The notes beneath the pieces are model-generated. The model saw nothing but the letters and a program-made list of their open reading frames with translations, was not told where the DNA came from and searched no databases. This document shows, one piece after another, positions 1 to 64,000 of a stretch of 64,000 nucleotides of DNA; positions within the stretch are counted from its first letter, which is position 1, and every line of letters starts with the position of its first letter. A program made the position numbers and the translations under genes. The stretch lies in sequence record NC_049851.1; one strand, given 5' to 3'.

Positions 1-147
1 GGTGCTCGAACTGGCGCTCGCAGAATTGCTTTTCGACAGCCATACCGCGCATGATCGTGTGGGCGAAGTGGCTGCAAAGTATGGCGTTTCTCCCTCTGAA
101 CTGGAGGAACTGCTGTTTAAGGCACTGGGCGACTAACTGAGGGGTGT

Positions 148-336
148 ATGATGACCGTCAAGAAAAGCAAGCTTTGGAGTTTGCGCCGCGACCCGAAAAC
201 GGGCGTGCTCGATTGGAAACTGGAACAGGCAGTGACCGACGACCGGGCGGCCGAATGGCTGATTGAATACGCGATGCACGAACCGAAAATCGAGTTCCGC
301 GTAAGCCCTAAGAAACCGGCCAAACCCGCCAAATGA
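148..336 (+). CDS. hypothetical protein (62 aa)
   Basis: ORF with GAGGGG RBS; packs tightly against the next ORF. Confidence 0.7.
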   Translation: MMTVKKSKLWSLRRDPKTGVLDWKLEQAVTDDRAAEWLIEYAMHEPKIEFRVSPKKPAKPAK

Positions 337-342
337 GGGGAC

Positions 343-576
343 GTGATGAAAACTACCTACATCGGACAGACTAAGGTAATCGTTCGCGGTGCGCGTTACT
401 TCCGGTTGACGGACGCGAGCGCGGACGCGGCAACCAGTGCGGAATGGGCGGACGGCGTTCTAGCGCGCCCCGCCGTCATCTACCCGAACGGCCGTAACTC
501 GCACGAAGTAGCAGGGGAGATTCTGGAACGCGCAGAAGACACGCTAATCGATTACCTGCTAGTCGTAGGCCAGTAA
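343..576 (+). CDS. hypothetical protein
   Basis: ORF with GAGGGG RBS directly after the previous stop. Confidence 0.7.
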   Translation: MMKTTYIGQTKVIVRGARYFRLTDASADAATSAEWADGVLARPAVIYPNGRNSHEVAGEILERAEDTLIDYLLVVGQ

Positions 577-731
577 TTACACGCTTACACGTAGAAACGC
601 ACGAATCCACGCGATTTTGTGCGTTTTCTCGCATGTAATTGCGTTACACGCTCGCCCGTAATGGGCTAACGTGTAATTAATTACGTGTAAGTGTGGCGCT
701 GACACAACAGTCTGTAATTAATTACAGATTG
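573..731. repeat. cluster of GTAATT(AATT)AC palindromes, operator-like
   Basis: GTAATTAC at 573-580, GTAATTAATTAC at 673-684, and TCTGTAATTAATTACAGA at 711-728, all in an ORF-free AT-rich gap. Confidence 0.6.
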
Positions 732-734
732 TGC

Positions 735-763
735 TTGCGCTCGTCCGCGCAATCCTCTATAGT
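735..763 (+). promoter_or_regulatory. sigma70-type promoter
   Basis: TTGCGC-N17-TATAGT upstream of ORF 806. Confidence 0.6.
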
Positions 764-805
764 TGAGTCACTGGATAACGCAGCACAACTAAAGGAGTAA
801 GGATC

Positions 806-961
806 ATGGCAAAGACGAACCAAACGGGCTGGCGCGTCGCACTCGAAACGCGCTTTGGTCGCGGTAACGTGCGGGTGTCGGGCGAGTGGGTGGAAGTGAA
901 GGGCGAGAGCCGGGGCGGTAACATCGTGTGGCACAAGGCGGGGCGCGTCGATGCACTCTAA
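806..961 (+). CDS. hypothetical protein (51 aa, MAKTNQTGWRVALETRFGRG...)
   Basis: read by hand; AAGGAG/AAGGA RBS; below the ORF-track cutoff. Confidence 0.7.
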   Translation: MAKTNQTGWRVALETRFGRGNVRVSGEWVEVKGESRGGNIVWHKAGRVDAL

Positions 962-1075
962 GCCACGCGTAAAGCGCGCCGATTACGGCTACGCTGTTCT
1001 TTTCGATGGTGTACACCTGACGTTCCGCACATGGGAACGCGCGATCATGTACGCTGCACGTATCACGAAAGCTGT

Positions 1076-1108
1076 AAAATAAGGGGCCCTAGCGGCCCCT
1101 TTTCTTTT
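1076..1108. terminator. bidirectional intrinsic terminator
   Basis: AAGGGGCC-CTAGC-GGCCCCTT flanked by A- and T-tracts between convergent genes. Confidence 0.75.
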
Positions 1109-1118
1109 GCGCGCTCGC

Positions 1119-1436
1119 TTACCAGTCGTGCAGGGCTGGCCCGTCCGCGTGCTCGATTTTCATCGGGGTTCCGGTCAGCTTCAACGCATGATCGAATTCA
1201 GCGAGTATCGCCATGACCGACGACAGCGGCGGATAGTCGTCATCCAGCAAGTTACCATTCTTGTCTGAGAACGAAGCACTACCCATACCCATGCAGAACG
1301 AAGCCGCACGGTTAGGGCCGCGCAGCACGCGCCGGGCTTCACGCTCTATCATGGTCAACGCGTGTTCCGTAGCCTGAGCTAACAGGCCGTCGATGACAGC
1401 CATACCAGACTTCACAACAGGGCTTGCCTTATACAT
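1119..1436 (-). CDS. hypothetical protein
   Basis: start moved to ATG 1436 (AAGGGG RBS). Confidence 0.65.
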   Translation of the reverse strand: MYKASPVVKSGMAVIDGLLAQATEHALTMIEREARRVLRGPNRAASFCMGMGSASFSDKNGNLLDDDYPPLSSVMAILAEFDHALKLTGTPMKIEHADGPALHDW

Positions 1437-1578
1437 GGTGTTCCCCTTCGATGCCCGCGCGAACGCGGTATTTTTCACGTGCACGGGCCGCGCGTGCGTC
1501 CTGCGCCGTATTCCACAGGACGACGAGCGCGACGGCACCCGCCCCATAAACGATAAATGTCGCGACGATTTGCGCCAT
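1429..1578 (-). CDS. small membrane protein (49 aa)
   Basis: N-terminal hydrophobic stretch IVATFIVYGAGAVALVVLW. Confidence 0.55.
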   Translation of the reverse strand: MAQIVATFIVYGAGAVALVVLWNTAQDARAARAREKYRVRAGIEGEHHV

Positions 1579-1595
1579 GTTAGACGATCCGGTAA

Positions 1596-1736
1596 TTAGA
1601 TGCCGAGCACGGCACGGGCCGCCAAGATGACGCGCAACGATCCCGTTACGTGCCATCCTGCCGGGTCTTTCGCTTCAACGCGCGACGCGTCCGCGTTCGT
1701 GCGGTACGTGTAGCCGTTCAATTCAAACTCCGTCAT
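1596..1736 (-). CDS. hypothetical protein (46 aa, MTEFELNGYTYRTNAD...)
   Basis: read by hand; AAGGGG RBS; fills the gap in the operon. Confidence 0.6.
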   Translation of the reverse strand: MTEFELNGYTYRTNADASRVEAKDPAGWHVTGSLRVILAARAVLGI

Positions 1737-1746
1737 TTGATGCCCC

Positions 1747-1929
1747 TTAGTCTGCGTTTTCATCGTCGCCCGTCACGTCGTCCAGCTTCTTTTGAAGGGC
1801 CGCGATTTGCTTCTGGATAGACGCCTTCAATCCCTTACCAGCCATGAGACCGGCCAGCCCGCCTATGTAGCTGCGCGGATCGTTTTCCAGCTTCTCAATG
1901 GCATCAATCAGTTCGTTGATGGTCATCAC
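1747..1929 (-). CDS. hypothetical protein
   Basis: first ORF downstream of the promoter element at 1980. Confidence 0.7.
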   Translation of the reverse strand: MMTINELIDAIEKLENDPRSYIGGLAGLMAGKGLKASIQKQIAALQKKLDDVTGDDENAD

Positions 1930-2032
1930 TGCCCCTTGCTTGTTGAATCGATGAGTGAATCATACACGATAAATAAGCCCGTCAACAATACCCGACCGAT
2001 ACTCGGGGTTATTATGCATGCGGGCCCGCGTG

Positions 2033-2041
2033 TGCTATGAT
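2033..2041 (+). promoter_or_regulatory. extended -10 promoter, divergent partner of the 1980 element
   Basis: TG-C-TATGAT upstream of the plus-strand operon 2072-3093. Confidence 0.55.
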
Positions 2042-2071
2042 TCGTACATCAACCAACTAAGCGAGTCAGAC

Positions 2072-2284
2072 ATGATCCTAGCAATGGTCAACGCAGCACG
2101 TCGCCGGGGTGGTAACGCTCAGGCAGTAGTGGCGAACGCGTATGAACGCGCATGCGAGTGGGTTGCGGATTGTGGCGGCGACGTGCGGGAATGGTTCGTG
2201 TATGAGGTGCGATGCGTGACCGATTTCGACGGCGCGGATCGTGAGACGTGCGATTGGCTCGCGCAACAATTACAGGAAATGTGA
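2072..2284 (+). CDS. hypothetical protein
   Basis: start moved to ATG 2072 after the promoter. Confidence 0.6.
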   Translation: MILAMVNAARRRGGNAQAVVANAYERACEWVADCGGDVREWFVYEVRCVTDFDGADRETCDWLAQQLQEM

Positions 2285-2398
2285 ATGATCGTCGTTAAGG
2301 TAGTGTTGTGTGCATGGGTCGGATACTGCGCCTATGCAATGGCCCGCGATATCTGGCGCGAGTATGCGCCGCGTGCGCGCACGCGCAAGGGGGCTTAA
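2285..2398 (+). CDS. small membrane protein (37 aa)
   Basis: read by hand: MIVVKVVLCAWVGYCAYAMARDIWREY...; AGGA RBS. Confidence 0.5.
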   Translation: MIVVKVVLCAWVGYCAYAMARDIWREYAPRARTRKGA

Positions 2399-2400
2399 CC

Positions 2401-2688
2401 ATGGCTCGTTCACTGGTAGGAACAGCAGCAAAGGGCAAGGGCGAACCTGCACGCCCGGCCGCGCCGACCGAATGGGAAGTGTTCTGTAAAGTCTGGCGCG
2501 ATCACTTCGGGGATACGAGCCCGACGCGTGCTGCGTTCGACCTGTGGCAATTGTCGCGTAAGCGTGCACTCGGGCAGGCGGCGCGACTCCATAGCCAATG
2601 GGCGGGAATGTGCCCGGCAGGATCGGGCCGCGCCTACAATCATTCGCTGTATGCGAGCGCGATTACCGACCTATACAAGGATGAATAA
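2401..2688 (+). CDS. hypothetical protein
   Basis: AAGGGGG RBS; operon packing. Confidence 0.65.
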   Translation: MARSLVGTAAKGKGEPARPAAPTEWEVFCKVWRDHFGDTSPTRAAFDLWQLSRKRALGQAARLHSQWAGMCPAGSGRAYNHSLYASAITDLYKDE

Positions 2689-2689
2689 C

Positions 2690-2866
2690 ATGCAGGTTAA
2701 GATACAGCCGACGACCGGGGGCCGCGTTCGTGTCGTCATCGCGAGCGGCTATCGTGCGGGCGCATTCGTGTGTCACGCCTCATCCGATTTCCCTGTCGTC
2801 TGGCCCGACGTAGACGCGGCTAAGACATGGTGCGCGATGACAGGCTATGAGGTAGTGGCACCATGA
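2690..2866 (+). CDS. hypothetical protein
   Basis: AAGGA RBS; ATGA overlap with the next ORF. Confidence 0.6.
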   Translation: MQVKIQPTTGGRVRVVIASGYRAGAFVCHASSDFPVVWPDVDAAKTWCAMTGYEVVAP

Positions 2867-3093
2867 CCGCGCGCACGTCTAAGCCGGTCTCCGTACGCGT
2901 GAAGCGGAATATCTGGGGCAATTGGAACGCGTATGAAGGCGTGCACCATGTACGCGAGCTAGGCGCGTCCGAATTCATGGCCCGTGAATGGTTGCACGAA
3001 CGCATGTCACGCGGGGATTGCGTGCTGTCTCCATCGTCGGACGTGAACCAGACGGAGTTAGACGAGCACAGGCGGCGCGTGTACGGATCATGA
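2863..3093 (+). CDS. hypothetical protein, similar to the N-terminus of 7667..8368
   Basis: GAGG RBS; ends at the terminator. Confidence 0.7.
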   Translation: MTARTSKPVSVRVKRNIWGNWNAYEGVHHVRELGASEFMAREWLHERMSRGDCVLSPSSDVNQTELDEHRRRVYGS

Positions 3094-3094
3094 G

Positions 3095-3116
3095 AAAAGG
3101 GGCCTAGGCCCCCTTT
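3095..3116. terminator. bidirectional intrinsic terminator
   Basis: AAAAGGGGCC-TA-GGCCCCCTTT between convergent genes. Confidence 0.75.
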
Positions 3117-3123
3117 CGTTCGT

Positions 3124-3318
3124 CTACAGCCCGATTGCGATAGCGTGTGCGGCCGCCCGCTTGTCATCGTCGCGTGTCCATACGTCCGGCCCCGTGTTGC
3201 GATAGATCGTGTTATAGGTGTCGAGCCCGAATTTATCGCCCATGTACCGGAACACGATCAATTCGCCCAGATCGCCCGCCCGTTCATGCACGGGCTTTGC
3301 TTTCACCTTGGCTTGCAT
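3124..3318 (-). CDS. hypothetical protein
   Basis: ORF with RBS, ends at the terminator. Confidence 0.65.
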   Translation of the reverse strand: MQAKVKAKPVHERAGDLGELIVFRYMGDKFGLDTYNTIYRNTGPDVWTRDDDKRAAAHAIAIGL

Positions 3319-3327
3319 AGAGCCCCC

Positions 3328-3537
3328 TTATCGAGCCCATGCGGCACGGGCGCGGGCCATCACTTCCGCTTCGTCGTAACCCATGACCGGGGCAATCCCG
3401 ACACGTGCGCATGCTGCACGCAACGCCTTGCGCTGTGCGCCCAGCGTGCTGCACATAGCGGGCACGACATGCCCCGCGTTCGTGAGTGCTATGCGGGTTT
3501 GTGCGATGTTCAGCGTGTTCGTTGCGATGCGGGCCAT
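3328..3537 (-). CDS. hypothetical protein
   Basis: AAGGGG RBS downstream of promoter 3596. Confidence 0.7.
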   Translation of the reverse strand: MARIATNTLNIAQTRIALTNAGHVVPAMCSTLGAQRKALRAACARVGIAPVMGYDEAEVMARARAAWAR

Positions 3538-3624
3538 GGTGTTCCCCTTCGGGTTTGTTGAACGTGCACAAATGATAAAGGCCCCGATTGGGGCCTGTCA
3601 ACAATACCTTAGTGAAATGCTGGG

Positions 3625-3801
3625 TTATACGCGTTCGACGTATTGCCCCGAACGATAGGCGCGCGTTTCCTCTACGCGCCCATAGAATTCCAGATCGAAC
3701 GTTACGATTCCGTTCGCGTCATAGACGAACAGGACAAGGGCCCGCGCCCCGTCGATTTTCAGCGTATCGCCCGCTTGCACGTCCCGCGCTCTTACTTGCA
3801 T
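3625..3801 (-). CDS. hypothetical protein (58 aa, MQVRARDVQAGDTLKIDG...)
   Basis: read by hand; GAGGT RBS; TAA lies inside the 27-bp box. Confidence 0.65.
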   Translation of the reverse strand: MQVRARDVQAGDTLKIDGARALVLFVYDANGIVTFDLEFYGRVEETRAYRSGQYVERV

Positions 3802-3847
3802 GGTGTATCACCTCTAGGTGAATGCGGGGCCGGGCGGCCCCGCATGG

Positions 3848-4492
3848 TTAGATATACTGGCGTTGCTTGTAGCTCAGGGGGCTTGCATACTTCGGGGCCG
3901 GGTCGAGCAGCCAAGTGCGGATTTGATCGGCGCAAGACTTGCGGAACGCAGACCGGAAATTACGCGTGCGCAGCAGCGTAACGCATGCCGGGTATTGATC
4001 GCCCATCGCATCACGCAGAGCCGCCACACGTTCGACCGCGCACCCGATTTCGGCCGCAAGCGCCGCATCGGCCGCCGCTTGCTCTGCTGCCTTGCGCGCG
4101 GCTTCCGCTTCGCGCTGGGCCTGTGCTTCCGCCGCACGCTGGGCTTTCCATGCTTCGTGCGCTGCCTGCACTTCGGGCGTCGCGTCCGGCTTAGAGCCGT
4201 AGCATGGATACGACCAGCCCCGAGTCGTCGCAAAGAGAATGTCTTCGCGACAGCCCTTTTCAGGGTTCCAGACGGCCATATACCAATCGGAATCATCGTA
4301 TCCGTTACGCTCGTAATCGAACAGGCAGAGACCTACATGCGACAGGCTAATGGTTACGTGATTCGATTCCGACATGGCACCGCCATTGTAGGCATACGAG
4401 TGTGCTTCGGCCGCGTCCGGATACCACGGCGTGTAATCGCCTTCCGCGCTGTACACCTTCCCGCCCTTTGCCTCAAGATTGATGATTGCCAT
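3848..4492 (-). CDS. hypothetical phage protein (214 aa)
   Basis: long ORF after promoter 4551; Ala/Glu coiled segment. Confidence 0.8.
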   Translation of the reverse strand: MAIINLEAKGGKVYSAEGDYTPWYPDAAEAHSYAYNGGAMSESNHVTISLSHVGLCLFDYERNGYDDSDWYMAVWNPEKGCREDILFATTRGWSYPCYGSKPDATPEVQAAHEAWKAQRAAEAQAQREAEAARKAAEQAAADAALAAEIGCAVERVAALRDAMGDQYPACVTLLRTRNFRSAFRKSCADQIRTWLLDPAPKYASPLSYKQRQYI

Positions 4493-4583
4493 TTCGTTCC
4501 CCGTCTGGGTTTGTTGAGCATGTACAAATGATAGCGGCCCCGATTGGGGCCGTCAACAATAACCCTTCACTTTATGGGGTTAT

Positions 4584-4787
4584 TCAGTAGGCGAGCAGAT
4601 CGCGCAGCGCATCGCGGTTTTTCGACATATGGTCGATGATCGCGAGCCGTTCGCGTAACCCGATATTGCGGAACGCGGGGCACCCGTCGAGCAGATCGCC
4701 CAGCAAACCGTCCCGATATTCGAGTGCCTTTTCCATGGTGTCGAATTGCTTGCCGCGCGTTACATAGACCCTCTTTTCTTCGATCAC
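4584..4787 (-). CDS. hypothetical protein
   Basis: AGGGGG RBS; stop overlaps the box. Confidence 0.7.
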   Translation of the reverse strand: MIEEKRVYVTRGKQFDTMEKALEYRDGLLGDLLDGCPAFRNIGLRERLAIIDHMSKNRDALRDLLAY

Positions 4788-4803
4788 GATAAATCCCCCT
4801 GTG

Positions 4804-4980
4804 TTATGCGAGCCAGACAGCCAGCGATGCGACGCTGGAAAGCGTGGTACGGGCCGAACGGTGCGCCTTGTGCCACGCAGCGCGAGCCGTGCGCGCCGGG
4901 TGCGCCCAGTTAGCGCGATCCGCGTAGAGTGCGCACGCCAGCTTATAGCGTTCGTCGCGCAATTGTTCGATAGTGTGCAT
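4804..4980 (-). CDS. hypothetical protein (58 aa)
   Basis: read by hand; AAGGA RBS. Confidence 0.5.
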   Translation of the reverse strand: MHTIEQLRDERYKLACALYADRANWAHPARTARAAWHKAHRSARTTLSSVASLAVWLA

Positions 4981-5026
4981 GATGGTGTTTCCTTGTGGCG
5001 GGGCGCACTGCGCCCCCCTGTCTGGT

Positions 5027-5245
5027 TTAGCTGCGATCCATGATGAAGCGCGAGACAGCGCGGGGCGTGTTCAGACGAACCGTTTCGTATTCCGTCCGGA
5101 CAGCCGCGCCGTTATAGACGCGCACGGGGTCTTGCACTTCGATAGAACCGTCCTGCATGGATGCGACCGTGTAGCCGTCACGTTCCAGAATTGCCACGTA
5201 GGGCTTCATTGCGTGGAACAGTTCGATTGCGTTAGCTTGTGGCAT
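5027..5245 (-). CDS. hypothetical protein
   Basis: GGAG RBS after promoter 5305. Confidence 0.7.
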   Translation of the reverse strand: MPQANAIELFHAMKPYVAILERDGYTVASMQDGSIEVQDPVRVYNGAAVRTEYETVRLNTPRAVSRFIMDRS

Positions 5246-5336
5246 GGTGCTGACTCCGTGCGCTGCGTTGAAAGTGATTCCATTATGGGGCGTGTTCGAC
5301 GCCCCGTCAACAGTACCCGACTAAAACGCGGGGTCT

Positions 5337-5501
5337 TTAAACCGCTGCCAGTTCATCCGCCCGGAAGTGACCGCGCACGCCGTAGCGATTTTCGCAGACA
5401 ATGAACTCACCCTCGAAGCCGATAACGCGGATCGTTGCGGCATTGACGCCCGTAAGGATGCGAGCGCGAACAGCTTGATTGAGTGCGAATGCGTGTTTCA
5501 T
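5337..5501 (-). CDS. hypothetical protein
   Basis: start moved to ATG 5501; TAA abuts the box. Confidence 0.65.
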   Translation of the reverse strand: MKHAFALNQAVRARILTGVNAATIRVIGFEGEFIVCENRYGVRGHFRADELAAV

Positions 5502-5576
5502 TTCGTTGTCCTGATTGATTGAGGTATGGGCTAGATTATGACGGGGCTTTCTCACCACGTCAACACCTATTTTCGA

Positions 5577-5855
5577 TTATTCTGCGTCCGTGTCCGCTTG
5601 TTTGACGAGGTAGCCCCAGCCTTTGTAATCCGGATCGGTTTCCGCACGATAGAACCCTTCCGCCGCCAGTGCCGACAGGTGCCCGGCCCATTGGTTCGCG
5701 TTCATCACGTCGCGCACGCTGTCATACGCTGCATGCAGTTCGATTGCGCCGCTCTTATGTTCGCGTGCTTCGATCATGAGTGCCAGCTTTGCGCAGAGTG
5801 CCAGATTGCCCGCGCGCTTTGCGATCTTGAGGCAGTGACGAGCGACTTTCGACAT
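5577..5855 (-). CDS. hypothetical protein
   Basis: start moved to ATG 5855 (CCGGAG RBS). Confidence 0.7.
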   Translation of the reverse strand: MSKVARHCLKIAKRAGNLALCAKLALMIEAREHKSGAIELHAAYDSVRDVMNANQWAGHLSALAAEGFYRAETDPDYKGWGYLVKQADTDAE

Positions 5856-6002
5856 GATGAACTCCGGTTTCTGGTTAGCGGTTCGTCGTGAACCAATGAA
5901 CGTATAGTAACACGCGAAAAGGGGCGTGCGCAATAACCCTATTTTCTGTAGGGTTATTGCGTCACGCCCCCCCTGAAACGGAGTCGTTATTCTGTGCCCG
6001 TC

Positions 6003-6332
6003 TTAGGTAGCGAGCGCGAGCGCGAGCCGTGCACGTGTGCGCCAGTACGTAAGCGCGGGGCCTAGCTCGTCGGGCTGGCGCGGGCTCAGCACATACTGAT
6101 GCTGCTTATGCTCGTCGTGCAGCATCGCCCGCGCTGTATCGTCCCAAAGCTGGGAAAGTGCCTCTAGGCGTTCCACCTGCCGTATTGCATACTCGTAATC
6201 GCGCCGACGCTGGAGAGCCCTACGACGAGCCGCTACGTGTTTCCGGTCGAGTGCCGGGGCGTGCCCCGCCCCGATAGTACGGTCGAATATCGCGCCCAGT
6301 TCGGCCCGGCTCTTACCCGGATAATCAGCCAT
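6003..6332 (-). CDS. hypothetical protein
   Basis: overlaps the stop of the previous gene. Confidence 0.65.
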   Translation of the reverse strand: MADYPGKSRAELGAIFDRTIGAGHAPALDRKHVAARRRALQRRRDYEYAIRQVERLEALSQLWDDTARAMLHDEHKQHQYVLSPRQPDELGPALTYWRTRARLALALAT

Positions 6333-6618
6333 TTTCCGCCCCTTTCTCTACGTAATCGAGCCCTACAACGCAGCACGTGCGCGCGTCAACGATGCTATCG
6401 TCTTCGGCAAACGTGAATGCCGGGTGATCCGTATGCGGGTTGATCGTAACACCCGTAACCGTGTTGATGACTTCCCCGCCCCGGAATTTGTTGCCGCTGC
6501 GCTTGATGACGCGACGGCCGATAACTGCCGTGTAGTCGTCCGGATCGTCGCCCCATTCCGGGGTAATCTGGATTGCGCTGTACTTGCGCAGCAGCGCGCG
6601 TGTTTTCTTGTAGGCCAT
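6325..6618 (-). CDS. hypothetical phage protein
   Basis: AAGGG RBS; operon packing. Confidence 0.7.
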   Translation of the reverse strand: MAYKKTRALLRKYSAIQITPEWGDDPDDYTAVIGRRVIKRSGNKFRGGEVINTVTGVTINPHTDHPAFTFAEDDSIVDARTCCVVGLDYVEKGAENG

Positions 6619-6627
6619 GCGCCGCCC

Positions 6628-7044
6628 TTACGCGTAGACGATGCGCCCGAGCGCCGCCGCCTGCATGATGACATCGGCCGTATCCGCATCGATGTGCGCC
6701 GTATCGCCTTCACGAATCGCGTGCAGGATCGCCGCCGCATAGTGCGGGGCCGCTTGTGCGTGGTCTGCCTTGTCGGTCATGTCCCCGAGCAACACCCGGC
6801 GCATGCCTTCCGCGATTTCGGCCGTCCCGATTTCGCACGTGCTCAGGGGTGTATCGCCGTCCCCGAACTCGTCCACGCGCAGGCGATCCGGATACGTGAT
6901 TTCGTGCTCGTCGGGTTCGGTGCGCTTCGTCACGTCGAATTCGCCCCAGTTCGGGGAGTAGCCCGTAATCGCCATATCGATGACTTCACGGCAGAATTGC
7001 GCGCTCACGTCGAGCGTAAGCGGAATCAAGTGGCTTTTGGTCAT
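6628..7044 (-). CDS. acidic hypothetical protein
   Basis: start moved to ATG 7044 (CCGGAG RBS). Confidence 0.75.
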   Translation of the reverse strand: MTKSHLIPLTLDVSAQFCREVIDMAITGYSPNWGEFDVTKRTEPDEHEITYPDRLRVDEFGDGDTPLSTCEIGTAEIAEGMRRVLLGDMTDKADHAQAAPHYAAAILHAIREGDTAHIDADTADVIMQAAALGRIVYA

Positions 7045-7078
7045 GATGTACTCCGGTTCGTTGCGTGGTATGTGGGTG

Positions 7079-7330
7079 TTACTGCGTGTCGCTGTCGTCG
7101 TGTTCCGTGCCGTCGTCGCCCGCGCTGTCGTCGTCTGCAAACTGCCCGAGCACGTAATCATTCGCGAGCCCGATAATCCGGTCTTCCGCGTCTTCCGCAT
7201 CCATGCCGTGCAGTTCGTCGGCCGTGAACAGGATAACCGCGTAGCCCCGCGCCTTCAGACCGCGCAGCATCGCGATTTCTTCGGGCGTCAGGTCGTTTTG
7301 TGCTGCGTTCGTGTTCGTTGCGTCGGTCAT
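7079..7330 (-). CDS. acidic hypothetical protein
   Basis: start moved to ATG 7330 (ACGGAG RBS). Confidence 0.7.
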   Translation of the reverse strand: MTDATNTNAAQNDLTPEEIAMLRGLKARGYAVILFTADELHGMDAEDAEDRIIGLANDYVLGQFADDDSAGDDGTEHDDSDTQ

Positions 7331-7382
7331 GATGTACTCCGTTATGTAATCGATGGGGGCCGCGCTAGGCCCCTTGGTTTGG

Positions 7383-7580
7383 TTACTGTGCCGCTTTCTT
7401 CGCCTTGTCTGCGGCCCGTGCACGTCGGCAATGTTCGCATTGCTCGCCCGGCTGTGCCGCATCAAAGAACGGGCCCGACACAAGGCCGTTAAGCGTGTCG
7501 CGCTTTTGATAGCCGCGCGCATAGCAAAGCGTCATCGTTGCGCCATTCTTGAATTTAGCTACCACGTGAAGCTTTGCCAT
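7383..7580 (-). CDS. hypothetical protein with a CxxC pair
   Basis: AGGGG RBS after promoter 7638. Confidence 0.65.
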   Translation of the reverse strand: MAKLHVVAKFKNGATMTLCYARGYQKRDTLNGLVSGPFFDAAQPGEQCEHCRRARAADKAKKAAQ

Positions 7581-7666
7581 TTTGCGCCCCTGCGTTTCGT
7601 TGATCGATGGCTCTATTCTGGGGCCCGCGTTTCGGGCTGTCAACAATACCCGACTAAAACGCGGGG

Positions 7667-8368
7667 TTATTTGGTCGGATGCCGGTCGATACAGGCTTGC
7701 GCTGCCTCGTCTACCGTGTCGAACAGGCCCGAATCCTCAACCCAGAATCGCGCGCTGTAACGATAGTTGTCGCCGATAGGCTGAATCGCGAATCCCAGTT
7801 CACTGCACTGCGTAATCAGGCTCTGTGTATGCTGTTCGGCATCGCGCTTGCGTTGCACGTCGAAATGCGCGCGCATCAGTTCCCGAACGAGCCCGGTTCG
7901 CGCGCTGTCCATCGTCTGAAACGGGCCCGCGATGTTACGCTGTGCCGTTACGTCGAACACGTAGAAAGGCGCGTCGCGGCCGTCGCCCTGTAGCGTGCCA
8001 TCGTCGGCCGTGCCGTCGATTACCAGACAGTTACCGTCGGCCGTGTAGCCGGTGCGCGCTTCGTCCAGTTCGCGAGCCTTTGCGCTCGCGCGCTTAACGG
8101 CCGCCCATGCGGTCGGGGCGGGGGCTGCTGCATCTTCCGTCTTCGCGACCGGTTCGGCATCCACGCGCGGCTGATGGTAGCGGCTGACAGCTTCCGCAAC
8201 CTGTGCGGCGTCGATTTCCGACGCGGCGGACACCACGTGACCCTGTTCGATCAATTCGGCCATATAGCAGCAGACAGCCATTTCGCTATCGCCTTGCGGA
8301 TGCGCGGTGCGGCCGATGTAGACGATCCAGTTACCGTGCATGTTCTTGCGTGCGCGAATCAGGGACAT
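7667..8368 (-). CDS. multi-module hypothetical protein (233 aa)
   Basis: GGAG RBS after promoter 8427; TAA inside the box. Confidence 0.8.
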   Translation of the reverse strand: MSLIRARKNMHGNWIVYIGRTAHPQGDSEMAVCCYMAELIEQGHVVSAASEIDAAQVAEAVSRYHQPRVDAEPVAKTEDAAAPAPTAWAAVKRASAKARELDEARTGYTADGNCLVIDGTADDGTLQGDGRDAPFYVFDVTAQRNIAGPFQTMDSARTGLVRELMRAHFDVQRKRDAEQHTQSLITQCSELGFAIQPIGDNYRYSARFWVEDSGLFDTVDEAAQACIDRHPTK

Positions 8369-8458
8369 GATGCTAACTCCGTGTGTTGTGTGTCGATGTG
8401 TGTATTCTGGGGCCTATAGTCGGCCCCGTCAACTATTCCCGAGTAAATCACTCAGGTA

Positions 8459-8674
8459 TCACATAGTGCGTTGCCGTGTGTAGAGCACGCGGTTAATGTC
8501 GTCGCGGATGCACACACGATAGGGGCCGTCGCGTTCCACTATGTAGGCCCGCCACTTGTGAATTACGATCGTTCGCGCGCATCCATAGGTGATCATCTTG
8601 TGTTCACCTTCGTCCGCGATCATTTGCGCGTCCTCTTCCGCCAGCTTGGCGGGGCCGTCGTCGTTCGTGCTCAC
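8459..8674 (-). CDS. hypothetical protein
   Basis: GTG start with GGGGG RBS; stop overlaps the box. Confidence 0.5.
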   Translation of the reverse strand: MSTNDDGPAKLAEEDAQMIADEGEHKMITYGCARTIVIHKWRAYIVERDGPYRVCIRDDINRVLYTRQRTM

Positions 8675-8685
8675 GGTCGCCCCCG

Positions 8686-9123
8686 CTAGATGAGTGTCTG
8701 AGGATCGACGCCATGCGCCGCGCCTATGCGCTCGCGAGCGGCCCGGCTCGCCTCGTATTCCACGCGACAGAACTCGCTGAACTCGCGACCGACGAGGCGC
8801 GCGGCTATCGCCTCGTCCTGCCGTTCCTCGTATGCAGCGCGTTCGGGGCTTGCCGCATATTCTGCCTGAGCGGCGGCCCGTGCTTCTGTCGCGTGTTCGG
8901 CCTGCACGCGGTTCAATTCGATCCGTGCGCGTTCCGTGTTCAGCGTCAGGCACGACAGCGCGTAGAACAGGCTTTCCCCTGTCTCCGTCACGTCAACGCG
9001 CCACGTGCTCAGGTAGCCCGTGCGCCCGCAACAATCGCACTTGGTGACTGTTCCGGTCGGGCCAATGATTCGAAACCCCGTTTCCGCGATGGTGCGTGCG
9101 CGTTCTGCCTTTTCGTCGTCCAT
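8686..9123 (-). CDS. hypothetical protein with a putative Zn site (CDCCGR...SC)
   Basis: AAGGGG RBS; Cys cluster. Confidence 0.75.
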   Translation of the reverse strand: MDDEKAERARTIAETGFRIIGPTGTVTKCDCCGRTGYLSTWRVDVTETGESLFYALSCLTLNTERARIELNRVQAEHATEARAAAQAEYAASPERAAYEERQDEAIAARLVGREFSEFCRVEYEASRAARERIGAAHGVDPQTLI

Positions 9124-9209
9124 AGCAATTCCCCTTTCCTGTGATTGGTGAGTGTGTCAATCTCAGTATAGGATGCACGCGCGAAAAGCAAAGGCGCACG
9201 TGATCCCGG

Positions 9210-9473
9210 CTAACCCTTATTCGTCATAACATGGAAATACAGGATTCCCCCAATGTCGGCACGCGGTGCGCGCGACTCGTAACGGCGTGTGAAGTGATTG
9301 TAATAAGTGCCTGAGACCATACGCGACTGATTGCTGTACATGCGAGCCAGACCCGCGTCAACTAGGGCACGCGCCGCCTGTGCCTGACGTGCGCCCACAA
9401 CCGGCACGCTATCGGCGTCGCCCCGCGCGTCTAACAGGGCCTGCATTGTCTTCGTGATCTTAACCATGCTCAA
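9210..9473 (-). CDS. hypothetical protein
   Basis: AAGGA RBS; overlaps the previous stop. Confidence 0.65.
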   Translation of the reverse strand: MSMVKITKTMQALLDARGDADSVPVVGARQAQAARALVDAGLARMYSNQSRMVSGTYYNHFTRRYESRAPRADIGGILYFHVMTNKG

Positions 9474-9697
9474 TCCTTGTCCTGTGGCGCAAACGGGCTG
9501 ATTACTCGCCCCTCTTTTCCTGCCCGATACCCGCGTTTCAACCCTTGCACAAATCCCGAAACACAGGCACGAATGACGTGCATTCCAACATACACGGCGT
9601 TAGCACCTTCGCCCGCGATGCCCGCGCCGTTTGCGAGCATGCAGACGACGACAATTAGGGCGGCCCGACGCGCCCACTTACCCGCGCCCGGCTTCAC
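9470..9697 (-). CDS. putative membrane protein
   Basis: hydrophobic segment AALIVVVCMLANGAGIA. Confidence 0.55.
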   Translation of the reverse strand: MKPGAGKWARRAALIVVVCMLANGAGIAGEGANAVYVGMHVIRACVSGFVQGLKRGYRAGKEGRVISPFAPQDKD

Positions 9698-9873
9698 AGC
9701 GTGATATCAGGAAACACGCCCGGGCGTGCGGCTCGAACCTGCACAGCGGAACCGGGGAACATGACACGGCCAAGCCATGCGCCTGCCTCGTCGCCCGAGG
9801 CACAGCGGACAAGGCGCGTGCGCACCACGTTAGAGCCGTCGCGAATCACACAAAACCAGATATCCTTGTCCAT
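9694..9873 (-). CDS. hypothetical protein (59 aa, MDKDIWFCVIRDGSNVVRTR...)
   Basis: read by hand; RBS after promoter 9933; GTGA overlap with the next ORF. Confidence 0.65.
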   Translation of the reverse strand: MDKDIWFCVIRDGSNVVRTRLVRCASGDEAGAWLGRVMFPGSAVQVRAARPGVFPDITL

Positions 9874-10435
9874 CGTCCCTACCCCTTACCCTTCGTTGAC
9901 GGTAACGCTATCCTAATCCAGACAATCCGCCACGTCAACAATAACCCCTCGTTTCAGTCGGGTTTATTTCTGCACAGAAACCCCACACAATCCGGGGTTA
10001 TTCCCGTGCCCGGCTAACCACTCGCAGCACGCTACTTTCTTCATTATAAACACGCGCTACAGCCCCTTAAACGGGCCGCCTGTAGTTTCCCCTACCCATC
10101 AGTCAATCACGCGCACCGGGCCGCCTGAGCGCGTTCTCTGCGTCTATGCGTTCGTCAGGAATGCAGCGCAATGCGGGGCCCGGGCCCGGGCCATTGATCG
10201 GGAATCCTGACGATCCGGGCTCGCGCGATTAGATGATTCGCACTACCGACGAATGCGGTACTTGACGCGCTGCCCCGTCTGTGCCGTGTGCGATGCCCCG
10301 CCCGGGCCCCGCCCCATCCGGTTTTCGTTAGCACAACTAATCGCGCTCGTCAACTATACCCCCTCCCCCCATCCGGTTTTTAGCACCCCCTCCCCCTATC
10401 TGTGGTAGTAAGGTATCCTACCAAAACCCCGTTTT

Positions 10436-10552
10436 CGGGCCCGGGGTTTTTCGTGAAATAAACAGGGGGTCTAATTCGCGTGCGTAAGGTATCCCCCGGA
10501 TGCTGGGTGCGGGCCCGGGGTTTTTCGTGAAATAAACAGGGGGTCTAATTCG
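10436..10552. repeat. two identical 43-bp direct repeats in a non-coding gap
   Basis: CGGGCCCGGGGTTTTTCGTGAAATAAACAGGGGGTCTAATTCG at 10436-10478 and 10510-10552. Confidence 0.9.
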
Positions 10553-10637
10553 TGTGCGGTGCGCGTGTGCCGCGTATAAACGGAAAAGGGGAACCCCTAT
10601 CATGCAGGTTCCCCTATCTGGCGTGCGTGCTGTGTGT

Positions 10638-10934
10638 CTAGTCCGCTGCGCCTGCGTCTACGTGGTGCGATTCCACAAGCGTATGCCCGTGTTCTACTGC
10701 ATAGGCGCGCACCCGCTCGATTACGTGTTCAACGATCCAGCGTTCGGGGCCCTGTATCGTGAGCGTAACCCGGTTAGCCCATTGCTTAGAACGGACGTGC
10801 GCACCACAGGCCCGGGCTTCTGCGTGTACGTGATTCACGAACGCGCGGCGCGCATCCGCGAACGCGTTATCGTTGTCGGATACGCGATAGTGCATGGTCG
10901 CGCTATATGTTGCGGTGATGTTAATCACGATCAT
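10638..10934 (-). CDS. hypothetical protein
   Basis: ATG 10934 with GGGGG RBS overlapping the previous gene. Confidence 0.6.
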   Translation of the reverse strand: MIVINITATYSATMHYRVSDNDNAFADARRAFVNHVHAEARACGAHVRSKQWANRVTLTIQGPERWIVEHVIERVRAYAVEHGHTLVESHHVDAGAAD

Positions 10935-11184
10935 TTCCGCCCCCGTCGAATTCATGCCCCATATTCAGGGCATAGGCGGCGCGGGCCTCCCGTTCCCAGT
11001 CGGGGCTTAACGAATCCGTGCGCGTCGCACACACGATATCCTCGTCGTCTGCCTCAATATCACCCGCACAAAACGGGGCTAACTCATATACCCGTGCCGT
11101 GTCCCGGTTGTCTAGCAGCGATGCCGGGACGCACACGCTACCGTGTGTAGTTTCGAGTGCGAAATACTTGGTTTCCGTAACCAT
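10921..11184 (-). CDS. acidic hypothetical protein
   Basis: start moved to ATG 11184 (GGGGG RBS). Confidence 0.65.
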   Translation of the reverse strand: MVTETKYFALETTHGSVCVPASLLDNRDTARVYELAPFCAGDIEADDEDIVCATRTDSLSPDWEREARAAYALNMGHEFDGGGNDRD

Positions 11185-11201
11185 ATCCGTTCCCCCGTGC
11201 T

Positions 11202-11387
11202 TTACTTGGTGAGTGCGTCGAGCCCGTAGAGCACGAACAACGTGAACAGCGTGCCACACATGATAGAGCCCATAATCACGGTCACGGGGCTGGATTTGTG
11301 GGCTTGTTGCGAACGCGGGTGCGGTGCCTGCGTGTACGCGCGCCTGATCTTTGCACGTTGCTCTGCGTTGCCGTATCCGTATTTCAT
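11202..11387 (-). CDS. small membrane protein
   Basis: C-terminal hydrophobic helix VIMGSIMCGTLFTLFVLYGL. Confidence 0.6.
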   Translation of the reverse strand: MKYGYGNAEQRAKIRRAYTQAPHPRSQQAHKSSPVTVIMGSIMCGTLFTLFVLYGLDALTK

Positions 11388-11470
11388 GGTCTTGTCCAAT
11401 GGGTTAGTTGATGTGGTGATTATGGGGGCTGGCTGCGCCCCCGTCAACTATACCCGTTTAGAGTGTGGGG

Positions 11471-12475
11471 TTATTCTGCTTTGTTCGCGACGAACGCGAG
11501 GGCCTGTACTTCTGCGGCCTGCACGCGTTTATACTCGGCTTCGCTGACAGCCCGGCCCCCGATCCGGATACGCGCCGGAAACTGGTTGAAAATCTCACCC
11601 CGAACACTCGTATTGATGATGATACGCTGGTTGATTACCACGCGTTGACCTACGGGCGTGCGGCCCGTCAACAGGAATTCGTAACCCGTGATCGATTGGA
11701 AAGCCGGGTCTTTCAGGTCGCCCGCCTTCGACATTACCTTGTGCTCTACGCTGTCACGCACGGCGCGGGCGTAGTCTGCGGCACGGGCGCGAAGGCGTTC
11801 GGCGTTGATCGAACCATCGCCATTCGTGCATGCGCGCAGTGTCGAGGCGTAGAATTTCGACCATGCCTTATCGCGGGCGATGCCAGCCAGCAGGGGCCCG
11901 AATTTTGCGACTGCCTGAGCGTGTCGCGCGCTCACGTAGTCTTCGAATTGTGCGACGAGCGCCGGGCCCTGTGCATCGAGTGCGGCGCGCACCACTTCCG
12001 ACAGAACGGGGGCGGACATGGTGCGTTCCACGTGTGCGCGCTGTGAGGTTGCGGCCCGCGTCTCGCGCTTCGCGATCCGGGCTTTTGCGGCCTTCAACGC
12101 GGCTTCAACCTCAATCCATTCCGCAAACAGGTGCACGGCCGTGCGTGCGATAGCGTGTCGGCCAGCGAGTGCGACGGCCGCCCGGTGCATGCGCTTCACA
12201 CTCGGCAGGTTCGACGCATCATAATACAGGTCTTGCAATTCGTCGGGGCGCGGGAACGCGAGCGCCAGATAGGGGGCGCGCACCGCCCATTCCATCAGGT
12301 TTTCATAGACGGTCGTGAGTTCCGCGCGCATTTCCTTGTAATCGACGGCGCGCATGCTATCGGTGCCGCAAAGCTGGGCGATACGCGAATCGAACGCGTT
12401 GATAGCACGTGCATTGTGCGGACGATCCGACAGCAGAATGCGGGCGAGTGCGGCGCGCGTGTTTTGCAGTTCCAT
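11471..12475 (-). CDS. hypothetical phage protein (334 aa)
   Basis: start moved to ATG 12475 (AAGGGG RBS); TAA inside the box. Confidence 0.85.
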   Translation of the reverse strand: MELQNTRAALARILLSDRPHNARAINAFDSRIAQLCGTDSMRAVDYKEMRAELTTVYENLMEWAVRAPYLALAFPRPDELQDLYYDASNLPSVKRMHRAAVALAGRHAIARTAVHLFAEWIEVEAALKAAKARIAKRETRAATSQRAHVERTMSAPVLSEVVRAALDAQGPALVAQFEDYVSARHAQAVAKFGPLLAGIARDKAWSKFYASTLRACTNGDGSINAERLRARAADYARAVRDSVEHKVMSKAGDLKDPAFQSITGYEFLLTGRTPVGQRVVINQRIIINTSVRGEIFNQFPARIRIGGRAVSEAEYKRVQAAEVQALAFVANKAE

Positions 12476-12707
12476 GGTCTTTCCCCTTCCGGGTTCGTTG
12501 AGCGTGGACAAATAGTAACAGCCCCTTAGAGGGGCCGTCAACAATAACCGACTAAATTAGTCGGTCTTTATCCTGTGCTAACCGTCTTCTGCACGATAGC
12601 CCCGATCCAGTCGGCCGGAATCACGCTGACGGTGCGTGTCACGTCCCCCGCTTCGTCTTCCGATCCGGTCTGTACCGTATGCGTCAGGGGCCGGGGCCCC
12701 CATCCCC

Positions 12708-13217
12708 TTACGCTGCGCGGGCCAGCAGACCGGCCAGCAGACCCGAGCGCGGGGCCGTGCGGCGGTTCTGGGTGCGCGCCATCGCACGCTTGACCATGCG
12801 CCGGGCCGTGCGCGACAGTGCGGCCGGTTCCGGTTGCGTTTCCTGTGCGGCCTTCGCGTCGAGCGCGGCGCGCGCTTCGTCGGTCGTCGTGCCTTCCGGA
12901 ACGATCACGTTTTGCAGCGTTGCCAGCTTCGCGACCGGCGCGGCCTTCGGCTCGCGTTCAGCCTTCGGGGCTTCGACGGCCGGGGCCTCGTCGGCTTCGA
13001 AGTTTTCCGGACGGCTCACGCTGAACGTGACACCCGAGCCCGCGACCGTGAACGTATGCGATTCGTCGTCGGTCACGGTCGAGGTTGCGGCTTCACGTGC
13101 GACGCTGCGCGACAGGCCCAGCGCCATCATTGCCTTGACGGCCGCTTCTTTCGACGTGAACGCTTCGACGTTGCCGTTTGCAGCCGTGCGGATCGCGATG
13201 ATGTTTGCCTTTGCCAT
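12708..13217 (-). CDS. Ala-rich hypothetical protein with a basic C-terminus
   Basis: GGAG RBS after promoter 13309. Confidence 0.75.
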   Translation of the reverse strand: MAKANIIAIRTAANGNVEAFTSKEAAVKAMMALGLSRSVAREAATSTVTDDESHTFTVAGSGVTFSVSRPENFEADEAPAVEAPKAEREPKAAPVAKLATLQNVIVPEGTTTDEARAALDAKAAQETQPEPAALSRTARRMVKRAMARTQNRRTAPRSGLLAGLLARAA

Positions 13218-13364
13218 TTTCAAATCTCCGTTTGGTGAGAGTGTGCTACGTGGTTAAGTGGGTGTTGCGTGATTCGTTAAGACAGATTGTAGGGGACTAA
13301 ATTTTGTACGTCAACTAATCCCCTTCAATTTGTGGGGTCTTTTTCGCAGACCCCGGCGCGTTCG

Positions 13365-13622
13365 TTATTGCCAGCAGCGCGAGACGGTGCCAGACACGTA
13401 CATCGTGAGCGTGTTATCGTCAAACGCCCGGGAAAACTTGTAAGCCACGTCCCCCAGAAGGGCCGAACCGGTCGCCCGAATGCTCAACATTTCGTTGAAG
13501 CCTTCCGCATCGGCCCCGATCATTTCGTGAGCGGATACGCAAACGAGCACATTGATTCGACCATTTTCGTCTACGCTCGTCGTCGTGCCGTTCGGCAGGG
13601 TAATCAGTTCACGCATTTTCAT
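13365..13622 (-). CDS. hypothetical protein
   Basis: after promoter 13679. Confidence 0.7.
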   Translation of the reverse strand: MKMRELITLPNGTTTSVDENGRINVLVCVSAHEMIGADAEGFNEMLSIRATGSALLGDVAYKFSRAFDDNTLTMYVSGTVSRCWQ

Positions 13623-13738
13623 TCCCTAGTTGTGTTGCGTTAATCGATGAAGCAGATTGTAGGGCAATCATTTCCGCCCGTCAACAATACCCCTACAATT
13701 TGCGGGGTCTTTACGGCAGACCCCGGGGCCGGTGCGCG

Positions 13739-14335
13739 TTAGATCGCGCGGATGACTTGATAGCCCAGTTTCGACAGGCGGTCGATGCCCCCGACCGTAT
13801 ACAGGCTCGTATAGTGGCCGGTCTGGCGGTCGCCTGCCCAGTTCGCAAACTGCATGCCCAGTTTGTCGGCCTTGTCGCGCCACTCTGCATGGAATTCACG
13901 CATGCGCGCGTCGTCCGCGCCCTGTGCCGTCAGTGCCCTGTGAACCTTGAGGTAGGACGCGAGCATGCGTTCGGTGGACGGGTTGCGGCTGCTGTGGTCG
14001 TACAGGGTAACGCCGTCGATAACCATCCCGCGCATCGCCGCCACTACCTTGTCATAGCCGCCCCCGCCTGCCCGGCCCTGTTGGCATTGCATCGCGTCGA
14101 ACGAGCGGGCGTGTTCCGGCTTGCCGTACACGAACGTTTCGCCTTTCTTCAGGCCCCCGACCGCGCGCATGCTCCGGAACGTGGCATCGTCCGACGTGTG
14201 AAACACGTCAACCGTAACGGTTCCGCTATCAGCGTAATGTGCATGGATGGTCGCGACGTGGACACCCCGACGATTGAGGATGACCCATGCGCTGATACTG
14301 CGCCCGGCCGCCGTTTCTCGTACTTGCTTTGCCAT
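13739..14335 (-). CDS. hypothetical phage protein (GGGYDK motif)
   Basis: GGAG RBS after promoter 14408. Confidence 0.8.
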   Translation of the reverse strand: MAKQVRETAAGRSISAWVILNRRGVHVATIHAHYADSGTVTVDVFHTSDDATFRSMRAVGGLKKGETFVYGKPEHARSFDAMQCQQGRAGGGGYDKVVAAMRGMVIDGVTLYDHSSRNPSTERMLASYLKVHRALTAQGADDARMREFHAEWRDKADKLGMQFANWAGDRQTGHYTSLYTVGGIDRLSKLGYQVIRAI

Positions 14336-14446
14336 GATGCTAACTCCGTTTGGTTTGTGCTGCGTTGTGTGAATCGATGTATGAATTATGCCCGCGTCTT
14401 TTTGGCCCGTCAACAGTACCCGAGTATTTTAGTCGGGTATTGTGAC

Positions 14447-14469
14447 AAAAGAAGGGGCCCGTAGGCCCC
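14447..14469 (-). terminator. intrinsic terminator
   Basis: GGGGCC hairpin followed by a T-tract on the minus strand, next to the box. Confidence 0.7.
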
Positions 14470-14475
14470 AGCGCA

Positions 14476-15006
14476 TCAGACGATTACACCCCGATCCGTG
14501 ATCGCGTAGCATTCGCGCACGTCGTTACCCAGAAACCCGACGACGAACGTAACGCGGTCGGTGTCCTGCCCCTCCCGTTCGACGTACAGGGTGCATCGCA
14601 TTTCCCGGCCGTCGCGCGTCCACGAACCGCACGACGCGACACGCCAGCCCCGCATATCGTAGGATTCGCGCGCCTCGTCCGCGCGTTCGGTGCGCGTATC
14701 CTCGTCATACTCGAATTCCGCGTCATACGTATCCGCGAGATATTCGCGGGCTTCTTTCTCCGTCGCGTGCACCGTCCAATCGGTACGGTCGAGATAGCCC
14801 GGGGCCGTCATCCGCGCCAGCCAGCCGTCGCGCGGCTCGATTACCTCGTCGGCGTCATAGGGCTTCCCCTCCAGATAGTTCGCGAACGCTTCGACGTGCG
14901 TTCCGACCGTGCGCCCGATAACGTCGGCCGGGACAATCTCCGTCCCGTGATCGGTGTCGATGCTGAAGTATTGACCGAATTCGACATGCGGAATCATGTG
15001 TGACAT
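14476..15006 (-). CDS. acidic two-module hypothetical protein
   Basis: GAGGGG RBS after promoter 15073. Confidence 0.8.
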   Translation of the reverse strand: MSHMIPHVEFGQYFSIDTDHGTEIVPADVIGRTVGTHVEAFANYLEGKPYDADEVIEPRDGWLARMTAPGYLDRTDWTVHATEKEAREYLADTYDAEFEYDEDTRTERADEARESYDMRGWRVASCGSWTRDGREMRCTLYVEREGQDTDRVTFVVGFLGNDVRECYAITDRGVIV

Positions 15007-15104
15007 GGTGCGCCCCTCTAGGCTTGGTGTTGCGTTGAAAGTGAGACTATTGTATGCGGGCCCGTGTAGGCCCGTCAACAATAAACCCCTTGCGTGTAGG
15101 GTTA

Positions 15105-15647
15105 TTACAGAACCAGTGTTCCGTTATTGATGAGGTAAGACCCGATTGCGGCAACCCGGCCGCGCGCTTGCGCGTCCTTTCGCAGTTCGTGCAGTTCGTC
15201 GGGTTCCATGCTCGTGAGAATGCGCGCCGCCATGGTTTCGGCCGCGTGCACTTCGCGATCTTCGGATTCTGCGACAGCGCGCAGCATGTCGGCCACTTCT
15301 ACCATGTGCCACTTGGCGCGCAGCACGCCCGCGATATCCTGTTCCGTAATTTCGGGCAGATTAACGAGGTCGAGCGGATCGGCCGTGCATGAGGCAAAAA
15401 GCACGCCGTCGGCCGTGTGCAGGGTGACGCTGCGCAGACTCTGCCCCTTGAGCACGCGCCCGAGCGTGTCGGGCAGGGACGTAACGCAGACCGCATAGAG
15501 CGCGGCGTCCGGGCTCGCGACAATGACGATAGATGAATTCTTGTCCATCGCCTTTTTGAAACCCGTTTGCATCAGGTCAACGCATGCGCCTTCGCCAATC
15601 GAGCGGCCCGCATTGTGAATTTTGATTGCGTGCATGATAGTTCCCAT
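15105..15647 (-). CDS. hypothetical protein
   Basis: after promoter 15694; TAA abuts the box. Confidence 0.75.
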   Translation of the reverse strand: MGTIMHAIKIHNAGRSIGEGACVDLMQTGFKKAMDKNSSIVIVASPDAALYAVCVTSLPDTLGRVLKGQSLRSVTLHTADGVLFASCTADPLDLVNLPEITEQDIAGVLRAKWHMVEVADMLRAVAESEDREVHAAETMAARILTSMEPDELHELRKDAQARGRVAAIGSYLINNGTLVL

Positions 15648-15733
15648 GTGAGTGATGAATCGATGAGTGAATTATGCGCCCTTGTCTTCAGCCCGTCAAC
15701 AATACCTGAGTAAAGCAGTCGGGTATTGGTGCC

Positions 15734-15757
15734 AAAGAAAAGGGGCCTAGGCCCCTT
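15734..15757 (-). terminator. intrinsic terminator
   Basis: AAGGGGCC-TA-GGCCCCTT plus TTTTCTTT; the same sequence recurs at 18240-18263. Confidence 0.75.
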
Positions 15758-15760
15758 CCC

Positions 15761-16567
15761 TCAATTAACGGCAGTCGGTCGCGTGATAACCGTCTGTTTC
15801 AGGTCGTTATAGAGTTTGTGCTCTTTGACTGCGGCCCGGACGTGTACGCGGTCGCCTTCCGCGCGGAACAGTCGGCAATTGCCCTTGTGAACAACCGTAG
15901 CCCCCGACACGTCGCGCATGATCGTAAGGTAGCAGGGGCCAAACGAACCGAACGCGGCCCCCGTGTCGAGTGTGAAGATTTTTTGAATGGTCATTTCGAA
16001 TTCACGACGTTCCCCGACGGTGCCAAGGTATGCCGCGTTTTGCACCTGCTCGGCGCGGGCGCGAAGGCGCAAGACGGATGCTTGCGCGGCTTCTGCCTGT
16101 GGCCCTGTCAGGTAACCCCATTGTTCAAGCTTGCCAGCAAGCGACGACAGAAACTCGTTGTCCGCGAATTCATCGAGCATGCCCGCGAGCCCCGGATATT
16201 CGGCGTCGAATGCTGCGCGCTTGTCGGCCTTCGCGGCTTCGCGTTCGGCGTCCCGGGCCGCCTGTTCGGCCGCGCGCTTTTCCTGCGCCTTAGCTTGGCG
16301 CTTGGTTGCGGACGCAACCAGCTTTGCGAGGCGTTCGCCCGTGTAGACTTTCGTCAGGGCCGGGGTGCCTTGACCCGAACCCCCGCACTCGTAACACGTG
16401 TAACCCGTGTACGCCCATGCGTTCGAACGCCCGGCCCCGCCGCAACGATGGCACTTGCGGGGTTTGTAGAACGAGCCCGAGCCCTTAGCCGGGTCATAGT
16501 TCGTCGGAATCAGGCCCGCGTATGCCGTGCCGTCGCGGTAGAAAAGAGCGGGCTTTGCTTGTTCCAT
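15761..16567 (-). CDS. protein with a CxxCxGxG zinc-finger N-terminus and a probable OB-fold C-terminus
   Basis: CHRCGGAG and CYECGGSG repeats; beta-rich C-terminus YLGTVGERREF...QTVITRP. Confidence 0.7.
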   Translation of the reverse strand: MEQAKPALFYRDGTAYAGLIPTNYDPAKGSGSFYKPRKCHRCGGAGRSNAWAYTGYTCYECGGSGQGTPALTKVYTGERLAKLVASATKRQAKAQEKRAAEQAARDAEREAAKADKRAAFDAEYPGLAGMLDEFADNEFLSSLAGKLEQWGYLTGPQAEAAQASVLRLRARAEQVQNAAYLGTVGERREFEMTIQKIFTLDTGAAFGSFGPCYLTIMRDVSGATVVHKGNCRLFRAEGDRVHVRAAVKEHKLYNDLKQTVITRPTAVN

Positions 16568-16653
16568 CGTTGCACCTGTTTGGTTAGTCGATGGACAAAT
16601 AATAACGGGCCCCGAAAGGCCCGTCAACAATACCCGACTAAATCGCGGGGTCT

Positions 16654-17343
16654 TTACAGCACGTCCTTAAATTCGTCGTTCAGTCGCTTACGCTGGGCGC
16701 GCAGTTTCTCGATATGGTTACGCGTTTCTTCGCGCCAGATACCGGGGGCATTGCGCACGATCCAAAGGTCGCGCACACGCTGTTCCGTTTCTTCGATATC
16801 GGATTCGAGCCGTCGGGCCGCTTGCCATTTCGCGTCGTATTCCCGTTCGTCTTCCGCGTAGACGCACGCATGCGAATCGGCGTCCGCTGCGGCAGCGCGG
16901 TCACTGTCATAGACAGTCGTGAACACGACGTGTCCATCGTTGTCTGACGTGGTGTAACCCGCGAGATAACGGCCGTGCGTCAGGCGCACAAAGAACGGAC
17001 GCGCTACCTCCGTTCCGTCTTCGTCCGTGAACCATCCTTTGTGGCTGACGTAAGTGCGTCCCGAGCGCGGGTTTTCCGTTTCGTCCAGATAGCACACGCG
17101 GCCGGGCAGCGCGTCATCGTCAAATGTCGAATAGATATCGATCTTGCGGCCGTATTCCGTGTTGTAGCCCGCGCGCAGGCCCGAGTCGTTCGACAGGAAA
17201 TTTCCGAACCGGGCCGAACGCCAATCGATGAGTCGGCCGCCCTTCCCAGCGTTCACCTTGGCATTGTGGGATTCCACGTAGCCGCGAAGGTACGCGAGCC
17301 GCTTCCGTGCGCCAATGCGAAGGTTGCGATAGGTAGTGTTCAT
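16654..17343 (-). CDS. hypothetical phage protein (229 aa)
   Basis: after promoter 17411; TAA abuts the box. Confidence 0.8.
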   Translation of the reverse strand: MNTTYRNLRIGARKRLAYLRGYVESHNAKVNAGKGGRLIDWRSARFGNFLSNDSGLRAGYNTEYGRKIDIYSTFDDDALPGRVCYLDETENPRSGRTYVSHKGWFTDEDGTEVARPFFVRLTHGRYLAGYTTSDNDGHVVFTTVYDSDRAAAADADSHACVYAEDEREYDAKWQAARRLESDIEETEQRVRDLWIVRNAPGIWREETRNHIEKLRAQRKRLNDEFKDVL

Positions 17344-17477
17344 AATCGAATCCGTTTAGTTAATCCCGCGTCGCGCGGTATGAAAAGGATTGTACGCGTC
17401 TTATTCCCTGCGTCAACAATAACCCCGCGCAATGAGGGGTTATTGTTGAAGCACTCCGTAGAGTGCGGGCCGCGTCG

Positions 17478-17675
17478 TTAGCTCAGGCGATACGGCTGCG
17501 GGCGCAAAATCAGGTGCGAGCCGAACGCCATAACCAGATAGCCCGGGCCATACAGCAGAGCCTTAGCGGCCCCGAAAACGAGCGGCGGGGCCTGCACAAA
17601 GCACGTCGAGTAAACTGCAAACCCGACGACGATCAACAGCAGATTGAGCGCGTTCTCACGAATCCAGTATTTCAT
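17478..17675 (-). CDS. small two-helix membrane protein
   Basis: AAGGGG RBS; two hydrophobic segments. Confidence 0.65.
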   Translation of the reverse strand: MKYWIRENALNLLLIVVGFAVYSTCFVQAPPLVFGAAKALLYGPGYLVMAFGSHLILRPQPYRLS

Positions 17676-17685
17676 TTCGTTCCCC

Positions 17686-18144
17686 TTAGTTGAAGTAATC
17701 GCGGGCCTGCGCCTTCGCGAAGCGTTCAAGCGACGCATTACCGCGCAGCTTAATAGTTACGTCGCTGTCGCGCATGCACTCACGTGCGAGCGTGTCCCGC
17801 TTGCCGATCCGCACAACGTCGGATTGTTCAGTGTCGTATTGACCGTAAGCGACGCAGGCATCGATGAGAGTGGCCCAGTATTCATCAGTTTCGTATTCCG
17901 GGGCATCGTCTTCGCGACCGATTGCCGACAACACGTCGCGTTCGCGTGGCGTCCCGTGATCGGGGAACGTGACAGACAGCCGCTCAATCCAAAACTCGTT
18001 GTCCGCTAACCCGGCTTCAGAGCACGGGGTAATGCGCAGCACGTTTGCATAACCCCAGCCCCGGCGCGCACGGTCGAGTTCGTAGAAGTAGCCGCCATAC
18101 TCGATATTGATATCGCCGTGATAAAGAACCTGCGTGCGTTTCAT
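17686..18144 (-). CDS. acidic hypothetical protein
   Basis: GGGG RBS after promoter 18200. Confidence 0.75.
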   Translation of the reverse strand: MKRTQVLYHGDINIEYGGYFYELDRARRGWGYANVLRITPCSEAGLADNEFWIERLSVTFPDHGTPRERDVLSAIGREDDAPEYETDEYWATLIDACVAYGQYDTEQSDVVRIGKRDTLARECMRDSDVTIKLRGNASLERFAKAQARDYFN

Positions 18145-18239
18145 GATGTGCCCCGTTAGGCGTTGTCGATGTGTGAAGTATGCCCGGGCCCGCGAGGCGC
18201 GTCAACAGTACCTGAGTATTTTAGTCGGGTATTGCTGCC

Positions 18240-18263
18240 AAAGAAAAGGGGCCTAGGCCCCTT
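18240..18263 (-). terminator. intrinsic terminator
   Basis: identical to 15734-15757. Confidence 0.75.
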
Positions 18264-18360
18264 CCCTGTCACTTCCTGCCCGTACCGCTTGCGCGGGGCG
18301 GTCTCACGCCATACACTACCATTGTAGCACAGGCCGCCGCCCCTGTCAAGCCCCGGCCCC

Positions 18361-18528
18361 TCAGTCGTCAACCAGACTGAACGCGGGCCGTGCATGGGGT
18401 CGTATGTGTGCGGGGGCTTGCTGTGCCGCGTATGCTTCGGCCGCCCGCATGTCGTCTATCGCAGTTTGCAGGTGTTGCTTTTGGGTCTCCAGACTACAAA
18501 CTTCCCGCCAGAATTTATAGTTATTCAT
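18361..18528 (-). CDS. hypothetical protein (55 aa, MNNYKFWREVCSLE...)
   Basis: read by hand; weak RBS. Confidence 0.4.
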   Translation of the reverse strand: MNNYKFWREVCSLETQKQHLQTAIDDMRAAEAYAAQQAPAHIRPHARPAFSLVDD

Positions 18529-18603
18529 GTCAATTACCATACGCGCTCACTCGTCGGATGAAGGGCCCCCAGTATCCTACATCCGACGAATGCGCGCAAG
18601 GGG

Positions 18604-19221
18604 TCAGGCCGCCTTTTTCTCGCGCTCCGGGGCCGCCGCTTCGGCCGCCCCCGCCGCCTGCGCTTGTGCCTGCGCCTGCACGTTTCGCGCGTTCACGATC
18701 TCTTGTGCAAGGGACATGAGTTTCCCCGCGATCTCCAGCAATTCCTCCGGGGCGGCCGACGGGGGAACAGTGACGTGCATGTGCGCCGTGTCGAACCGGA
18801 TGCCGGGCTTACGGCCGCCGCCCGGCGCGCGCTCGCGCGAGCCTTTGCAGACCGTAACCAGTTCGTTCAGAGTCTTCAGCTTCAGCGGCTCGATTTTCTT
18901 GATGAGTGCGTCGACGAGCGCTTGCTTTTGCAGATCGCCCGCCCAGCTTCGCACGTCTTCCTCCCCGAGAAAATCGAAAAGCATGATCGCCCCGGCAATG
19001 CGGCGGTTCACGGTTTTCCAGTCGATCCCGGCCGGGGTGTCGCACTTGTAGCCCGCGTCAAAGAAAATCTTTTGAAGCTGGGCGCGGGCCAGACGGCGCG
19101 ACGGGTAGGAATCCAGAATGACCGCGAACCCGACCGCGATTTCGCACTGGAGCGCAACCTGACGGTTGAGCGCCGACTTTGCGATGATTTGCGAGTATGC
19201 ACGAATGTTCGTCTTGTTCAT
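18604..19221 (-). CDS. hypothetical protein (205 aa, helical, possibly DNA-binding)
   Basis: AGGGGG RBS; its upstream region lacks the 27-bp box. Confidence 0.8.
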   Translation of the reverse strand: MNKTNIRAYSQIIAKSALNRQVALQCEIAVGFAVILDSYPSRRLARAQLQKIFFDAGYKCDTPAGIDWKTVNRRIAGAIMLFDFLGEEDVRSWAGDLQKQALVDALIKKIEPLKLKTLNELVTVCKGSRERAPGGGRKPGIRFDTAHMHVTVPPSAAPEELLEIAGKLMSLAQEIVNARNVQAQAQAQAAGAAEAAAPEREKKAA

Positions 19222-19382
19222 AAATCCCCCTATCGGTTAAGGGCCTACACATGAGGGGCAGGCTTGCCCCGCACTTTCATGGTAGGACACCCCGCAAGAA
19301 AATCAAGCATATAAGGGTTTTCCTTACTTCTCATATGGTTACAAGTCTGTAAGACCGTATAGGGTCAGGCCCCAATCAGCAC

Positions 19383-19416
19383 AAAAGAAAAGGGGCCCCA
19401 TATGGGGCCCCTTTTT
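19383..19416. terminator. bidirectional intrinsic terminator
   Basis: AAAAGGGGCCCCA-TA-TGGGGCCCCTTTT. Confidence 0.8.
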
Positions 19417-19427
19417 GTACCGGACAG

Positions 19428-19715
19428 TTAAGCCGGTTCGTAATCCATCGAAAACCCGATGATATCGGATGCGAGCAGGACGCGCCGCGTGTTCACGCGA
19501 TCCGTGATCGTGTTCCGCTGTCGCGGGTCGGGATTGCTGACGACGACGTTACGGCATTCGTAGAGGATAAACAGCCCGTCTGCGGCATCCGCTTCCGTAG
19601 TGTCGTCGGTGCCTGTCAGGCTGTGTCCGGACGACAGGTGAACGGTTACGACTGCCCCCTCCGGGATACGTGCGATAACCGGATTCGGAATCGTTTCAAG
19701 GGTGATAGCGGTCAT
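19428..19715 (-). CDS. hypothetical protein
   Basis: GAGGA RBS. Confidence 0.7.
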   Translation of the reverse strand: MTAITLETIPNPVIARIPEGAVVTVHLSSGHSLTGTDDTTEADAADGLFILYECRNVVVSNPDPRQRNTITDRVNTRRVLLASDIIGFSMDYEPA

Positions 19716-19731
19716 GGTCTGTTCCTCCCCA

Positions 19732-19872
19732 TTACGCGAGTTTGCCGCGTGCGTCGTGCTTCTCACGGCGTGCCTTGCGTCGCGCCTGTTCACGCGTGCG
19801 CACCGCGTCGGCATCGCGTGCCGGGGCTTTGCGCGAGATACGTTCGAAATGTGCGTTGCCTTGCATTTGCAT
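19732..19872 (-). CDS. small basic protein (46 aa)
   Basis: read by hand; AAGGGA RBS after promoter 19936. Confidence 0.55.
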   Translation of the reverse strand: MQMQGNAHFERISRKAPARDADAVRTREQARRKARREKHDARGKLA

Positions 19873-19966
19873 GATGGTTCCCTTAGAGAAGGTTTGTTAA
19901 GTAAGTGTGTGTATCATACCGGGTTTAATTTCGTCCGTCAATTAAACCCGTACTAAAATTAGGCTT

Positions 19967-20107
19967 TTATGCTGCCTGCATGCCGCGCACTTGCCGGATT
20001 GCATCGCGCACTTGCTCACGTGCGAACGGGAACCGGCGCAGGTTGCGCAGACCGTAATTGATGCCGATAAATTCGATTGCCGTTTCGATATCGCGGAAGG
20101 TCTTCAT
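19967..20107 (-). CDS. hypothetical protein (46 aa)
   Basis: GGAG RBS; TAA inside the box. Confidence 0.6.
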   Translation of the reverse strand: MKTFRDIETAIEFIGINYGLRNLRRFPFAREQVRDAIRQVRGMQAA

Positions 20108-20120
20108 AGTGAACTCCAAA

Positions 20121-20564
20121 TTAAAAGAAAATGACGGTGCGCGCTTCCTCGTCAAAATCGACGCACATATTCCAATCACGGCCGCGCGACGTGACCATAT
20201 CGCATGCGTCAGTCAGCCGCGCGCCCAGACCCCCGGCTTTCAGTTCCGCGCGATCCCAGAAACCCGTGCCGTGACCCTGACTCGTCAAATACAGGTCATG
20301 CCCGAAAGACGCGAAGGGCCATTCGTGCGCACGCGCGCCCCCGAAGTCTTGCGCGCAGCGGTCGCCATAACCGGGGCGCGTAACCGCATCGATGCAATCC
20401 GCATGATACGCGAGCAGGAACGCACGAACGCCCTTTTCCACGTGTGCGCGCCCTTCCGGAGTCGCTTCGTAGTCGCTCGATTCGTCGGGGCTGTCGGCCC
20501 AGATAGCCGCGATGATGTAATGCCGAACGATGATATCGATTTGCGCGTCGCTGAAGTGTTGCAT
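20121..20564 (-). CDS. hypothetical phage/MGE protein (GHDLYLT-x3-HGTGFWDR motif)
   Basis: GAGG RBS after promoter 20630. Confidence 0.8.
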   Translation of the reverse strand: MQHFSDAQIDIIVRHYIIAAIWADSPDESSDYEATPEGRAHVEKGVRAFLLAYHADCIDAVTRPGYGDRCAQDFGGARAHEWPFASFGHDLYLTSQGHGTGFWDRAELKAGGLGARLTDACDMVTSRGRDWNMCVDFDEEARTVIFF

Positions 20565-20658
20565 GGTTGCCTCTAGGCGGTTAGTGCTGCGTTGAAAGTG
20601 ATGCTATTGTATGCGGCCCGTTCTAGAGCCGTCAACAATAACCCACTAATTCGAGGGG

Positions 20659-20940
20659 TTATTCTTCGACCCACAAGCTAGGATCGCACGACGTTTCAAT
20701 CCGGAAGTGCGACGCATCGCGATAACGGCGCACAAACAGGCGGCCGTGCTGCGCGTAGGTCATGCCTTCAGTCAGCCATGAAACATGGTGCAAATCGCCC
20801 GGCATCGGGGATTTGAGCGGCCCTGCGTGCGTGACACGAACGGGCGTGAATTCGTCAGGGAACAGCCGCGCATCGTAGCGCGTGCGCCGATAGTAGAGGG
20901 TCTTACCATCCACGTAATCCTGAAAGCATGCGGGTTTCAT
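20659..20940 (-). CDS. hypothetical protein
   Basis: AAGGGG RBS; TAA inside the box. Confidence 0.65.
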   Translation of the reverse strand: MKPACFQDYVDGKTLYYRRTRYDARLFPDEFTPVRVTHAGPLKSPMPGDLHHVSWLTEGMTYAQHGRLFVRRYRDASHFRIETSCDPSLWVEE

Positions 20941-20950
20941 GGTCGGCCCC

Positions 20951-21100
20951 TTACTCGGCATCGTACAGTGCGCACGCGTCGGCATAGCTAACGCCTTCGC
21001 ATTCCATGATCGTTTCGATCATGCGTTCGCGCTCGTCGGCTGCTGCCTCGTCGCGCATGTCGTCCATACCGTTCCGCCCCATCATTCCTACTTGTGCCAT
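20951..21100 (-). CDS. small acidic protein (49 aa)
   Basis: AAGGGG RBS after promoter 21161. Confidence 0.6.
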   Translation of the reverse strand: MAQVGMMGRNGMDDMRDEAAADERERMIETIMECEGVSYADACALYDAE

Positions 21101-21189
21101 TTCGTTCCCCTTCGGGTTCGTTGAATCGATGGACAAATAGTAACAGCCCCTTAGAGGGGCCGTCAACAATAACCACAAATAATTTGTGG

Positions 21190-21438
21190 TTATTCGGTGC
21201 GGAACAGGTGCGCGGGCGCGTCGTGCTCGTACCAGTAACGGGCATCGCGTAGCGTGTCATGACTGCCGACCGCGCGGCCGTCGATGCTGACGAGCCATCG
21301 ATTACGCGTAAGCGTCACCATACGCGCATGGGGCGGCCCGTCCGGGCTGTAGTTATCGCGTACCTGTACCAGTGCGCCGGACGGCGTGCAGGCCGCATAC
21401 AGCCCGGCCTCTACACGTTTCAGGGGCGGCCGGTTCAT
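21190..21438 (-). CDS. hypothetical protein
   Basis: ATGA overlap; TAA inside the box. Confidence 0.6.
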   Translation of the reverse strand: MNRPPLKRVEAGLYAACTPSGALVQVRDNYSPDGPPHARMVTLTRNRWLVSIDGRAVGSHDTLRDARYWYEHDAPAHLFRTE

Positions 21439-21929
21439 TCCGGTTTCCACGTCGAATAGGCGGCGGTGCGCGCAACGAATTGCGCGATAGCCGCGTCGAT
21501 CCGGGCGCACAGCTTCGCGTGGTGCGTTTCGTTGAGGGTCTGCCGACGCTTGCCCCCGGCTATCATGCGCACCCCAGCATGCACCACATACACGGCACCG
21601 GCCGGGCTTTCGACACGCCAGCTAGGCACGTTTCCGACGGTTGCCGTCTGTTCCACTTTCCAGCCCGCAACGTCGGGCCGGGCGGCGGCCGTAGCCGGGT
21701 CTGCGGCCCGCGCGCTCGCGATGGCCGGGGCCGTGCCCTTGTTCACGCGTGCCGACAGGTGCGCGACGTATGCGCGGAACGCATCGCCAATCGTGAACCC
21801 TGCGGGCAGTTCCGGAATCTCGCGCAGCAACGAATCGAACCCCCGCGCCCCTTTCTCGTAATCGAACCCGAGCACGGCCGCGAGCGCATCGCGGGCCGTC
21901 GGCGTCATTTGGTCATAAAGCTTTTTCAT
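21435..21929 (-). CDS. hypothetical protein
   Basis: AAGGGA RBS. Confidence 0.7.
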   Translation of the reverse strand: MKKLYDQMTPTARDALAAVLGFDYEKGARGFDSLLREIPELPAGFTIGDAFRAYVAHLSARVNKGTAPAIASARAADPATAAARPDVAGWKVEQTATVGNVPSWRVESPAGAVYVVHAGVRMIAGGKRRQTLNETHHAKLCARIDAAIAQFVARTAAYSTWKPE

Positions 21930-21942
21930 GGTGTCAAATCCC

Positions 21943-22635
21943 TTAACGGATCATGCGATGTTGGACGGTCACGAATGCTTGCCGGATCGCCCCGGCTTCG
22001 GTTTCCCACTCGTTAGCGGGCATCGGAAAACACGGATGCGACGCGAGCCACAGACCGGACGGCATGCACACGATATCGAACCCGAACGCGGCTACCACTT
22101 CCGCCTGAGACATGGTGTTAAGATCGCGTTGCATCACGCCCCCCTTGGCTTTGCGCGGTGCCCGGCCTGCGAGCATATACACGGTTTCGCGGTACTTGGC
22201 GCGGGCCTTTTTCAGTTCGTTCAGTGCGAACGATTCGGACAAAAGCGGCTCGCCTTCGTCTGCGTTCACTGCCGACAGGATAAGCGCGCCTGCACGGTGT
22301 TCAAGCCTTACGCGAACGCCCGCGCGTTCCACCTGTTCCACGTAGCCGCACGTCAGCGCGTACAGCGTAAGCGAGCCGTCCGCGTTTTTAAGCAATACGT
22401 CGGGGCGCACGCGTGCAACGCGTTGTTTGCCATGACGGCGCGCGAGCCACACGCGATAATGCCCCTCGTCGGTGCGGCCGTCGATATAGCGACGCGCGGC
22501 GTCGAGCGTCATAAACTCCCCATGCGTGACGCCTACAACAGTTCGCGCGTCGCCGTGCATGACGACAAAACCCTCGCGCGTGCTGCCGGTCAAAACGTCG
22601 TCAACGATAAAGAAACAGTTATGGATTTCGATCAT
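21943..22635 (-). CDS. hypothetical protein (230 aa)
   Basis: AAGGGG RBS after promoter 22704. Confidence 0.75.
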   Translation of the reverse strand: MIEIHNCFFIVDDVLTGSTREGFVVMHGDARTVVGVTHGEFMTLDAARRYIDGRTDEGHYRVWLARRHGKQRVARVRPDVLLKNADGSLTLYALTCGYVEQVERAGVRVRLEHRAGALILSAVNADEGEPLLSESFALNELKKARAKYRETVYMLAGRAPRKAKGGVMQRDLNTMSQAEVVAAFGFDIVCMPSGLWLASHPCFPMPANEWETEAGAIRQAFVTVQHRMIR

Positions 22636-22732
22636 GGTCAGCCCCTTTAGGCCGGTCTTTACTGCGTTGAAAGTGATTCTATTCTATGGGGCCTGCTGCC
22701 CCGTGTCAACAATAACCCCAGACTTTACTGGG

Positions 22733-23089
22733 TTATTCGTTGTCCATCATCCCGAGCCGGGCCCGGATCATTGACAGGCGTTCCGATACGGGCACGGCAC
22801 GGCCGCCGCCCAGACGAACCCATCCCGCGCCAGACGGGCACGCGTCAATGTCATGCACCCCGGAATAAGCGGCGCAAATGTCGGCCGCACTGTTAGCCTG
22901 TAGCAGCGTATAACCGGCCGTGCGCGCGTGCTGCGCAGCATCCCGGCCTGACTCCCACACGCGAGCATGCGCCCGGCCCGTCTTCTGTTCACCCTCCCCT
23001 ACAAACTGCGCGGGGCCCTGCGCGACGACACGCAGACGATAGCGCGTCGTGCCTTCGTGTTTCTGACGCATCACATACACTTGTTGCAT
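22733..23089 (-). CDS. hypothetical protein
   Basis: after promoter 23148; TAA inside the box. Confidence 0.7.
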   Translation of the reverse strand: MQQVYVMRQKHEGTTRYRLRVVAQGPAQFVGEGEQKTGRAHARVWESGRDAAQHARTAGYTLLQANSAADICAAYSGVHDIDACPSGAGWVRLGGGRAVPVSERLSMIRARLGMMDNE

Positions 23090-23186
23090 ACCCTTAAAAC
23101 TCCCGTTCGTGAATCGATGAGTGCAGTATGTGCGCGTGTGCCCGTACCGTCAACAGTACCAGACTAATTAACTCAGGTATTAGGGC

Positions 23187-23215
23187 AAAAGAAAAGGGCC
23201 CCTAGGGGCCCTTTT
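23187..23215. terminator. bidirectional intrinsic terminator
   Basis: AAAAGGGCCCC-TA-GGGGCCCTTTT. Confidence 0.8.
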
Positions 23216-23231
23216 GCGAGTGCGCGACGGA

Positions 23232-23639
23232 TCAACGATAGAGGTATTCCGTCCCCTCAATATCGATGGTCGAATAATCGACGCTCAGATTTTTGGCGGT
23301 CGCGTCCCAATCGATGACGAGATAGGACGGGATTTCGCGCGGCATGTCCCCGATATCGGACACCAATTGTTCACAATACTCCGTGAAGTGGCTGTCACGA
23401 ATCAGGCAGCCCGGATACCAATTACCCTCATATTGATGGTCGCCGCCTTCCCCGTTCAGTTCGGTCAGGATTTTTTCAAGCTGCTCCAGTTCGACCGCTT
23501 CGTCCGGGTTTTCGTCCGCCCAATCTGCGGCCCGGTCGTCGTCGCTGTCGTGCGTGTCGCGCTCGTCTTTCAGTTCGTCGTAACGGTCGCAAATGTCGGA
23601 CACGTTGATGATATCGGCGCTCAGGTCAAGATCGGACAT
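23232..23639 (-). CDS. ArdA-like antirestriction protein (acidic, DNA-mimic type)
   Basis: very Asp/Glu-rich; C-terminal IPSYLVIDWDATAKNLSVDY resembles the ArdA C-terminal Y(I)D(W/Y)EAxARDL motif. Confidence 0.6.
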   Translation of the reverse strand: MSDLDLSADIINVSDICDRYDELKDERDTHDSDDDRAADWADENPDEAVELEQLEKILTELNGEGGDHQYEGNWYPGCLIRDSHFTEYCEQLVSDIGDMPREIPSYLVIDWDATAKNLSVDYSTIDIEGTEYLYR

Positions 23640-23760
23640 GGTGTTTACTCTGCTGTTTGGTTAAGGTGTTACCAGTATAGATGGGAGAATTCCCTGCGTC
23701 AAGAATAACCCCGCATAGTGTAGGGATTATTCTTGACGGGGCCCGAAAGGGCCCGGGCCG

Positions 23761-24150
23761 TTATTCGGCGTCGTCTTCCTCGTCGGCCGTTTCGGTCGCT
23801 TGTTCCACGTCGGGCACTTCCGACGTGCGCCCGAGCGATTCAGCCAGTTCGCGGAACCATACGGCGTCGCACCCGTCCATATCCGTATATTCGGCCGCCA
23901 GTTCCGCAAACGTGCCTTCACGCCCAGCGTAAGGCGACGTGTAGAACGATTCCAGCGCGCCATCGCGCAAGATCGCCGCTTGAAAATCGGCGTTCGTCAG
24001 GAATACGAGCCCGCTATGCGTGTTGAACGCCGCTTGTACCGCTTCGGTGCTGAAGTCTTCGGGCAGGCCGCCATCGTTCCATGCTTGTAGGATCGCGATG
24101 AGTTCATCACGTTCGCGACGGCCCATGTTTGCCATGTTGGTAAGCGACAT
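23761..24150 (-). CDS. acidic hypothetical protein
   Basis: AAGGA RBS after promoter 24207. Confidence 0.75.
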   Translation of the reverse strand: MSLTNMANMGRRERDELIAILQAWNDGGLPEDFSTEAVQAAFNTHSGLVFLTNADFQAAILRDGALESFYTSPYAGREGTFAELAAEYTDMDGCDAVWFRELAESLGRTSEVPDVEQATETADEEDDAE

Positions 24151-24237
24151 TCGTTTGATTCCTTGTTCGTTCAGAGAGATTACATTGTGCCGGGTAGTGT
24201 TCTCTCTGTCAACAATACCCGAGTGCGGCGCGGGGTC

Positions 24238-24612
24238 TTACTTCGTCAACGCGCCCGACAGGCTTTTGACGCATGCGCCGTAAGCGGGCTCGCGTGCATC
24301 GTCGGGGCTCGCGCCCTTGAATGCGGCGCTGCTGTAAATCAGGGCCGCATTACCCTTCATCAGATCGACAAGCGGACGCGCGACGCCCGCAAACGTGCGT
24401 TCGATATCGGCCTGAGTTTCCGCGAGCGTCACCCCGCTATCACGTGCGCGAACCGACAAAACCGCAACGTCAGCAACGCCGTTACACGTCTGCGAAATGT
24501 TCGCCTTTTCTTCCGCCGTGAGCGGCGCAGCCTGCGCCGGAACCCCAGCCCCGCACGATGCGGCAGTCGCGAGCGCAGCGAACGCGACTGCGGAAACGGT
24601 ACGTTTGAACAT
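24238..24612 (-). CDS. putative exported protein
   Basis: signal-peptide-like MFKRTVSAVAFAALATAASCGAGVPAQA; two further Cys. Confidence 0.7.
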   Translation of the reverse strand: MFKRTVSAVAFAALATAASCGAGVPAQAAPLTAEEKANISQTCNGVADVAVLSVRARDSGVTLAETQADIERTFAGVARPLVDLMKGNAALIYSSAAFKGASPDDAREPAYGACVKSLSGALTK

Positions 24613-24693
24613 GCTTGATTCTCCGGTTATGCGTCTGTTGAAAGTGAGTCTATTGTATGCGGGCCCGTGTAGGCCCGTCAACAATAAACCCCT

Positions 24694-25050
24694 TTACCCT
24701 AGGGTCTTCGCGATCCGACGCGCCCAGCGTCGAGCATAGCCCGCGCGTCGGCATCCGTGCGGATGCGTCGGCCCCGTGCCCTGCCCCAGACAATACAGAT
24801 AGGCGCGAAGGGCTGCATTGATGCTTTCCGGGGTTGCGCCCAGTTCACGCGCAAGATTTTTGCGCCTCAGTCTGAGCAACGCCATAAGGCTGTCTGCCTC
24901 ATACGTGTAACGTTCGTGTTTCAGGCCCGCATGCGCCATGATGCACGAATCGATTGAGACACGGGCGCGCGGTTGCATAGCCGCCGCCCAGCCCGGAACC
25001 GGGGCCTTTCGTTGTCGCCAATATTCGGCGTGTTCGCCTGTCACGATCAT
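24694..25050 (-). CDS. basic hypothetical protein
   Basis: ATGA overlap; runs into the box. Confidence 0.6.
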   Translation of the reverse strand: MIVTGEHAEYWRQRKAPVPGWAAAMQPRARVSIDSCIMAHAGLKHERYTYEADSLMALLRLRRKNLARELGATPESINAALRAYLYCLGQGTGPTHPHGCRRAGYARRWARRIAKTLG

Positions 25051-25343
25051 GACTTGAGCCCCCGCACGAAACGGCAGACACCCATGTACTGACGGCGACA
25101 ATCGGCCAGCCACGCGGCCCATGCTTCGGGGTATTCCCGGCCCCAGCCGATATAGAACCCGATCAAATCCTGATCGCGCCTTTGATTGCAGGACAGGGCG
25201 TCCGACAACGCGAATTTATCCACGTCGAGCCGTTCCAGTTGATCGCGGATCGAATCGACCAACATGCACCCCGAGCCACGCACCCATGCATAAAACTCGA
25301 ATTCGTTGATCGTGTCATCGGCAAACTTCACTTGGTTTTCCAT
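25047..25343 (-). CDS. hypothetical protein
   Basis: AAGGGG RBS after promoter 25402. Confidence 0.7.
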   Translation of the reverse strand: MENQVKFADDTINEFEFYAWVRGSGCMLVDSIRDQLERLDVDKFALSDALSCNQRRDQDLIGFYIGWGREYPEAWAAWLADCRRQYMGVCRFVRGLKS

Positions 25344-25430
25344 TTCGTTCCCCTTCCGGGTTCGTTGAGCGTGAAACCAGTATAGACGGGCGCGCGGCGC
25401 ACGTCAACAATAACCCCGTGCTCTATGGGG

Positions 25431-25853
25431 TTAAATCAAAATCATTTCCGTGTAACCCAGCGTCCGGGCAATTGCCAGCAGCGCATCATTACCCGCGCCC
25501 TGTTCGCACGACTCAAACGCGATTGGTGCGCCCGCGTCGTCGCGTATATCGATCCCTGCCGACACTAGGGCCCGGTCGAACGCGAGCCCGAACGATTCAC
25601 GCCCCGCGCTCGTCTTCGCCACGCCGTAACCTGACGTGGTAGCGGCCCCGCAACGAACCCACAGCGACGCATAGAGGTTCGTTGCGGACGTGCTGCGCGA
25701 TGCCCAGTAACGCAATTCGCACACGTGTTCAAGCTTACCCGTTACCGGGTTAAGGGCAACGAGGGAAACGGTGCGGATGCGTTCCTTCGTCCCGTCGTGC
25801 TGCTGCGCGTTATCCTGTTCACCCTTAAACGTTACTTGCATACGTTGCCTCAT
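25431..25853 (-). CDS. hypothetical phage protein
   Basis: ATGA overlap; TAA inside the box. Confidence 0.7.
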   Translation of the reverse strand: MRQRMQVTFKGEQDNAQQHDGTKERIRTVSLVALNPVTGKLEHVCELRYWASRSTSATNLYASLWVRCGAATTSGYGVAKTSAGRESFGLAFDRALVSAGIDIRDDAGAPIAFESCEQGAGNDALLAIARTLGYTEMILI

Positions 25854-26353
25854 TCCGCCGCATTCTTGCCAAGGTGTTCCGCGAGCGGTTCACCATTTTT
25901 CATCAGCGTAACCGACTCCCCGGCCGCGCGCCCCGTCCCCTCGTCGGACGTGATGACCCATGCATCATAGGCTGCATACGCGGCCGTTCGGTCGTCGCCT
26001 TCGTACACGGTGCCGACGTTACCGACGATGACGAGATAGCCCGTGTTCGTCGGGTTCGCGATGCCTTCAATGACTTCGATAGCTTGCTCGCGCGTGCTGT
26101 AGCGGTGGAACTCGCCCAGCGTTTCCACGTTGCCGGTTTCCCCGTCGATCTTGCGCACCGAAAATTTCGTGATCCCCGACGGGTTCGTTTCCTGCGAAAC
26201 GAAATAGTACGAGCCGAAAATCAGCCAGCCCCGGGCCGGAAGTCGGGTCTTGAAAAACTTCATTGCATCAGCATCGAACCAGTGCCCGTTAGGATTCTTT
26301 TCGGCGTAGTGCGCGCGAATCGTGGACATGGTGACGGTCTTAGCGTTTTTCAT
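25850..26353 (-). CDS. two-module hypothetical protein (GHWFD-x3-MKFF motif)
   Basis: AAGGGG RBS after promoter 26413. Confidence 0.75.
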   Translation of the reverse strand: MKNAKTVTMSTIRAHYAEKNPNGHWFDADAMKFFKTRLPARGWLIFGSYYFVSQETNPSGITKFSVRKIDGETGNVETLGEFHRYSTREQAIEVIEGIANPTNTGYLVIVGNVGTVYEGDDRTAAYAAYDAWVITSDEGTGRAAGESVTLMKNGEPLAEHLGKNAAE

Positions 26354-26451
26354 TTGGTGCCCCTTTAGGCGTCGTGATTGGATGACTGAATTATGCGCGG
26401 GCCCGTCTGGCGTGTCAACAATAACCCCAAAATTTTTATGGTTATTCAGGC

Positions 26452-26476
26452 AAAGAAAAAGCCCCGGCTGGGGCTT
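26452..26476 (-). terminator. intrinsic terminator
   Basis: AGCCCC-AGCC-GGGGCT followed by TTTTCTTT on the minus strand. Confidence 0.7.
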
Positions 26477-26627
26477 AGAGGATGCGGGCCGCCTGTATGG
26501 CCGCCGCTCGCGTTCGGGCCGTCCCGTGAGACTGGCCCCGCACGTCAAAAATTTCCCACAAGCGACGGTCGCCTACACGCTGCACGTAGCCGCGTAGCGT
26601 CCCCCGCTCGTCGTAAACCGGGGTCAT
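26475..26627 (-). CDS. hypothetical protein (50 aa)
   Basis: ATGA overlap; ends at the terminator. Confidence 0.55.
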   Translation of the reverse strand: MTPVYDERGTLRGYVQRVGDRRLWEIFDVRGQSHGTARTRAAAIQAARIL

Positions 26628-27301
26628 GATCCGCGCGTGTCGAGCACTTCCGCCGCTTCCGTAATCGTAAGGTTCGGCACGCCGTCCACCATCCACGTTT
26701 CGACCGTCTGCCCGGCAATCCGGCGCAGGTAGACGGAAACCGGGACATTACGCAACCGGCCATGTCGCGCGGCCCCGAACGCTGCGAGTTCGTCCGATTT
26801 TGCGGCAAACCGAGCGACAATGGATTCTGCGAAGTCAACCAGTTCACGGGCTGCCGCAAGCGGGATAGCCTTGTGCGGTTGCGGGGCCGCGACTCGCGCA
26901 ACCTCGTTTTCTGCGTCGCGTTGCTGGGTGAACGTGCCCCGTCCGTCAACGTACCAGTTACACACGATCCAATCACGGGCCCGCGTATGGATCGCGCAGC
27001 ACGTGACAGGCACGCCCCCGATATCTGCGGTTTCCGCATGATCGTCTTTCGACGTGCGGGCGATCTCGCGCGCTTCGTTCGCGAGTTTCGACAGTTCGGC
27101 CGAAATTTGATCGATGGTCATTACTTGTCCGTTCAACATGGCTTCGAATTCCATTTCATTTTCGAGAAAATACAGTTCGGGGGTGCCCGCGATAAGATGC
27201 CGGGCCGCCCGCGCTTGCTCGGCACGCCATTCCGGATTATCGGGGAATGCGCGCCGGGCCCGGGCTAGTTCGATCCGCAAGTGTAGCGCGAGCGGTGACA
27301 T
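26624..27301 (-). CDS. hypothetical protein (225 aa)
   Basis: TAATG overlap. Confidence 0.75.
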   Translation of the reverse strand: MSPLALHLRIELARARRAFPDNPEWRAEQARAARHLIAGTPELYFLENEMEFEAMLNGQVMTIDQISAELSKLANEAREIARTSKDDHAETADIGGVPVTCCAIHTRARDWIVCNWYVDGRGTFTQQRDAENEVARVAAPQPHKAIPLAAARELVDFAESIVARFAAKSDELAAFGAARHGRLRNVPVSVYLRRIAGQTVETWMVDGVPNLTITEAAEVLDTRGS

Positions 27302-27786
27302 TATGCGACGAGCCGCTTAACGGGTTCAACGCTGCGCGGGTGATAAACCCAGCGCAGTTCAGCCAGCAAGGGCGCGTATTCTTCCGGGGTTGCCAGCTTC
27401 AAATCGCGGCCCAGACTGCGCGACACTTCCCCATGCTGCCCCGTGTGCATGTAGGACATCACGTTACCCGGGTTGCAGTCTTTCGCGCTGTTACAGAAAA
27501 ACGCGATTACGTAACCCTCGCGAAACTTGCGGAACACGACACGCAACGCGGGCGGCGCAAACTTCGCGGCCCCGTAGCGCTGCGCGTCTTCGGACAGGGC
27601 GCGCACGCCCGAGGGGTCATGTGCATCCCGCGAGCCGTGAACGTCGACCAGATCGCCGCTGCGCTTATCGAATTGAAACGTGATCGGAACGCGGGGGCCA
27701 AACCCGGGCCATTTGCGCGCGAACGCTTCAACGTCTGCGGTCGTGCACTGCACGGTAAAGAATGCCCCATTATCATATGCTCGCAT
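27301..27786 (-). CDS. two-module hypothetical protein (VVFRKF...YMHTGQH motif)
   Basis: GAGG RBS after promoter 27851. Confidence 0.75.
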   Translation of the reverse strand: MRAYDNGAFFTVQCTTADVEAFARKWPGFGPRVPITFQFDKRSGDLVDVHGSRDAHDPSGVRALSEDAQRYGAAKFAPPALRVVFRKFREGYVIAFFCNSAKDCNPGNVMSYMHTGQHGEVSRSLGRDLKLATPEEYAPLLAELRWVYHPRSVEPVKRLVA

Positions 27787-27882
27787 GGTTGCCTCTAGGC
27801 GGTTGTGCTGCTGTTGAAAGTGAAACCAGTATAGGACGGGGCCGCCGCCCCGTCAACAATACCAGACTACCGCGAGGGGTCT

Positions 27883-28254
27883 TTATTCCGTGCCCCGCAA
27901 GCGACGTACAATTTCCGCGTGCGACAGGCCCGACATAAGACGGTCAATTTCCGCTTGCTCGTCCGCCTGCCGTCGCTCGTCTTCTGCTACCTGCCTAGCG
28001 AGTTCTGCGCGCCACTCTTTCAGGGCCCGCGCGCCCTTTTCCGTGCTGCGCGGATCAACCGACAGATAGAGCGTGACTTCGCGCCCCTCCCGGTCAACGA
28101 AAACGGGCGTGCCGCTATTTTTCACCACTACCGTGAAATGCGACTGAACCAGACGGTTTACGGTGTCGGCATCGATAGCCCCGCCAAACGATCCGCCCAC
28201 AACCTTCCGCGTGTTGTCGCTGTAGAGGCGCGTGTGATAGCTGATATTGCGCAT
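27883..28254 (-). CDS. hypothetical protein
   Basis: after promoter 28311; TAA abuts the box. Confidence 0.75.
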   Translation of the reverse strand: MRNISYHTRLYSDNTRKVVGGSFGGAIDADTVNRLVQSHFTVVVKNSGTPVFVDREGREVTLYLSVDPRSTEKGARALKEWRAELARQVAEDERRQADEQAEIDRLMSGLSHAEIVRRLRGTE

Positions 28255-28331
28255 GTCAAACCCTGTTGGTGCGTTGAAAGTGATACCAGTATAGGGGCGG
28301 CGGGCCGCCCCGTCAACAGTATCCGATTAAT

Positions 28332-28676
28332 TTAGTCGGGTTTGTCGTCCTGCACTTGTGCGCCCGGCCGCGCCAGCTTTTCCAGCTTGGCAAGCAACGA
28401 AACAGCGTCCTTAACGTAGCAGGTGCACGCGGGCCGCTTCGCCTCATACTCTGCTACTGCCTGAGCATGCGCCGCCCGGTCTCCGTCCTTAACACGGCCG
28501 CCCGGCCCCCGCTTAGGGCCGCCCCCGAAAATCTGTTGAGCGTGTCTGTTGTGAACGGCAACCGCGCAGCTATAGGCGTGCATCGGATGCCGGATGAGGG
28601 GCCCGAAAATCGCGAGCACGTCCCGCGCTAAATCGGCTTGCCCGTCGTCGTATGCTTGATTGTATGCGTCCTGCAT
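28332..28676 (-). CDS. hypothetical protein
   Basis: GAGGGG RBS. Confidence 0.7.
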   Translation of the reverse strand: MQDAYNQAYDDGQADLARDVLAIFGPLIRHPMHAYSCAVAVHNRHAQQIFGGGPKRGPGGRVKDGDRAAHAQAVAEYEAKRPACTCYVKDAVSLLAKLEKLARPGAQVQDDKPD

Positions 28677-28687
28677 GGTGTTTCCCC

Positions 28688-28912
28688 TCAGTGATCGCGT
28701 TTAACGCTAGTGACGTTGCCGTTATGCTTGCGCACTTCCCAATTGATGCCGTAGTGGCTGAACCCGGTAACACGGTGCGCGCCCGCGTATCGGCCTTCCG
28801 CCACGTCGAACGAATGATCTTTCGTGATCGTGCCGTAACGCCTGCATTCGGCCGCTACCTCGTCAAGACTGCCTGCCTTGAATGCCGTGATGAGTTCTGC
28901 TTTGGTCAACAT
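28688..28912 (-). CDS. hypothetical protein
   Basis: first ORF after promoter 28968. Confidence 0.7.
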   Translation of the reverse strand: MLTKAELITAFKAGSLDEVAAECRRYGTITKDHSFDVAEGRYAGAHRVTGFSHYGINWEVRKHNGNVTSVKRDH

Positions 28913-28999
28913 GGTTTGTCGTTCGGTTCGTTAGAGTGACGCCATTGTATAGGGCAAGTGGGCGCGCGTGCAATACCCCTAAAAAGTTTTTGGTTTTTG

Positions 29000-29027
29000 T
29001 TGACGCGGCCGGGGAAGCGTGTAGAAT
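29000..29027 (+). promoter_or_regulatory. sigma70 promoter (rightward 1)
   Basis: TTGACG-N16-TAGAAT; shares a box with leftward promoter 28968. Confidence 0.7.
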
Positions 29028-29128
29028 GGGAACCGGTGAGCAACACGGGCAAACGCAGCCGCGACGCGGTGGGGAACCCGGAGCCCGGCCCCTGCCCGGT
29101 CGCGCAAACGTTTGCGCCGGGTGTCCGG

Positions 29129-29185
29129 AGTACCCGACAAAAACGCTAGGGTACTATTGACGCGACCGCGAATAGGGCGCACAAT
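29129..29185 (+). promoter_or_regulatory. 27-bp box plus sigma70 promoter (rightward 2)
   Basis: AGTACCC-N13-GGGTACT, then TTGACG-N17-CACAAT. Confidence 0.75.
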
Positions 29186-29260
29186 TCGATTCATGGTGAA
29201 CGCGACGCGGACACCGAACCCGGCCGATTCGGCCAATGTCGAAAAAAGTGAAAAAACTTG

Positions 29261-29289
29261 TTGACATGCTGCAAATCCGGGTTCATAAT
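29261..29289 (+). promoter_or_regulatory. sigma70 promoter (rightward 3)
   Basis: TTGACA-N17-CATAAT with an A-rich UP region. Confidence 0.75.
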
Positions 29290-29376
29290 GCTTTCCATGG
29301 TGACGCGACAGCGACGCCCCAGCCCCGGACACGGGGTCATCCCGGGGCCCGCGACAGCGACACCCGCGAAAATCGC

Positions 29377-29405
29377 TTGACGTGCAGGGCCGGGGCCGCT
29401 ATAGT
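29377..29405 (+). promoter_or_regulatory. sigma70 promoter (rightward 4)
   Basis: TTGACG-N17-TATAGT. Confidence 0.7.
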
Positions 29406-29565
29406 GGCGTCACTGGGCCGAAACGGCTCAGGGCAGGGCGGGGGCCTATCCCGTCTGACGCACTGGAGCCCGTATTGACGATCAAGCACACGACCGCGCA
29501 CAGCAGCACCAGCACGACCGTAGCACCCAGCGTCACCCGCGCTCGCGTCTTCTAACGCGACACAT

Positions 29566-29607
29566 AGCCTCCCCACGCCCTGAATAAGGGATAGGGAGGC
29601 TTTTCTT
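29566..29607 (+). terminator. intrinsic terminator candidate
   Basis: AGCCTCCC...GGGAGGCT followed by TTTCTT. Confidence 0.55.
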
Positions 29608-29707
29608 CGTCCATTTCCCCTTGACATCAAGTTGCTCAATTTTTAGGCAGTCCGAAAATCCCGGCAGGGCAGGGGAGGGCGCTTGCCCAGAAAACCGCCC
29701 TTCCCCA

Positions 29708-30099
29708 CAAAAACTTTTGAGGATTCCGAAATTCTTTCGAAGCACCCTTCCACAAGTTTTTCCTCGGGCAAAAAGTTTCGAAGCCAGTCAAAAACTTTGA
29801 CCTCTAAAGCAAAAATAAAAAAGTTTGGACGCATTCAAAGGTTTTGTCAAAAGATTTTGGCGAAATAAAAAGATTTTAGAGAAGCCCATCTAAAAAGTTT
29901 CAAACTACCAAAATCTTTTGAGTTGCCTCAAAACTTTAAATTTCCCACCTAAAGATTTTCAGTCCGCATCAAAAACTTTTGACGGATTTCAAAAACTTCA
30001 ATACGCAGTCAAAATCTTTGGAACGCACCAAAAACTTTTGACGAGTTCAAAAACTTTTGACCGCACCGGTAAGTTTTACCTGTCTCAAAAAGTTTTTGG
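29708..30099. repeat. array of about 20 quasi-palindromic A/T-tract repeats (CAAAAACTTTTGA consensus), period about 20 bp
   Basis: copies start near 29708, 29727, 29751, 29769, 29789, 29817, 29836, 29848, 29866, 29891, 29909, 29929, 29950, 29970, 29990, 30010, 30029, 30048, 30070, 30086. Confidence 0.85.
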
Positions 30100-30203
30100 T
30101 GGCGGCGAAATAATTCGTAACACACTGTTACAATATTTTCGTTGGTACAAATATTTTTCCATGCTATAGTACGCGCACACCAACGGAAATAGGCGTACGA
30201 ATC

Positions 30204-31175
30204 ATGAGCGGTATATACAAGATAAGCTTCAACGGCAACAACAAGCGCGACTGCTACATAGGGCAGGCGCAGGATTTCACTGCGCGTATGTACAACCACA
30301 GGCACCATCTACGCCGGGGGACTCACTTTGCACCCAAGCTACAGCGGGCTTACGACGAGAACGGGCACGAGAACATGCGCGTCGAGATTCTTGAGTTGTG
30401 CGAAGTAGAAGTACTCACCCAGCGCGAGCAGCATTATCTTGATACCATTAAGCCGCGCTACAACCCCACGCTGATTGCATCAGAACCTCCCATGCGCGGA
30501 AAAGCGCATAGCGACGACGCTAAGCAAAGAATCAGCGACGCGGTGCGGAAGTTCAGCCACAAGCAAGAACTGGCGATTGTCAGCAGTCACATAGGGCTTG
30601 GATTCAGCACTACAACCATCGCACTTCAGTTCGGCTGCTCAGAGCCTACAATACGCACAATCCTGCGCAAGCACGGAATCGATACGGGGGCGTCTCGCAG
30701 GCCCAAAGGTAGAGCTAAGAAGGCAGGCCGTAAGGTCAAATTTGACGCGGCTCAGGAGCAGGCCATCGCGCGCAGCTACCAGTCGGGTAAAAGCACTGCT
30801 GAGGTGGCTCAAGAATTTGGCTGCTCCCAACCTACGGTGGTGAAGATGCTGGATAAACTAGGCATTGAGCGCAGGCGTGGCCAGTTCAACGAAACCGAAC
30901 AACAGGACATCGTTCGCCAGTACAAGAATGGCAAGACCACAGAGGACATTGCCGCACAGTATGGATGCAATCACTCCACCATCGGGGACGAGTTGCGCCG
31001 GGCTGGCGTCGAGTTGCGAGGCCGAGGCCGCAAGCGTTTGCTCACGGATAAGCAAGAACGTCAAGCCCTTGCGCTTCGTGACAAAGGCAGGTCAGTCAGT
31101 GAAGTGGCGGCCAAGTTTGGATGCAGTCCGCAGGCGATGCGCAACATACTCAACAAACACCGGGAGTCAGCATGA
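30204..31175 (+). CDS. GIY-YIG endonuclease with a NUMOD3-like linker and four tandem HTH repeats
   Basis: SGIYKI...CYIGQA...R...EQHYLDTIKPRYN; PMRGKAHSDDAKQRIS linker; four repeats of the type E-x2-I-x3-Y-x2-G-x-(S/T)-x3-IA-x2-FGC. Confidence 0.85.
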   Translation: MSGIYKISFNGNNKRDCYIGQAQDFTARMYNHRHHLRRGTHFAPKLQRAYDENGHENMRVEILELCEVEVLTQREQHYLDTIKPRYNPTLIASEPPMRGKAHSDDAKQRISDAVRKFSHKQELAIVSSHIGLGFSTTTIALQFGCSEPTIRTILRKHGIDTGASRRPKGRAKKAGRKVKFDAAQEQAIARSYQSGKSTAEVAQEFGCSQPTVVKMLDKLGIERRRGQFNETEQQDIVRQYKNGKTTEDIAAQYGCNHSTIGDELRRAGVELRGRGRKRLLTDKQERQALALRDKGRSVSEVAAKFGCSPQAMRNILNKHRESA

Positions 31176-31471
31176 ACGTTATCATCCACGATCAAGATTT
31201 TCTTGACTACCCGATCATGGTAGTCGACACCGAGCTTCTGGAGAACACGCTGGACCCCGAGACCACGGCGTTCGAGCGCGCGCAGGAGGCGCTGGCGCGC
31301 ACGGAGGTGGTGCTACTCGTCAAGCCCGAGCACATAGGACGCGTGTTGTCCAAAGTCCACAAACATGTGACAGCCGTCCACAACACGGTACAGCTTGAGG
31401 GAGACACGGAAGCCCGGCTCCAGCGCGCGCTGGCCTCGGTGGGGCTCGATCTCCATAGCTCCACCTACTGA
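31172..31471 (+). CDS. hypothetical protein
   Basis: ATGA overlap with the endonuclease; GGGAG RBS. Confidence 0.7.
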   Translation: MNVIIHDQDFLDYPIMVVDTELLENTLDPETTAFERAQEALARTEVVLLVKPEHIGRVLSKVHKHVTAVHNTVQLEGDTEARLQRALASVGLDLHSSTY

Positions 31472-31483
31472 CCATTGCACCAA

Positions 31484-31566
31484 AAGAAAAACCCCACACG
31501 CCTTTTGGTATGTGGGGTTTATTTTAGTCCGCGCAAAACAAAAAACCGAGCGCCGGGCCCGGTTCT
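31484..31566. terminator. two hairpin terminators between convergent gene blocks
   Basis: AACCCCACA...TGTGGGGTT and AACCG...CGGTT hairpins with A/T tails. Confidence 0.6.
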
Positions 31567-31569
31567 TGA

Positions 31570-31662
31570 TCAGTGCATGGACACCCATCTGATGACCATG
31601 ACCGCGACTACTGCGCACGCTACTGCTACTACTGCCAGAATGTCGTCGACGCGGGGCGGCAT
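31570..31662 (-). CDS. small membrane peptide (30 aa, MPPRVDDILAVVAVACAVVAVMVIRWVSMH)
   Basis: read by hand; one hydrophobic helix; starts 2 nt after the previous stop. Confidence 0.45.
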   Translation of the reverse strand: MPPRVDDILAVVAVACAVVAVMVIRWVSMH

Positions 31663-31664
31663 GT

Positions 31665-31994
31665 TCAGTGCCGGTCGAAGAACACGGGGTCCGTACAACC
31701 CTCTTCCAGCTTCTGTGCCACGTAGGCTTTGCCACGCCGCGTTGCCCCCACCACCTCCATGTTCTTGACTGCACCCTCCTGCACCAATTCGCGTGCGATG
31801 CGGGCCACGGAACCCACGTCTCCGGCTGTCGCCACCACCATGCGCACTTGAAGCGGCACGGGCCGGAAGGGCGACGAGTACGGCAGATCGACGTTTCCGA
31901 CGATCAGATAGTTGACGATGTGGTCGCGGTAGTTCGTGCCCTTATAGACCGTGCCGTCGCGGCCCACTCCGTCAAAACGGTTGCTGATCAACAT
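31665..31994 (-). CDS. hypothetical protein
   Basis: GGAG RBS; own sigma70 promoter. Confidence 0.75.
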   Translation of the reverse strand: MLISNRFDGVGRDGTVYKGTNYRDHIVNYLIVGNVDLPYSSPFRPVPLQVRMVVATAGDVGSVARIARELVQEGAVKNMEVVGATRRGKAYVAQKLEEGCTDPVFFDRH

Positions 31995-32034
31995 GCTGCT
32001 CTCCTTCTCTATTCTCAGGTGAATGGTAGCCAGA

Positions 32035-32063
32035 ATACTAACGTATTTACTACATCACGTCAA
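32035..32063 (-). promoter_or_regulatory. sigma70 promoter without the 27-bp box
   Basis: TTGACG-N17-TAGTAT. Confidence 0.6.
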
Positions 32064-32072
32064 CGCCAAAAT

Positions 32073-32107
32073 AAAACCCCGGGAAGCCGAAGCCGCCCGG
32101 GGTTTTT
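32073..32107. terminator. bidirectional intrinsic terminator
   Basis: AAAACCCCGGG...CCCGGGGTTTT. Confidence 0.75.
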
Positions 32108-32453
32108 ATCTACTACTCGTCTCGATCAACCGCGCGGACGAATGTCCTGCGGTGACAAGCTGCGTCCGTGAATGGGTCGACGGTCGCTACGGACAATGCC
32201 CGCTTTCATACGTTCTCCAAGAGGTGAACAGAGTTCAGTTTGAAGAGAGCCCCACGCTCGTTCAGGAGTCGGAACAATCGGTTAAACGCCGATGTTCGTG
32301 AGCGTGCGTCCACGCTCTCCCGCGTTTCAGTGCCGTCAATAACGACCATGAACTCGAACAGCTTATGCATCATGATGGGGCCTCCGTGGTGTTTACATTC
32401 TGTACTCTTTGGGTGGTTGAGGGGAACTACTAACGAGTTGCAGTGTTACGCGC

Positions 32454-33194
32454 TCAGGCCGTCGCGTCTTCGTTGACCTGATCGATAACCATGCGCAGGT
32501 ACGCAGGGTCATACGAGTACAGTTGCTTCCAGTACTCGATGGCTTGCTGCTTGTCGGCGCGGCTGATGCCAGCCTGCACCATCTTGTCGGCAAACGACTT
32601 GGGGATCGGGGCACGCACGATGGACGCCACCATCTTGTTGTCGACGATGACCGCATTGTCCGATGCATGGCTCACGACCTGCACCTTCTCCGCGTTCGCG
32701 GCGATGGCAAAGCCGTAGTCCATGTCGCCCGACTGGCTGACGTAGGCCACGAATTCACCCGGAACAGCCGAGGCCGTCGTGATGTGGCGCAGGCCCGGAA
32801 CGTCGGTACGGCGCTTCGTGCTTGCCTGAATCAGTTCGCTCAGGTCTTCGTTGCCGTGGCGTGCCAGATACGTGCCACCCTTGCCGGTCTTCACTTCCCA
32901 GAGGCTGTCGTCAGCGTCCGAGGTCATGATGTTCGAGGAACCGACGACACGGTAGCTGGCGCGCAGTTCCTGCGGGTCGACGACGCGGACTTCGCGGTTC
33001 GCGCGCATGAAGCCCACGGCAACGCCTGCGCGGACTTCACGGAACGAGTCTTCGACCGGTGCGGCCTTGGCCTCGAACTTCTCGGTCAGCGACGCCCGCA
33101 GCGTCTCCTTGTTGAATTTGCCTGTGAACGCGATGACGACGCGCGCCAGCTTCGGGCTCACGAGATCGTAGTCGGTAATCGAAACGGTTTGCAT
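32454..33194 (-). CDS. putative virion structural protein
   Basis: 246 aa ORF in the tail/head block; AAGGA RBS. Confidence 0.7.
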   Translation of the reverse strand: MQTVSITDYDLVSPKLARVVIAFTGKFNKETLRASLTEKFEAKAAPVEDSFREVRAGVAVGFMRANREVRVVDPQELRASYRVVGSSNIMTSDADDSLWEVKTGKGGTYLARHGNEDLSELIQASTKRRTDVPGLRHITTASAVPGEFVAYVSQSGDMDYGFAIAANAEKVQVVSHASDNAVIVDNKMVASIVRAPIPKSFADKMVQAGISRADKQQAIEYWKQLYSYDPAYLRMVIDQVNEDATA

Positions 33195-33272
33195 GATGCT
33201 ATCCTTCTTGTGAAAGTATGGTGAGATTTTGCGAACCTCTTAGGAGTCCCGAAGAACTCACTGGGTATGCAA

Positions 33273-35003
33273 TTAAATTGCCTCTGGTGCCTTTTGCTGG
33301 GCTTCGTCCTGCTTAGCCACGGCCTCGATTGCTGCGTCCCACGCCTCTGCCGGAATGTCTCCGGAAGCTGCGTAGTCAGCCAGCGCTTCGATCAGGGAGT
33401 TGAGCGCTTCGACGTTCGACTCGGTGCCCGCACTCTTGTTCGTCAGCCCCTGACCTCCTTGGCCCGGGATGTCGATGTCGATTAGACGGAGCGCAGCGGT
33501 CACGGTAGCGGACTGGCGTGCGCCGTCGATTCCGAGTTCGTCGATCTCACGCTTCAGCAGTTCATGCCACTCTTGCTGTGACACGGGAACCCACTCGCAC
33601 TTGAAGTACCCCATCCCGGACTCTGCTTCGTCGAGACCCGCAAGTGCCGAGTGCGCTATTGTCCACAACCGCTCCGGGCCCAGATACTGTAGAGCCATGA
33701 AGAGAAGGGCACCTACAGGGCCCAGCTTCTCGATGGCTTCACGCATCGACGAGGATTGCAGCAGTTCGGCCATGATGCGGGCCGCTGTGTCTTGGCCACC
33801 AGACTGCTCGACTGCGGCACGGCGTAGCGCCGCGATCTTGCCGTTTGCGTCCGGCATATCGTGCATGATAGCCTTGGCCAGATTGCCTGAGTGTGCGCGC
33901 AGGTGGCCTGCGGCGTTTACACGGTCTTCGGAGCCGGGGGCGGTGCCGCCGTTGGCGATGAAGGCTTGTGCTTCACGCGCAAGCTTCGTCATTGCCACGC
34001 CTGCACGATCACCGCGTGGCGAGTACGGTGCGGAAGCGGGCCCGGGACCGTGCGTAGGCTTCGAACCAGCAGGGTGCGAAGGCGCGATATTGGGTGCTGG
34101 CTGAGCCGGACGCGGATTCTCGCGCTCGCGCTTCGTCTCCTTATCCTGCACGCCAACCCCGTGACCCTGACCGTACTCTTGCGCATACTTGCTCTTGGGG
34201 TGCTCCTTGACATACCGCTGTCGCATTTCCGGGGTCATGAATTCCCACCACTCGTCCTTCGGATCGTAGGTGTCCGAATGCTGGGAGTTCGGATGCGTCT
34301 CCGTGTACTTCTGACGCTGCTGCGGCGTCATGTTCCCCCACCAGTCCTCACCCTTGGCTGTGACCAGAAGGCGCGCTACCGCTTGCATATTCGTACTCCC
34401 ATTTTCGTCGTCGGTCTCCAGCCCGGAGCGAACGCGCGAGCGCTTTACGGGCTTACGCTTTGGCACACGCGGCTTGTAATCTGTCTTGGTGGTTTCGGCC
34501 AGCGCAAAGTCACTGCCGTAGGCGCGCTTGCGATCCTCGGCAGAGCGACGCTGCTCCGGCGTCAGCGATTTCCACTCCTTCTCCGGCATGTACACGTAGG
34601 TGCTCTTGTCCTTCCAGTAGCCATAAGGTGAGAACTGCTGCTTGGAGTTCAGCATAGCCTGCGTGTACTTGAACTTAACCTTACGCTTGGAGCCGTCTAT
34701 CAACTTGAACTCTGCACCGCTAGGCAGTCCGTTCTTGTTGTAGAAGACTCGCTTAGGAGTGCCACCCAAAGCCTCAACAAACCAGCCCCGTATCTTGGAG
34801 CTAAGTGTCTCCACGGCCACAGGGTCGAGTTCGTCGGACTCCAGTTCAACGTCACGCTCGTCAGGTTTAGCCCCGGGATGAAATCCCTGCGCGTACTTGG
34901 AATGTGGATGCTCCTTCAGGTATTCGCGCTTCTGAAAGTCAGATAGCGAATCGAACCACGTGGCAGACTCTACCAGCCGATGTTTCGCTGTGATAGTCGT
35001 CAT
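33273..35003 (-). CDS. putative virion/internal head protein with W-x3-T-P-x-Q...HP-x-SKY repeats
   Basis: 576 aa; internal repeats; position in the late block. Confidence 0.7.
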   Translation of the reverse strand: MTTITAKHRLVESATWFDSLSDFQKREYLKEHPHSKYAQGFHPGAKPDERDVELESDELDPVAVETLSSKIRGWFVEALGGTPKRVFYNKNGLPSGAEFKLIDGSKRKVKFKYTQAMLNSKQQFSPYGYWKDKSTYVYMPEKEWKSLTPEQRRSAEDRKRAYGSDFALAETTKTDYKPRVPKRKPVKRSRVRSGLETDDENGSTNMQAVARLLVTAKGEDWWGNMTPQQRQKYTETHPNSQHSDTYDPKDEWWEFMTPEMRQRYVKEHPKSKYAQEYGQGHGVGVQDKETKRERENPRPAQPAPNIAPSHPAGSKPTHGPGPASAPYSPRGDRAGVAMTKLAREAQAFIANGGTAPGSEDRVNAAGHLRAHSGNLAKAIMHDMPDANGKIAALRRAAVEQSGGQDTAARIMAELLQSSSMREAIEKLGPVGALLFMALQYLGPERLWTIAHSALAGLDEAESGMGYFKCEWVPVSQQEWHELLKREIDELGIDGARQSATVTAALRLIDIDIPGQGGQGLTNKSAGTESNVEALNSLIEALADYAASGDIPAEAWDAAIEAVAKQDEAQQKAPEAI

Positions 35004-35060
35004 TGTCTAATCCTTATGAAAAACAGGGCAATCTAATGCCCCGCTCCTTATTTACGAGGA

Positions 35061-35564
35061 TCAGTCGATCAGGTAGTCGAAGGCCCACGTGATGTTGAGG
35101 GTAACGAGGTTCGAGGCCGAGCCATCGAGTTCCACGTCTGCAACCGAAGCAGGCCACAGGCCGACGACGGTGATGGTGCGGCTCACTTCCGGCAGATCGT
35201 TGTACACCACAAGCTGAGCCGTACACTTGTAGGCGCTTGCAAACGAGCCGCTGTTGTTGAGCCACGAGCGCGTCATTTCGGACCACGCGTAGAACTGCGC
35301 ACGCGTGTTCCAGTCGCTCGATTCCATGAACGTAGTGTTGAACGTGTGTTCGAAGGTCTTGCGGCCCGCGTACACGAGTTCAACGCCGTGCAGTGGGACG
35401 GTCACGCGGTCCATCGAGAAGCCGGGGAGCGCGGTGCTCATGCACTTCCACGTGAGGGCGCGCGTGTCGCTCGAACCCGGGATCGCAGGCAGGAACAAGT
35501 CAAAGTTCCACGACTGCGCCGGGTCAGCTACGGCCTGAACGTCATACAGGCTAGAACGTGCCAT
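35061..35564 (-). CDS. tail tube protein
   Basis: 167 aa, beta-rich, T4 gp19-like pattern (...GLWPASVADVELDGSASNLVTLNITWAFDY); downstream of the sheath gene. Confidence 0.8.
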   Translation of the reverse strand: MARSSLYDVQAVADPAQSWNFDLFLPAIPGSSDTRALTWKCMSTALPGFSMDRVTVPLHGVELVYAGRKTFEHTFNTTFMESSDWNTRAQFYAWSEMTRSWLNNSGSFASAYKCTAQLVVYNDLPEVSRTITVVGLWPASVADVELDGSASNLVTLNITWAFDYLID

Positions 35565-35606
35565 AATTGTACTCCATGTTGAATTGGTTAGGTCTGCACG
35601 ATAAAA

Positions 35607-35960
35607 TTAACCGCCAGAGCCTACGGGCTGCACCGTACGATTCCACAGCGGATCAGGATCAAAACCACCAGACTGCCCAACGGGCAACGGTGTGTCGTCC
35701 ACGGCATCGTCGAACCCGGGGTTCGGTTTCATGTCGTGCTTGATCTGCGTGTTGTTGTACATGCTGTGGTTCAGGTCTTCGGCCATCAGTCGATGCGCTG
35801 CCTTGGTGGGCGCATGTTTCTCTGGGGCCTCGTCGCTGGCGTCGGTTTGCCTTTCGTTGAGATCGTTTTGGTTCTCCGGCCCGTACGAGCGCCCGGGAGC
35901 GATTGTGTCTCCCGGGATCGTGGACGTGGCCAGCAACCTGGTGGCTGCTTCGAGTTTCAT
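35607..35960 (-). CDS. hypothetical late protein (AAxRL motif)
   Basis: ORF between sheath and tube. Confidence 0.7.
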   Translation of the reverse strand: MKLEAATRLLATSTIPGDTIAPGRSYGPENQNDLNERQTDASDEAPEKHAPTKAAHRLMAEDLNHSMYNNTQIKHDMKPNPGFDDAVDDTPLPVGQSGGFDPDPLWNRTVQPVGSGG

Positions 35961-36002
35961 TCGGTGTCCTATTCAAAAACGGGGGCCAAGTGCCCCCGTT
36001 GC

Positions 36003-38000
36003 TTAGCGACCAGCCACCGACGACAGCGCTTCCGTGAACGACACACCCTGCTTGCTGATCACGACCTGCAAGTTGATGATGTGGATCGGGATCACCGGGA
36101 TGATGATGACCGTCACGTTGCGGATACCGCTGTTGAAGTCCTGCGCCGTGTTGTTCGAAGCATCCGACACCACCTTGAAGTCCGAGATACCCCGCGCGTT
36201 CTTGATGGTTTGCAGGTAGTCCGAGCACGACTGCACGATCTGACGACCCGTGAAGTCGTCGTTGGGCTCTTGCAGCGAGTACAGCAGGAACTGATAGAGC
36301 GCAACCTTGATCACGTTCACGATCCGGCGTACCGACAGCCACGACAGCGCGCTCATTTGCGCAGCCAGAGTCTGTTGTTCCCACAGCGCAGTGCCTTGAC
36401 CCACGAACGTCTGCGTGTAGTTGACTTGCGCTTGGAACAGGGCGTCCATCTGGCCTTGGTCGTACGTGTAGCGCGTACCCAGCACGTTGACGATGCCTCG
36501 GTTGAGGCCAGCAATCGAGAACGACGGGTTGGCCACGCGGTCGGTACGGGCGCACAGCGCAGCCGCCCAACCCGAGAACGGCACGTACTGTTGCTTGCCG
36601 TTGATCGTGTCGGCCTCCAAGACATCCGGGCAGAACAGCGCCGAGTACGTCGAGTTCAGGTTCAGTCGCAGGTTGCGATAGTTGATCGCTTGCTGGAACT
36701 GTTGCGAGTTCGACGGAACGTCAAGTAGTGCTACGCAATCGCCACGCTGCTGTGCAAGCGTATCCATTGCCAACTGAACGTCCGGGCTGCTGTGGCCCGA
36801 GTTGAGCAGGATGTTCACCTTGTACAGTTGCTTGTTCGCGAACACGTTCCACGCACCTGCCACTGCGGTCGACAGCGGAGCGGACCCCGAGTTACCCCCA
36901 GCCATTGCCTGCGGGCCGGTGCTCGTGATCACGGGCAGGGGCTGCGCCGGGTCCATCAGCGGCACGTACGAGGTGACGCGGATGTACTGCGAGAACGGGT
37001 TGATGGCCTGTTCGAGTTCTGTTTCCAGCCCCGTGCTGTCCGTGTAATCGGTCAGCGAGCACGTGAATTGCTCAACCGGGTACTGGTCACTGCGGCTCTG
37101 CAAGAAGACCGAGACACCGAATGTCGGGGGCGCGGCTGCTGCCTTCGACGGGTCGGTGATCGGCGGTTGCGTCGTGTCCGGAACAATCGAACCGTCGTCC
37201 GTGAACGTGATGTAGCTGTCGCCAGACTGCCCGACAGTGATCATGTAGCCCATGTTGTTGGCACCTTGCGTGCGGCCGTACACCTTGTAGCCTTGCGCGC
37301 CAGCAACGGGTTTCCAGTTCAGCACCACCTTGTTGGTGTTGGTGCCACCGGTCGCGATGACGATGGTCTGCGCCGACGACGCGACAGTTTCACCGTTGGG
37401 GCCGATGGTCGACACCTGATATTGGTACGTTCCAGCGGGCAGGATGCCGCCCGTGGTAGCCGACGAGATCGGGAGCGTCGGGTCCGGAGCAACCGGCCAT
37501 GCTGGAGCGGCCAACGCGCTGCTGCGGATCGCTACCATGTAGTCGTCCGCGTACGAACCCTGACCCTGACCCGGATAGAACAGGGCGATAGGGCGACGTG
37601 CTGTCGGTGCATACGTGCTCTTCAGCACGTCCCAACTTGGGATCGTCGGGTCCACGATGCCGCCCGTAATCGAAACGAGCTTCGTGCTACCGTCTTGCGC
37701 CTCGTAGGCCATGACCGCCGAGTACAGTGCGCCCGCGCCTGCAACACGGAGGGCCCAAAGCTGGCTGCCCTCCTTGAAGTAGTCGAGGCCGCAGTACACG
37801 TCGAACGAGATTTGCGCGTTCGGGTTGCCGTAGGCTGCGAGGTAGTCTTGTGCGTTCGTGTAGAGGACCGGCTTCGTCGTATCACCCTTGTTCGACACGA
37901 TGATCTGGGCGGCAACCGAAGTCGACGCCGCAGTGATCACCTGCGACAAGTTGATTTCTTGGACGATGACCTTGGAACCTTGATTTGCGGAAATCGGCAT
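36003..38000 (-). CDS. contractile tail sheath protein
   Basis: 665 aa; C-terminal sheath domain (SFSIAGLNRG...WEQQTL...LSVRRIVNVIK...IHIINLQVVI). Confidence 0.9.
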   Translation of the reverse strand: MPISANQGSKVIVQEINLSQVITAASTSVAAQIIVSNKGDTTKPVLYTNAQDYLAAYGNPNAQISFDVYCGLDYFKEGSQLWALRVAGAGALYSAVMAYEAQDGSTKLVSITGGIVDPTIPSWDVLKSTYAPTARRPIALFYPGQGQGSYADDYMVAIRSSALAAPAWPVAPDPTLPISSATTGGILPAGTYQYQVSTIGPNGETVASSAQTIVIATGGTNTNKVVLNWKPVAGAQGYKVYGRTQGANNMGYMITVGQSGDSYITFTDDGSIVPDTTQPPITDPSKAAAAPPTFGVSVFLQSRSDQYPVEQFTCSLTDYTDSTGLETELEQAINPFSQYIRVTSYVPLMDPAQPLPVITSTGPQAMAGGNSGSAPLSTAVAGAWNVFANKQLYKVNILLNSGHSSPDVQLAMDTLAQQRGDCVALLDVPSNSQQFQQAINYRNLRLNLNSTYSALFCPDVLEADTINGKQQYVPFSGWAAALCARTDRVANPSFSIAGLNRGIVNVLGTRYTYDQGQMDALFQAQVNYTQTFVGQGTALWEQQTLAAQMSALSWLSVRRIVNVIKVALYQFLLYSLQEPNDDFTGRQIVQSCSDYLQTIKNARGISDFKVVSDASNNTAQDFNSGIRNVTVIIIPVIPIHIINLQVVISKQGVSFTEALSSVAGR

Positions 38001-38002
38001 GA

Positions 38003-38248
38003 TTACTCCTTGGTCAGTTGCGGAGCCGCCTTATCAGCGGGCTTCGCGATTTCGATTGCCGGTTCCGGGACCGACACCTGAACGCAACCCGGGTTCAGGG
38101 CGCACCAACGCGCACACACCGTGTAGCCGTCCGGCAGATCAACATAGCGGCGGGCCATGATGCGCACGGAGCCTGCTGCTTTGCCTGCCGTGTCCACCAA
38201 ATCCACCTGCTGCGGAATCCGGCTGATGTTATTCACTTTCGTAGCCAT
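38003..38248 (-). CDS. hypothetical late protein
   Basis: ORF directly upstream of the sheath gene. Confidence 0.7.
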   Translation of the reverse strand: MATKVNNISRIPQQVDLVDTAGKAAGSVRIMARRYVDLPDGYTVCARWCALNPGCVQVSVPEPAIEIAKPADKAAPQLTKE

Positions 38249-38279
38249 AAGGGCTCCTTAACTTTTAGCTTGTTCTTCA

Positions 38280-38981
38280 CTAACTGCGATCTGGGAACGC
38301 GAGAAACTGCGTGCCGCCAAGGCGCTCACCAGCTTGCAACTTCGGCTCGTGCACGACGGGAATGCCGTCGTCGTTCAGCACATTGATGGTGTTGATGACG
38401 CCTATCTCGCCCAACACGGGTTCACTCGAATAGCCATGGATCGTGGCGCTTACCACAACACCAAATGCAGTTTCGGTTTCCGTCACGTTCCCTAGCGATG
38501 GCGTAGTGATGCTCGAATCCAGAGTGACGCCAACACCGAACTTCAGGCGTCCGTATTGAACGCTTGACTTCAGATAGCCACCACGCCGGGCCAGCAACCA
38601 ACGCCGGGCGAACGCCATAACCGAGCCTTGCTCTACCGATTGGAACTGGTTCGTGACATACGTGATCTCGATCTCGAAATCCGTTGGGATCACGCGGACC
38701 GTTTGTACGGTCGACCCCGAGTTCACGTTCACGAACATGCCACGGCGCATCAGGTTGTGCGGGTTGTAGGACTCCGTATTTTCCGAGACCTTCTTGACCT
38801 CGAAGAAAGCATACGGATAACTGAAGTTCTTGTTGCCCTTACCGAACAGGCGCTCCATAACCACGGCCTTGTCATTCGAGTTTACGAACGCGGTCTTGGC
38901 GCAGTCGAACGTCTGCTGGAAGCGCTGCTGAAACCCTGCGAACACGAGGTAGTCGATGGGTTCTATTGTTGTTGATGCCAT
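38280..38981 (-). CDS. putative tail completion/terminator protein
   Basis: position before the sheath gene; size and beta pattern; GGAGG RBS. Confidence 0.5.
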   Translation of the reverse strand: MASTTIEPIDYLVFAGFQQRFQQTFDCAKTAFVNSNDKAVVMERLFGKGNKNFSYPYAFFEVKKVSENTESYNPHNLMRRGMFVNVNSGSTVQTVRVIPTDFEIEITYVTNQFQSVEQGSVMAFARRWLLARRGGYLKSSVQYGRLKFGVGVTLDSSITTPSLGNVTETETAFGVVVSATIHGYSSEPVLGEIGVINTINVLNDDGIPVVHEPKLQAGERLGGTQFLAFPDRS

Positions 38982-39000
38982 GCTGGCCTCCAGATACGAC

Positions 39001-39034
39001 AAAAGCCCGACGGCTTGAAGACCGACGGGCTTTT
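39001..39034. terminator. bidirectional intrinsic terminator after the capsid unit
   Basis: AAAAGCCCG...CGGGCTTTT. Confidence 0.75.
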
Positions 39035-39037
39035 GGG

Positions 39038-39391
39038 TTACTTCTGCACCAGAGCGGCCAGAGTCGCTTGGAATTCAGCGGCGTCCGCGTCGGTGGCCGA
39101 AGCTTCCGCGTGGCCTGCCTCGTCGTCCAGACCGAGTTCTGCGCGGTCAGCGCCGAGCGCTGCGAGCACGCGGTTTTCCGGGTTCGCGGCAGCTTCTGCC
39201 TTCACACGGTCCCGTTCTGCCTGCGCCGTTGCGTAGGCGTGGCCGTTCGAAGCTTCGATGATTGCCAGAGCGCGGGTTGCGTCCGGAGCCGTGCACGCGT
39301 CTTGGAAGAACTTCGCAGCGGTCTTGATGCGACCCTTCTGCATGTTGTCCATAGCCAGTGCAACGAAATCGAGCGAGCGATTGTAGTTCAT
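39038..39391 (-). CDS. hypothetical head-associated protein
   Basis: AGGAG RBS; follows the capsid gene. Confidence 0.7.
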   Translation of the reverse strand: MNYNRSLDFVALAMDNMQKGRIKTAAKFFQDACTAPDATRALAIIEASNGHAYATAQAERDRVKAEAAANPENRVLAALGADRAELGLDDEAGHAEASATDADAAEFQATLAALVQK

Positions 39392-39453
39392 TGCGTTCTC
39401 CTGAATGTTGTCCGATGTCTAAGTCAGAACCCGGGCGAACCCGGGCTCAGCGT

Positions 39454-40542
39454 TTAGACGCGCAGGCCAGCAGCCACCGAACGCGAGTTCGCGACCGAGA
39501 TAGCCAGCGACTCGAACATCACCCAGCCGCGACCCGGCACCTTCTCGATGCTGATGTCGATCGGCTGCGATTGCAGGCCGCCGCGATCCGAGTACGCACC
39601 GTGGTTCAGCGCGTCCGAGATCACGAAGAACTCGCCTTGATCCAGCACCTTGTGCTCGCGGTGACGGTACGCGTCCGACGTGATCGCGCAGCCGTACAGC
39701 GTACCGAGTTCACCGGTCAGCAGGAGTTCGTGACGCGCAACCGGGTCGATTGCCGTGAAGAAGTCCGAGTTGCCGATGATGTCCTGATACAGGTCCGACG
39801 CCATCAGAACGTGCGGTGCCTTCAGGCCCCAGCGCGTGACGTTCGTCATCACTTGCGCGAACGTGTACGGCGTGAGTTGGCCGCTGATGATCGAGAGCGG
39901 GTTGTCCACACCGATCAGTGCCTTGACCTGCGAATACCACAGACGGTCTTCACCGACCATGATTGCTTCGGTCGCTTCGACGTACTTCTCTTGCAGCACG
40001 TCACCGGCCGACTGGTTCAGTTCGTTCTGCGGAATGAACGGTCGCGTGACCAGTTGCAGTTCCGGCGGCGTGAACCACTTGTCGCGCGTGATCTGCGCCT
40101 GAATCTTCGTCGGGCTCGTCGAGTAGACGGCCGTCACGTTCTTCGTGCGCAGCGGGAAGCGAACGATTGCGCCTTGCTCCACGTCGATACGCGTCAGGTA
40201 CTTCCGTGCGAAGCCCTGACGGTTACACGTGATGTACAGCGAGTCGGCCATACGCTCGCCCAGCACGCGGTGCGCTTCGCTGTCGTTGAACGCAGCCTGC
40301 ACCAGTTCCTTGCTGATCTTCGCGCCTTGCTCTGCCGACGCGAACACTGCGTCGCTGGCGGTTTCACCGCGCGAGCTTGCTGCCAGAAACTCCATCTGGC
40401 GGTTCATGAGTTCGCGCTTGCTGCCCGCGTTCAGTTCACCGTTGTGGCCGACAGCGCGCTCGTTCGAGCCTTCGAAACGAAATTCGGAAGCTGCGACCAT
40501 GGGCTTCTTCGTCGCAGTCACTTGGATTTTGTTGGTACGCAT
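39454..40542 (-). CDS. major capsid protein (HK97 fold)
   Basis: 362 aa with highly biased codon use; follows protease, scaffold and head accessory genes; capsid-like C-terminal pattern. Confidence 0.8.
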   Translation of the reverse strand: MRTNKIQVTATKKPMVAASEFRFEGSNERAVGHNGELNAGSKRELMNRQMEFLAASSRGETASDAVFASAEQGAKISKELVQAAFNDSEAHRVLGERMADSLYITCNRQGFARKYLTRIDVEQGAIVRFPLRTKNVTAVYSTSPTKIQAQITRDKWFTPPELQLVTRPFIPQNELNQSAGDVLQEKYVEATEAIMVGEDRLWYSQVKALIGVDNPLSIISGQLTPYTFAQVMTNVTRWGLKAPHVLMASDLYQDIIGNSDFFTAIDPVARHELLLTGELGTLYGCAITSDAYRHREHKVLDQGEFFVISDALNHGAYSDRGGLQSQPIDISIEKVPGRGWVMFESLAISVANSRSVAAGLRV

Positions 40543-40637
40543 ATGTTACTCCGTGTTGGTTGGGAGTCCCCGGCTTCGAGGACTCCTGAATTCATGTCGT
40601 TAGGACTGAATTAAAATTACCGATTGTGCGTCGCTGC

Positions 40638-41348
40638 TTAGTGAGCGTCGAACGACAGGCCGAGGAACGGAATGTCCGAACCCGGAACCGACAGGACGTA
40701 TGCGCCCGGAATCGGCGTGCCTGCGGGAGTCGTTGCAGCCGGGTCACCCATCGTGACTTGGCCGCCTGCGCCCATCAGGATCGTGTGTGCGGCGTCGCTG
40801 CCAGCGGCTTGCCAGTTCTGCGAAGCGTCGAACTGCGAGGTGAACACCGTACCGCGCGTGATCACGCCGATCTGGCCGATGTAGTCACCGATGTAGCCGC
40901 CCGGCTGCACGTCACCGAACAGCACGCGACGCTGCACTGCGGTCAGCGCGTACTTGTAGGTGACGGTCACCGTGTTGCCCGGCGTCAGGCCCGTGATCGA
41001 ATCGACAGCCAGCGTCGTGCCGGTTGCGGGTGCGTTTGCCGTCACGTCGAACGCGAAGTACTCCGTGTTGCTGATCGGTGCGAGCGACAGTTTGACCTTG
41101 CCGGTTGCCGGGACCAAGAAGGTCTCGACCTTGTTGTACGTCGGTTCCGGGAACGGTGCAGCCGACGTGCCTGCGAATGCGAAGCCACAGAACAGGTCCG
41201 TTGCTTGGCCGGTCGACGGGAACACGCCGTTGGCGGTATTGCCCTTGGCGCGTGCGACCACTTGGCCTTCAGCCGTGAACACCGATTGCGGCGCGACGTT
41301 CATTTCCGTGCTTTGCTCGATCTTGGTAGCGGGCAGGTAAAAAGACAT
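40638..41348 (-). CDS. head accessory/decoration-type structural protein
   Basis: 236 aa, Thr/Ala/Gly-rich; between scaffold and capsid genes. Confidence 0.55.
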   Translation of the reverse strand: MSFYLPATKIEQSTEMNVAPQSVFTAEGQVVARAKGNTANGVFPSTGQATDLFCGFAFAGTSAAPFPEPTYNKVETFLVPATGKVKLSLAPISNTEYFAFDVTANAPATGTTLAVDSITGLTPGNTVTVTYKYALTAVQRRVLFGDVQPGGYIGDYIGQIGVITRGTVFTSQFDASQNWQAAGSDAAHTILMGAGGQVTMGDPAATTPAGTPIPGAYVLSVPGSDIPFLGLSFDAH

Positions 41349-41439
41349 GTGTTTTCTCCAGTTGAGATTTAGGCAGTAGAACTGACTTTTTCCTTTATTC
41401 GTCAGTTCTACTGTTCCCTTTTAAATTAGGGAAGGTGGA

Positions 41440-43146
41440 TTACATACCGAACGGCAGTGCAGCTTCACCCGAGAGGATTGCTGCTGCGGTGACCGACATG
41501 CCGCCACGACGCGAAGCCGTCGTTGCTTGGCGGCGGGGCGACGCGTAGCCCGGGCGTGCCGAGAACAGCGCAGCCTTCACCGAGGTCGGTGCGCGCGAAT
41601 CTTCTTCGAACTGGTCGACGAATTCCGGACCGCCATCGCATGCTGCCGCGTCGGTTTCGTGATCGTCTTCGTCCTCGTCCATGCCCTCGTCATCGCCCAG
41701 CATGTTCAGTGCCGTGACGTGCGAATTGCGGACTTCGACCGGGAGTTCACGCAGTTGCGAGGCAATCGTCAGAATCGCCTTCGCGTAGTCGACGCCTGCG
41801 CTTGCGAACACACGACGGATCAGCTTCTCGGCACCGCGCACGCCCGCAGCCGAGAACTCGGCTTCCAGCGATGCACGCAGTTCGTTGCGAACGTCCTTGA
41901 AGTAGCCAGCGCGGTTGATACCGACAGCCGCGATTGCCATACACTGGTCCATCGCCTCGTCTTGCGCTTGCGCTTCGGCGCGCAGGCCAGCCGTCAGCTT
42001 CAGGGCCTTGGCTTCGACGCGCTTGTTCAGCACGTCAGCCTTGCCCAGATTAACGGTTGCGAGAACGAAGCCCATGCCCTTCAGACCGGCACGCAGACCG
42101 TGCTTTTCCATTTCGCTGGCCGTGACCGATGCGAAGTTGTCCGAAAGATACATCTTGTCGACACCGGCCTTGACTGCTTGGCGCTGCGACAGGTTTGCGA
42201 TCACGCGCGGGCCCTTGAGAACGCGCACGTCGGTGCCCACGTTTGCGAACACCACGTCGTCCACGTCGTCGTCCGGCACACCGTCGATGTCGACGAGCGG
42301 CATTTCTTCTTCGGCCGGTGCGTTCTGGAGGATTTCGTCGTCCGTCACCGTGTCCAGTGCCGGAGTCGTCACACCCGGTTCGTCTTCAGCGTCTTCGAAC
42401 GTGTCGACATCGGCAACTGCGCCCGGTTCGAGCATCAGCGATTGTTCGGTAGCGCCTGCACCCGGTTCGAGTTCCGCACCCGAATCGGCGTTCGGAAGCA
42501 CCGGAGCGGTGCCCGGTTCTGCGCCGTCGGTAGGGGTTTCGCCCGTCGTGATGTAGCCGTCTGCCGGATCGATGTCGTTCGGCATCGTCTGCGTCGACTG
42601 CTGGCCGACTTCACCGGTCTCGTGGGCACGACGCGAAGCCAAGCCATCGCCTGCGGCCTCGACGCCCGAATCCGTGTGCGTGTCTTCCGACGCGTCCGGA
42701 TCGTTGTGGATCGCGGGGCCTGCGGGAGCCTCGTCGTTGCGCAGTTCGTCAGCGATGTTCGGGCTCTGGTCTTCGAAACCGGCCTCGGTCGGAACCTTGG
42801 GCTTCGATTGCGGTGCCAGCTTGACTTCGCCCGGATGCTTCTTCGGCTTGTCGAGCGCCTTGCCCGGTTCGACCTTCGGGCCGCCTTCGTCAGCAGCCGC
42901 CGTGGTCTTGCCGCCGTTCATGCGGTTTGTCTTTTCCGAGAACTTCGTGTCGTTGTTGAAGTGCGTCGAACCGCCCGGCTCTTCGCCCGGCTCGTGCAGC
43001 ATTTCAGCCTTCGTCGAACCGTGACGCAGTTTCACTTCCGAGGTCTCGGCCGCTTTCGTCGTTTCGTTCGGGAAGTGGAGCGAGGTGGAAGCCGCGTTTT
43101 CGCGAGCAGCCACGACTTGTTCCTTTTCTTTCGTCAGGATTGCCAT
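41440..43146 (-). CDS. prohead scaffold/core protein
   Basis: 568 aa, very acidic low-complexity N-terminal half and helical C-terminal half; directly after the protease. Confidence 0.6.
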   Translation of the reverse strand: MAILTKEKEQVVAARENAASTSLHFPNETTKAAETSEVKLRHGSTKAEMLHEPGEEPGGSTHFNNDTKFSEKTNRMNGGKTTAAADEGGPKVEPGKALDKPKKHPGEVKLAPQSKPKVPTEAGFEDQSPNIADELRNDEAPAGPAIHNDPDASEDTHTDSGVEAAGDGLASRRAHETGEVGQQSTQTMPNDIDPADGYITTGETPTDGAEPGTAPVLPNADSGAELEPGAGATEQSLMLEPGAVADVDTFEDAEDEPGVTTPALDTVTDDEILQNAPAEEEMPLVDIDGVPDDDVDDVVFANVGTDVRVLKGPRVIANLSQRQAVKAGVDKMYLSDNFASVTASEMEKHGLRAGLKGMGFVLATVNLGKADVLNKRVEAKALKLTAGLRAEAQAQDEAMDQCMAIAAVGINRAGYFKDVRNELRASLEAEFSAAGVRGAEKLIRRVFASAGVDYAKAILTIASQLRELPVEVRNSHVTALNMLGDDEGMDEDEDDHETDAAACDGGPEFVDQFEEDSRAPTSVKAALFSARPGYASPRRQATTASRRGGMSVTAAAILSGEAALPFGM

Positions 43147-43276
43147 AAAGGTCCTCTGTTATCTAGGTGGGAGTACGATAAAAATGCCGAATGTGCGAAA
43201 TTCGGTAAGCATCGTCCTACCCACTCGCACACGGTTACACGGCAGTCGGGAGTGCGAAAAATCCGACTGCGCGGTG

Positions 43277-44170
43277 TTACGTTAAAATTGAGTTCTGCGA
43301 ATTGTTACGCGCCACAGAACCAAAATCCACCACGTTGTCCGAAAGTGCCGGTGCCCACGCCGGGTCCTTCACAATCGAACACTCAATCGGCTGAATTCCG
43401 TGAGCATTCAGGAATGCCAAATGAGTAGAGCCGTCGAAATCGCGATATTTCTTCCAGTTCACGTTTTTCGTGCCCGTGATGTGGCCACACGTGTGTCGCG
43501 TAGAGCACGAAGCCCCGCAATAACCGCACGTGAAATACTCGACAAGAGCACCCATCGAGTAGGTGTTGATTTCCTTCGTCAGCACTTTCTGCGCGACATC
43601 CGGATACTTGTTCTTGTCGATGGCCAGTAGCCCCATCACCTTCCACAGCTTCCCGTCACCGTAGCCCTCGACCTTGTGGAACGACGCATCGAGGATGATG
43701 CCGTACGCACGTTCGTGGACTTCGTTGTCGTGTTCTAGGTGGACTGGGCAACCCTTCCACGCCTTATACGACATGCGGTTCGTCGGGGGCGGCAGGAAAC
43801 GCGCGAGTTCATCGCGCGGAAACGCGATACCGTTTCGGTTCGGGATATCGGACGGACACACCAGCGTGTTGACGATGATGTAATCCTCGATGCGCGGGCT
43901 GATCTTGTAGGTTTGTGCTGCGAACGGAAGCCACGTTTCGTAGTCCAGACGAGATACCAATGTCTGGTCCTTCTCTGCGTCCATCGTTTCCTGTGCCACA
44001 CCCACGTTGTCACCACGCCCCGTGCGTATAGCCTCGTGCTGCGCTTCACCGGGATCGATCTCGGGTGCGTGGCGTGGATTCAAGTTCTCGATTTCGTGTG
44101 GAGTCGTAGTGGAGTCCGAACGAACCTGTTGGGGTTTCTTGCCCCATGCGCTTGGCATCATTGGTTTCAT
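43277..44170 (-). CDS. prohead maturation protease
   Basis: PNRNG...PVHLEHD...SMG...CxxC...CxH pattern of phage head proteases; upstream of scaffold and capsid genes. Confidence 0.7.
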   Translation of the reverse strand: MKPMMPSAWGKKPQQVRSDSTTTPHEIENLNPRHAPEIDPGEAQHEAIRTGRGDNVGVAQETMDAEKDQTLVSRLDYETWLPFAAQTYKISPRIEDYIIVNTLVCPSDIPNRNGIAFPRDELARFLPPPTNRMSYKAWKGCPVHLEHDNEVHERAYGIILDASFHKVEGYGDGKLWKVMGLLAIDKNKYPDVAQKVLTKEINTYSMGALVEYFTCGYCGASCSTRHTCGHITGTKNVNWKKYRDFDGSTHLAFLNAHGIQPIECSIVKDPAWAPALSDNVVDFGSVARNNSQNSILT

Positions 44171-44179
44171 ACAGCCTCC

Positions 44180-44590
44180 TTACTTCGCGGCTGCGTAGAA
44201 CTCGGTGCCCGCAGTTGCAAACGTGAGGCGCAGCGCCGAGAACACCGGAATCGTAGCCATCGTGATTGCGCCCGTGCCCGGAACCGTCAACTCGCCTGCG
44301 GTGTCCCAGACAACAGATTCCTGTACAGCAGGGTCCGGGTCGGTTGCGAGACCTGCGTTCGAGAGTGTGAACGCCACTTTCACCGAACCGCCCTTGGCCT
44401 GAAACGCGAACCCCAGTTGGGGCAGTCGCGAATTCGAGGCCAGTTCGGACACCGAAACGTAGGCAACGTCACCGTCCGCTTGCGACGTGGCACCGAACCA
44501 ACCGATAACACCGTCTGGAACCGAAGCCGCGCCAATACCGCGCACACCGTTTCGATACGGTGCGTGATTACCTTGCAGTTTGACCGCCAT
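44180..44590 (-). CDS. putative structural protein
   Basis: 136 aa, beta-rich; AAGGAG RBS. Confidence 0.65.
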   Translation of the reverse strand: MAVKLQGNHAPYRNGVRGIGAASVPDGVIGWFGATSQADGDVAYVSVSELASNSRLPQLGFAFQAKGGSVKVAFTLSNAGLATDPDPAVQESVVWDTAGELTVPGTGAITMATIPVFSALRLTFATAGTEFYAAAK

Positions 44591-44600
44591 GATTCACTCC

Positions 44601-45128
44601 TTATGCTGCGTTGTGCTCGTCGCCTTCAGCAGTGGGTTCGTCAGCAGCTTCGTGCTGCTCTTGTGCCTGCTCCGCGCTCACGTCGTGGGCCGTTTCTGCC
44701 GTAGGTACGTCAGCAGCTTCGGTTTGTTCAGGAGCGTGCGTTTCTTCCGTCGCGTCTGCGCCAGCGCCCGCGTTCGCAGCCGGGTCAGCGTCTACAGCTT
44801 CGGGAGCCACGGCGTCAGCAGCCGGAGGCGCTTCGACAGGTGCAGGTGCCTCGACAGGCGCGGCCACGGGTGCCGGTGCTTCAGCCTCGATAGAGACCGG
44901 TGCAGCGACCGGCTCGGCGTCTGCGGCGGCCGGGTGACCCGGGAACGTGGTGGGCATGCGGCTCGGATACGCGAGACCGCCACCGACTTCGTGCGGCTGC
45001 ATGCCGAAGTACTTCAGCGCGAACATGTGGAGGTGATGGAAGTCCTCGGACAGCATGTGGACGCCTTCGGAAACCGCGAAACCTGCGTCGCGCAGGGCTT
45101 GTTTGATCTTTGCGTAGTCAAAGCTCAT
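44601..45128 (-). CDS. hypothetical protein with an Ala/Pro/Glu low-complexity tail
   Basis: AAGGGG RBS. Confidence 0.7.
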   Translation of the reverse strand: MSFDYAKIKQALRDAGFAVSEGVHMLSEDFHHLHMFALKYFGMQPHEVGGGLAYPSRMPTTFPGHPAAADAEPVAAPVSIEAEAPAPVAAPVEAPAPVEAPPAADAVAPEAVDADPAANAGAGADATEETHAPEQTEAADVPTAETAHDVSAEQAQEQHEAADEPTAEGDEHNAA

Positions 45129-45150
45129 GGGCTTTTCCCCTTAGAAAATG

Positions 45151-45183
45151 AAAAAACGGCAGACAAGTTTCCCTGTCTGCCGT
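45151..45183 (-). terminator. intrinsic terminator
   Basis: ACGGCAGAC...GTCTGCCGT plus T-tract on the minus strand. Confidence 0.7.
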
Positions 45184-45205
45184 CATGAAATTGCTGATTG
45201 TGTGG

Positions 45206-48200
45206 TCAGCTTAGCACTCGAACTTTCAATGCTTTCATCTTCTTGAACTGCCCGTTGAGGGTGGCCGCATTTTGCACCGTAACCCCCATTTCCTTCAATT
45301 TTCGTGCAGTTTCGCGTATTTCTGCGATTGTGCCGAACCTGATCAGGCGTGCTGGGTGTACCTTCCACTCAGCCTTTTGCTTCGTTTTCCTCACCGCATT
45401 TTTCGTTCCCGGTTGGCCCGAGCCGCGCGGCAACATCAGGTACGCCTTCCCGTTTTCGAACACCGGGTACGGAGTGATCTGCGTGTCGTCGGCGCTGGCC
45501 ACGTGCTGTGTCACGTAGAAGTTCGGAAGTTTGGCCGAAGCCGCTGCCTTGATCCGATCCTGCGTGCCCGACTTCGCAACCAACTCATCGTGGAATCCAC
45601 CGAACCAGCGTTGTGCACCAGCCTTCATGAACTTCTTCGGGTGCCCGATACCAGCATCAGCCCACGCGTTCAGGATCGAGACGAAATGCTTAGGACCCTT
45701 GAGCGCGGCACGCGTCGACGCCGGGGCGGCCCGGAAGCCAGCAGCCTGCAACGTCTGGACCACCGTCATGTTTTCCATGTCACCGTCGTACATCAACCCA
45801 GCGTACCCGTTGTGGTCGACGAGACTCAGCTTCATGGTCAGAGCCTTCTTGCGCGCGCGGTCACGAGTGCGCTGCTCACGTGCCTGTCTACGCAGTTCCT
45901 TGACCTTCTGGGCCTTCGATTGCGCTCGGCTCAGCGTGTATCCAGCAGCCTGTACGTTACCTACGTTCACGAGGCGGAAACCCTTGACCTCGGCCATGCG
46001 CTCCCGGATCGTCTTGCCTTCCACCATGTCCTCAACCAAGAACGTGCTGGCCTTGCGCACACGAACCGAGAATCCAGAGTTCAGACGAACCGTCAAATGT
46101 TTGGCACGAGCGCCACACCTGACGATTTCACCTTCCCCGAATTCGGTGTGTACTGCGCGGCCCTTCAATCCGGACAGCGCGGCGTCCACTGCGTCATCCA
46201 GCGACTCGGCCCCGTCGTCGGCTGTAGCGTAGTCGTCCTCCACCTGATTCAGGTGATCGTCGATTCGCACCAGCCCGAGTTCGGCCATTGCTACCACGTT
46301 CGAACCCGGTGAGTACGGAACCAGTGACATGAAGCCCACATCCTTCGGTGCAGGTGCCACTGGAATTCGACGCATAGACGGCGCAGTTCCATACTTCTTG
46401 ACGTACGCCTGTCGATACTGCTCGTAGTCCTCGTCGCGCACACGCTCAAAAGCCGATAGCGCCTTTGCGTACTCCATCAGGCCCGGCCGATCTTCGCTGA
46501 CGAACTCCCACGTGTTGAACGAGAGAATCGAGTCAAGCGACATCTTGATCACCGGCACAGTCGGAAGTTCGGAGTACAGCGGATTGTCCGCGTTCTCGAA
46601 CTGAGCAACGCTGATCACCTTCGAGATCAGACGCGCAGCCTTCGTCACGTCGATGGTCTTGTTGACGGTGAACGAATCGAAGAACACGAACTCCCGACGA
46701 TCCTCCGACTTCAGTTCCGGTCGGTTGGCGCGGCTGTTACCCTGTTCGAGAGTACCCGGACTCCACACGACTTCGGATCGGCAGATGCGCGACACGAACT
46801 GGAAGTTGAGACCTTCGTTCATCGAGACCTCGACACCCACCATCCAGCGGATGCGTGCCATCTTCTCGAAGCGTCGGCCATGCTCCATCTTGTTCTCGGC
46901 CTTATAGAGCATCCCGCATTCGCGTAGCTCCGGGGGCGCAAGACGCCAGACTTCCTCAGCCGATATCACGTTGTTCGTGAACACCAGCACCTTGCCGTCA
47001 AACGGGCCGTACGGTGCCTTCTTCCCGGTCTCCGGATCGATGGCCTCACCGCCAAACAGGTGAGCGGCCACACGCTTCAGAATCATCTTGACCTTCGGGC
47101 TGTCGCGATCTGCTCCGTGGAGAAGTTGGGAACCCAAAGGATCGTGACCCGGTGCCATCAGGAACTGTTCAAGCCGGGCCAGATACGGGCGCAGGAGCGA
47201 CGCCAAGTCGTTGCCTGCATCTTCGTCGTGTTCGTCGTCGCCTTCCTCCTGATCTTCCACGTCGGCGCGCATGGCCTTGCGATCATGGCGGCCTAGAAAT
47301 CGCGACAGTTCGGAGTTCTCACGAGCCGCCTCTTCGATCTTCTGGATCGTTTCTTCCAGAATGGAGTCGTACACAGCCTGTTGGTTCGGGGTCAATTCGC
47401 AACCGCCGATCCACTCACGCTTCGTCGGTAGGAACGCGGCCCACTCTTTCCGCATTGCGCCCGCAACAACCACACGCTGCTTGATCTTGCGCATGATCTG
47501 CTCTTGTGCTCCGGGCTTCCAGAGCTTGACGCGGCCACCGCTCACCTCTTCACCGTACTTGGCATTGAACTCGTCACGAGTCCCGAACAGCGTGGGGTCC
47601 ATCGACGCCACCTGCATTGCCATGTCACTCGGGCTATCGTGTGCCATCGTGCCAGACGCCAGCCGAATCTTCGGGATATCGGTGATCAGGCACATGGACG
47701 CAAACGTCCGGGCCGTGTCGTTCTTCACGCGGTGACTCTCGTCGAGACCTGCATAGCAGAAACGGAACTGGCGCAGAAAGTCGATGATCGGGTACACGAC
47801 AACCGGCGTCGTCCCGTAGCACACGTTGTACTGACGGTAGCGCAGCGCATCGTAGTCACACACGACCACGGTGTTGCGGGGTGCGCTCTCCAACATCTTC
47901 TGCAAGCGCTCCAGTCCGTGCACCCGAATGTTCTCCATCGAGATCGGAATCACGTTCATCTGGCCGCCCGTGAAGTACAGCATTTCGTTCACGTAGTTGG
48001 CCAACAGGTGACCCGGACATAGCACGACGTACGGAGCGTACCGGTTGTGCAGAATCTCGATCAGGATGTCGGTGATCAGCAGCAACGATTTGCCACCGCC
48101 CGCCTGAACCGGAAGCAGTGCGAACAACGGGGATTCACGCAGGATGTTCCGAATTTTGAACTGGTGAGGCAACAGCCCAACCTTTCGCAATTCGTCGAGA

Positions 48201-49810
48201 AGCGGGATCGCCTCGATCTGCCACTCCGGGTCTTCCCCCTGAGTGATCGCGGCGTTGCGCAGGCGCACGTCCTCAGCGCGCAGTTCAGCCAAGCGCGGCC
48301 CGTACTCGGCTACCATGATCAGCCACGGCATCAACTCGCTCACCGTCCTCACCGAGTATTCGGTGTACACGGCTTCGAGGTTCTTGCTGATGGCCGCACG
48401 AATGGCCTTGAAGTAACGGGCGAGCGGACGGAACGCGGAGAACCCGGTCTCCAGAATATGCGCCCAATACACGTCGTCGACGAACTGCGGATCGTATTCG
48501 AATGCATCTGCCGCATACTGGAACCACTCGACCGGATTCGTCATGGTCTTGAGCGTGCCACGCAGTACAGCGTTCTTCACGTCTGCCAGATCAGACTCGG
48601 CTGGATTGAAGGCTTGAGCCGAAGTGACCCCAACCTTTTCTCCCATGGCCACCAGCAACTCAATCTGGCGCACCTGAACACGGCGCTCTTCCATGAGCAC
48701 GCGGATGTGCGGAACCTCAGCGGCCCGGTGACGGGTTAGATCGGTGACCTGAAGATGGCCCAGCGCTCCGGTGTACGCGTACTTGTTGTTCACCCAGTCG
48801 ACGAGCACCGGCACGTTCTTCGGGAGCTTGGCCTTCGGCTCGTGCCCAGCACGATGGGCCTCAGCACCCTCCGTCAGATCGATCAGGGCGTATGCCCCGT
48901 CGGCGCGCGTGCCTGCCTGCTTGTACCGTTCCTCATAGTCGATGACCTGCGCCAGCGGTATGGACTTCGGGATGAAGTAGGGCTTGCCGTTCGGGCCGAT
49001 AGACAGCAGGTGTTCGTTGACGCGTGCGCTCTCTACGTGCGAAGCAGGAAGCGTGTGCGCGATCTTCGAGATCGGGAACGCGGCCACCGGGGTCGTGCCG
49101 CGCTCACCAAAGGCGTCGCCTACCCACTGATGAAGCATCGGGTAGATGTCGATCTCACGCAGCGACGCCCATTCGGTAGTCGTCATCTGCTGAGCTTCGG
49201 CTTTCGTGATCCGGAAGTCGAGGAATGCGACTGCGAGACTGCCCTTCGTGGAGATTCGAAGCCGGTACAGGCATTGACGAATTTGGGCAGCGATAGGCTC
49301 CGGAACGTGGTGAGCCTCGCGCAGCACGCGGTCGACGGGCCACACGAGATCGGGCTGCTCGGGCGTCCGCGCCTCCAACATGGCGCGCAGACGTTCAATG
49401 TCCGCCGTATGCGCCACGGTCGCGCGCGGAGGCTCCCCATCACGCGAACGTCGGATGAAGTTTTCGAAGAGGAATCGGAATCCGGATTCCGGGGCCGCCA
49501 CCGGAAATGCGTAGACGGGCACCGCACACTCGACGTAGCCGAGTTCACGTTGCACCTTGACGCGCAGGTAGTTTGCGTTGACTGCACGGCCCGGAATCTC
49601 AACGAGGTGCATCTTGCGCTTGCCCTTCCCGAATTCAGGGTCGCGGGCAACGCTAGGAAACAGGGTGTTGGCCCAGAGCTTGGTGACGAACACCGTGGGC
49701 GAGCCGGTGTACCGCTTCGTGTACATGCACATGAAACGGGACTTCAGAGCCTTGCGATCCAGCGCCAAGTGCTCGGGTACAACGAGGTTGGTTGTTGGTC
49801 TGAGTGCCAT
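45206..49810 (-). CDS. large SNF2-family (SF2) helicase/ATPase
   Basis: motif I LPVQAGGGKS, motif II LDESH, motif III LASGT, motif VI EQGNSRANR; 1534 aa. Confidence 0.85.
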   Translation of the reverse strand: MALRPTTNLVVPEHLALDRKALKSRFMCMYTKRYTGSPTVFVTKLWANTLFPSVARDPEFGKGKRKMHLVEIPGRAVNANYLRVKVQRELGYVECAVPVYAFPVAAPESGFRFLFENFIRRSRDGEPPRATVAHTADIERLRAMLEARTPEQPDLVWPVDRVLREAHHVPEPIAAQIRQCLYRLRISTKGSLAVAFLDFRITKAEAQQMTTTEWASLREIDIYPMLHQWVGDAFGERGTTPVAAFPISKIAHTLPASHVESARVNEHLLSIGPNGKPYFIPKSIPLAQVIDYEERYKQAGTRADGAYALIDLTEGAEAHRAGHEPKAKLPKNVPVLVDWVNNKYAYTGALGHLQVTDLTRHRAAEVPHIRVLMEERRVQVRQIELLVAMGEKVGVTSAQAFNPAESDLADVKNAVLRGTLKTMTNPVEWFQYAADAFEYDPQFVDDVYWAHILETGFSAFRPLARYFKAIRAAISKNLEAVYTEYSVRTVSELMPWLIMVAEYGPRLAELRAEDVRLRNAAITQGEDPEWQIEAIPLLDELRKVGLLPHQFKIRNILRESPLFALLPVQAGGGKSLLLITDILIEILHNRYAPYVVLCPGHLLANYVNEMLYFTGGQMNVIPISMENIRVHGLERLQKMLESAPRNTVVVCDYDALRYRQYNVCYGTTPVVVYPIIDFLRQFRFCYAGLDESHRVKNDTARTFASMCLITDIPKIRLASGTMAHDSPSDMAMQVASMDPTLFGTRDEFNAKYGEEVSGGRVKLWKPGAQEQIMRKIKQRVVVAGAMRKEWAAFLPTKREWIGGCELTPNQQAVYDSILEETIQKIEEAARENSELSRFLGRHDRKAMRADVEDQEEGDDEHDEDAGNDLASLLRPYLARLEQFLMAPGHDPLGSQLLHGADRDSPKVKMILKRVAAHLFGGEAIDPETGKKAPYGPFDGKVLVFTNNVISAEEVWRLAPPELRECGMLYKAENKMEHGRRFEKMARIRWMVGVEVSMNEGLNFQFVSRICRSEVVWSPGTLEQGNSRANRPELKSEDRREFVFFDSFTVNKTIDVTKAARLISKVISVAQFENADNPLYSELPTVPVIKMSLDSILSFNTWEFVSEDRPGLMEYAKALSAFERVRDEDYEQYRQAYVKKYGTAPSMRRIPVAPAPKDVGFMSLVPYSPGSNVVAMAELGLVRIDDHLNQVEDDYATADDGAESLDDAVDAALSGLKGRAVHTEFGEGEIVRCGARAKHLTVRLNSGFSVRVRKASTFLVEDMVEGKTIRERMAEVKGFRLVNVGNVQAAGYTLSRAQSKAQKVKELRRQAREQRTRDRARKKALTMKLSLVDHNGYAGLMYDGDMENMTVVQTLQAAGFRAAPASTRAALKGPKHFVSILNAWADAGIGHPKKFMKAGAQRWFGGFHDELVAKSGTQDRIKAAASAKLPNFYVTQHVASADDTQITPYPVFENGKAYLMLPRGSGQPGTKNAVRKTKQKAEWKVHPARLIRFGTIAEIRETARKLKEMGVTVQNAATLNGQFKKMKALKVRVLS

Positions 49811-49831
49811 TCGAGTCCTATCTAAAACGAG

Positions 49832-49865
49832 AAAGGCCCCGATAACCTTCGCTATCGGGGCTATT
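49832..49865. terminator. intrinsic terminator
   Basis: GCCCCGATA...TATCGGGGC with T-tails. Confidence 0.65.
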
Positions 49866-49902
49866 CCTGCAAGTCTACCACAGGTCTGATCTATTTACTA
49901 CA

Positions 49903-50610
49903 TCAGACCGGGTGCTTTGTTGCGGCCTTGAATCGAATGGCCTTGAAGTGTGGCGTCCACAACACACGCTTTACGAAGTCTTCGAGTTCGGCGCGGCTTG
50001 GCATGTGGTTGGTCGGAAGATCGGGGAACGAGTGCACCACGATCTCGTAGCCAATATGCCACGAACGCGGCCCCTTATCGGGCGCTGCCTGCACGTAGAC
50101 CATGAGCCCCTGACCTAGGTCACGAACGTGTTTCTGGCCACGCCCAGCCGGGCTGAAACGCGGGTCCGGAGCCTGCCGAATCCATTGATCGAACGACGGA
50201 TCGCTAACCTCGACCAGTGCGTCGACGCATAGGATGAAGCCGTCGTCCGTCATGTGGACTTCGGTCGTCACCTTCTTTGTCAGCACATCGTCGAAAAGTC
50301 CGACACGATCCACAAACCTTGCGAGTTCGAGACGACGTTGACGCAATTCGTTTGAGATCGAATCGTTACGCGCCTGATGCACGTTCTGGAACGGATAGAC
50401 ACCACGGTCAGCGCACATCGTGACGTAGCGCGAGATACATTGCGCCCAGTCCTGTCGTGTGCTGCCCATGGGCTTCAGCTTCTCGACGGCCGCGATCCAC
50501 ACGCTCTTGTTGTTCGGGTTGAGCGAACGCGGGAACACTGTGGGGCTAGGTTCCCGTGCCTGCTCTTTCGGGTCAATGCCCAAGTGTGAGAGAAACGGGT
50601 AGTCCTTCAT
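49903..50610 (-). CDS. hypothetical protein
   Basis: start moved to ATG 50610, directly after the previous stop. Confidence 0.7.
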   Translation of the reverse strand: MKDYPFLSHLGIDPKEQAREPSPTVFPRSLNPNNKSVWIAAVEKLKPMGSTRQDWAQCISRYVTMCADRGVYPFQNVHQARNDSISNELRQRRLELARFVDRVGLFDDVLTKKVTTEVHMTDDGFILCVDALVEVSDPSFDQWIRQAPDPRFSPAGRGQKHVRDLGQGLMVYVQAAPDKGPRSWHIGYEIVVHSFPDLPTNHMPSRAELEDFVKRVLWTPHFKAIRFKAATKHPV

Positions 50611-50611
50611 G

Positions 50612-51064
50612 TTACTGGCCCATGAGGCGACGTGCCGCCGAGATCGCGATGCTGTTGTCCGCGACGGCTGCGGTAACGGAAGCCAGTTGCACGTCGTCAC
50701 GTTCGAGTTGCTGTTCGTGGCTCGGCGTGTCGAAGCCGCCGTCATCGTACAGGTCTGCCTGATCGCGCGCGTCACCTGCCCCCATGTTCGGCGCGCTGTC
50801 ATTGAGGGCAACCCGATCCGGGCTCGTGGTGCCGGGATCGTAGTCATCGACCAGCACCTCTTGGTCCTTCGACAGCGGAGCCGCCTGCTGCTCCAGCGGC
50901 TGGCCGCTCTCTTGCTGCCCGAGCATGCGGTAGCTGATGGCTTCCAGCGTCTCGTGGTCGACGCCCACCGATTCAGCCAGCATGTGGAACTGCTGATCGC
51001 TCGGCTGCGGGTTGATCTGGAGGAAGAGTTCGATCAGCGCTTCCAGAATTTGCGGATTCTTCAT
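50612..51064 (-). CDS. acidic hypothetical late protein
   Basis: AAGGA RBS. Confidence 0.7.
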   Translation of the reverse strand: MKNPQILEALIELFLQINPQPSDQQFHMLAESVGVDHETLEAISYRMLGQQESGQPLEQQAAPLSKDQEVLVDDYDPGTTSPDRVALNDSAPNMGAGDARDQADLYDDGGFDTPSHEQQLERDDVQLASVTAAVADNSIAISAARRLMGQ

Positions 51065-51073
51065 GTGTAGTCC

Positions 51074-51391
51074 TTAACCGCGACGTGCGCGGTGCAAGTG
51101 GTTATGTCGCTTGTCGTGGCAACCTTGGCAGAGGCTGATGAGATTGGCCGGAGAGTTCGTGCCTCCCGACGACAGGGGCACCAGATGATGCACCTCGTTT
51201 GCCGGTTTCTTGCACTGCTTTCCTCCGATAAGGGCACGGCAGAGACCACCGTCTCTCGCGATGATCTTGGCCCTGATCTCCCACCAACCCGCTTTCGTCT
51301 GCATCCCGTTGACGGTGTTGTAGTTCTCGCGTCGGATTGACCCGACACCAGAACTGCCACGACGTGCGCTCCTGATTCGGCGTGCGAACAT
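51074..51391 (-). CDS. HNH endonuclease
   Basis: RDGGLC...C...EVHHLVPLSSGGTNSPANLISLCQGCHDKRH; TAATG overlap start. Confidence 0.9.
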   Translation of the reverse strand: MFARRIRSARRGSSGVGSIRRENYNTVNGMQTKAGWWEIRAKIIARDGGLCRALIGGKQCKKPANEVHHLVPLSSGGTNSPANLISLCQGCHDKRHNHLHRARRG

Positions 51392-51786
51392 TATGCGCTG
51401 AAGAAGATGCGCAGGTCTTTGCCGATGCGCTGGATCACGATGCGGTGCTGGCCCTTGCACGAGAAGTTCGGGCGCGAGAGAACACCCTTGTGCACCATCA
51501 TCTTGTACCCCATCTTGTTCAGGATGTTGATGGTAGCCTGCGCTTCGTCCTCGATTTCGAGCGGATTGCTCTTGTGGAAAAGATGGTTCCTGCCCATCGA
51601 GTAGCGCAAGCGATTGCTGCCGAGAGTGGTGCGCACGTGTTCGAGTTCGTGATCACGTGCGGTGTCAAACTTGCCATCGACCTCGACATCTGCTGCGACA
51701 GGAGTTTCGTGGCCCGGTGCCAAATGCTCGGCGCGGGGTTCGGGTGCTGTCGCGAGCAATCGCTTTGCTGCTTCTACTGCAAACAT
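51391..51786 (-). CDS. hypothetical late protein (AAxRL motif)
   Basis: AGGAG RBS. Confidence 0.7.
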   Translation of the reverse strand: MFAVEAAKRLLATAPEPRAEHLAPGHETPVAADVEVDGKFDTARDHELEHVRTTLGSNRLRYSMGRNHLFHKSNPLEIEDEAQATINILNKMGYKMMVHKGVLSRPNFSCKGQHRIVIQRIGKDLRIFFSA

Positions 51787-51848
51787 ATTATCTCCTGAGA
51801 TTAATGCAGTTTGGGGGCACTAGGCCCCCGGTACTACTTAAATTGCGG

Positions 51849-53402
51849 TCAGTAGCTGTTGGCCACCACAGCACCACGGGCCACGCCGTAGGCCGGTGAG
51901 AAGCGACCCCACGCGGAAGCCGGAGTGATGGTCACGCCGACTGCGCCGATAGCCCCCTGCGCCAACCGAGTCGGGTCCTGAGAACCGTCGCCGCTCGTCT
52001 GCCCCTTGATGATGAGGTTGATCTTGATGTCACGCAACTCGTTGTCAAGGCGCTGCTGGATGATGCGTTGGGCCTCGTCCAGATAACGCGTACGATCCAC
52101 GCTCAACGAGATCGCAGCGCCTTGGAAGTCGAACGCCTTCTCGCCCTCAGCCAGAAACTGCGATTGAAGCGCCGCCATTTCGGCTTCCAGCAACCAGAAC
52201 TCACGAATCACACCACGAGCATTCGTCATCGTGAAGTTCGTGAACTTGCCGTACGCACCGTTGAACGCGTCCATGCCGCGTCGCAGCCACGTCAGGATCG
52301 TGGGGTGCGGATACAGCAGGTCGGGCGTCCCATAGAGCGTCGTGCGTGCCTTGTTGATCTTGGCCTTTACGTCCGTGATCGCGGTCATGATGCTGGGGTT
52401 GATGATCCAGAGGTCTGCCGACTCCTGAACCACGTTCGCTGCGTTGTTGCTCGCCCAGTATTTCCAGACCACGGTGTACGGGATCAGGGTGACTGCGAAG
52501 TCCGAAGTCGACACCACACCCGAGAACACGTAGCCGTTTGCCGTTCGTTCGTAGTCGGTGATCGGGGTCTGGGCCGCGACTTGATTGCCGTCGATCCAGA
52601 TTTCCAGAGTCACGTTGTCGTACGGCTTGTCGACGCAGATGCTGAGTGTCGCGGGCACGCCCTTCAACTCGACCTGCGGCTGCGTGCCCAGCGGCACCGT
52701 GTTGAGGCCGACGACACGCACGTTCTCGAACTGATAGAACCGATTCTGGCCCGGCGTGCCGGTCAGTGGATCAGCGCCTATGCCGATGTCCTGCGGAAGT
52801 TCCAGCGTGTAGCGAAGCTGATACTTCTGGCCTTCCAGCGACGGGGGAACCGTTGTCGGAATCGAGACCACGGACTGGGCGACCACCATGTGCGACAGGC
52901 CGTCGCTCTGGACCGTGTACGAGAACGCGTTACCTGCGGCGTACACGGTGCCATCTGCGGCCAACAGTTCCCAGACGACAAATCCGCCCGTAGGATCGGT
53001 CTCAGCCGGGAACGTATAGACGGAGGTTGCGATAGCCGCGTTCCCGGCCTCGATGGTGTCCACGAGGTCGGTGAATGCTTCAGGGTTCTCCGTCTTGTAC
53101 GGAACGAACGACGGGTCTTTGGCAGTGATCGCACACACCACAACGAACGTGCGTGCCTGTGTCGTGACCGTGAGGTTGACGCCGTAGCTAACACCGTCTC
53201 GGCCCCCCTGCGTCAGCAGCACAACCTTCGGGTTAGTCGGGTCCGACGTTAGTGTGGCGGTCAGCGCCGGGTTTGTGCCCGGTTCCGGTGTGCCGACCAA
53301 CACGTTGGTCAACGTCTCGCCCGGGTCCAGCAGGGGCGAAATGTCGACGTTGATCGACGTGTCGGTTTCGGGCACTTTGAAGAATACAAAGCGCCCGTCC
53401 AT
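51849..53402 (-). CDS. putative neck/head-tail connector protein
   Basis: 517 aa; helical C-terminal adaptor-like domain; late block. Confidence 0.5.
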   Translation of the reverse strand: MDGRFVFFKVPETDTSINVDISPLLDPGETLTNVLVGTPEPGTNPALTATLTSDPTNPKVVLLTQGGRDGVSYGVNLTVTTQARTFVVVCAITAKDPSFVPYKTENPEAFTDLVDTIEAGNAAIATSVYTFPAETDPTGGFVVWELLAADGTVYAAGNAFSYTVQSDGLSHMVVAQSVVSIPTTVPPSLEGQKYQLRYTLELPQDIGIGADPLTGTPGQNRFYQFENVRVVGLNTVPLGTQPQVELKGVPATLSICVDKPYDNVTLEIWIDGNQVAAQTPITDYERTANGYVFSGVVSTSDFAVTLIPYTVVWKYWASNNAANVVQESADLWIINPSIMTAITDVKAKINKARTTLYGTPDLLYPHPTILTWLRRGMDAFNGAYGKFTNFTMTNARGVIREFWLLEAEMAALQSQFLAEGEKAFDFQGAAISLSVDRTRYLDEAQRIIQQRLDNELRDIKINLIIKGQTSGDGSQDPTRLAQGAIGAVGVTITPASAWGRFSPAYGVARGAVVANSY

Positions 53403-53777
53403 TTAAGCACCTGCCGCGAGACGTTGTGCCGCCGTGATCGTGGGGGCCGAGTACAGGTTCGGGCCCGCGCCCGTGTCTTCATCCGGGTCCTGCACTTCTT
53501 CGACGTTCGTGTCGATCTTCGGCGGTGCGTCGGCCGTATCGATTTCGTGCTCCGGCTTCGCGGCTTCGGCGTCGTCACCGTGGAGCGATGATGCATAGAG
53601 GCGCGTTGCCGCGTTGAGTTCGATGGTTGCAGTTGCGTTCGTCATGATTTGCTTCTCCATTTTGCAGGCTGTGCACCACCCATCCGGACCACCGCATTTA
53701 GTGCGCATGCCGTCCGGACGTGGGCGCACGTGCCCATGACCCGAGTTCGGGTTGTTGATGTCAAAATCGAAACTCAT
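53403..53777 (-). CDS. hypothetical protein with an N-terminal GHGHV-x-PRPDG...CGG...C-x2-C module
   Basis: ORF packing; His/Cys module. Confidence 0.65.
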   Translation of the reverse strand: MSFDFDINNPNSGHGHVRPRPDGMRTKCGGPDGWCTACKMEKQIMTNATATIELNAATRLYASSLHGDDAEAAKPEHEIDTADAPPKIDTNVEEVQDPDEDTGAGPNLYSAPTITAAQRLAAGA

Positions 53778-53783
53778 TTTCGA

Positions 53784-54620
53784 TTACTTCAGTGCGGGCG
53801 GCAGGTCGCTACCCAGCGGTGAATCGAATCCTTCGTCAGCCAGCATAGAGGCTGCGGCTTCGCAAACCTGCTGAACATCCCGAAGGGGCGTTGTGCGTTC
53901 AAGGCTGTCAGGCGCACAGAACTCTTGGTTGATCTGCACGAAGTAGCCCGAGCCCAGAACCCATTGCAGCGATACGTACAGTGTCGGCACACGTCGGCCG
54001 TCATCGGCCTGCGCACCGCTCAGCATCGTATACGACGTGAAGACAAGGGAGCCAGAAGCATCCACGTTCACGTACAGGAACTGTTCGGTCCCGGCACACC
54101 GCACGTGGTTCTCCAGTTCTTGGGCCAGCGCCTGACGCACGTGATCGAAGGCTTCGGGCACATGCTGGTGTGCAACTGCCGACAAGAATTCGAGGACCCG
54201 ACGAATCTGGTCTTTACCCTTGGCCTTGAGTTCGGCCAGTACCTGCTGCACACGGGCCGCCACTTCACCACGTCGATCAGGGAACTGGAGCGCCACCTGA
54301 GCCTCAACGGCTTCAAGTGCGCGATACTGGTCATAGATTTCCTCGGCAGTACCATACTGCGCATCCAGCTTCTTGACGTGCGGGACGACCACGCGCTTGA
54401 TCGTCGCGTCGACCGAGGCTCCACGCAGACTTGCTGTTACGTTCTCCTTCGGTTTCGTGAGGTAGGCCACTGCCTGTTGCTGGACTCGAATCAGGTTCTC
54501 GGACTCGGACACGTCGTCCCGAAGCTTGTCCAGATAACGCGATACGTCATCCAGATAGCGGAACTTCGGTAGCTCCAGCGTGCACGCGCGCGGCTCCTGA
54601 TAGGTCTTTGGCTTTGCCAA
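53784..54620 (-). CDS. hypothetical late protein
   Basis: AGGAG RBS; 278 aa. Confidence 0.7.
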   Translation of the reverse strand: MAKPKTYQEPRACTLELPKFRYLDDVSRYLDKLRDDVSESENLIRVQQQAVAYLTKPKENVTASLRGASVDATIKRVVVPHVKKLDAQYGTAEEIYDQYRALEAVEAQVALQFPDRRGEVAARVQQVLAELKAKGKDQIRRVLEFLSAVAHQHVPEAFDHVRQALAQELENHVRCAGTEQFLYVNVDASGSLVFTSYTMLSGAQADDGRRVPTLYVSLQWVLGSGYFVQINQEFCAPDSLERTTPLRDVQQVCEAAASMLADEGFDSPLGSDLPPALK

Positions 54621-55856
54621 TTACGTTCTCCTGATACCTGTTACGTTGTCCCGTGCCATCAGCGTGGTCGGAGGCTTCGTCTGGGTGCGGGCACGGCGTG
54701 GTAGCAACCGGAAAATTTCCTGTGGCTGCGTTACCCGAACCATGGCTTCCCACCCCAAGATGTTGCGCTCACGCGTGTTCCACGGGTTGGTGTTCTGCAC
54801 CATCAGAGCCTTGCCAAACTGGCGCTCGACGATGATGTCCTCGGTGTCGGCACGCGGACAATTCGGGCTCATGATGATGTTGAAGGGTTCGTCTTTCTCC
54901 AGAAGTGCCGTGTTGTTGCCGGACGGCCGCTTCGGAAATTCAAAGTACACCGACTCTGCGCTAAGCCCGAACTGTAGTTCAAGGTGCGTGAATCGTGTAA
55001 AGCCGGAGGCCCCTAGAATGTGTTGACGCCCATCACAGAACTGCATGAAGTGCTGGGCGCTGCGGATCGGCACGCTGTCGACCGTGAAGCGTGCCGGTGT
55101 CGGCTCTGTATCGTTCCAGACGCGCAGCGCGTCAACGAGTATGGCACCGCGCGGCAGCACCACCCGCACGTCAAAGCCCGTTGCGTCCACTGCTAGAGGC
55201 CGTGCCAGCGTGTCAATAACGCCGCCATCACGCACCTGCACGTCAGTACACGTCAACACCTGCCGGTGGCCACGGAACGGGGTGTACCCACCAATGTAGC
55301 CAGAGCCAAAGCAGATCGGGCACGAGTTGTCGGAATGCCCCATCATACCGGCATCGAGATCACCGATGGCCTCTTCGACAGTCTCAGCCTGCACCGGCCC
55401 GTTGTCACCAAACCCGTTTCCGTTGATCAGGTCTGCGAACGGTATGTCGTCAAGATTCTCTGCGTTGTCCGGGTGTACCGCAACGTCAAAGACGCCTTGG
55501 TATTTGTTGTCCGGCGCGTTCGGGCTCGACTGACCTTCCGGGACCTTCCGGTTCTGGTTGTAGGCAGTGACGTTGAATTCCAGCGCGCCGCTGATCATCT
55601 GGTTGATGGCACCGAGGCTGGCCTTGCCCTCTTCGTTGAGCAAGCCGTTGATGCGTTTGCGCCGGGCCTGACACGTGCACGGGCGACCATTCGTGAGTTT
55701 CGTGTACAGGATAGACTCGATACCCTGCGGTCGAAACGCGTTGTAATAACGCTGCTGCATGACCGGCAGGATTTCTTGAATCGCCTTTTCCGCTACGTCG
55801 GCTGCGCGAGAGTTCGCGGCCAAGATGCGGTTGTTGTTTGATTCGCGTACGGGCAT
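54621..55856 (-). CDS. putative head-closure/neck protein
   Basis: CxC and CPICFGSGYIGGY motif typical of jumbo-phage neck proteins; AGGAGG RBS. Confidence 0.5.
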   Translation of the reverse strand: MPVRESNNNRILAANSRAADVAEKAIQEILPVMQQRYYNAFRPQGIESILYTKLTNGRPCTCQARRKRINGLLNEEGKASLGAINQMISGALEFNVTAYNQNRKVPEGQSSPNAPDNKYQGVFDVAVHPDNAENLDDIPFADLINGNGFGDNGPVQAETVEEAIGDLDAGMMGHSDNSCPICFGSGYIGGYTPFRGHRQVLTCTDVQVRDGGVIDTLARPLAVDATGFDVRVVLPRGAILVDALRVWNDTEPTPARFTVDSVPIRSAQHFMQFCDGRQHILGASGFTRFTHLELQFGLSAESVYFEFPKRPSGNNTALLEKDEPFNIIMSPNCPRADTEDIIVERQFGKALMVQNTNPWNTRERNILGWEAMVRVTQPQEIFRLLPRRARTQTKPPTTLMARDNVTGIRRT

Positions 55857-55931
55857 AAGCCCTCCTAAACTATCACTACTGCATAAAATTGCGAGATCAA
55901 AACGGCAATAAGGGGCGCAAGGCCCCAAGTT

Positions 55932-56294
55932 TTACAGCTTGTACATGAGTGACGACGCACAGTGCACACCGTACCGCAAATCCGGCATCACGGTTTTCGT
56001 GCTGTGCACCTTCACGTTCTTCGGATCGAGCATCCGGTCGACGGTGATGAATCCATCCATGTTGATGGTGATTCGGTGCCCACGGCGTCGATGGTTGAAG
56101 TCGACGGACCGTGCGTACCAGCGCGTCTCCCACAATTCTTTGTGTTCCTCAGCCGTCTTCTTGAGCGCATCGATACAAAGGTCCCAATTGCGGTTGCGCT
56201 TGGCGTGTCGCGTATCAGGTTCTGCGTGATGTTCCCAGAAGAAGTGGGGCTTCGAGCCTTCGTGGACGGTGTGCGAGCGGGCTGGACGCGTCAT
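55932..56294 (-). CDS. hypothetical protein
   Basis: ATGA overlap with the deaminase. Confidence 0.6.
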   Translation of the reverse strand: MTRPARSHTVHEGSKPHFFWEHHAEPDTRHAKRNRNWDLCIDALKKTAEEHKELWETRWYARSVDFNHRRRGHRITINMDGFITVDRMLDPKNVKVHSTKTVMPDLRYGVHCASSLMYKL

Positions 56295-56740
56295 TCGCCC
56301 ACCTTCCGGACGATAACGCCCGATGCTTGCAGGAGAGGAAGACCGTTCGACCGCTCGTATACGTGCTGGTACACGACCTCGCGAATCTTGGCCCGGATCG
56401 TGTGGAGTGCGCACGGAATGCACGGCCCGTGCGTCGTGTACATGCGAGCGCCTTCCGCGCTTGCGGTCGATCCCGAGAACTTGGACAGTGCGTTGAACTC
56501 AGCGTGCATCACCGTCGGCTTCGTCACCATTTCGAGGCGAGCCACACCGTGTGCACATTCGGTGATTGCATGAAACCGCGTATCGTTTTCGTGGCCCGGT
56601 GGCGTTCCGTTCCAACCCAGCGTGATCATGTCATCCGGTGTCACAATCGCGCAACCGACTCCGTGCTTCGGGTCCACCGACATGGATGCCGCAGAACTCG
56701 CGATCTCCATGTAAAGCATGTCTTCGTTCTCTCGTTGCAT
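56291..56740 (-). CDS. dCMP deaminase
   Basis: VGCAIV...GWNG...HAEFNAL...THGPCIPC zinc deaminase motifs. Confidence 0.9.
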   Translation of the reverse strand: MQRENEDMLYMEIASSAASMSVDPKHGVGCAIVTPDDMITLGWNGTPPGHENDTRFHAITECAHGVARLEMVTKPTVMHAEFNALSKFSGSTASAEGARMYTTHGPCIPCALHTIRAKIREVVYQHVYERSNGLPLLQASGVIVRKVGE

Positions 56741-56789
56741 CTAAATCCTCTGTAAGTGATGTAGCTAAACATTCTACATCACCTGCAAA

Positions 56790-57005
56790 TTATTTACTAC
56801 CGTTTTCTTTCGAATCCAGTAGCCGCTCGGCCGCGTGCAGTTCCACACCGCCAGTCATCTTGTGGTAGATGTAGTTCTGCAATGCGTACTTGTTGTCCGG
56901 GTGGGATTTCTTGGCAGCGTCCCCTGCCTTGTCCCACTTCTTCTCCAGCGACTCCTTGCTGCCCTTTCCTTCCTTAACGTCGTGCTTGATCATGTTGTTC
57001 GGCAT
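56790..57005 (-). CDS. small basic late protein (AAxRL motif)
   Basis: GGAG RBS. Confidence 0.65.
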   Translation of the reverse strand: MPNNMIKHDVKEGKGSKESLEKKWDKAGDAAKKSHPDNKYALQNYIYHKMTGGVELHAAERLLDSKENGSK

Positions 57006-57023
57006 TTCAGTCTCCGCGTTGAA

Positions 57024-57581
57024 TTACACTTGCGAGTGTTGTTCGGTGTTTTGTTGATCTTGTTCGATTTCGTGCGAATTGTATCGAGGCGTGAGATTTC
57101 GGAAGAAGTTGATCGTCTTCATCGAGGGATCGTCGTTTAGCAACGCCTTGACGCCAACGTGCAAAGGCTGCACATCGCTTACTTCGTCGACCCAAACTGC
57201 CTGCGCCGTTTCCCAGTTCAGCGTGGGCTCGAATTCGTGCGGTACGATTGCCAGAAAGTTCTGGTAGCTCATGCCGTGGCCACGGAATACGAGAAGGGGC
57301 ATCAGCTTGACGGGGCCACGATACCCTGCTTCTTCCTGCACCTCGCGGCGCACCGCCTGTGACACGTTCTCACCGTGGTCGACAGCACCTCCCCATGTCC
57401 CCCAGCAGTTCGGGTCGGACACGCCCTCTGAACGCAAAGGCATCAGGAATCGCCCGGTGTCGGCCGCCATGATCAGGCACCCGGCACACACCTTACCCCA
57501 GTAGTTAGGATCGCTAGTCACGAGCGGGGGCAACCACTCGGTATCGCGGATATCGGTCAACAATCTGTACGCTGCTTCCAT
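57024..57581 (-). CDS. NUDIX hydrolase
   Basis: Nudix box GGAVDHGENVSQAVRREVQEEAG. Confidence 0.9.
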   Translation of the reverse strand: MEAAYRLLTDIRDTEWLPPLVTSDPNYWGKVCAGCLIMAADTGRFLMPLRSEGVSDPNCWGTWGGAVDHGENVSQAVRREVQEEAGYRGPVKLMPLLVFRGHGMSYQNFLAIVPHEFEPTLNWETAQAVWVDEVSDVQPLHVGVKALLNDDPSMKTINFFRNLTPRYNSHEIEQDQQNTEQHSQV

Positions 57582-57626
57582 TCTGATCTCCTTGTCTATG
57601 GCATGAAATTAGCCTCCGGGTATAAC

Positions 57627-57652
57627 AAAAAGGCCCGCACTAGGCGAGCCTT
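57627..57652 (-). terminator. intrinsic terminator
   Basis: AAGGCTCG...CGGGCCTTTTT on the minus strand. Confidence 0.65.
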
Positions 57653-57656
57653 CTCA

Positions 57657-58655
57657 TCACTTGAACACGTCGGTGTTGCCGTAGTGTTCGGGGACCTCTA
57701 CGTCGTCGTCCGGAATCGTGGTCGGCAGACTGTCGGTATCCCACGAAGCGCGGAGTTCGGTTGCCGGGGGCAACTTTAGTGCGTCACGAGCAGCGCTTGC
57801 TGCCGCGTGCGCTTCCTCGTCGCGCGCCGTATCGAACACGCGTTGTTGGGCGACTTCGGCCTCGGCCTCGAACAGGGTCTCGGTCGGGGACAGGAGAACC
57901 GGGGCCGTGAGCGCCGACAGGGCTTCCAGACGGTCGTGCAGTTCGATGTACTCGTCTTGCAGTTCCTTGCGCCCGAACAGCGTGGCACGGATGTGCTCTT
58001 CCGGTGCTCGGAAGTTCGGGCCCTTGAGGACCTTGCCATGCTCGTTCTTCGTGGCCGTGCCGTCCGGATTCAGCTTCGTAAAATTCGAACCCATGATGCA
58101 GTGCAGAACCTCTTCCAGCGGAATGCCAAACTTCAGGGCCTCGCTTCGGTTGTACACGTTCATGTCACCCAGCCAGTCCGCGATCATGACGAGTGCTTCC
58201 TCGTCGATGTTCTGCATCACGTTCTCGTGGAACAGGCGTTCCGGGTCCTCGTACACGGTGTTGGCATCGAGCGCGATGGTGGGCTGCATCGCCTTCTGCA
58301 TCAGGGCCACGAGATTCGAGATTCGGGCACCCGGAACACCAACCTTCTCGGACAGCGCGACCAGTTGCTCGTGCGTCGGCTTCTGCTTTTTCTTCACCCA
58401 CTCGCGGAACACCAAGAACGCGAGGATTTCGCGGCCTTCGTGCATTTCCTCTTCCAGCGTCTTCAGGAACCCGGTGATGCGCTCGACCGGCGATTCGCCC
58501 AGCCCGTTCAGCGTGGGCTCCCGATTGACCGGCAGGCCGTACATGCGGTTCATCTTCAGAACAGCCCACGGGAAGAAGTGGCCGATCTCAAGACCGGATG
58601 CTGCGAAGTCACGCGCGGCCGAGCCGACAACGTGGTTGTATTCCTTCAAATCCAA
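57657..58655 (-). CDS. MazG-like/PRA-PH-family dNTP pyrophosphohydrolase (DR2231-like)
   Basis: LEEEMHE...ADWLGDMNVY...EVLHCIMGSNFTK helical NTP-PPase motifs. Confidence 0.65.
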   Translation of the reverse strand: MDLKEYNHVVGSAARDFAASGLEIGHFFPWAVLKMNRMYGLPVNREPTLNGLGESPVERITGFLKTLEEEMHEGREILAFLVFREWVKKKQKPTHEQLVALSEKVGVPGARISNLVALMQKAMQPTIALDANTVYEDPERLFHENVMQNIDEEALVMIADWLGDMNVYNRSEALKFGIPLEEVLHCIMGSNFTKLNPDGTATKNEHGKVLKGPNFRAPEEHIRATLFGRKELQDEYIELHDRLEALSALTAPVLLSPTETLFEAEAEVAQQRVFDTARDEEAHAAASAARDALKLPPATELRASWDTDSLPTTIPDDDVEVPEHYGNTDVFK

Positions 58656-58670
58656 AACGACTCTCCTTTG

Positions 58671-59399
58671 TTAGCGCGTATGCGAGCGATACGGATACGG
58701 CGCGATTTTGCTGATAACGTCAGCGGCGTGTTCACCGAAGCGGTACGCCTTTGCCTTTTCGGGCGACGCGAACTCGATGCCGTCGACAACGGTTTCGGGA
58801 TCACGTGCGTCTTCGAGTTCCGGCCCCGGAGCCTGACCTGCACCGTCGTCACTGCTGTCCGATACGCCGGGGGCCGAGATCGTGAGTGCGCCACCTGCAT
58901 TGGTGATCACCACGTTCGGGTTGCCCGAACCGAAAGCGGGCGGGTTCGAGCCGTGTTGCAGCGTGCCCTTGTGCGCTACCGGCATCGTGTATGGCTGCGG
59001 GGCGTTCGGAACGTTCGGGAATGTGACCGCCGCAGGGGGCGGTTCGTACGCGCGGCGTCGACGGTTGCGTGCGTCCATAGCATCGCGCTCGATATCGGCA
59101 AGCACGCCGTCGAGATCGATGCCCACGGCCTTAGCTGCTTCCGGCAGTTTCATGCCCGCGACAACGGATGCCGGTGCTTCCGGCAGCAGCGAATCGATGT
59201 CGCCCTCGGCAATCGCGTTCAGCACGTCGTTGAAGTTGTTTGCCTCGATGGCCAGCGTGCGCATTCCACGCACCAGATGCAGAGCAGCACGCAGCCCGTG
59301 AACGTATTCGACGGGCGCACCTTTCTTCGATTCTTCCAGAGTGTCGATCACGCGTTCCAGTGTCGGTACGCCACACGCTTTCTGATAAACGTCAGTCAC
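58671..59399 (-). CDS. hypothetical protein
   Basis: AGGAG RBS; overlaps the previous stop. Confidence 0.7.
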   Translation of the reverse strand: MTDVYQKACGVPTLERVIDTLEESKKGAPVEYVHGLRAALHLVRGMRTLAIEANNFNDVLNAIAEGDIDSLLPEAPASVVAGMKLPEAAKAVGIDLDGVLADIERDAMDARNRRRRAYEPPPAAVTFPNVPNAPQPYTMPVAHKGTLQHGSNPPAFGSGNPNVVITNAGGALTISAPGVSDSSDDGAGQAPGPELEDARDPETVVDGIEFASPEKAKAYRFGEHAADVISKIAPYPYRSHTR

Positions 59400-59676
59400 T
59401 CTTCTTCTCCTTCTTGGATTTGGGCTCGGATACGATTACCTCGAATTCGAGTTCACCAGCCTCCGAGCGTTGGGCCAGCAACTCCAGATGTGCCGCGAGT
59501 TTGCGCAGGGCCTTCGCGCTCGAAGGCAGGCTGATGCCCTGAAAGCCCATCTTCCAGACATCCGGCTCCTTTGCCGTAGTGTACTGCTGGCGCACCGAGA
59601 TCAGCTTCTGCCCATCATACTCGATGGGATTGATGTAGATCGCCTTGTTCTCACGGACCTTGAAACGCTTACCCAT
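59392..59676 (-). CDS. PC4/YdbC-like ssDNA-binding protein
   Basis: Y(D)GQKLISVRQQY...WKMGFQGISL matches the PC4 fold pattern. Confidence 0.6.
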   Translation of the reverse strand: MGKRFKVRENKAIYINPIEYDGQKLISVRQQYTTAKEPDVWKMGFQGISLPSSAKALRKLAAHLELLAQRSEAGELEFEVIVSEPKSKKEKKSD

Positions 59677-60088
59677 TGAGCACCGCCGTCATGAAGAGAC
59701 GGTGACGCTGCTCCGTTAGGTTCAGGCGCTTGGTGCCCTCTATCACTATGGGGCGGTGCTCCGGGAACTGGTCGTCGATAACGAATACCCAGTCGGCTTG
59801 CTCGAACAGCTTGAGCGGTGCGTTCTCGGCGCTGGGCTCGCACTCTTCGCGGAACTGCTTCGGGTCCATGACCATGATGTAGCGCCCGGTTGCGCGACCC
59901 GCTCCTGTGCGGTACTTGCGGTATTCGGCAATCGCATGCTTCCACACGCGATGTGCCGCGCGAGGCGCGACGATGGCGATGGGGCCACCGAGATTGAGCG
60001 GCTTGTGTTGCTCCAGTGCCGTGATCACTTGCGACAGGCGGTCGATCCGCGTGTTGCTCAGGTCAAGCCCCACTTCTTCTTTACTCAA
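59669..60088 (-). CDS. hypothetical protein
   Basis: TTG start with AGGAG RBS. Confidence 0.7.
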   Translation of the reverse strand: MSKEEVGLDLSNTRIDRLSQVITALEQHKPLNLGGPIAIVAPRAAHRVWKHAIAEYRKYRTGAGRATGRYIMVMDPKQFREECEPSAENAPLKLFEQADWVFVIDDQFPEHRPIVIEGTKRLNLTEQRHRLFMTAVLNG

Positions 60089-60097
60089 AACGCTCTC

Positions 60098-60316
60098 CTA
60101 GTCCAGAAACCGATGGGTCGGGCCGTTGTCGTCGATGAACGTCAGGCCGTGTTGATCTGCGAGATCATACGCGTACGCCTTGGCAGCGTCAAGGTCTTCG
60201 TACTCCCATACGTTCCGGGAGGCACGCGAATAATCGTCGAATTCGTAGCTCCACGCGAGCACCAGATACAGAATCTTGGGGTCCTTGCGGCTGTAAATCA
60301 GAATCCACTGTTGCAT
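60098..60316 (-). CDS. hypothetical protein
   Basis: GGAGG RBS. Confidence 0.7.
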   Translation of the reverse strand: MQQWILIYSRKDPKILYLVLAWSYEFDDYSRASRNVWEYEDLDAAKAYAYDLADQHGLTFIDDNGPTHRFLD

Positions 60317-60325
60317 GTGGCCTCC

Positions 60326-60868
60326 TTACTTCTTGGGGCGCGGACGCGCCGGGGTCTTGGTGTAGACGATGCGCGTGCGTTCGGGCTTGCGTCCGTTAGC
60401 GGTGTCACTGGCCTTCGAATACATCTTGCGGGGCACGTCAATCCAGCCGTTCTCGGAAGTGCTGGACGCCTCAACCTGATAGATCGTAGTGAACGAGGGC
60501 GCGAAGTTCTCGTGCCAGTAGCGCGTGAGCATGTTCGCGATGATGTGGCCCACGCGATCCTGAAGCTGTTCGCCGTTCTTCTCGTACTGGATGCGGCCCC
60601 AGCCACGAAGGCGCAGCACCCCGTCTTCGGATGCCGGATCGTCGGCCACCATATTGCCGTCCGCGTCCATGATGAAGCCACAGTTGTAGACGAACGGAGG
60701 TCGGTACAGATCGAGCGCGCGGCTCGTCAACTCACCGACTTGCGGCTCGGTGTGTTCGGCTGAACGCCGCAGGCCCTCAGCAACAGCAGCGTCCCAGATT
60801 TCCTGTTCGTCGGGGGCACGGCCATTGAGGGCGATGAAACCACCACGGAAGCTTGCGAGTGTCGGCAT
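60326..60868 (-). CDS. hypothetical protein
   Basis: start moved to ATG 60868 (AAGGAG RBS). Confidence 0.7.
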   Translation of the reverse strand: MPTLASFRGGFIALNGRAPDEQEIWDAAVAEGLRRSAEHTEPQVGELTSRALDLYRPPFVYNCGFIMDADGNMVADDPASEDGVLRLRGWGRIQYEKNGEQLQDRVGHIIANMLTRYWHENFAPSFTTIYQVEASSTSENGWIDVPRKMYSKASDTANGRKPERTRIVYTKTPARPRPKK

Positions 60869-60879
60869 GGGTTGCTCCT

Positions 60880-61044
60880 TTAAGCGAGAAGTGCGAGAAG
60901 TGCGATGGGGATCATAATCAGCGTGGTCACGATCTCGATGGGCGTCGATTTGTCGGCCCAGTTCGCACGTGCCATCTTGCACAGATGGATACGCGTGTTC
61001 AGCGCCATGAACGTGATCGCAGCAACCTTGAGCGTGTAAAGCAT
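60880..61044 (-). CDS. small two-helix membrane protein (54 aa, MLYTLKVAAITFMALN...)
   Basis: read by hand; AGGGG RBS; follows the promoter at 61075-61103. Confidence 0.55.
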   Translation of the reverse strand: MLYTLKVAAITFMALNTRIHLCKMARANWADKSTPIEIVTTLIMIPIALLALLA

Positions 61045-61074
61045 TTCATCCCCTATCCGTTAATCGATAATAGG

Positions 61075-61103
61075 AGTATCGCACGCATCGTTACCGCTGT
61101 CAA
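61075..61103 (-). promoter_or_regulatory. sigma70 promoter without the 27-bp box
   Basis: TTGACA-N17-GATACT with an extended TG. Confidence 0.6.
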
Positions 61104-61131
61104 ACGAAAACGGACCCGAAGGTCCGTTCTC

Positions 61132-61431
61132 TTAGTTCGCGACGTTGAAGTCGACGCGGCGCTCGTACACCAGAGTGGCGTACGGGAAGCCGATCAGCAT
61201 GCCGTTGATTAGGCGCACACCGAACAACTCACTCATGCCATCGGTCTCGACGTTGCCGTTGGTATCGATCAGCATGTACAGGTCTTCCGGACCATTGTCC
61301 AGACGCTGCGAGAACACGGTGCCATACCCCTTCTGCGAAAGGGCCTCGGGCTCGCGCACCACTTGCGTGAACTTGATGTTTTCGGCGTTGACGCCAGCGA
61401 ACTTGCGGGCAGGTGCTTTCTTGGTGCTCAC
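61132..61431 (-). CDS. hypothetical protein
   Basis: GGAGG RBS; GTGA overlap. Confidence 0.7.
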   Translation of the reverse strand: MSTKKAPARKFAGVNAENIKFTQVVREPEALSQKGYGTVFSQRLDNGPEDLYMLIDTNGNVETDGMSELFGVRLINGMLIGFPYATLVYERRVDFNVAN

Positions 61432-62081
61432 TGCTTTTCCTCCAGTTGTTTGAACTCCAGACGCGGAAGCGCGTCACGCACCGCACTCTTTTCGTTCGTG
61501 ATCGTGGCGATCAGTGTCTCACGCGCGCCGGGCGTCGAGGCCAGTTGATGCACGCGCTCCATATGCGGCATGATCTCGGTCTTGAACGCGGGATGCAGGC
61601 GCATGGTCTCGAAGTGGTCGTGCGGAATCATACCCTGCGTCATGATGTAGTTCTCGGCGCGGCGCATGAGCGTGAACTTCCACTCGTCTGCCTGTGCAGC
61701 CTGAAATGCCTCGGCGTCCGGCAGGTGTGCATATTTGCGCAGCGGCGTGATGCGCTTGATGCACTCGTGAATGAACGCGATCTCAGCCTCGCAGGCTGCG
61801 ACGTTGGCATCGTTGATCTCGGACATTGCCGTGATCTCTTCAAGATCGGCGCGGGCTTCCAAACGCTCCCACTCGTGCTCGGCGTTGTTGATCTGCGCAT
61901 GCGCCTTCAACTGCTTTGCGAGCGTGCGCTTGGCCCCGGCCTTGGACATAGCGAGAGCGGCCTCACGGTCCTGTCGAAGATCGTGAAGTAGCGCGTACGC
62001 AGCATCTGCTGTGTGGCAGGCACCGACCATGAAGTACGCGATCTGAAAATCATGGTTTTGTCGATTAGTTTTGTATTGCAT
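61428..62081 (-). CDS. coiled-coil hypothetical protein
   Basis: start moved to ATG 62081; divergent from the propeller gene. Confidence 0.7.
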   Translation of the reverse strand: MQYKTNRQNHDFQIAYFMVGACHTADAAYALLHDLRQDREAALAMSKAGAKRTLAKQLKAHAQINNAEHEWERLEARADLEEITAMSEINDANVAACEAEIAFIHECIKRITPLRKYAHLPDAEAFQAAQADEWKFTLMRRAENYIMTQGMIPHDHFETMRLHPAFKTEIMPHMERVHQLASTPGARETLIATITNEKSAVRDALPRLEFKQLEEKQ

Positions 62082-62120
62082 AAGTCCTAATTTTAGAGTA
62101 TCACACAACAGGAGAAAATC

Positions 62121-63062
62121 ATGCTGCTCTTCAACCCACTCTGGAACAACATAAACAAACCGTGGGGCGTTGGGCGTGCCGTGTTCGGTGGTGGTTCAAG
62201 TTCTGCATTCAACGGCACGAACGTTATCCGCCAGTACACGTTTGCGACCAACACGTGGGCATCGTCCACGACCCTGACATTCGCCCCATACTACGTGGCC
62301 GCAGGCGGCAACGAAACTGAAGCGATCTTCGGCGGCGGTCAGGTCACAACTCCGTCGCCGGGTCCAACCAACACCACCAACAAGTACAACTACAACGCAA
62401 ACGTCTGTGCAGTTGGAACTAACTTGGCCCGAACGCGGTCGAACGCGGCTGGTACAGCAGACGCCAACAATGCTTACTTCTTGGGCGGGGCTGGTGTCAC
62501 GATCACCGAACTGTACAACTTCTCGTCAGACACCGTTAGCGATGGCGGCGCTATCAACAACCCTCCCTACAAGCAAGGGGCAGCGGCCGGTAATGACACG
62601 CAAGCTGCTATTCTTGGGGCCGACAGCGGAGCGGGTGCCAACAACGTTACAATCTACAACTACGCTGCTGGCTCTACGAGCCCGGGCCCCAGCCTCGCAA
62701 ATGGCTTGCAGAGCAGCAGCGCCTGCGGGCTCCCAAGCATGGGCCTGTACGGCGGTGGTTACGATAACACGGCCGCTGCGCGTACTGCTGCCACGTGGAA
62801 GTACACGTACGGTGCGGGCACCCTAGTTTCTGGGACCGCGCTTAGCGTACCGCGTAACCTGCTGGCCGCCACTAACTCCGACAAGACCGGAGTGTTCGGC
62901 GGTGGTATCGGTGATGCCAACGGATCGTATTACTCCACGGTCGACCTGTACGCGTTTGCCACAGACACGGTAACAACAGGCGCGAGTCTTGGGACTCCCA
63001 CAAACGACTTGGCTGCGGCCTCGTCTCCTAACGGTGGACTCACGCCCCCGACAACGCCTTAA
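62121..63062 (+). CDS. Kelch-like beta-propeller virion/tail-associated protein
   Basis: repeats of about 45 aa with A(I/V)FGGG...(K/L)Y-x-Y/F...T...G; Gly/Thr/Asn-rich; AGGAG RBS. Confidence 0.65.
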   Translation: MLLFNPLWNNINKPWGVGRAVFGGGSSSAFNGTNVIRQYTFATNTWASSTTLTFAPYYVAAGGNETEAIFGGGQVTTPSPGPTNTTNKYNYNANVCAVGTNLARTRSNAAGTADANNAYFLGGAGVTITELYNFSSDTVSDGGAINNPPYKQGAAAGNDTQAAILGADSGAGANNVTIYNYAAGSTSPGPSLANGLQSSSACGLPSMGLYGGGYDNTAAARTAATWKYTYGAGTLVSGTALSVPRNLLAATNSDKTGVFGGGIGDANGSYYSTVDLYAFATDTVTTGASLGTPTNDLAAASSPNGGLTPPTTP

Positions 63063-63331
63063 TGCCTGTTGCTATAGAGGTAGGGGAATGCGATGGACTT
63101 CCACGCACCCCTTTCCAGCGGAGACGAGAACTCAAACTCCGGATCACCCACGGCTCCGCGCACGGCCGCCAGAATGATGTCACCACACGGGGAACCAGCA
63201 GCGCGCAGCATCAGCAGGTTGCTGATAAACGAGCCCCACAGTTCCGCAGGCGCGTGCGAATAGCCCGGCTTGAGCGGTGCTTCGCTTTCCGTGAATACCT
63301 GATCTGCAATCATGTCGACTCCCATAAACAA
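63059..63331 (-). CDS. hypothetical protein
   Basis: ORF convergent with the propeller gene; own promoter. Confidence 0.6.
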   Translation of the reverse strand: MFMGVDMIADQVFTESEAPLKPGYSHAPAELWGSFISNLLMLRAAGSPCGDIILAAVRGAVGDPEFEFSSPLERGAWKSIAFPYLYSNRH

Positions 63332-63369
63332 AGAACCCCCAGTCTAGCTGGGGGTTTTTCATTTGTCAA
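63330..63369 (-). promoter_or_regulatory. overlapping intrinsic terminator and sigma70 promoter
   Basis: AACCCCCAG-TCTAG-CTGGGGGTT hairpin; TTGACA(63364-69)-N17-TAGACT(63341-46). Confidence 0.55.
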
Positions 63370-63375
63370 CCGCTT

Positions 63376-63969
63376 TTACAGCGACGCGTCGAGATAGCCG
63401 TACTCGTAACCGACCCCCGCCAAAGTGAGCGAGAACCCCATCGAGAAACGAAATGCCACGTATTTGGCGGTTCGTTCAATGTCGGGATAGCGGTCTTCCT
63501 TCAGCTGGGCCGGAGGCCCCTTATAGACACGCGTACGGTGGAAGTCACCGATGCTGATGGCGCTCACGGTCATGGCTTCGGTCGGGTCAAGAACCTCGTT
63601 CTCTCGCGTCTCGTTGAGGGTGATGCGCTGAATGCCACAGTCGAAGTTGGAAATCAGATCGAGAAGATCGTCATTCTGTGCCACGACCGCATAGGTGTTC
63701 GGGGTCGTGAGACGCGACGCCAGATCACGCGAAGTCGCTTCGACGATTGGGGTGCGCCCCTGACGGATCAGGTTCATGGCCATGCGCTCGACGCCAATGC
63801 GTAACGAATCGACCAAACCCGTGATCCTTTCGCGGGTCTTGGTTTCGTCGTCACTGTACAGAAACGCCGGACACACGCTGACGTGAACGGTCTTGGTTTC
63901 GCTGGTTTCAGCAACCTGCTCGATCCGCGTCGGGCTTATGACACGATAGGTGCCGGGCGTTGCGACCAC
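63376..63969 (-). CDS. hypothetical protein (start uncertain, near the window edge)
   Basis: 197 aa open frame ending at the terminator. Confidence 0.6.
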   Translation of the reverse strand: MVATPGTYRVISPTRIEQVAETSETKTVHVSVCPAFLYSDDETKTRERITGLVDSLRIGVERMAMNLIRQGRTPIVEATSRDLASRLTTPNTYAVVAQNDDLLDLISNFDCGIQRITLNETRENEVLDPTEAMTVSAISIGDFHRTRVYKGPPAQLKEDRYPDIERTAKYVAFRFSMGFSLTLAGVGYEYGYLDASL

Positions 63970-64000
63970 GGGTGCTCCGGACGGACGGAACAGTGAAAGA

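What the first reader, a model, noticed from the sequence alone, without database searches (positions are those of the whole stretch)
29708..30099. About 20 phased A/T-tract repeats at two-helical-turn spacing: candidate replication origin or packaging/entry site
An ORF-free, strongly AT-rich 400-bp stretch in a GC-rich genome carries quasi-palindromic CAAAA(A/T)(C/G)TTTTGA units about every 19-21 bp, separated by variable GC-richer linkers. Established knowledge: iteron arrays and phased A-tracts mark initiator-binding origins and terminase-binding bent DNA. It lies where the early block and the late block meet.
Basis: partly seen in the sequence, partly recalled or inferred. Interest (0 to 1): 0.7.

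Follow-up and report, generated by a model that had tools for sequence, protein, structure and literature searches.

The report
Phased repeat array at phage early/late boundary
A jumbo Burkholderia phage carries a unique 400-base stretch of about 20 evenly spaced A/T-rich repeats exactly where its early genes meet its tail genes; it looks like a docking platform for a DNA-binding protein, possibly a replication start or DNA-entry control site, but its job cannot be settled without experiments.

Summary
The window is the first 64 kb of Burkholderia phage BcepSauron (262,653 bp). Positions 29708-30098 carry 19-20 units of (T)CAAAA-NN-TTTTGA with a 20.0-bp period. This is the most AT-rich spot of the genome, and the motif occurs nowhere else in it.

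The array lies in a 1.3-kb unannotated gap at the boundary between a sigma70-promoter-dense arm of small early genes and the promoter-poor tail genes. Four tandem consensus promoters and a terminator sit on its left. A promoter, an inserted GIY-YIG homing endonuclease and the orphan gene 071 sit on its right.

One sister lineage from metagenomes has the same module with 19 units, but the unit has diverged to AAAA(A)STTCACC in alternating orientation. More distant relatives, including RSL1, lack both the array and gene 071.

- **Against a classical origin:** no GC-skew turn, no DnaA boxes, no initiator gene.
- **Against packaging or partition:** terminase lies 115 kb away, and no ParA, ParB or tubulin was found.
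- **Against intrinsic bending:** predicted curvature is ordinary.

Best reading: a transcription-shielded platform of protein-binding sites, most likely a lineage-specific origin resembling T4 oriE (about 0.3). A T5-like injection stop or a regulatory role remain open. The scan's earlier notes held nothing on this element.

The parts
29708..30098 (.). Array of 19-20 units, consensus (T)CAAAA-NN-TTTTGA, period 20.0 bp, 35% GC; mostly one orientation with about 5 inverted units
29000..29405 (+). Four tandem consensus sigma70-type promoters (29000-29027, 29157-29185, 29261-29289, 29377-29405), all pointing at the array; the hexamers are conserved in the sister lineage
   Evidence: conservation
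28980..28992 (.). Lone copy of the motif just upstream of the -35 of the first promoter. It sits where an UP element would. It is A/T-rich in the sister lineage but is not that lineage's own motif
29475..29555 (+). Candidate 26-codon reading frame (TTG start, GGAG 6 nt upstream). The frame, its start and its ...RA/VF stop context are kept in the sister lineage (27 codons) despite indels
   Evidence: read (inference)
29566..29610 (+). Strong hairpin followed by CUUUUCUU, an intrinsic terminator between the promoters and the array. The hairpin is kept in the sister lineage with one compensatory pair, but the U-tract is not
   Evidence: -26.6 kcal/mol, z = -4.6
29663..29681 (+). Conserved G-run element GGCAGGGCAGGGGAGGGCG just before the first unit (GGCAGGGTAGGGTAGGGCG in the sister lineage)
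   Evidence: a G-quadruplex or R-loop role is inference only
30142..30170 (+). Sigma70-type promoter with extended -10 at the right edge of the array, reading away from it into genes 070-071
30204..31175 (+). Gene 070, a GIY-YIG homing endonuclease with several HTH domains. It is an insertion, absent from the sister lineage
31172..31471 (+). Gene 071, a 99-aa orphan protein. It is the only gene that co-occurs with the array (57% identity in the sister lineage, no other homologue)
   Evidence: model and fold search
31541..31567 (-). Terminator-like hairpin that ends the leftward tail-gene transcripts before they reach gene 071 and the array

Best explanation
The array is a cis-acting DNA element, not a gene and not an RNA. 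It offers about 19-20 evenly spaced binding sites, sharing the core AAAA(A)-S-TT, for a sequence-specific DNA-binding protein that is still unidentified and is probably phage-encoded.

Occupying sites every 20-21 bp would build one long nucleoprotein filament or wrap on the least stable 400 bp of the genome. Terminators on both sides, and a promoter that reads away from it, keep transcription out of the array.

The most likely use (about 0.3) is a lineage-specific early replication origin of the T4 oriE / iteron kind. The four tandem host-type promoters and the G-rich segment upstream would supply activating transcription or a primer RNA, and the bound array would open the A/T-rich DNA.

What is shown: the repeats, their phasing and uniqueness, the position, the flanking signals, and conservation of architecture in a sister lineage.

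What is inferred: protein binding, the identity of the binder, and any role in replication.

The confidence given (0.3) is for the origin reading; the broader protein-platform reading I put at about 0.7.
For: - The array is unique in the genome and strictly periodic.
- It is the lowest-GC window of the genome.
- The sister lineage keeps the same position, the same length (~400 bp), the same unit number (19) and the core AAAA(A)STT. The rest of the unit and the orientation pattern have changed, as expected if sites co-evolve with a binder.
- The flanking promoter cluster stays alignable between the two lineages, with its hexamers conserved, while the array columns no longer align well (whole-alignment mean column identity 77%).
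- Four tandem promoters point at the array, with a terminator in between. A terminator also lies on the far side and a promoter exits from the array's right edge.
- The array sits at a switch of transcription class: 24 strong promoters in 0-30 kb and none in 30-60 kb.
- Intrinsic curvature is ordinary, so sequence-specific binding explains the phasing better than bending does.
Against: - GC and AT skew show no turn at the array. The skew minimum lies at 104.8-111.8 kb, at a divergent gap beside helicase, polymerase and primase genes.
- No DnaA boxes are present.
- No initiator-like or DNA-binding gene lies next to the array. Gene 071 models as a small flavodoxin-like alpha/beta domain. Of 52 proteins of the early arm, only one matched a Pfam family, DUF7447.
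- Relatives at 50-73% identity in the neighbouring gene 074, and three complete genomes including RSL1, have no such array anywhere. It is therefore not needed by this kind of replisome.
- Twenty units is far more than typical iteron origins carry.
- The terminator between the promoters and the array argues against simple read-in priming.
- Identity of the array between BcepSauron and BcepSaruman is uninformative. It falls in a 2-kb identical tract centred on the homing endonuclease.
Confidence: 0.3

Rival explanations
1. Injection-stop or entry-pause site, like the iss region of phage T5. The left ~29.7 kb (11% of the genome, the early arm) enters first. A membrane-associated or early phage protein binds the array and halts DNA transfer until early proteins have acted.
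For: [quoted passage not shown]
- That arm is specific to this clade together with the array.
- In an independent 229,672-bp NCBI contig of the sister lineage the array lies about 25.5 kb, also 11%, from a contig end.
- The T5 iss lies in a 1.6-kb untranslated region full of direct and inverted repeats at 7.9% of the genome. That region is conserved more than its neighbouring genes, and in some phages a homing endonuclease is inserted between repeat regions (10.1101/866236).
- Relatives are reported to have linear genomes with defined ends (10.64898/2026.10.21.760668).
Against: - Two-step injection is not known for this phage group.
- Which end enters first is unknown.
- The right end (240-262 kb) also carries promoter-dense small genes, so one-sided staged entry is not obviously needed.
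- The T5 iss has a different make-up, with large inverted repeats and DnaA boxes; there are no DnaA boxes here.
- The resemblance is positional only.
Confidence: 0.15
2. Transcription-control element for the early promoter hub. The array could be a silencing or insulating nucleoprotein block, or a docking platform for RNA polymerase alpha subunits or a host nucleoid protein. It would set the activity of the four tandem promoters and of the promoter of gene 071, and keep early and late transcription apart.
For: - The array is flanked by promoters on both sides.
- In the sister lineage the last unit ends 2-3 bp before the TTGACA of the gene 071 promoter.
- The unit AAAAASTTTT resembles the A/T-rich UP-element half-site (from memory).
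- A lone copy sits at the UP position of the first promoter.
- As the most AT-rich DNA of a phage in a high-GC host, it is the expected first target of H-NS/MvaT-type silencers (inference).
Against: - Operators normally overlap promoters, but the array starts about 300 bp beyond the fourth promoter and behind a terminator.
- Twenty sites to control a 99-aa orphan gene is out of proportion.
- A fixed motif and strict spacing point to a specific binder rather than a general A/T-binding protein.
- The lone upstream copy is not the sister lineage's own motif.
Confidence: 0.2
3. Centromere-like partition site or terminase-binding packaging site.
For: Arrays of many phased, often palindromic sites are typical of centromeres and maintenance elements: F sopC with 12 units, R1 parC with 10, pSK41 with 20-bp repeats, EBV FR with about 20 (all from memory). 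Some pac sites also contain phased repeats.
Against: - No ParB, ParA or tubulin-type gene is present in the genome. The only AAA_31 hit is a sub-threshold P-loop match inside a helicase gene.
- The phage is listed as an isolate on B. cenocepacia with no plasmid-prophage signs.
- Terminase is 115 kb away.
- Genome ends in this group are reported elsewhere.
- Two metagenome contigs on either side of the array have equal depth, about 190 and 185.
Confidence: 0.05
4. Fast-evolving satellite DNA with no function of its own, carried along with the homing endonuclease and gene 071.
For: - Close relatives in public runs are 95-99% alike in the flanks but unalignable inside the array.
- An 80-bp (four-unit) length difference exists between two contigs of the sister lineage.
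- The array is absent from more distant relatives.
- A homing endonuclease sits next to it, with a 2-kb co-converted tract.
Against: - Unit number (19 against 19-20), total length, position and core motif are all kept across lineages whose neighbouring proteins are only 57-78% identical, while the unit sequence has turned over.
- The sister lineage has the array without the endonuclease.
- Terminators shield the array on both sides.
Confidence: 0.1

Closest known systems
Phage T4 oriE iteron cluster (with early genes repEA/repEB)
   Same: A cluster of evenly spaced short repeats in a non-coding stretch, dependent on a host-type early promoter, near a switch in transcription, with repeats kept only in close relatives. 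In T4 too, the link between the repeats and origin activity is unproven (PMC3016281).
   Different: T4 repeats are 12-nt direct repeats and fewer in number; here there are 19-20 quasi-palindromic units at 20 bp. No RepEB-like gene was identified. There are no replication data for this phage.
Iteron origins of plasmids and lambdoid phages (R6K gamma, P1 oriR, lambda ori with O-protein sites)
   Same: Initiator sites spaced about two helical turns apart next to easily melted DNA. Lambda iterons are themselves inverted repeats bound by dimers (from memory; R6K is cited in PMC3016281).
   Different: These usually have 3-9 iterons, a separate A/T-rich unwinding element, an adjacent or enclosing initiator gene, and often DnaA or IHF sites. 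None of these was found here.
Phage T5 injection stop signal (iss) region
   Same: A large untranslated, repeat-rich region at the inner boundary of the first-entering early arm (7.9% in T5, 11% here). It is better conserved than the neighbouring early genes, and a homing endonuclease is inserted nearby in some members (10.1101/866236).
   Different: T5 has nested inverted repeats, palindromes and 8 DnaA boxes rather than one regular 20-unit array. Staged injection is not documented for Sarumanvirus.
Centromere and maintenance repeat arrays (F sopC, R1 parC, pSK41 parC, EBV oriP family of repeats)
   Same: Ten to twenty phased, often palindromic protein sites that assemble one large complex (from memory).
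   Different: No partition ATPase, ParB or tubulin gene in the genome; the phage is not known to persist as a plasmid.
Intrinsically curved DNA from phased A-tracts
   Same: A4-5 and T3-4 runs recur with a helical-multiple period.
   Different: There is one A5-N-T4 unit per 20 bp. A wedge model that reproduces the classic A5N5, A4T4 and T4A4 results gives the array an end-to-end/contour ratio of 0.946 over 120 bp (6.5th percentile of the genome) and 0.94 over 380 bp (median).

Membership tests
Iteron-type replication origin | Cluster of repeated initiator-binding sites at about two-turn spacing | tested here: met
   19-20 units, period 20.0 bp; binding itself was not tested
Iteron-type replication origin | Cognate initiator gene adjacent to or enclosing the iterons | tested here: not met
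   Neighbours are a homing endonuclease (an insertion) and the orphan gene 071, which has no Pfam match and a flavodoxin-like model. Of 52 early-arm proteins, only one matched a Pfam family, DUF7447
Iteron-type replication origin | Separate A/T-rich unwinding element and DnaA/IHF sites | tested here: not met
   No DnaA-box-like site within 27-33 kb. The A/T richness is in the repeats themselves. IHF was checked only by eye
Iteron-type replication origin | Strand-composition (GC skew) turning point at the origin | tested here: not met
   Cumulative skew declines through the array; the extremes are at 104.8 kb and 233.8 kb. The test is weak, because skew in phages follows gene direction
Iteron-type replication origin | Replication starts there | not testable with these tools
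   Needs marker-frequency or 2-D gel data. Contig depths in one metagenome are equal on both sides, which is uninformative
T4 oriE-like origin | Evenly spaced repeats served by an early (host-type) promoter near a transcription switch | tested here: met
   description of oriE in PMC3016281
T5-type injection stop signal | Large untranslated repeat region at the inner edge of the first-entering, early-gene arm | tested here: inconclusive
   The position fits, but which end enters first and whether entry is staged are unknown
T5-type injection stop signal | Paired large inverted repeats with ordered DnaA boxes | tested here: not met
   No DnaA boxes. A genome self-comparison finds no partner repeat of the array elsewhere
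Plasmid/phage centromere (parC, sopC, tubC) | Adaptor and motor genes (ParB/ParR with ParA/ParM/TubZ) in the genome, usually adjacent | tested here: not met
   ParB_N: none. Tubulin: none. AAA_31: only a sub-threshold hit in a helicase gene. ParM and RHH ParR families were not searched genome-wide
pac/cos packaging site | Lies at or near the genome ends or the terminase genes | tested here: not met
   Terminase is at 144.5-146.7 kb. The array is 29.7 kb from the end of the record. The true ends were not mapped here
Intrinsically bent DNA | Predicted macroscopic curvature well above the genome background | tested here: not met

The most novel reading that the evidence does not exclude
The array is the stop or gate of a two-step genome delivery in a jumbo phage. 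The clade-specific 25-30 kb early arm enters and is expressed first, and a protein bound to the 20-site array holds back the remaining 89% of the genome until host take-over is complete. This would be a T5-like strategy evolved independently with a quite different DNA signal.
Probability: 0.15. Interest if true: 0.75.

Novelty: new variant of a known kind. Interest (0 to 1): 0.5.

Why it matters
Sarumanvirus-type jumbo phages have just been reported to have an unprecedented linear genome architecture. How these genomes replicate, enter the cell and are packaged is an open question (10.64898/2026.10.21.760668). This array is the single most conspicuous non-coding signal in the BcepSauron genome, and it sits exactly at the junction between the clade-specific early arm and the conserved core. 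That gives experimenters a precise 400-bp target for three things: finding an origin or an entry-control site, fishing out an unknown DNA-binding protein, and testing plasmid-borne copies as decoys against the phage. It also shows how such a site can keep its number, spacing and position while its sequence turns over.

Tried and rejected
- **Gene 071 as the binder.** It is the only gene that co-occurs with the array. It has no Pfam match. The AlphaFold model (pLDDT 85) is a small alpha/beta domain with only weak, generic fold matches and no HTH or RHH. It has no homologue among 5.8 billion clustered proteins or 1.84 billion representatives beyond the sister lineage. The ESM Atlas look-alikes were uninformative. 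I hold it as unlikely, not excluded.
- **Gene 069 as the binder.** Rejected: it differs strongly between BcepSauron and BcepSaruman although their arrays are identical.
- **The homing endonuclease as the binder.** Rejected: the sister lineage has the array without it.
- **An RNA reading.** Rfam and ARAGORN find nothing in the window. Hairpins predicted in the sister array are not conserved in BcepSauron.
- **Searches for the array elsewhere.**
  - Phage and plasmid collections gave only BcepSauron and BcepSaruman.
  - Two-unit pattern hits in IMG/VR were chance matches in A/T-rich contigs, a coding repeat, or a small three-site operator.
  - Three-unit hits in bacterial genomes are unrelated intergenic arrays of unknown function.
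  - Exact searches with a conserved 25-mer from the promoter cluster found nothing in IMG/VR or JGI metagenome contigs.
- **The 229,672-bp NCBI contig of the sister lineage** could not be opened as a whole.
- **Comparison with BcepSaruman** gives no covariation, because the two are identical over 29131-31135 apart from one base.
- **Earlier notes of this scan** held nothing relevant.
- **Complex prediction** was not used, because no candidate binder emerged.

Full report
**Identity of the window.** The window is the first 64 kb of Burkholderia phage BcepSauron (MK552141, 262,653 bp, genus Sarumanvirus, host B. cenocepacia). The GenBank record annotates nothing between gene 069 (28688-28912, - strand) and gene 070 (30204-31175, + strand).

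**The observation.** Between 29708 and 30098 I count 19 units, plus one degenerate unit, of a quasi-palindrome.
- The best copies read GTCAAAA-AC-TTTTGAC. Median start-to-start spacing is 20 bp.
- A Fourier analysis of the A/T pattern peaks at exactly 20.0 bp, with power 5.4 against at most 2.4 in 500 shuffles. No other 400-bp window of the genome has such a periodicity.
- CAAAAACTTTTGA with up to one mismatch occurs seven times in the genome, all between 28980 and 30060.
- 33 of the genome's 56 A4-N-T3-type sites lie in these 406 bp.
- AAAANWTTT gives 19 matches in the window against 2.0 expected.
- The array is 35% GC. It contains the lowest-GC 300-bp window of the genome (33.3%; the next lowest is 43.7%; the genome mean is 58.1%).

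**Surroundings.** To the left lie genes 013-069, all on the - strand, small and mostly unnamed. Only one of 52 scanned proteins matched a Pfam family. To the right, after two + strand genes, come - strand tail genes including tube and sheath.
- Strong sigma70-type promoters (at least 10 of 12 consensus positions) number 24 on the - strand in 0-30 kb and none in 30-60 kb. There are 11 more at 240-260 kb. The array thus sits exactly on the boundary between a host-polymerase-transcribed early arm and late genes.
- Inside the 1.3-kb gap, four consensus promoters on the + strand (29000, 29157, 29261, 29377) all point at the array.
- They are followed by a candidate 26-codon frame (29475-29555) and a strong hairpin with a U-tract (29566-29610; -26.6 kcal/mol, z = -4.6).
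- Next come a conserved TTGACA box and a G-run element (29663-29681), and then the array.
- At the right edge of the array a promoter with an extended -10 (30142-30170) reads away from it into gene 070 and gene 071.
- A terminator on the - strand (31541-31567) stops the late tail transcripts before they reach this region.

The array therefore looks shielded from transcription on both sides. That fits a function at the DNA level.

**Relatives.**
- *BcepSaruman.* It is identical to BcepSauron from 29131 to 31135 apart from one base, while the flanks differ at the usual few percent. The tract is centred on gene 070, a GIY-YIG homing endonuclease with several HTH domains. It is best explained by endonuclease-driven co-conversion, so it says nothing about selection on the array.
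- *Close relatives in public runs.* Four public runs hold close relatives. Their contigs match the flanks at 95-99%, stop or become unalignable inside the array, and resume near 30.9-31.0 kb. The loose ends still show CAAAAAG-type units.
- *The sister lineage.* The neighbouring gene 074 has a very large family in metagenomic jumbo phages. Only one lineage, at 78% identity in gene 074 and found on hundreds of contigs, has the same module. There the promoter hexamers, the small frame, the hairpin (with one compensatory pair) and the G-run element are conserved. A ~400-bp array of 19 units follows, and then directly a promoter and the gene 071 homologue (57% identity). There is no endonuclease.
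- *The sister lineage's unit.* The unit is now AAAA(A)-S-TTCACC(C), in strictly alternating orientation over most of the array, with about 21 bp per unit and about 41 bp per pair. Only the core AAAA(A)STT is shared. One contig has four units fewer.
- *More distant relatives.* Those at 50-73% identity in gene 074 run straight from gene 074 into packed small genes. Sixty-four IMG/VR loci show no comparable array. Three complete genomes, including Ralstonia phage RSL1, have none anywhere.
- *Gene 071 and the early arm.* Gene 071 has no homologue outside the two lineages. Of the 37 early-arm proteins tested, 14 have homologues in the sister lineage's locus and only two give weak hits in one distant genome.

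The array is thus part of a clade-specific module at the junction of an accessory early arm and the conserved core. In an NCBI contig of the sister lineage it lies about 25.5 kb (11%) from a contig end, against 29.7 kb (11%) in BcepSauron.

**What it is not.**
- *Not strongly curved DNA.* A wedge model reproduces the classic curved A5N5 and A4T4 and the straight T4A4. It gives the array ratios at the 6.5th percentile (120 bp) and at the median (380 bp) of the genome.
- *Not at a skew turning point.* The cumulative GC-skew extremes are at 104.8 and 233.8 kb, and the AT-skew minimum is at 111.8 kb. That position is a divergent gap beside helicase, polymerase and primase genes. It is also the second most AT-rich window and the most curved 120-bp window of the genome.
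- *No DnaA boxes*.
- *Terminase is 115 kb away*.
- *No ParB, ParA or tubulin genes*.
- *Not a known RNA*.
- *No binder identified.* Gene 071 models confidently as a small alpha/beta domain without a DNA-binding fold.

**Interpretation.** Number, spacing, length and position are kept while the unit sequence and orientation turn over. Together with the shielding from transcription, this points to a platform of about 20 sites for a sequence-specific DNA-binding protein that co-evolves with them. I put this broad reading at roughly 0.7.

Which process the platform serves is open.
- *Origin (about 0.3).* I rank this first because the anatomy matches what is described for T4 oriE: evenly spaced repeats, an early-mode promoter, a position near a transcription switch, and conservation only in close relatives (PMC3016281). 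The array is also the easiest DNA in the genome to open. The missing initiator, the missing skew signal, the intervening terminator and the absence from relatives count against it.
- *T5-like injection stop (about 0.15).* This fits the position and the untranslated, repeat-rich character of the T5 iss region (10.1101/866236). It also fits the report that relatives have linear genomes with fixed ends (10.64898/2026.10.21.760668). It is untested.
- *Regulatory or insulating role at the early promoter hub (about 0.2).*
- *Functionless satellite (about 0.1).*
- *Partition or packaging (about 0.05).*

**Novelty.** I found no description of this element. The record has no feature there, and the five papers that mention BcepSauron do not discuss it. 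It is a new variant of the known class of phased protein-site arrays, with an unusual copy number, an unusual position and a documented turnover of the unit.

Noticed in passing
window 29131-31135: BcepSauron and BcepSaruman are identical here apart from one base (30118), while the flanks differ by 2-7% or more and gene 069 is largely different. The tract is centred on the GIY-YIG homing endonuclease gene 070, which looks like co-conversion by homing.
   Followed up: partly
window 29000-29610: Four tandem consensus sigma70 promoters 104-157 bp apart drive only a short region. It holds a candidate 26-codon TTG-start frame (29475-29555, GGAG 6 nt upstream) and a strong terminator hairpin. The frame length (27 codons), its start and its end are kept in the sister lineage. 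It could be an abundant early small RNA, a micro-protein or a leader.
   Followed up: partly
window 29663-29681 and 29441-29458: Two G-run elements (GGCAGGGCAGGGGAGGGCG and GGGCAGGGCGGGGG) are conserved in the sister lineage with changes only between the G-runs. They are possible G-quadruplex or R-loop-promoting sequences.
   Followed up: no
genome 111656-112352 (outside the window): A 700-bp divergent gap between a helicase gene and rightward small genes. It is the second most AT-rich window and the most curved 120-bp window of the genome. It has A/T tracts phased at 10-11 bp upstream of a consensus promoter, and it lies at the AT-skew minimum and near the GC-skew minimum. It is the better skew-based candidate for an origin.
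   Followed up: partly
window 13262-18261, 4486-5349 and 25337-27894: Several ~100-bp intergenic sequences of the early arm are repeated at 77-83% identity (for example 14367-14469, 15652-15755 and 18166-18261). They are probably repeated promoter or terminator cassettes.
   Followed up: no
window 1-29000, and genome 240-262 kb: Strong sigma70-type promoters cluster at both ends of the record (24 and 11, all on the - strand) and are nearly absent from the structural regions. Of the early-arm proteins tested, 14 have homologues in the sister lineage and almost none in three distant complete genomes.
   Followed up: partly
genome about 210500-210560 (outside the window): About ten tandem copies of CCCACG inside gene 323, a coding hexanucleotide repeat.
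   Followed up: no
L148:6240-6450, L150:6140-6390, L149:930-1040: Unrelated bacterial metagenome-assembled genomes (Bacteroidales, Bacteroidetes, a cyanobacterium) carry intergenic arrays of 5-10 CAAAA-NN-TTTTG palindromes at 21-22 bp spacing. No replication or partition gene was recognised among the neighbours scanned. Function unknown.
   Followed up: partly
L035 / L041 / L042 (sister lineage): The sister phage's proteins are indexed in more than 900 blocks of the public collections, some labelled as E. coli or Salmonella assemblies. It is a very widespread phage, or possibly a contaminant.
   Followed up: no
L068:5760-5850: A distant relative has five perfect 19-bp tandem repeats (TCCTTATCTATTTTGAAA) about 3 kb downstream of its gene 074 homologue. 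It is a small iteron-like cluster unrelated in sequence to the array.
   Followed up: no

Follow-up and report, generated by a model that had tools for sequence, protein, structure and literature searches.

An AAxRL peptide shared by unrelated proteins of Burkholderia phage BcepSauron and related jumbo phages, a candidate signal for loading proteins into the prohead

Encapsulins take up cargo enzymes by means of short terminal peptides, located at either end of the cargo, which dock it inside an HK97-fold shell. The capsid-targeting sequence (CTS) of coliphage T4 consists of some 10 residues at the extreme N-terminus of several unrelated proteins (IPI-III and Alt) encoded near the head genes. 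The genes of these carriers turn over fast, the leader stays, and a dedicated head protease is present. The leader of T4 IPIII and the first 30 residues of P1 DarB are proven capsid-targeting sequences (PMC9024508). The cargo of such sequences, the T4 internal proteins and P1 DarB, is enclosed in the head and exits with the DNA. P1 DarA is cleaved and built into the head (PMC5512222), and the N-termini of the P1 Dar proteins have no common consensus (PMC9024508).

In the Burkholderia jumbo phage BcepSauron, about ten to a dozen unrelated proteins carry the same peptide, hydrophobic-x-Ala-Ala-x-Arg-Leu, at one end. The consensus covers about 12 residues, M-x-[ILV]-x-A-A-x-R-L-x-A-[ST], and is likely to fold as a short amphipathic helix, either at a free protein end or in a flexible linker. 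A search of the accessible papers did not reveal a description of it. The AAxRL tag shares with the T4 CTS its small size, its N-terminal place on several unrelated proteins encoded near head genes, a leader that stays while the carrier genes turn over, and the presence of a head protease; to our knowledge, it has no sequence likeness to the T4 leader. It is unlike the T4 CTS in that it also occurs at C-termini and in linkers, in the number of its carriers, as many as 18 in one genome, and in its flavours, which differ by lineage; packaging and removal by a protease are putative here. Encapsulins have in common with this system the use of a short peptide at either terminus, and the BcepSauron capsid protein matches the major capsid protein of phage G (gp27); their peptides are extended and of Gly/Ser/Leu type, whereas the tag, with its putative binding to the capsid, is a probable Ala-Ala-x-Arg-Leu helix. 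The likeness to P1 lies in an N-terminal signal of at most 30 residues which directs DarB into the head (PMC9024508), and in the DarA_C domain (PF18789), which is present in two tagged proteins, from two uncultivated relatives. The AAxRL consensus is strict, unlike the Dar N-termini, and no DarA_C domain was found in BcepSauron itself, phiRSL1, BCSR5, Motura or PhiXhv-12. A further parallel exists in Erwinia phage Y3, a more distant relative within the same superclade, in which many unrelated proteins, a NUDIX protein again among them, have M-x-phi-x-phi and after it a short fixed motif; its tag is a different one, phi-S-L-S-A-K, with the motif S-L-S-A-[KR].

The window analysed comprises bases 1-64000 (64,000 nucleotides) of the BcepSauron genome (NC_049851.1), and proteome counts refer to our own calls of 433 genes; of 44 compared with RefSeq, 42 agree exactly. 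The original prediction held that otherwise unrelated late proteins have one short tag in common, mostly at their ends, and that a frequency no higher than in shuffled proteomes would speak against it. The proteome contains 15 copies of AA.RL, where residue shuffles give 4.1 +/- 1.8, and 11 of AA.RL[LMYIA], where they give 1.3. With a looser pattern the excess is found at the N-terminus (6 copies, 0.88 expected) and at the C-terminus (7, 0.94 expected), while internal copies are not enriched (6, 9.0 expected). A scoring matrix trained independently, on the N-termini of BCSR5 and Motura only, detected nine BcepSauron sites of at least 11 bits (1.75 in shuffles), the best of which lie in the genes already singled out from the window, 35607-35960, 51391-51786 and 53403-53777. 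When N-termini were clustered without bias, blind to the motif, the main cluster of four phages proved to be the tag. The tag copies draw on every codon for Ala, Arg and Leu; since codon choice is free, the tag is a peptide signal and not a DNA signal. A nucleotide-level element such as a promoter or downstream box was rejected, as codons vary and bases at synonymous positions are not conserved. Paralogy was ruled out for most carriers by an all-against-all BLAST comparison of the proteins minus their first 14 residues. The tag is a protein-level signal confined to termini and linkers on unrelated proteins.

It might be argued that such a motif arises by chance or composition (Ala-rich helices in a genome of 58% G+C), by descent of paralogues or as a nucleotide or translation-start signal, given that A, R and L are common residues, that the motif was picked after the sequence had been read, that some tagged genes are tandem paralogues (Motura and genome G003) and that M-K starts are frequent in well-translated genes. 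This explanation is very improbable and is already contradicted by the shuffle, matrix, clustering, fold and codon tests. The C-terminal and linker copies are moreover kept in orthologues, and Xanthomonas phage PhiXhv-12, of similar composition, lacks the motif, no shared N-terminal tag being detected in it.

Each of the peptides originally listed is present in its gene, all on the minus strand, as are the other features given below for the window. The 117 amino acid protein encoded by 35607-35960, a gene flanked by those for tail sheath and tube, begins with MKLEAATRLLATS (35922-35960; 18.1 bits with the BCSR5/Motura matrix) and has a second, internal copy, TKAAHRLMAE (35778-35807); no orthologue of this protein was found. 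Gene 51391-51786, which adjoins the head-tail connector gene, specifies a 131 amino acid protein with the N-terminal tag MFAVEAAKRLLATA (51745-51786; 19.5 bits). Its orthologues in phiRSL1 (ORF120), BCSR5 and G001 keep a tag, the remainder being only 32-36% identical. In the product of 53403-53777 the tag IELNAATRLYASS (53586-53624) lies at about residue 52-54 of the annotated protein; with translation starting at 53645 it is near-N-terminal, at residue 10. The last 11 residues of the same protein, ITAAQRLAAGA (53406-53438), have the top BcepSauron score of 19.6 bits. The acidic, disordered 150 amino acid protein of 50612-51064 carries ISAARRLMGQ at its C-terminus (50615-50644), a position kept in the orthologues of BCSR5 (IAASTRLKVNFED) and G001 (LKAALRLTESAG); in those of phiRSL1 and Motura the motif is internal.

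The NUDIX hydrolase encoded by 57024-57581 (PF00293) starts with MEAAYRLLTD (57552-57581). NUDIX proteins are also tagged in phiRSL1 (MKINSAFRLLVTS) and G002 (MKINSVFRLKATA), and the NUDIX orthologues of BCSR5, G003 and G004 are without the tag. The 576 amino acid protein of 33273-35003 possesses an N-terminal variant, MTTITAKHRLVES (34965-35003), followed by a W-x-x-L-S...Y...HP-x-S-K-Y module. The same type of start, tag plus W-module, is found in G002 (MIKINAARRLMASWFDSL) and, in its own flavour, in G004 (MDFANRVLATNWWDEL). A repeat of the variant, MQAVARLLVTA (34356-34388), lies within the protein, again with the W-module after it. An Atlas search with this protein gave low scores only (TM of at most 0.22).

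Two of the listed peptides are of another kind. VTAALRLIDI (33474-33503; residue 501 of the 576 amino acid protein) is a doubtful member; it is internal, a position at which matches are not enriched, is without support from relatives and may be a chance match. LHAAERLLDS (56811-56840) lies near the end of the 71 amino acid protein of 56790-57005 only because the BcepSauron protein stops early, the family being longer in relatives. In every orthologue the motif directly follows a conserved N-terminal domain; that of phiRSL1 has the phiRSL1 flavour (TAAVQRL), and in Motura the motif joins this domain to a NUDIX domain. LHAAERLL is a conserved linker motif of this family. The C-terminal FSALRL of 44180-44590 fits a loose pattern; it is conserved in four of four orthologues along with the rest of its domain and is therefore read as part of the fold. 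Further tagged genes are located outside the window, at 151820-152089 and 175135-175620.

The tag is conserved across the clade of phiRSL1-like jumbo phages. In the form M-x-I-x-A-A-x-R-L-x-A it starts 10 proteins in BCSR5 and about 15 in Motura, seven phiRSL1 proteins start with the variant A-A-V-x-R-L, and uncultivated relatives have 9-18 tagged starts each. Around the capsid gene of uncultivated relatives (61 loci), the strand of that gene carried 44 of the 47 matches of at least 14 bits, and a scan of these loci anchored at start codons yielded 40 tagged starts, two of which are alternative starts of one gene. On the proteases of relatives a single weak look-alike (L099, 3.4 bits) was seen, and it was dropped.

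Within a lineage the flavour of the tag changes in concert. The BcepSauron form has a hydrophobic residue directly after R-L, in 12 of 13 copies against 4 of 33 in other phages (p = 5e-7); BCSR5, like BcepSauron, is a Burkholderia phage. In G004 the flavour M-x-F-A-x-R-[VIL]-L is present on nine proteins, and the DUF3175 orthologues each have the flavour of their own lineage. A lineage-specific flavour common to unrelated carriers points to a co-evolving, phage-encoded receptor, and flavours which differ between two phages of one host genus argue against a conserved host receptor. From these sequence comparisons, the receptor of the tag is probably phage-encoded, and the lineage-specific flavours provide a natural experiment for locating it.

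The proteins behind the tag include NUDIX and DUF3175 proteins, DarA_C proteins, a homospermidine synthase (a tagged carrier in a relative), acidic disordered proteins and orphans; Pfam and PHROGs searches returned nothing for most carriers. Their genes cluster around those of the capsid, protease and connector, 56 of 77 (73%) being located within 30 kb of the capsid gene as compared with 24% of all genes. The terms "late" and "virion", as applied to the tagged proteins, are inferred from gene position only. By analogy with the capsid-targeting sequences of T4 and P1, the balance of probability lies slightly in favour of the tag being a docking helix which loads cargo into the prohead. Of the two functions originally suggested, capsid targeting is the better supported, if indirectly, by the clustering of the genes, by DarA_C in tagged proteins of relatives and by the T4 and P1 format; the marking of cleavage sites, in the form proposed, is unsupported. 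Counting against prohead loading are the metabolic enzymes among the carriers (NUDIX and homospermidine synthase), the packaging of which is not obviously useful, the NUDIX orthologues without a tag, and the lack of DarA_C in BcepSauron and three cultured tag-bearing relatives.

The same enzymes, having no obvious role inside a capsid, suggest that the tag might dock onto a hub other than the prohead, such as another virion part (neck or tail), a chaperone of assembly, a phage factory for replication or assembly, or else an unfoldase or protease that times the turnover of the carriers. General docking motifs typically occur, as this tag does, at either terminus and in linkers, and some tagged genes are in tail regions, one among the tail-fibre genes and another between sheath and tube. 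Such a hub is nevertheless unlikely in view of the strong concentration of tagged genes around the capsid, protease and connector genes and the DarA_C domain in some carriers; a conserved host protein in this role is further opposed by the differing flavours in phages of the same host genus.

For prohead loading, three products of the head region are candidate receptors. The major capsid protein (39454-40542), for which an AlphaFold model was made, has an N-terminal extension of some 70-100 residues, and its sole match among solved structures is phage G gp27 (6wkk_A), to residues 79-357. Within its propeptide, F-L-x-A-A-S-x-G is conserved at residues 52-59. The 568 amino acid scaffold-like protein (41440-43146), encoded between the protease and capsid genes, is shown by alignment to have an acidic disordered N-terminal half, a conserved middle from about residue 290 and a conserved C-terminal tail; its BCSR5 orthologue contains an internal tag at residue 78. 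The head maturation protease (43277-44170; phrog_18299, E = 9e-88) is a candidate both as receptor and as processing enzyme.

L-x-A-[ST], with which the tag ends, is similar to the sites of herpesvirus assemblin. This likeness, the head protease encoded nearby and the first half of the tag, matched by [LI]-x-A-A-S at residues 52-59 of the capsid propeptide, would fit a motif that serves only as a site recognized or cut by the head maturation protease, with no role in targeting. In the related phage PaBG the capsid protein is processed, losing about 20% of its mass, as are several other virion proteins (PMC7412058), which is again in keeping with such a site. This explanation is nonetheless improbable. 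The BcepSauron capsid protein, scaffold-like protein and protease contain no AAxRL, the propeptide offering a half-match only; trimming 6-12 residues from an extreme end has no evident purpose, and terminal bias with no internal enrichment fits docking better. A potential Glu site, [ASTG]-x-E within 14 residues after the tag, is only weakly enriched, being present in 13 of 40 cases as compared with 19% of controls (p = 0.03). The tag itself is probably not the protease cut site, contrary to the suggestion that it marks cleavage sites.

If the tag acts in prohead loading, its helix would bind one phage-encoded component of the assembling prohead. This component might be the capsid protein, through its inner face or its propeptide, or else the scaffold-like protein or the head protease. 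Docking would enclose the tagged proteins in the head, and they would later exit with the DNA; the protease may or may not trim the tag afterwards at the nearby Glu site. Co-folding of a 30-residue tag with the capsid protein, protease and residues 290-568 of the scaffold-like protein resulted in low model confidence, which speaks neither for nor against binding. More tentatively, phiRSL1-like jumbo phages may possess a lineage-specific packaging code, in which a 12-residue helix at either end or in a linker would load 10-18 proteins per phage for injection and co-evolve with a receptor inside the head. The cargo in such a code would include enzymes, namely the NUDIX hydrolase and homospermidine synthase. 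In the accessible literature no virion proteomics was found for phiRSL1, BcepSauron, BCSR5 or Motura; the Matilda preprint contains infection proteomics only, and the paper on Erwinia Agrican357virus deals with a different clade and is based on crude lysates.

Injected proteins, as a rule orphan factors of anti-defence and host takeover, are hard to find. Were the tag an address for head loading, the injected proteome of a jumbo phage could be listed from its genome alone; in BcepSauron the set would be about ten genes, and unexpected enzymes would be among the injected proteins, NUDIX being one and homospermidine synthase, from a relative, another. The tag would also offer a short, portable means of packaging foreign proteins into Burkholderia and Ralstonia phages. 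It is useful as well in placing start codons, since several of those annotated in phiRSL1, and one in BcepSauron, seem to be misplaced.

The original prediction had placed a hydrophobic-x-Ala-Ala-x-Arg-Leu peptide (AAxRL, the tag), mostly terminal, on otherwise unrelated late proteins of Burkholderia phage BcepSauron, and every peptide that it listed was present. In the whole BcepSauron proteome the pattern AA.RL has 15 occurrences, where shuffles give 4.1 ± 1.8, and AA.RL[LMYIA] has 11, where they give 1.3. Protein ends account for all of this excess: the six N-terminal and seven C-terminal copies compare with expectations of 0.88 and 0.94, and internal ones do not exceed expectation (6 versus 9.0). 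Since the copies employ every alanine, arginine and leucine codon, the tag is a peptide signal; a DNA element was ruled out by the same codon usage. As annotated, gp093 starts at 53777 and has the tag at residue 52; with 53645 as the start, the tag would be at residue 10.

The BcepSauron genome is 262,653 bp in length, the window being its bases 1–64000 at 100% identity. Head and tail genes of the tag region are on the minus strand, where the products are tail tube, sheath, major capsid protein, a virion structural protein, a 568-aa protein, head maturation protease, a 1534-aa helicase, head-tail connector protein, a deaminase and a NUDIX hydrolase. Whole genomes of relatives were compared with that of BcepSauron; genes were called using a simple codon-usage caller, which was exact for 42 of 44 RefSeq genes and gave the right stop codon for all 44. 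BcepSaruman has a 100% identical capsid protein and 97% DNA identity over the region. Capsid protein identity to BcepSauron is 76% in phiRSL1, 73% in BCSR5 and 61% in Motura, and among distant relatives 42% in Xanthomonas phage PhiXhv-12 and 34% in Erwinia phage Y3.

Ten BCSR5 proteins start with M-K-I-E-A-A-A-R-L-K-A or a near-identical sequence, about 15 Motura proteins with M-x-I-Q-A-A-x-R-L-x-A, and seven phiRSL1 proteins with a variant form, M-Y-[DE]-I-K-A-A-V-x-R-L, which in three cases requires non-annotated start codons. For phiRSL1 ORF111, ORF126 and ORF133 (sequence piece L011, phiRSL1 60001–80000) the annotated starts are 60166, 69491 and 77328, and those placing the tag at residue 1 are 60211, 69428 and 77367. 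A genome-wide N-terminal search of PhiXhv-12 found no tagged proteins. When N-termini were clustered with no motif as input, the tag formed the main cluster of each of the four phages (BcepSauron, BCSR5, Motura and phiRSL1), and a matrix derived only from BCSR5 and Motura detected nine BcepSauron sites of at least 11 bits against 1.75 in shuffles, the top scores being the sites first reported. Uncultivated phages were sampled as 61 capsid-gene loci from IMG/VR, at a threshold of 14 bits. The start-codon-anchored scan yielded 40 starts, two of which are alternative starts of one gene, and the six-frame scan 47 of 1.17 million windows, all but three of these (44/47) on the capsid-gene strand. 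Four large uncultivated genomes (G001–G004) have 9–18 tagged genes per genome, G004 with a form peculiar to it, M-x-F-A-x-R-[VIL]-L-[AS], on nine proteins. On sequence comparison the tag is clade-wide; the initial observation holds and has been extended considerably.

The carriers of the tag are mutually unrelated; in BLAST searches minus the first 14 residues, they were linked only as orthologues and a few tandem paralogues. A NUDIX hydrolase is tagged in BcepSauron, phiRSL1 and G002, and Motura specifies a NUDIX fusion protein with the tag within a linker. DUF3175 carriers were recognized by Pfam match in BcepSauron (two genes), BCSR5 and Motura, and by similarity to the BcepSauron genes in G001 and G004, the G001 protein being a fusion of two tag-DUF3175 units. 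A homospermidine synthase of G001 (sequence piece L146, 3160–4608, minus strand), with saccharopine dehydrogenase domains, possesses the N-terminal tag MKVQIHAAQRLLED; its phiRSL1 orthologue, 58% identical, is without a tag. Two uncultivated relatives have tagged DarA_C proteins. In the acidic, disordered family of 50612–51064 the tag shifts position, being C-terminal in BcepSauron, BCSR5 (which also has it N-terminally) and G001, and internal in phiRSL1 (twice) and Motura. All other carriers are orphans.

The product of 33273–35003 (minus strand) contains three repeats (residues 16–38, 218–244 and 251–273) of a W-[WF]-x-x-[LM]-[ST]-x-x-x-[KR]-x-x-Y-x-x-x-H-P-x-S-x-[YH] module, two of them directly after a tag-like helix. 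In proteins of G002, G004 and Motura this module likewise comes after the tag; in a protein of another relative (L096, 6384–7733) it lies ahead of the DarA_C domain.

The residue after Arg-Leu is hydrophobic in 12 of 13 BcepSauron copies versus 4 of 33 in the other three phages (p = 5e-7). In phiRSL1 the copies have an additional residue in common, even the linker copy of the 56790 family, and DUF3175 orthologues display the tag version of their own phage. At the tag, unrelated proteins within one phage are therefore more alike than orthologues between phages, a pattern which a common co-evolving receptor predicts. Such a receptor is more likely to be phage-encoded than a conserved host protein, because the tags of BcepSauron and BCSR5 differ even though both infect Burkholderia. 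In phage Y3 more than 10 proteins start with M-x-phi-x-phi-S-L-S-A-[KR] or have a longer leader ending in S-x-S-A; the carriers, N-terminally tagged at L125:8676–9134 (minus strand) and elsewhere, include a NUDIX hydrolase, a KMPT-N domain protein and a 1951-aa protein. The NUDIX hydrolase is tagged here and in the BcepSauron clade, whereas the motif differs (S-L-S-A-[KR] versus AAxRL), which argues that tagging itself is under selection.

The proposal that the tag marks cleavage sites is not supported as worded, for AAxRL was not found in the BcepSauron capsid protein (39454–40542), protease (43277–44170) or scaffold-like 568-aa protein (41440–43146). The N-terminus of the capsid protein is extended: alignment with its sole solved-structure match, phage G gp27, begins at residue 79, and the AlphaFold model of the capsid protein has extra helices ahead of the first strands, which lie at about residue 136. 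In the related phage PaBG the capsid protein shrinks by about 20% on maturation (PMC7412058). The best-conserved propeptide segment, F-[LI]-x-A-A-S-x-G (residues 52–59), has only the first half of the tag in common, and a Glu site downstream of tags is weakly enriched (p = 0.03). Taken with the absence of AAxRL from the three proteins, this indicates that the tag itself is probably not a protease cut site. A-x-E at residues 69–71 of the capsid protein, conserved but deleted in part of the clade, is a candidate cut site. Residues 5–21 of this protein (minus strand), [KR]-phi-x-phi-x-A-[ST]-K-x-P-x-V-x-A-[ST]-E-[FY], are kept clade-wide and share the phi-x-phi-x-A-A beginning of the tag.

Capsid targeting, the other function proposed, is on context and analogy the best-supported reading. 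Six genomes have 77 tagged genes, of which 56 are no more than 30 kb away from the capsid gene, versus 24% of all genes; those of BcepSauron flank the connector gene, lie between sheath and tube, or follow the portal gene at a short distance, beyond the window. Carriers that are small, fast-changing and often disordered orphans, with a leader that stays constant, resemble the internal proteins of T4. P1 DarA, the source of the DarA_C domain, undergoes cleavage and becomes part of the head (PMC5512222), and capsid targeting is proven both for residues 1–30 of P1 DarB and for the T4 IPIII leader (PMC9024508). Given this proximity, the DarA_C carriers, the P1 and T4 precedents and the T4-like carriers, we favour, with modest confidence, a docking helix which loads cargo into the prohead. 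Binding of this helix would bring the cargo inside, and the spacing of the conserved residues may be compatible with one helix face.

The 568-aa protein is specified on the minus strand between the protease and capsid genes. Its layout (acidic disordered N-terminal half, conserved middle from about residue 290 and conserved C-terminal tail) suggests a scaffold-like protein. The N-terminal part contains a second short repeated motif, [GS]-S-T-x-(L)-H-[FY], kept in phiRSL1, BCSR5 and Motura.

An unannotated 99-aa ORF (window 51061–51360, minus strand) lies in the gap between gp090 and gp091. Judged by eye from its Cys/His motifs (...EVHHLVP... and ...CQGCHDKRH...), it looks like an HNH endonuclease, and an HNH endonuclease is among the features of the BcepSaruman record beneath the match to this region. 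At 30204–31175, on the opposite (plus) strand, an endonuclease gene is found where G+C is lowest in the window (0.555–0.561 versus about 0.59), and the N-terminus of its product looks, by eye, GIY-YIG-like.
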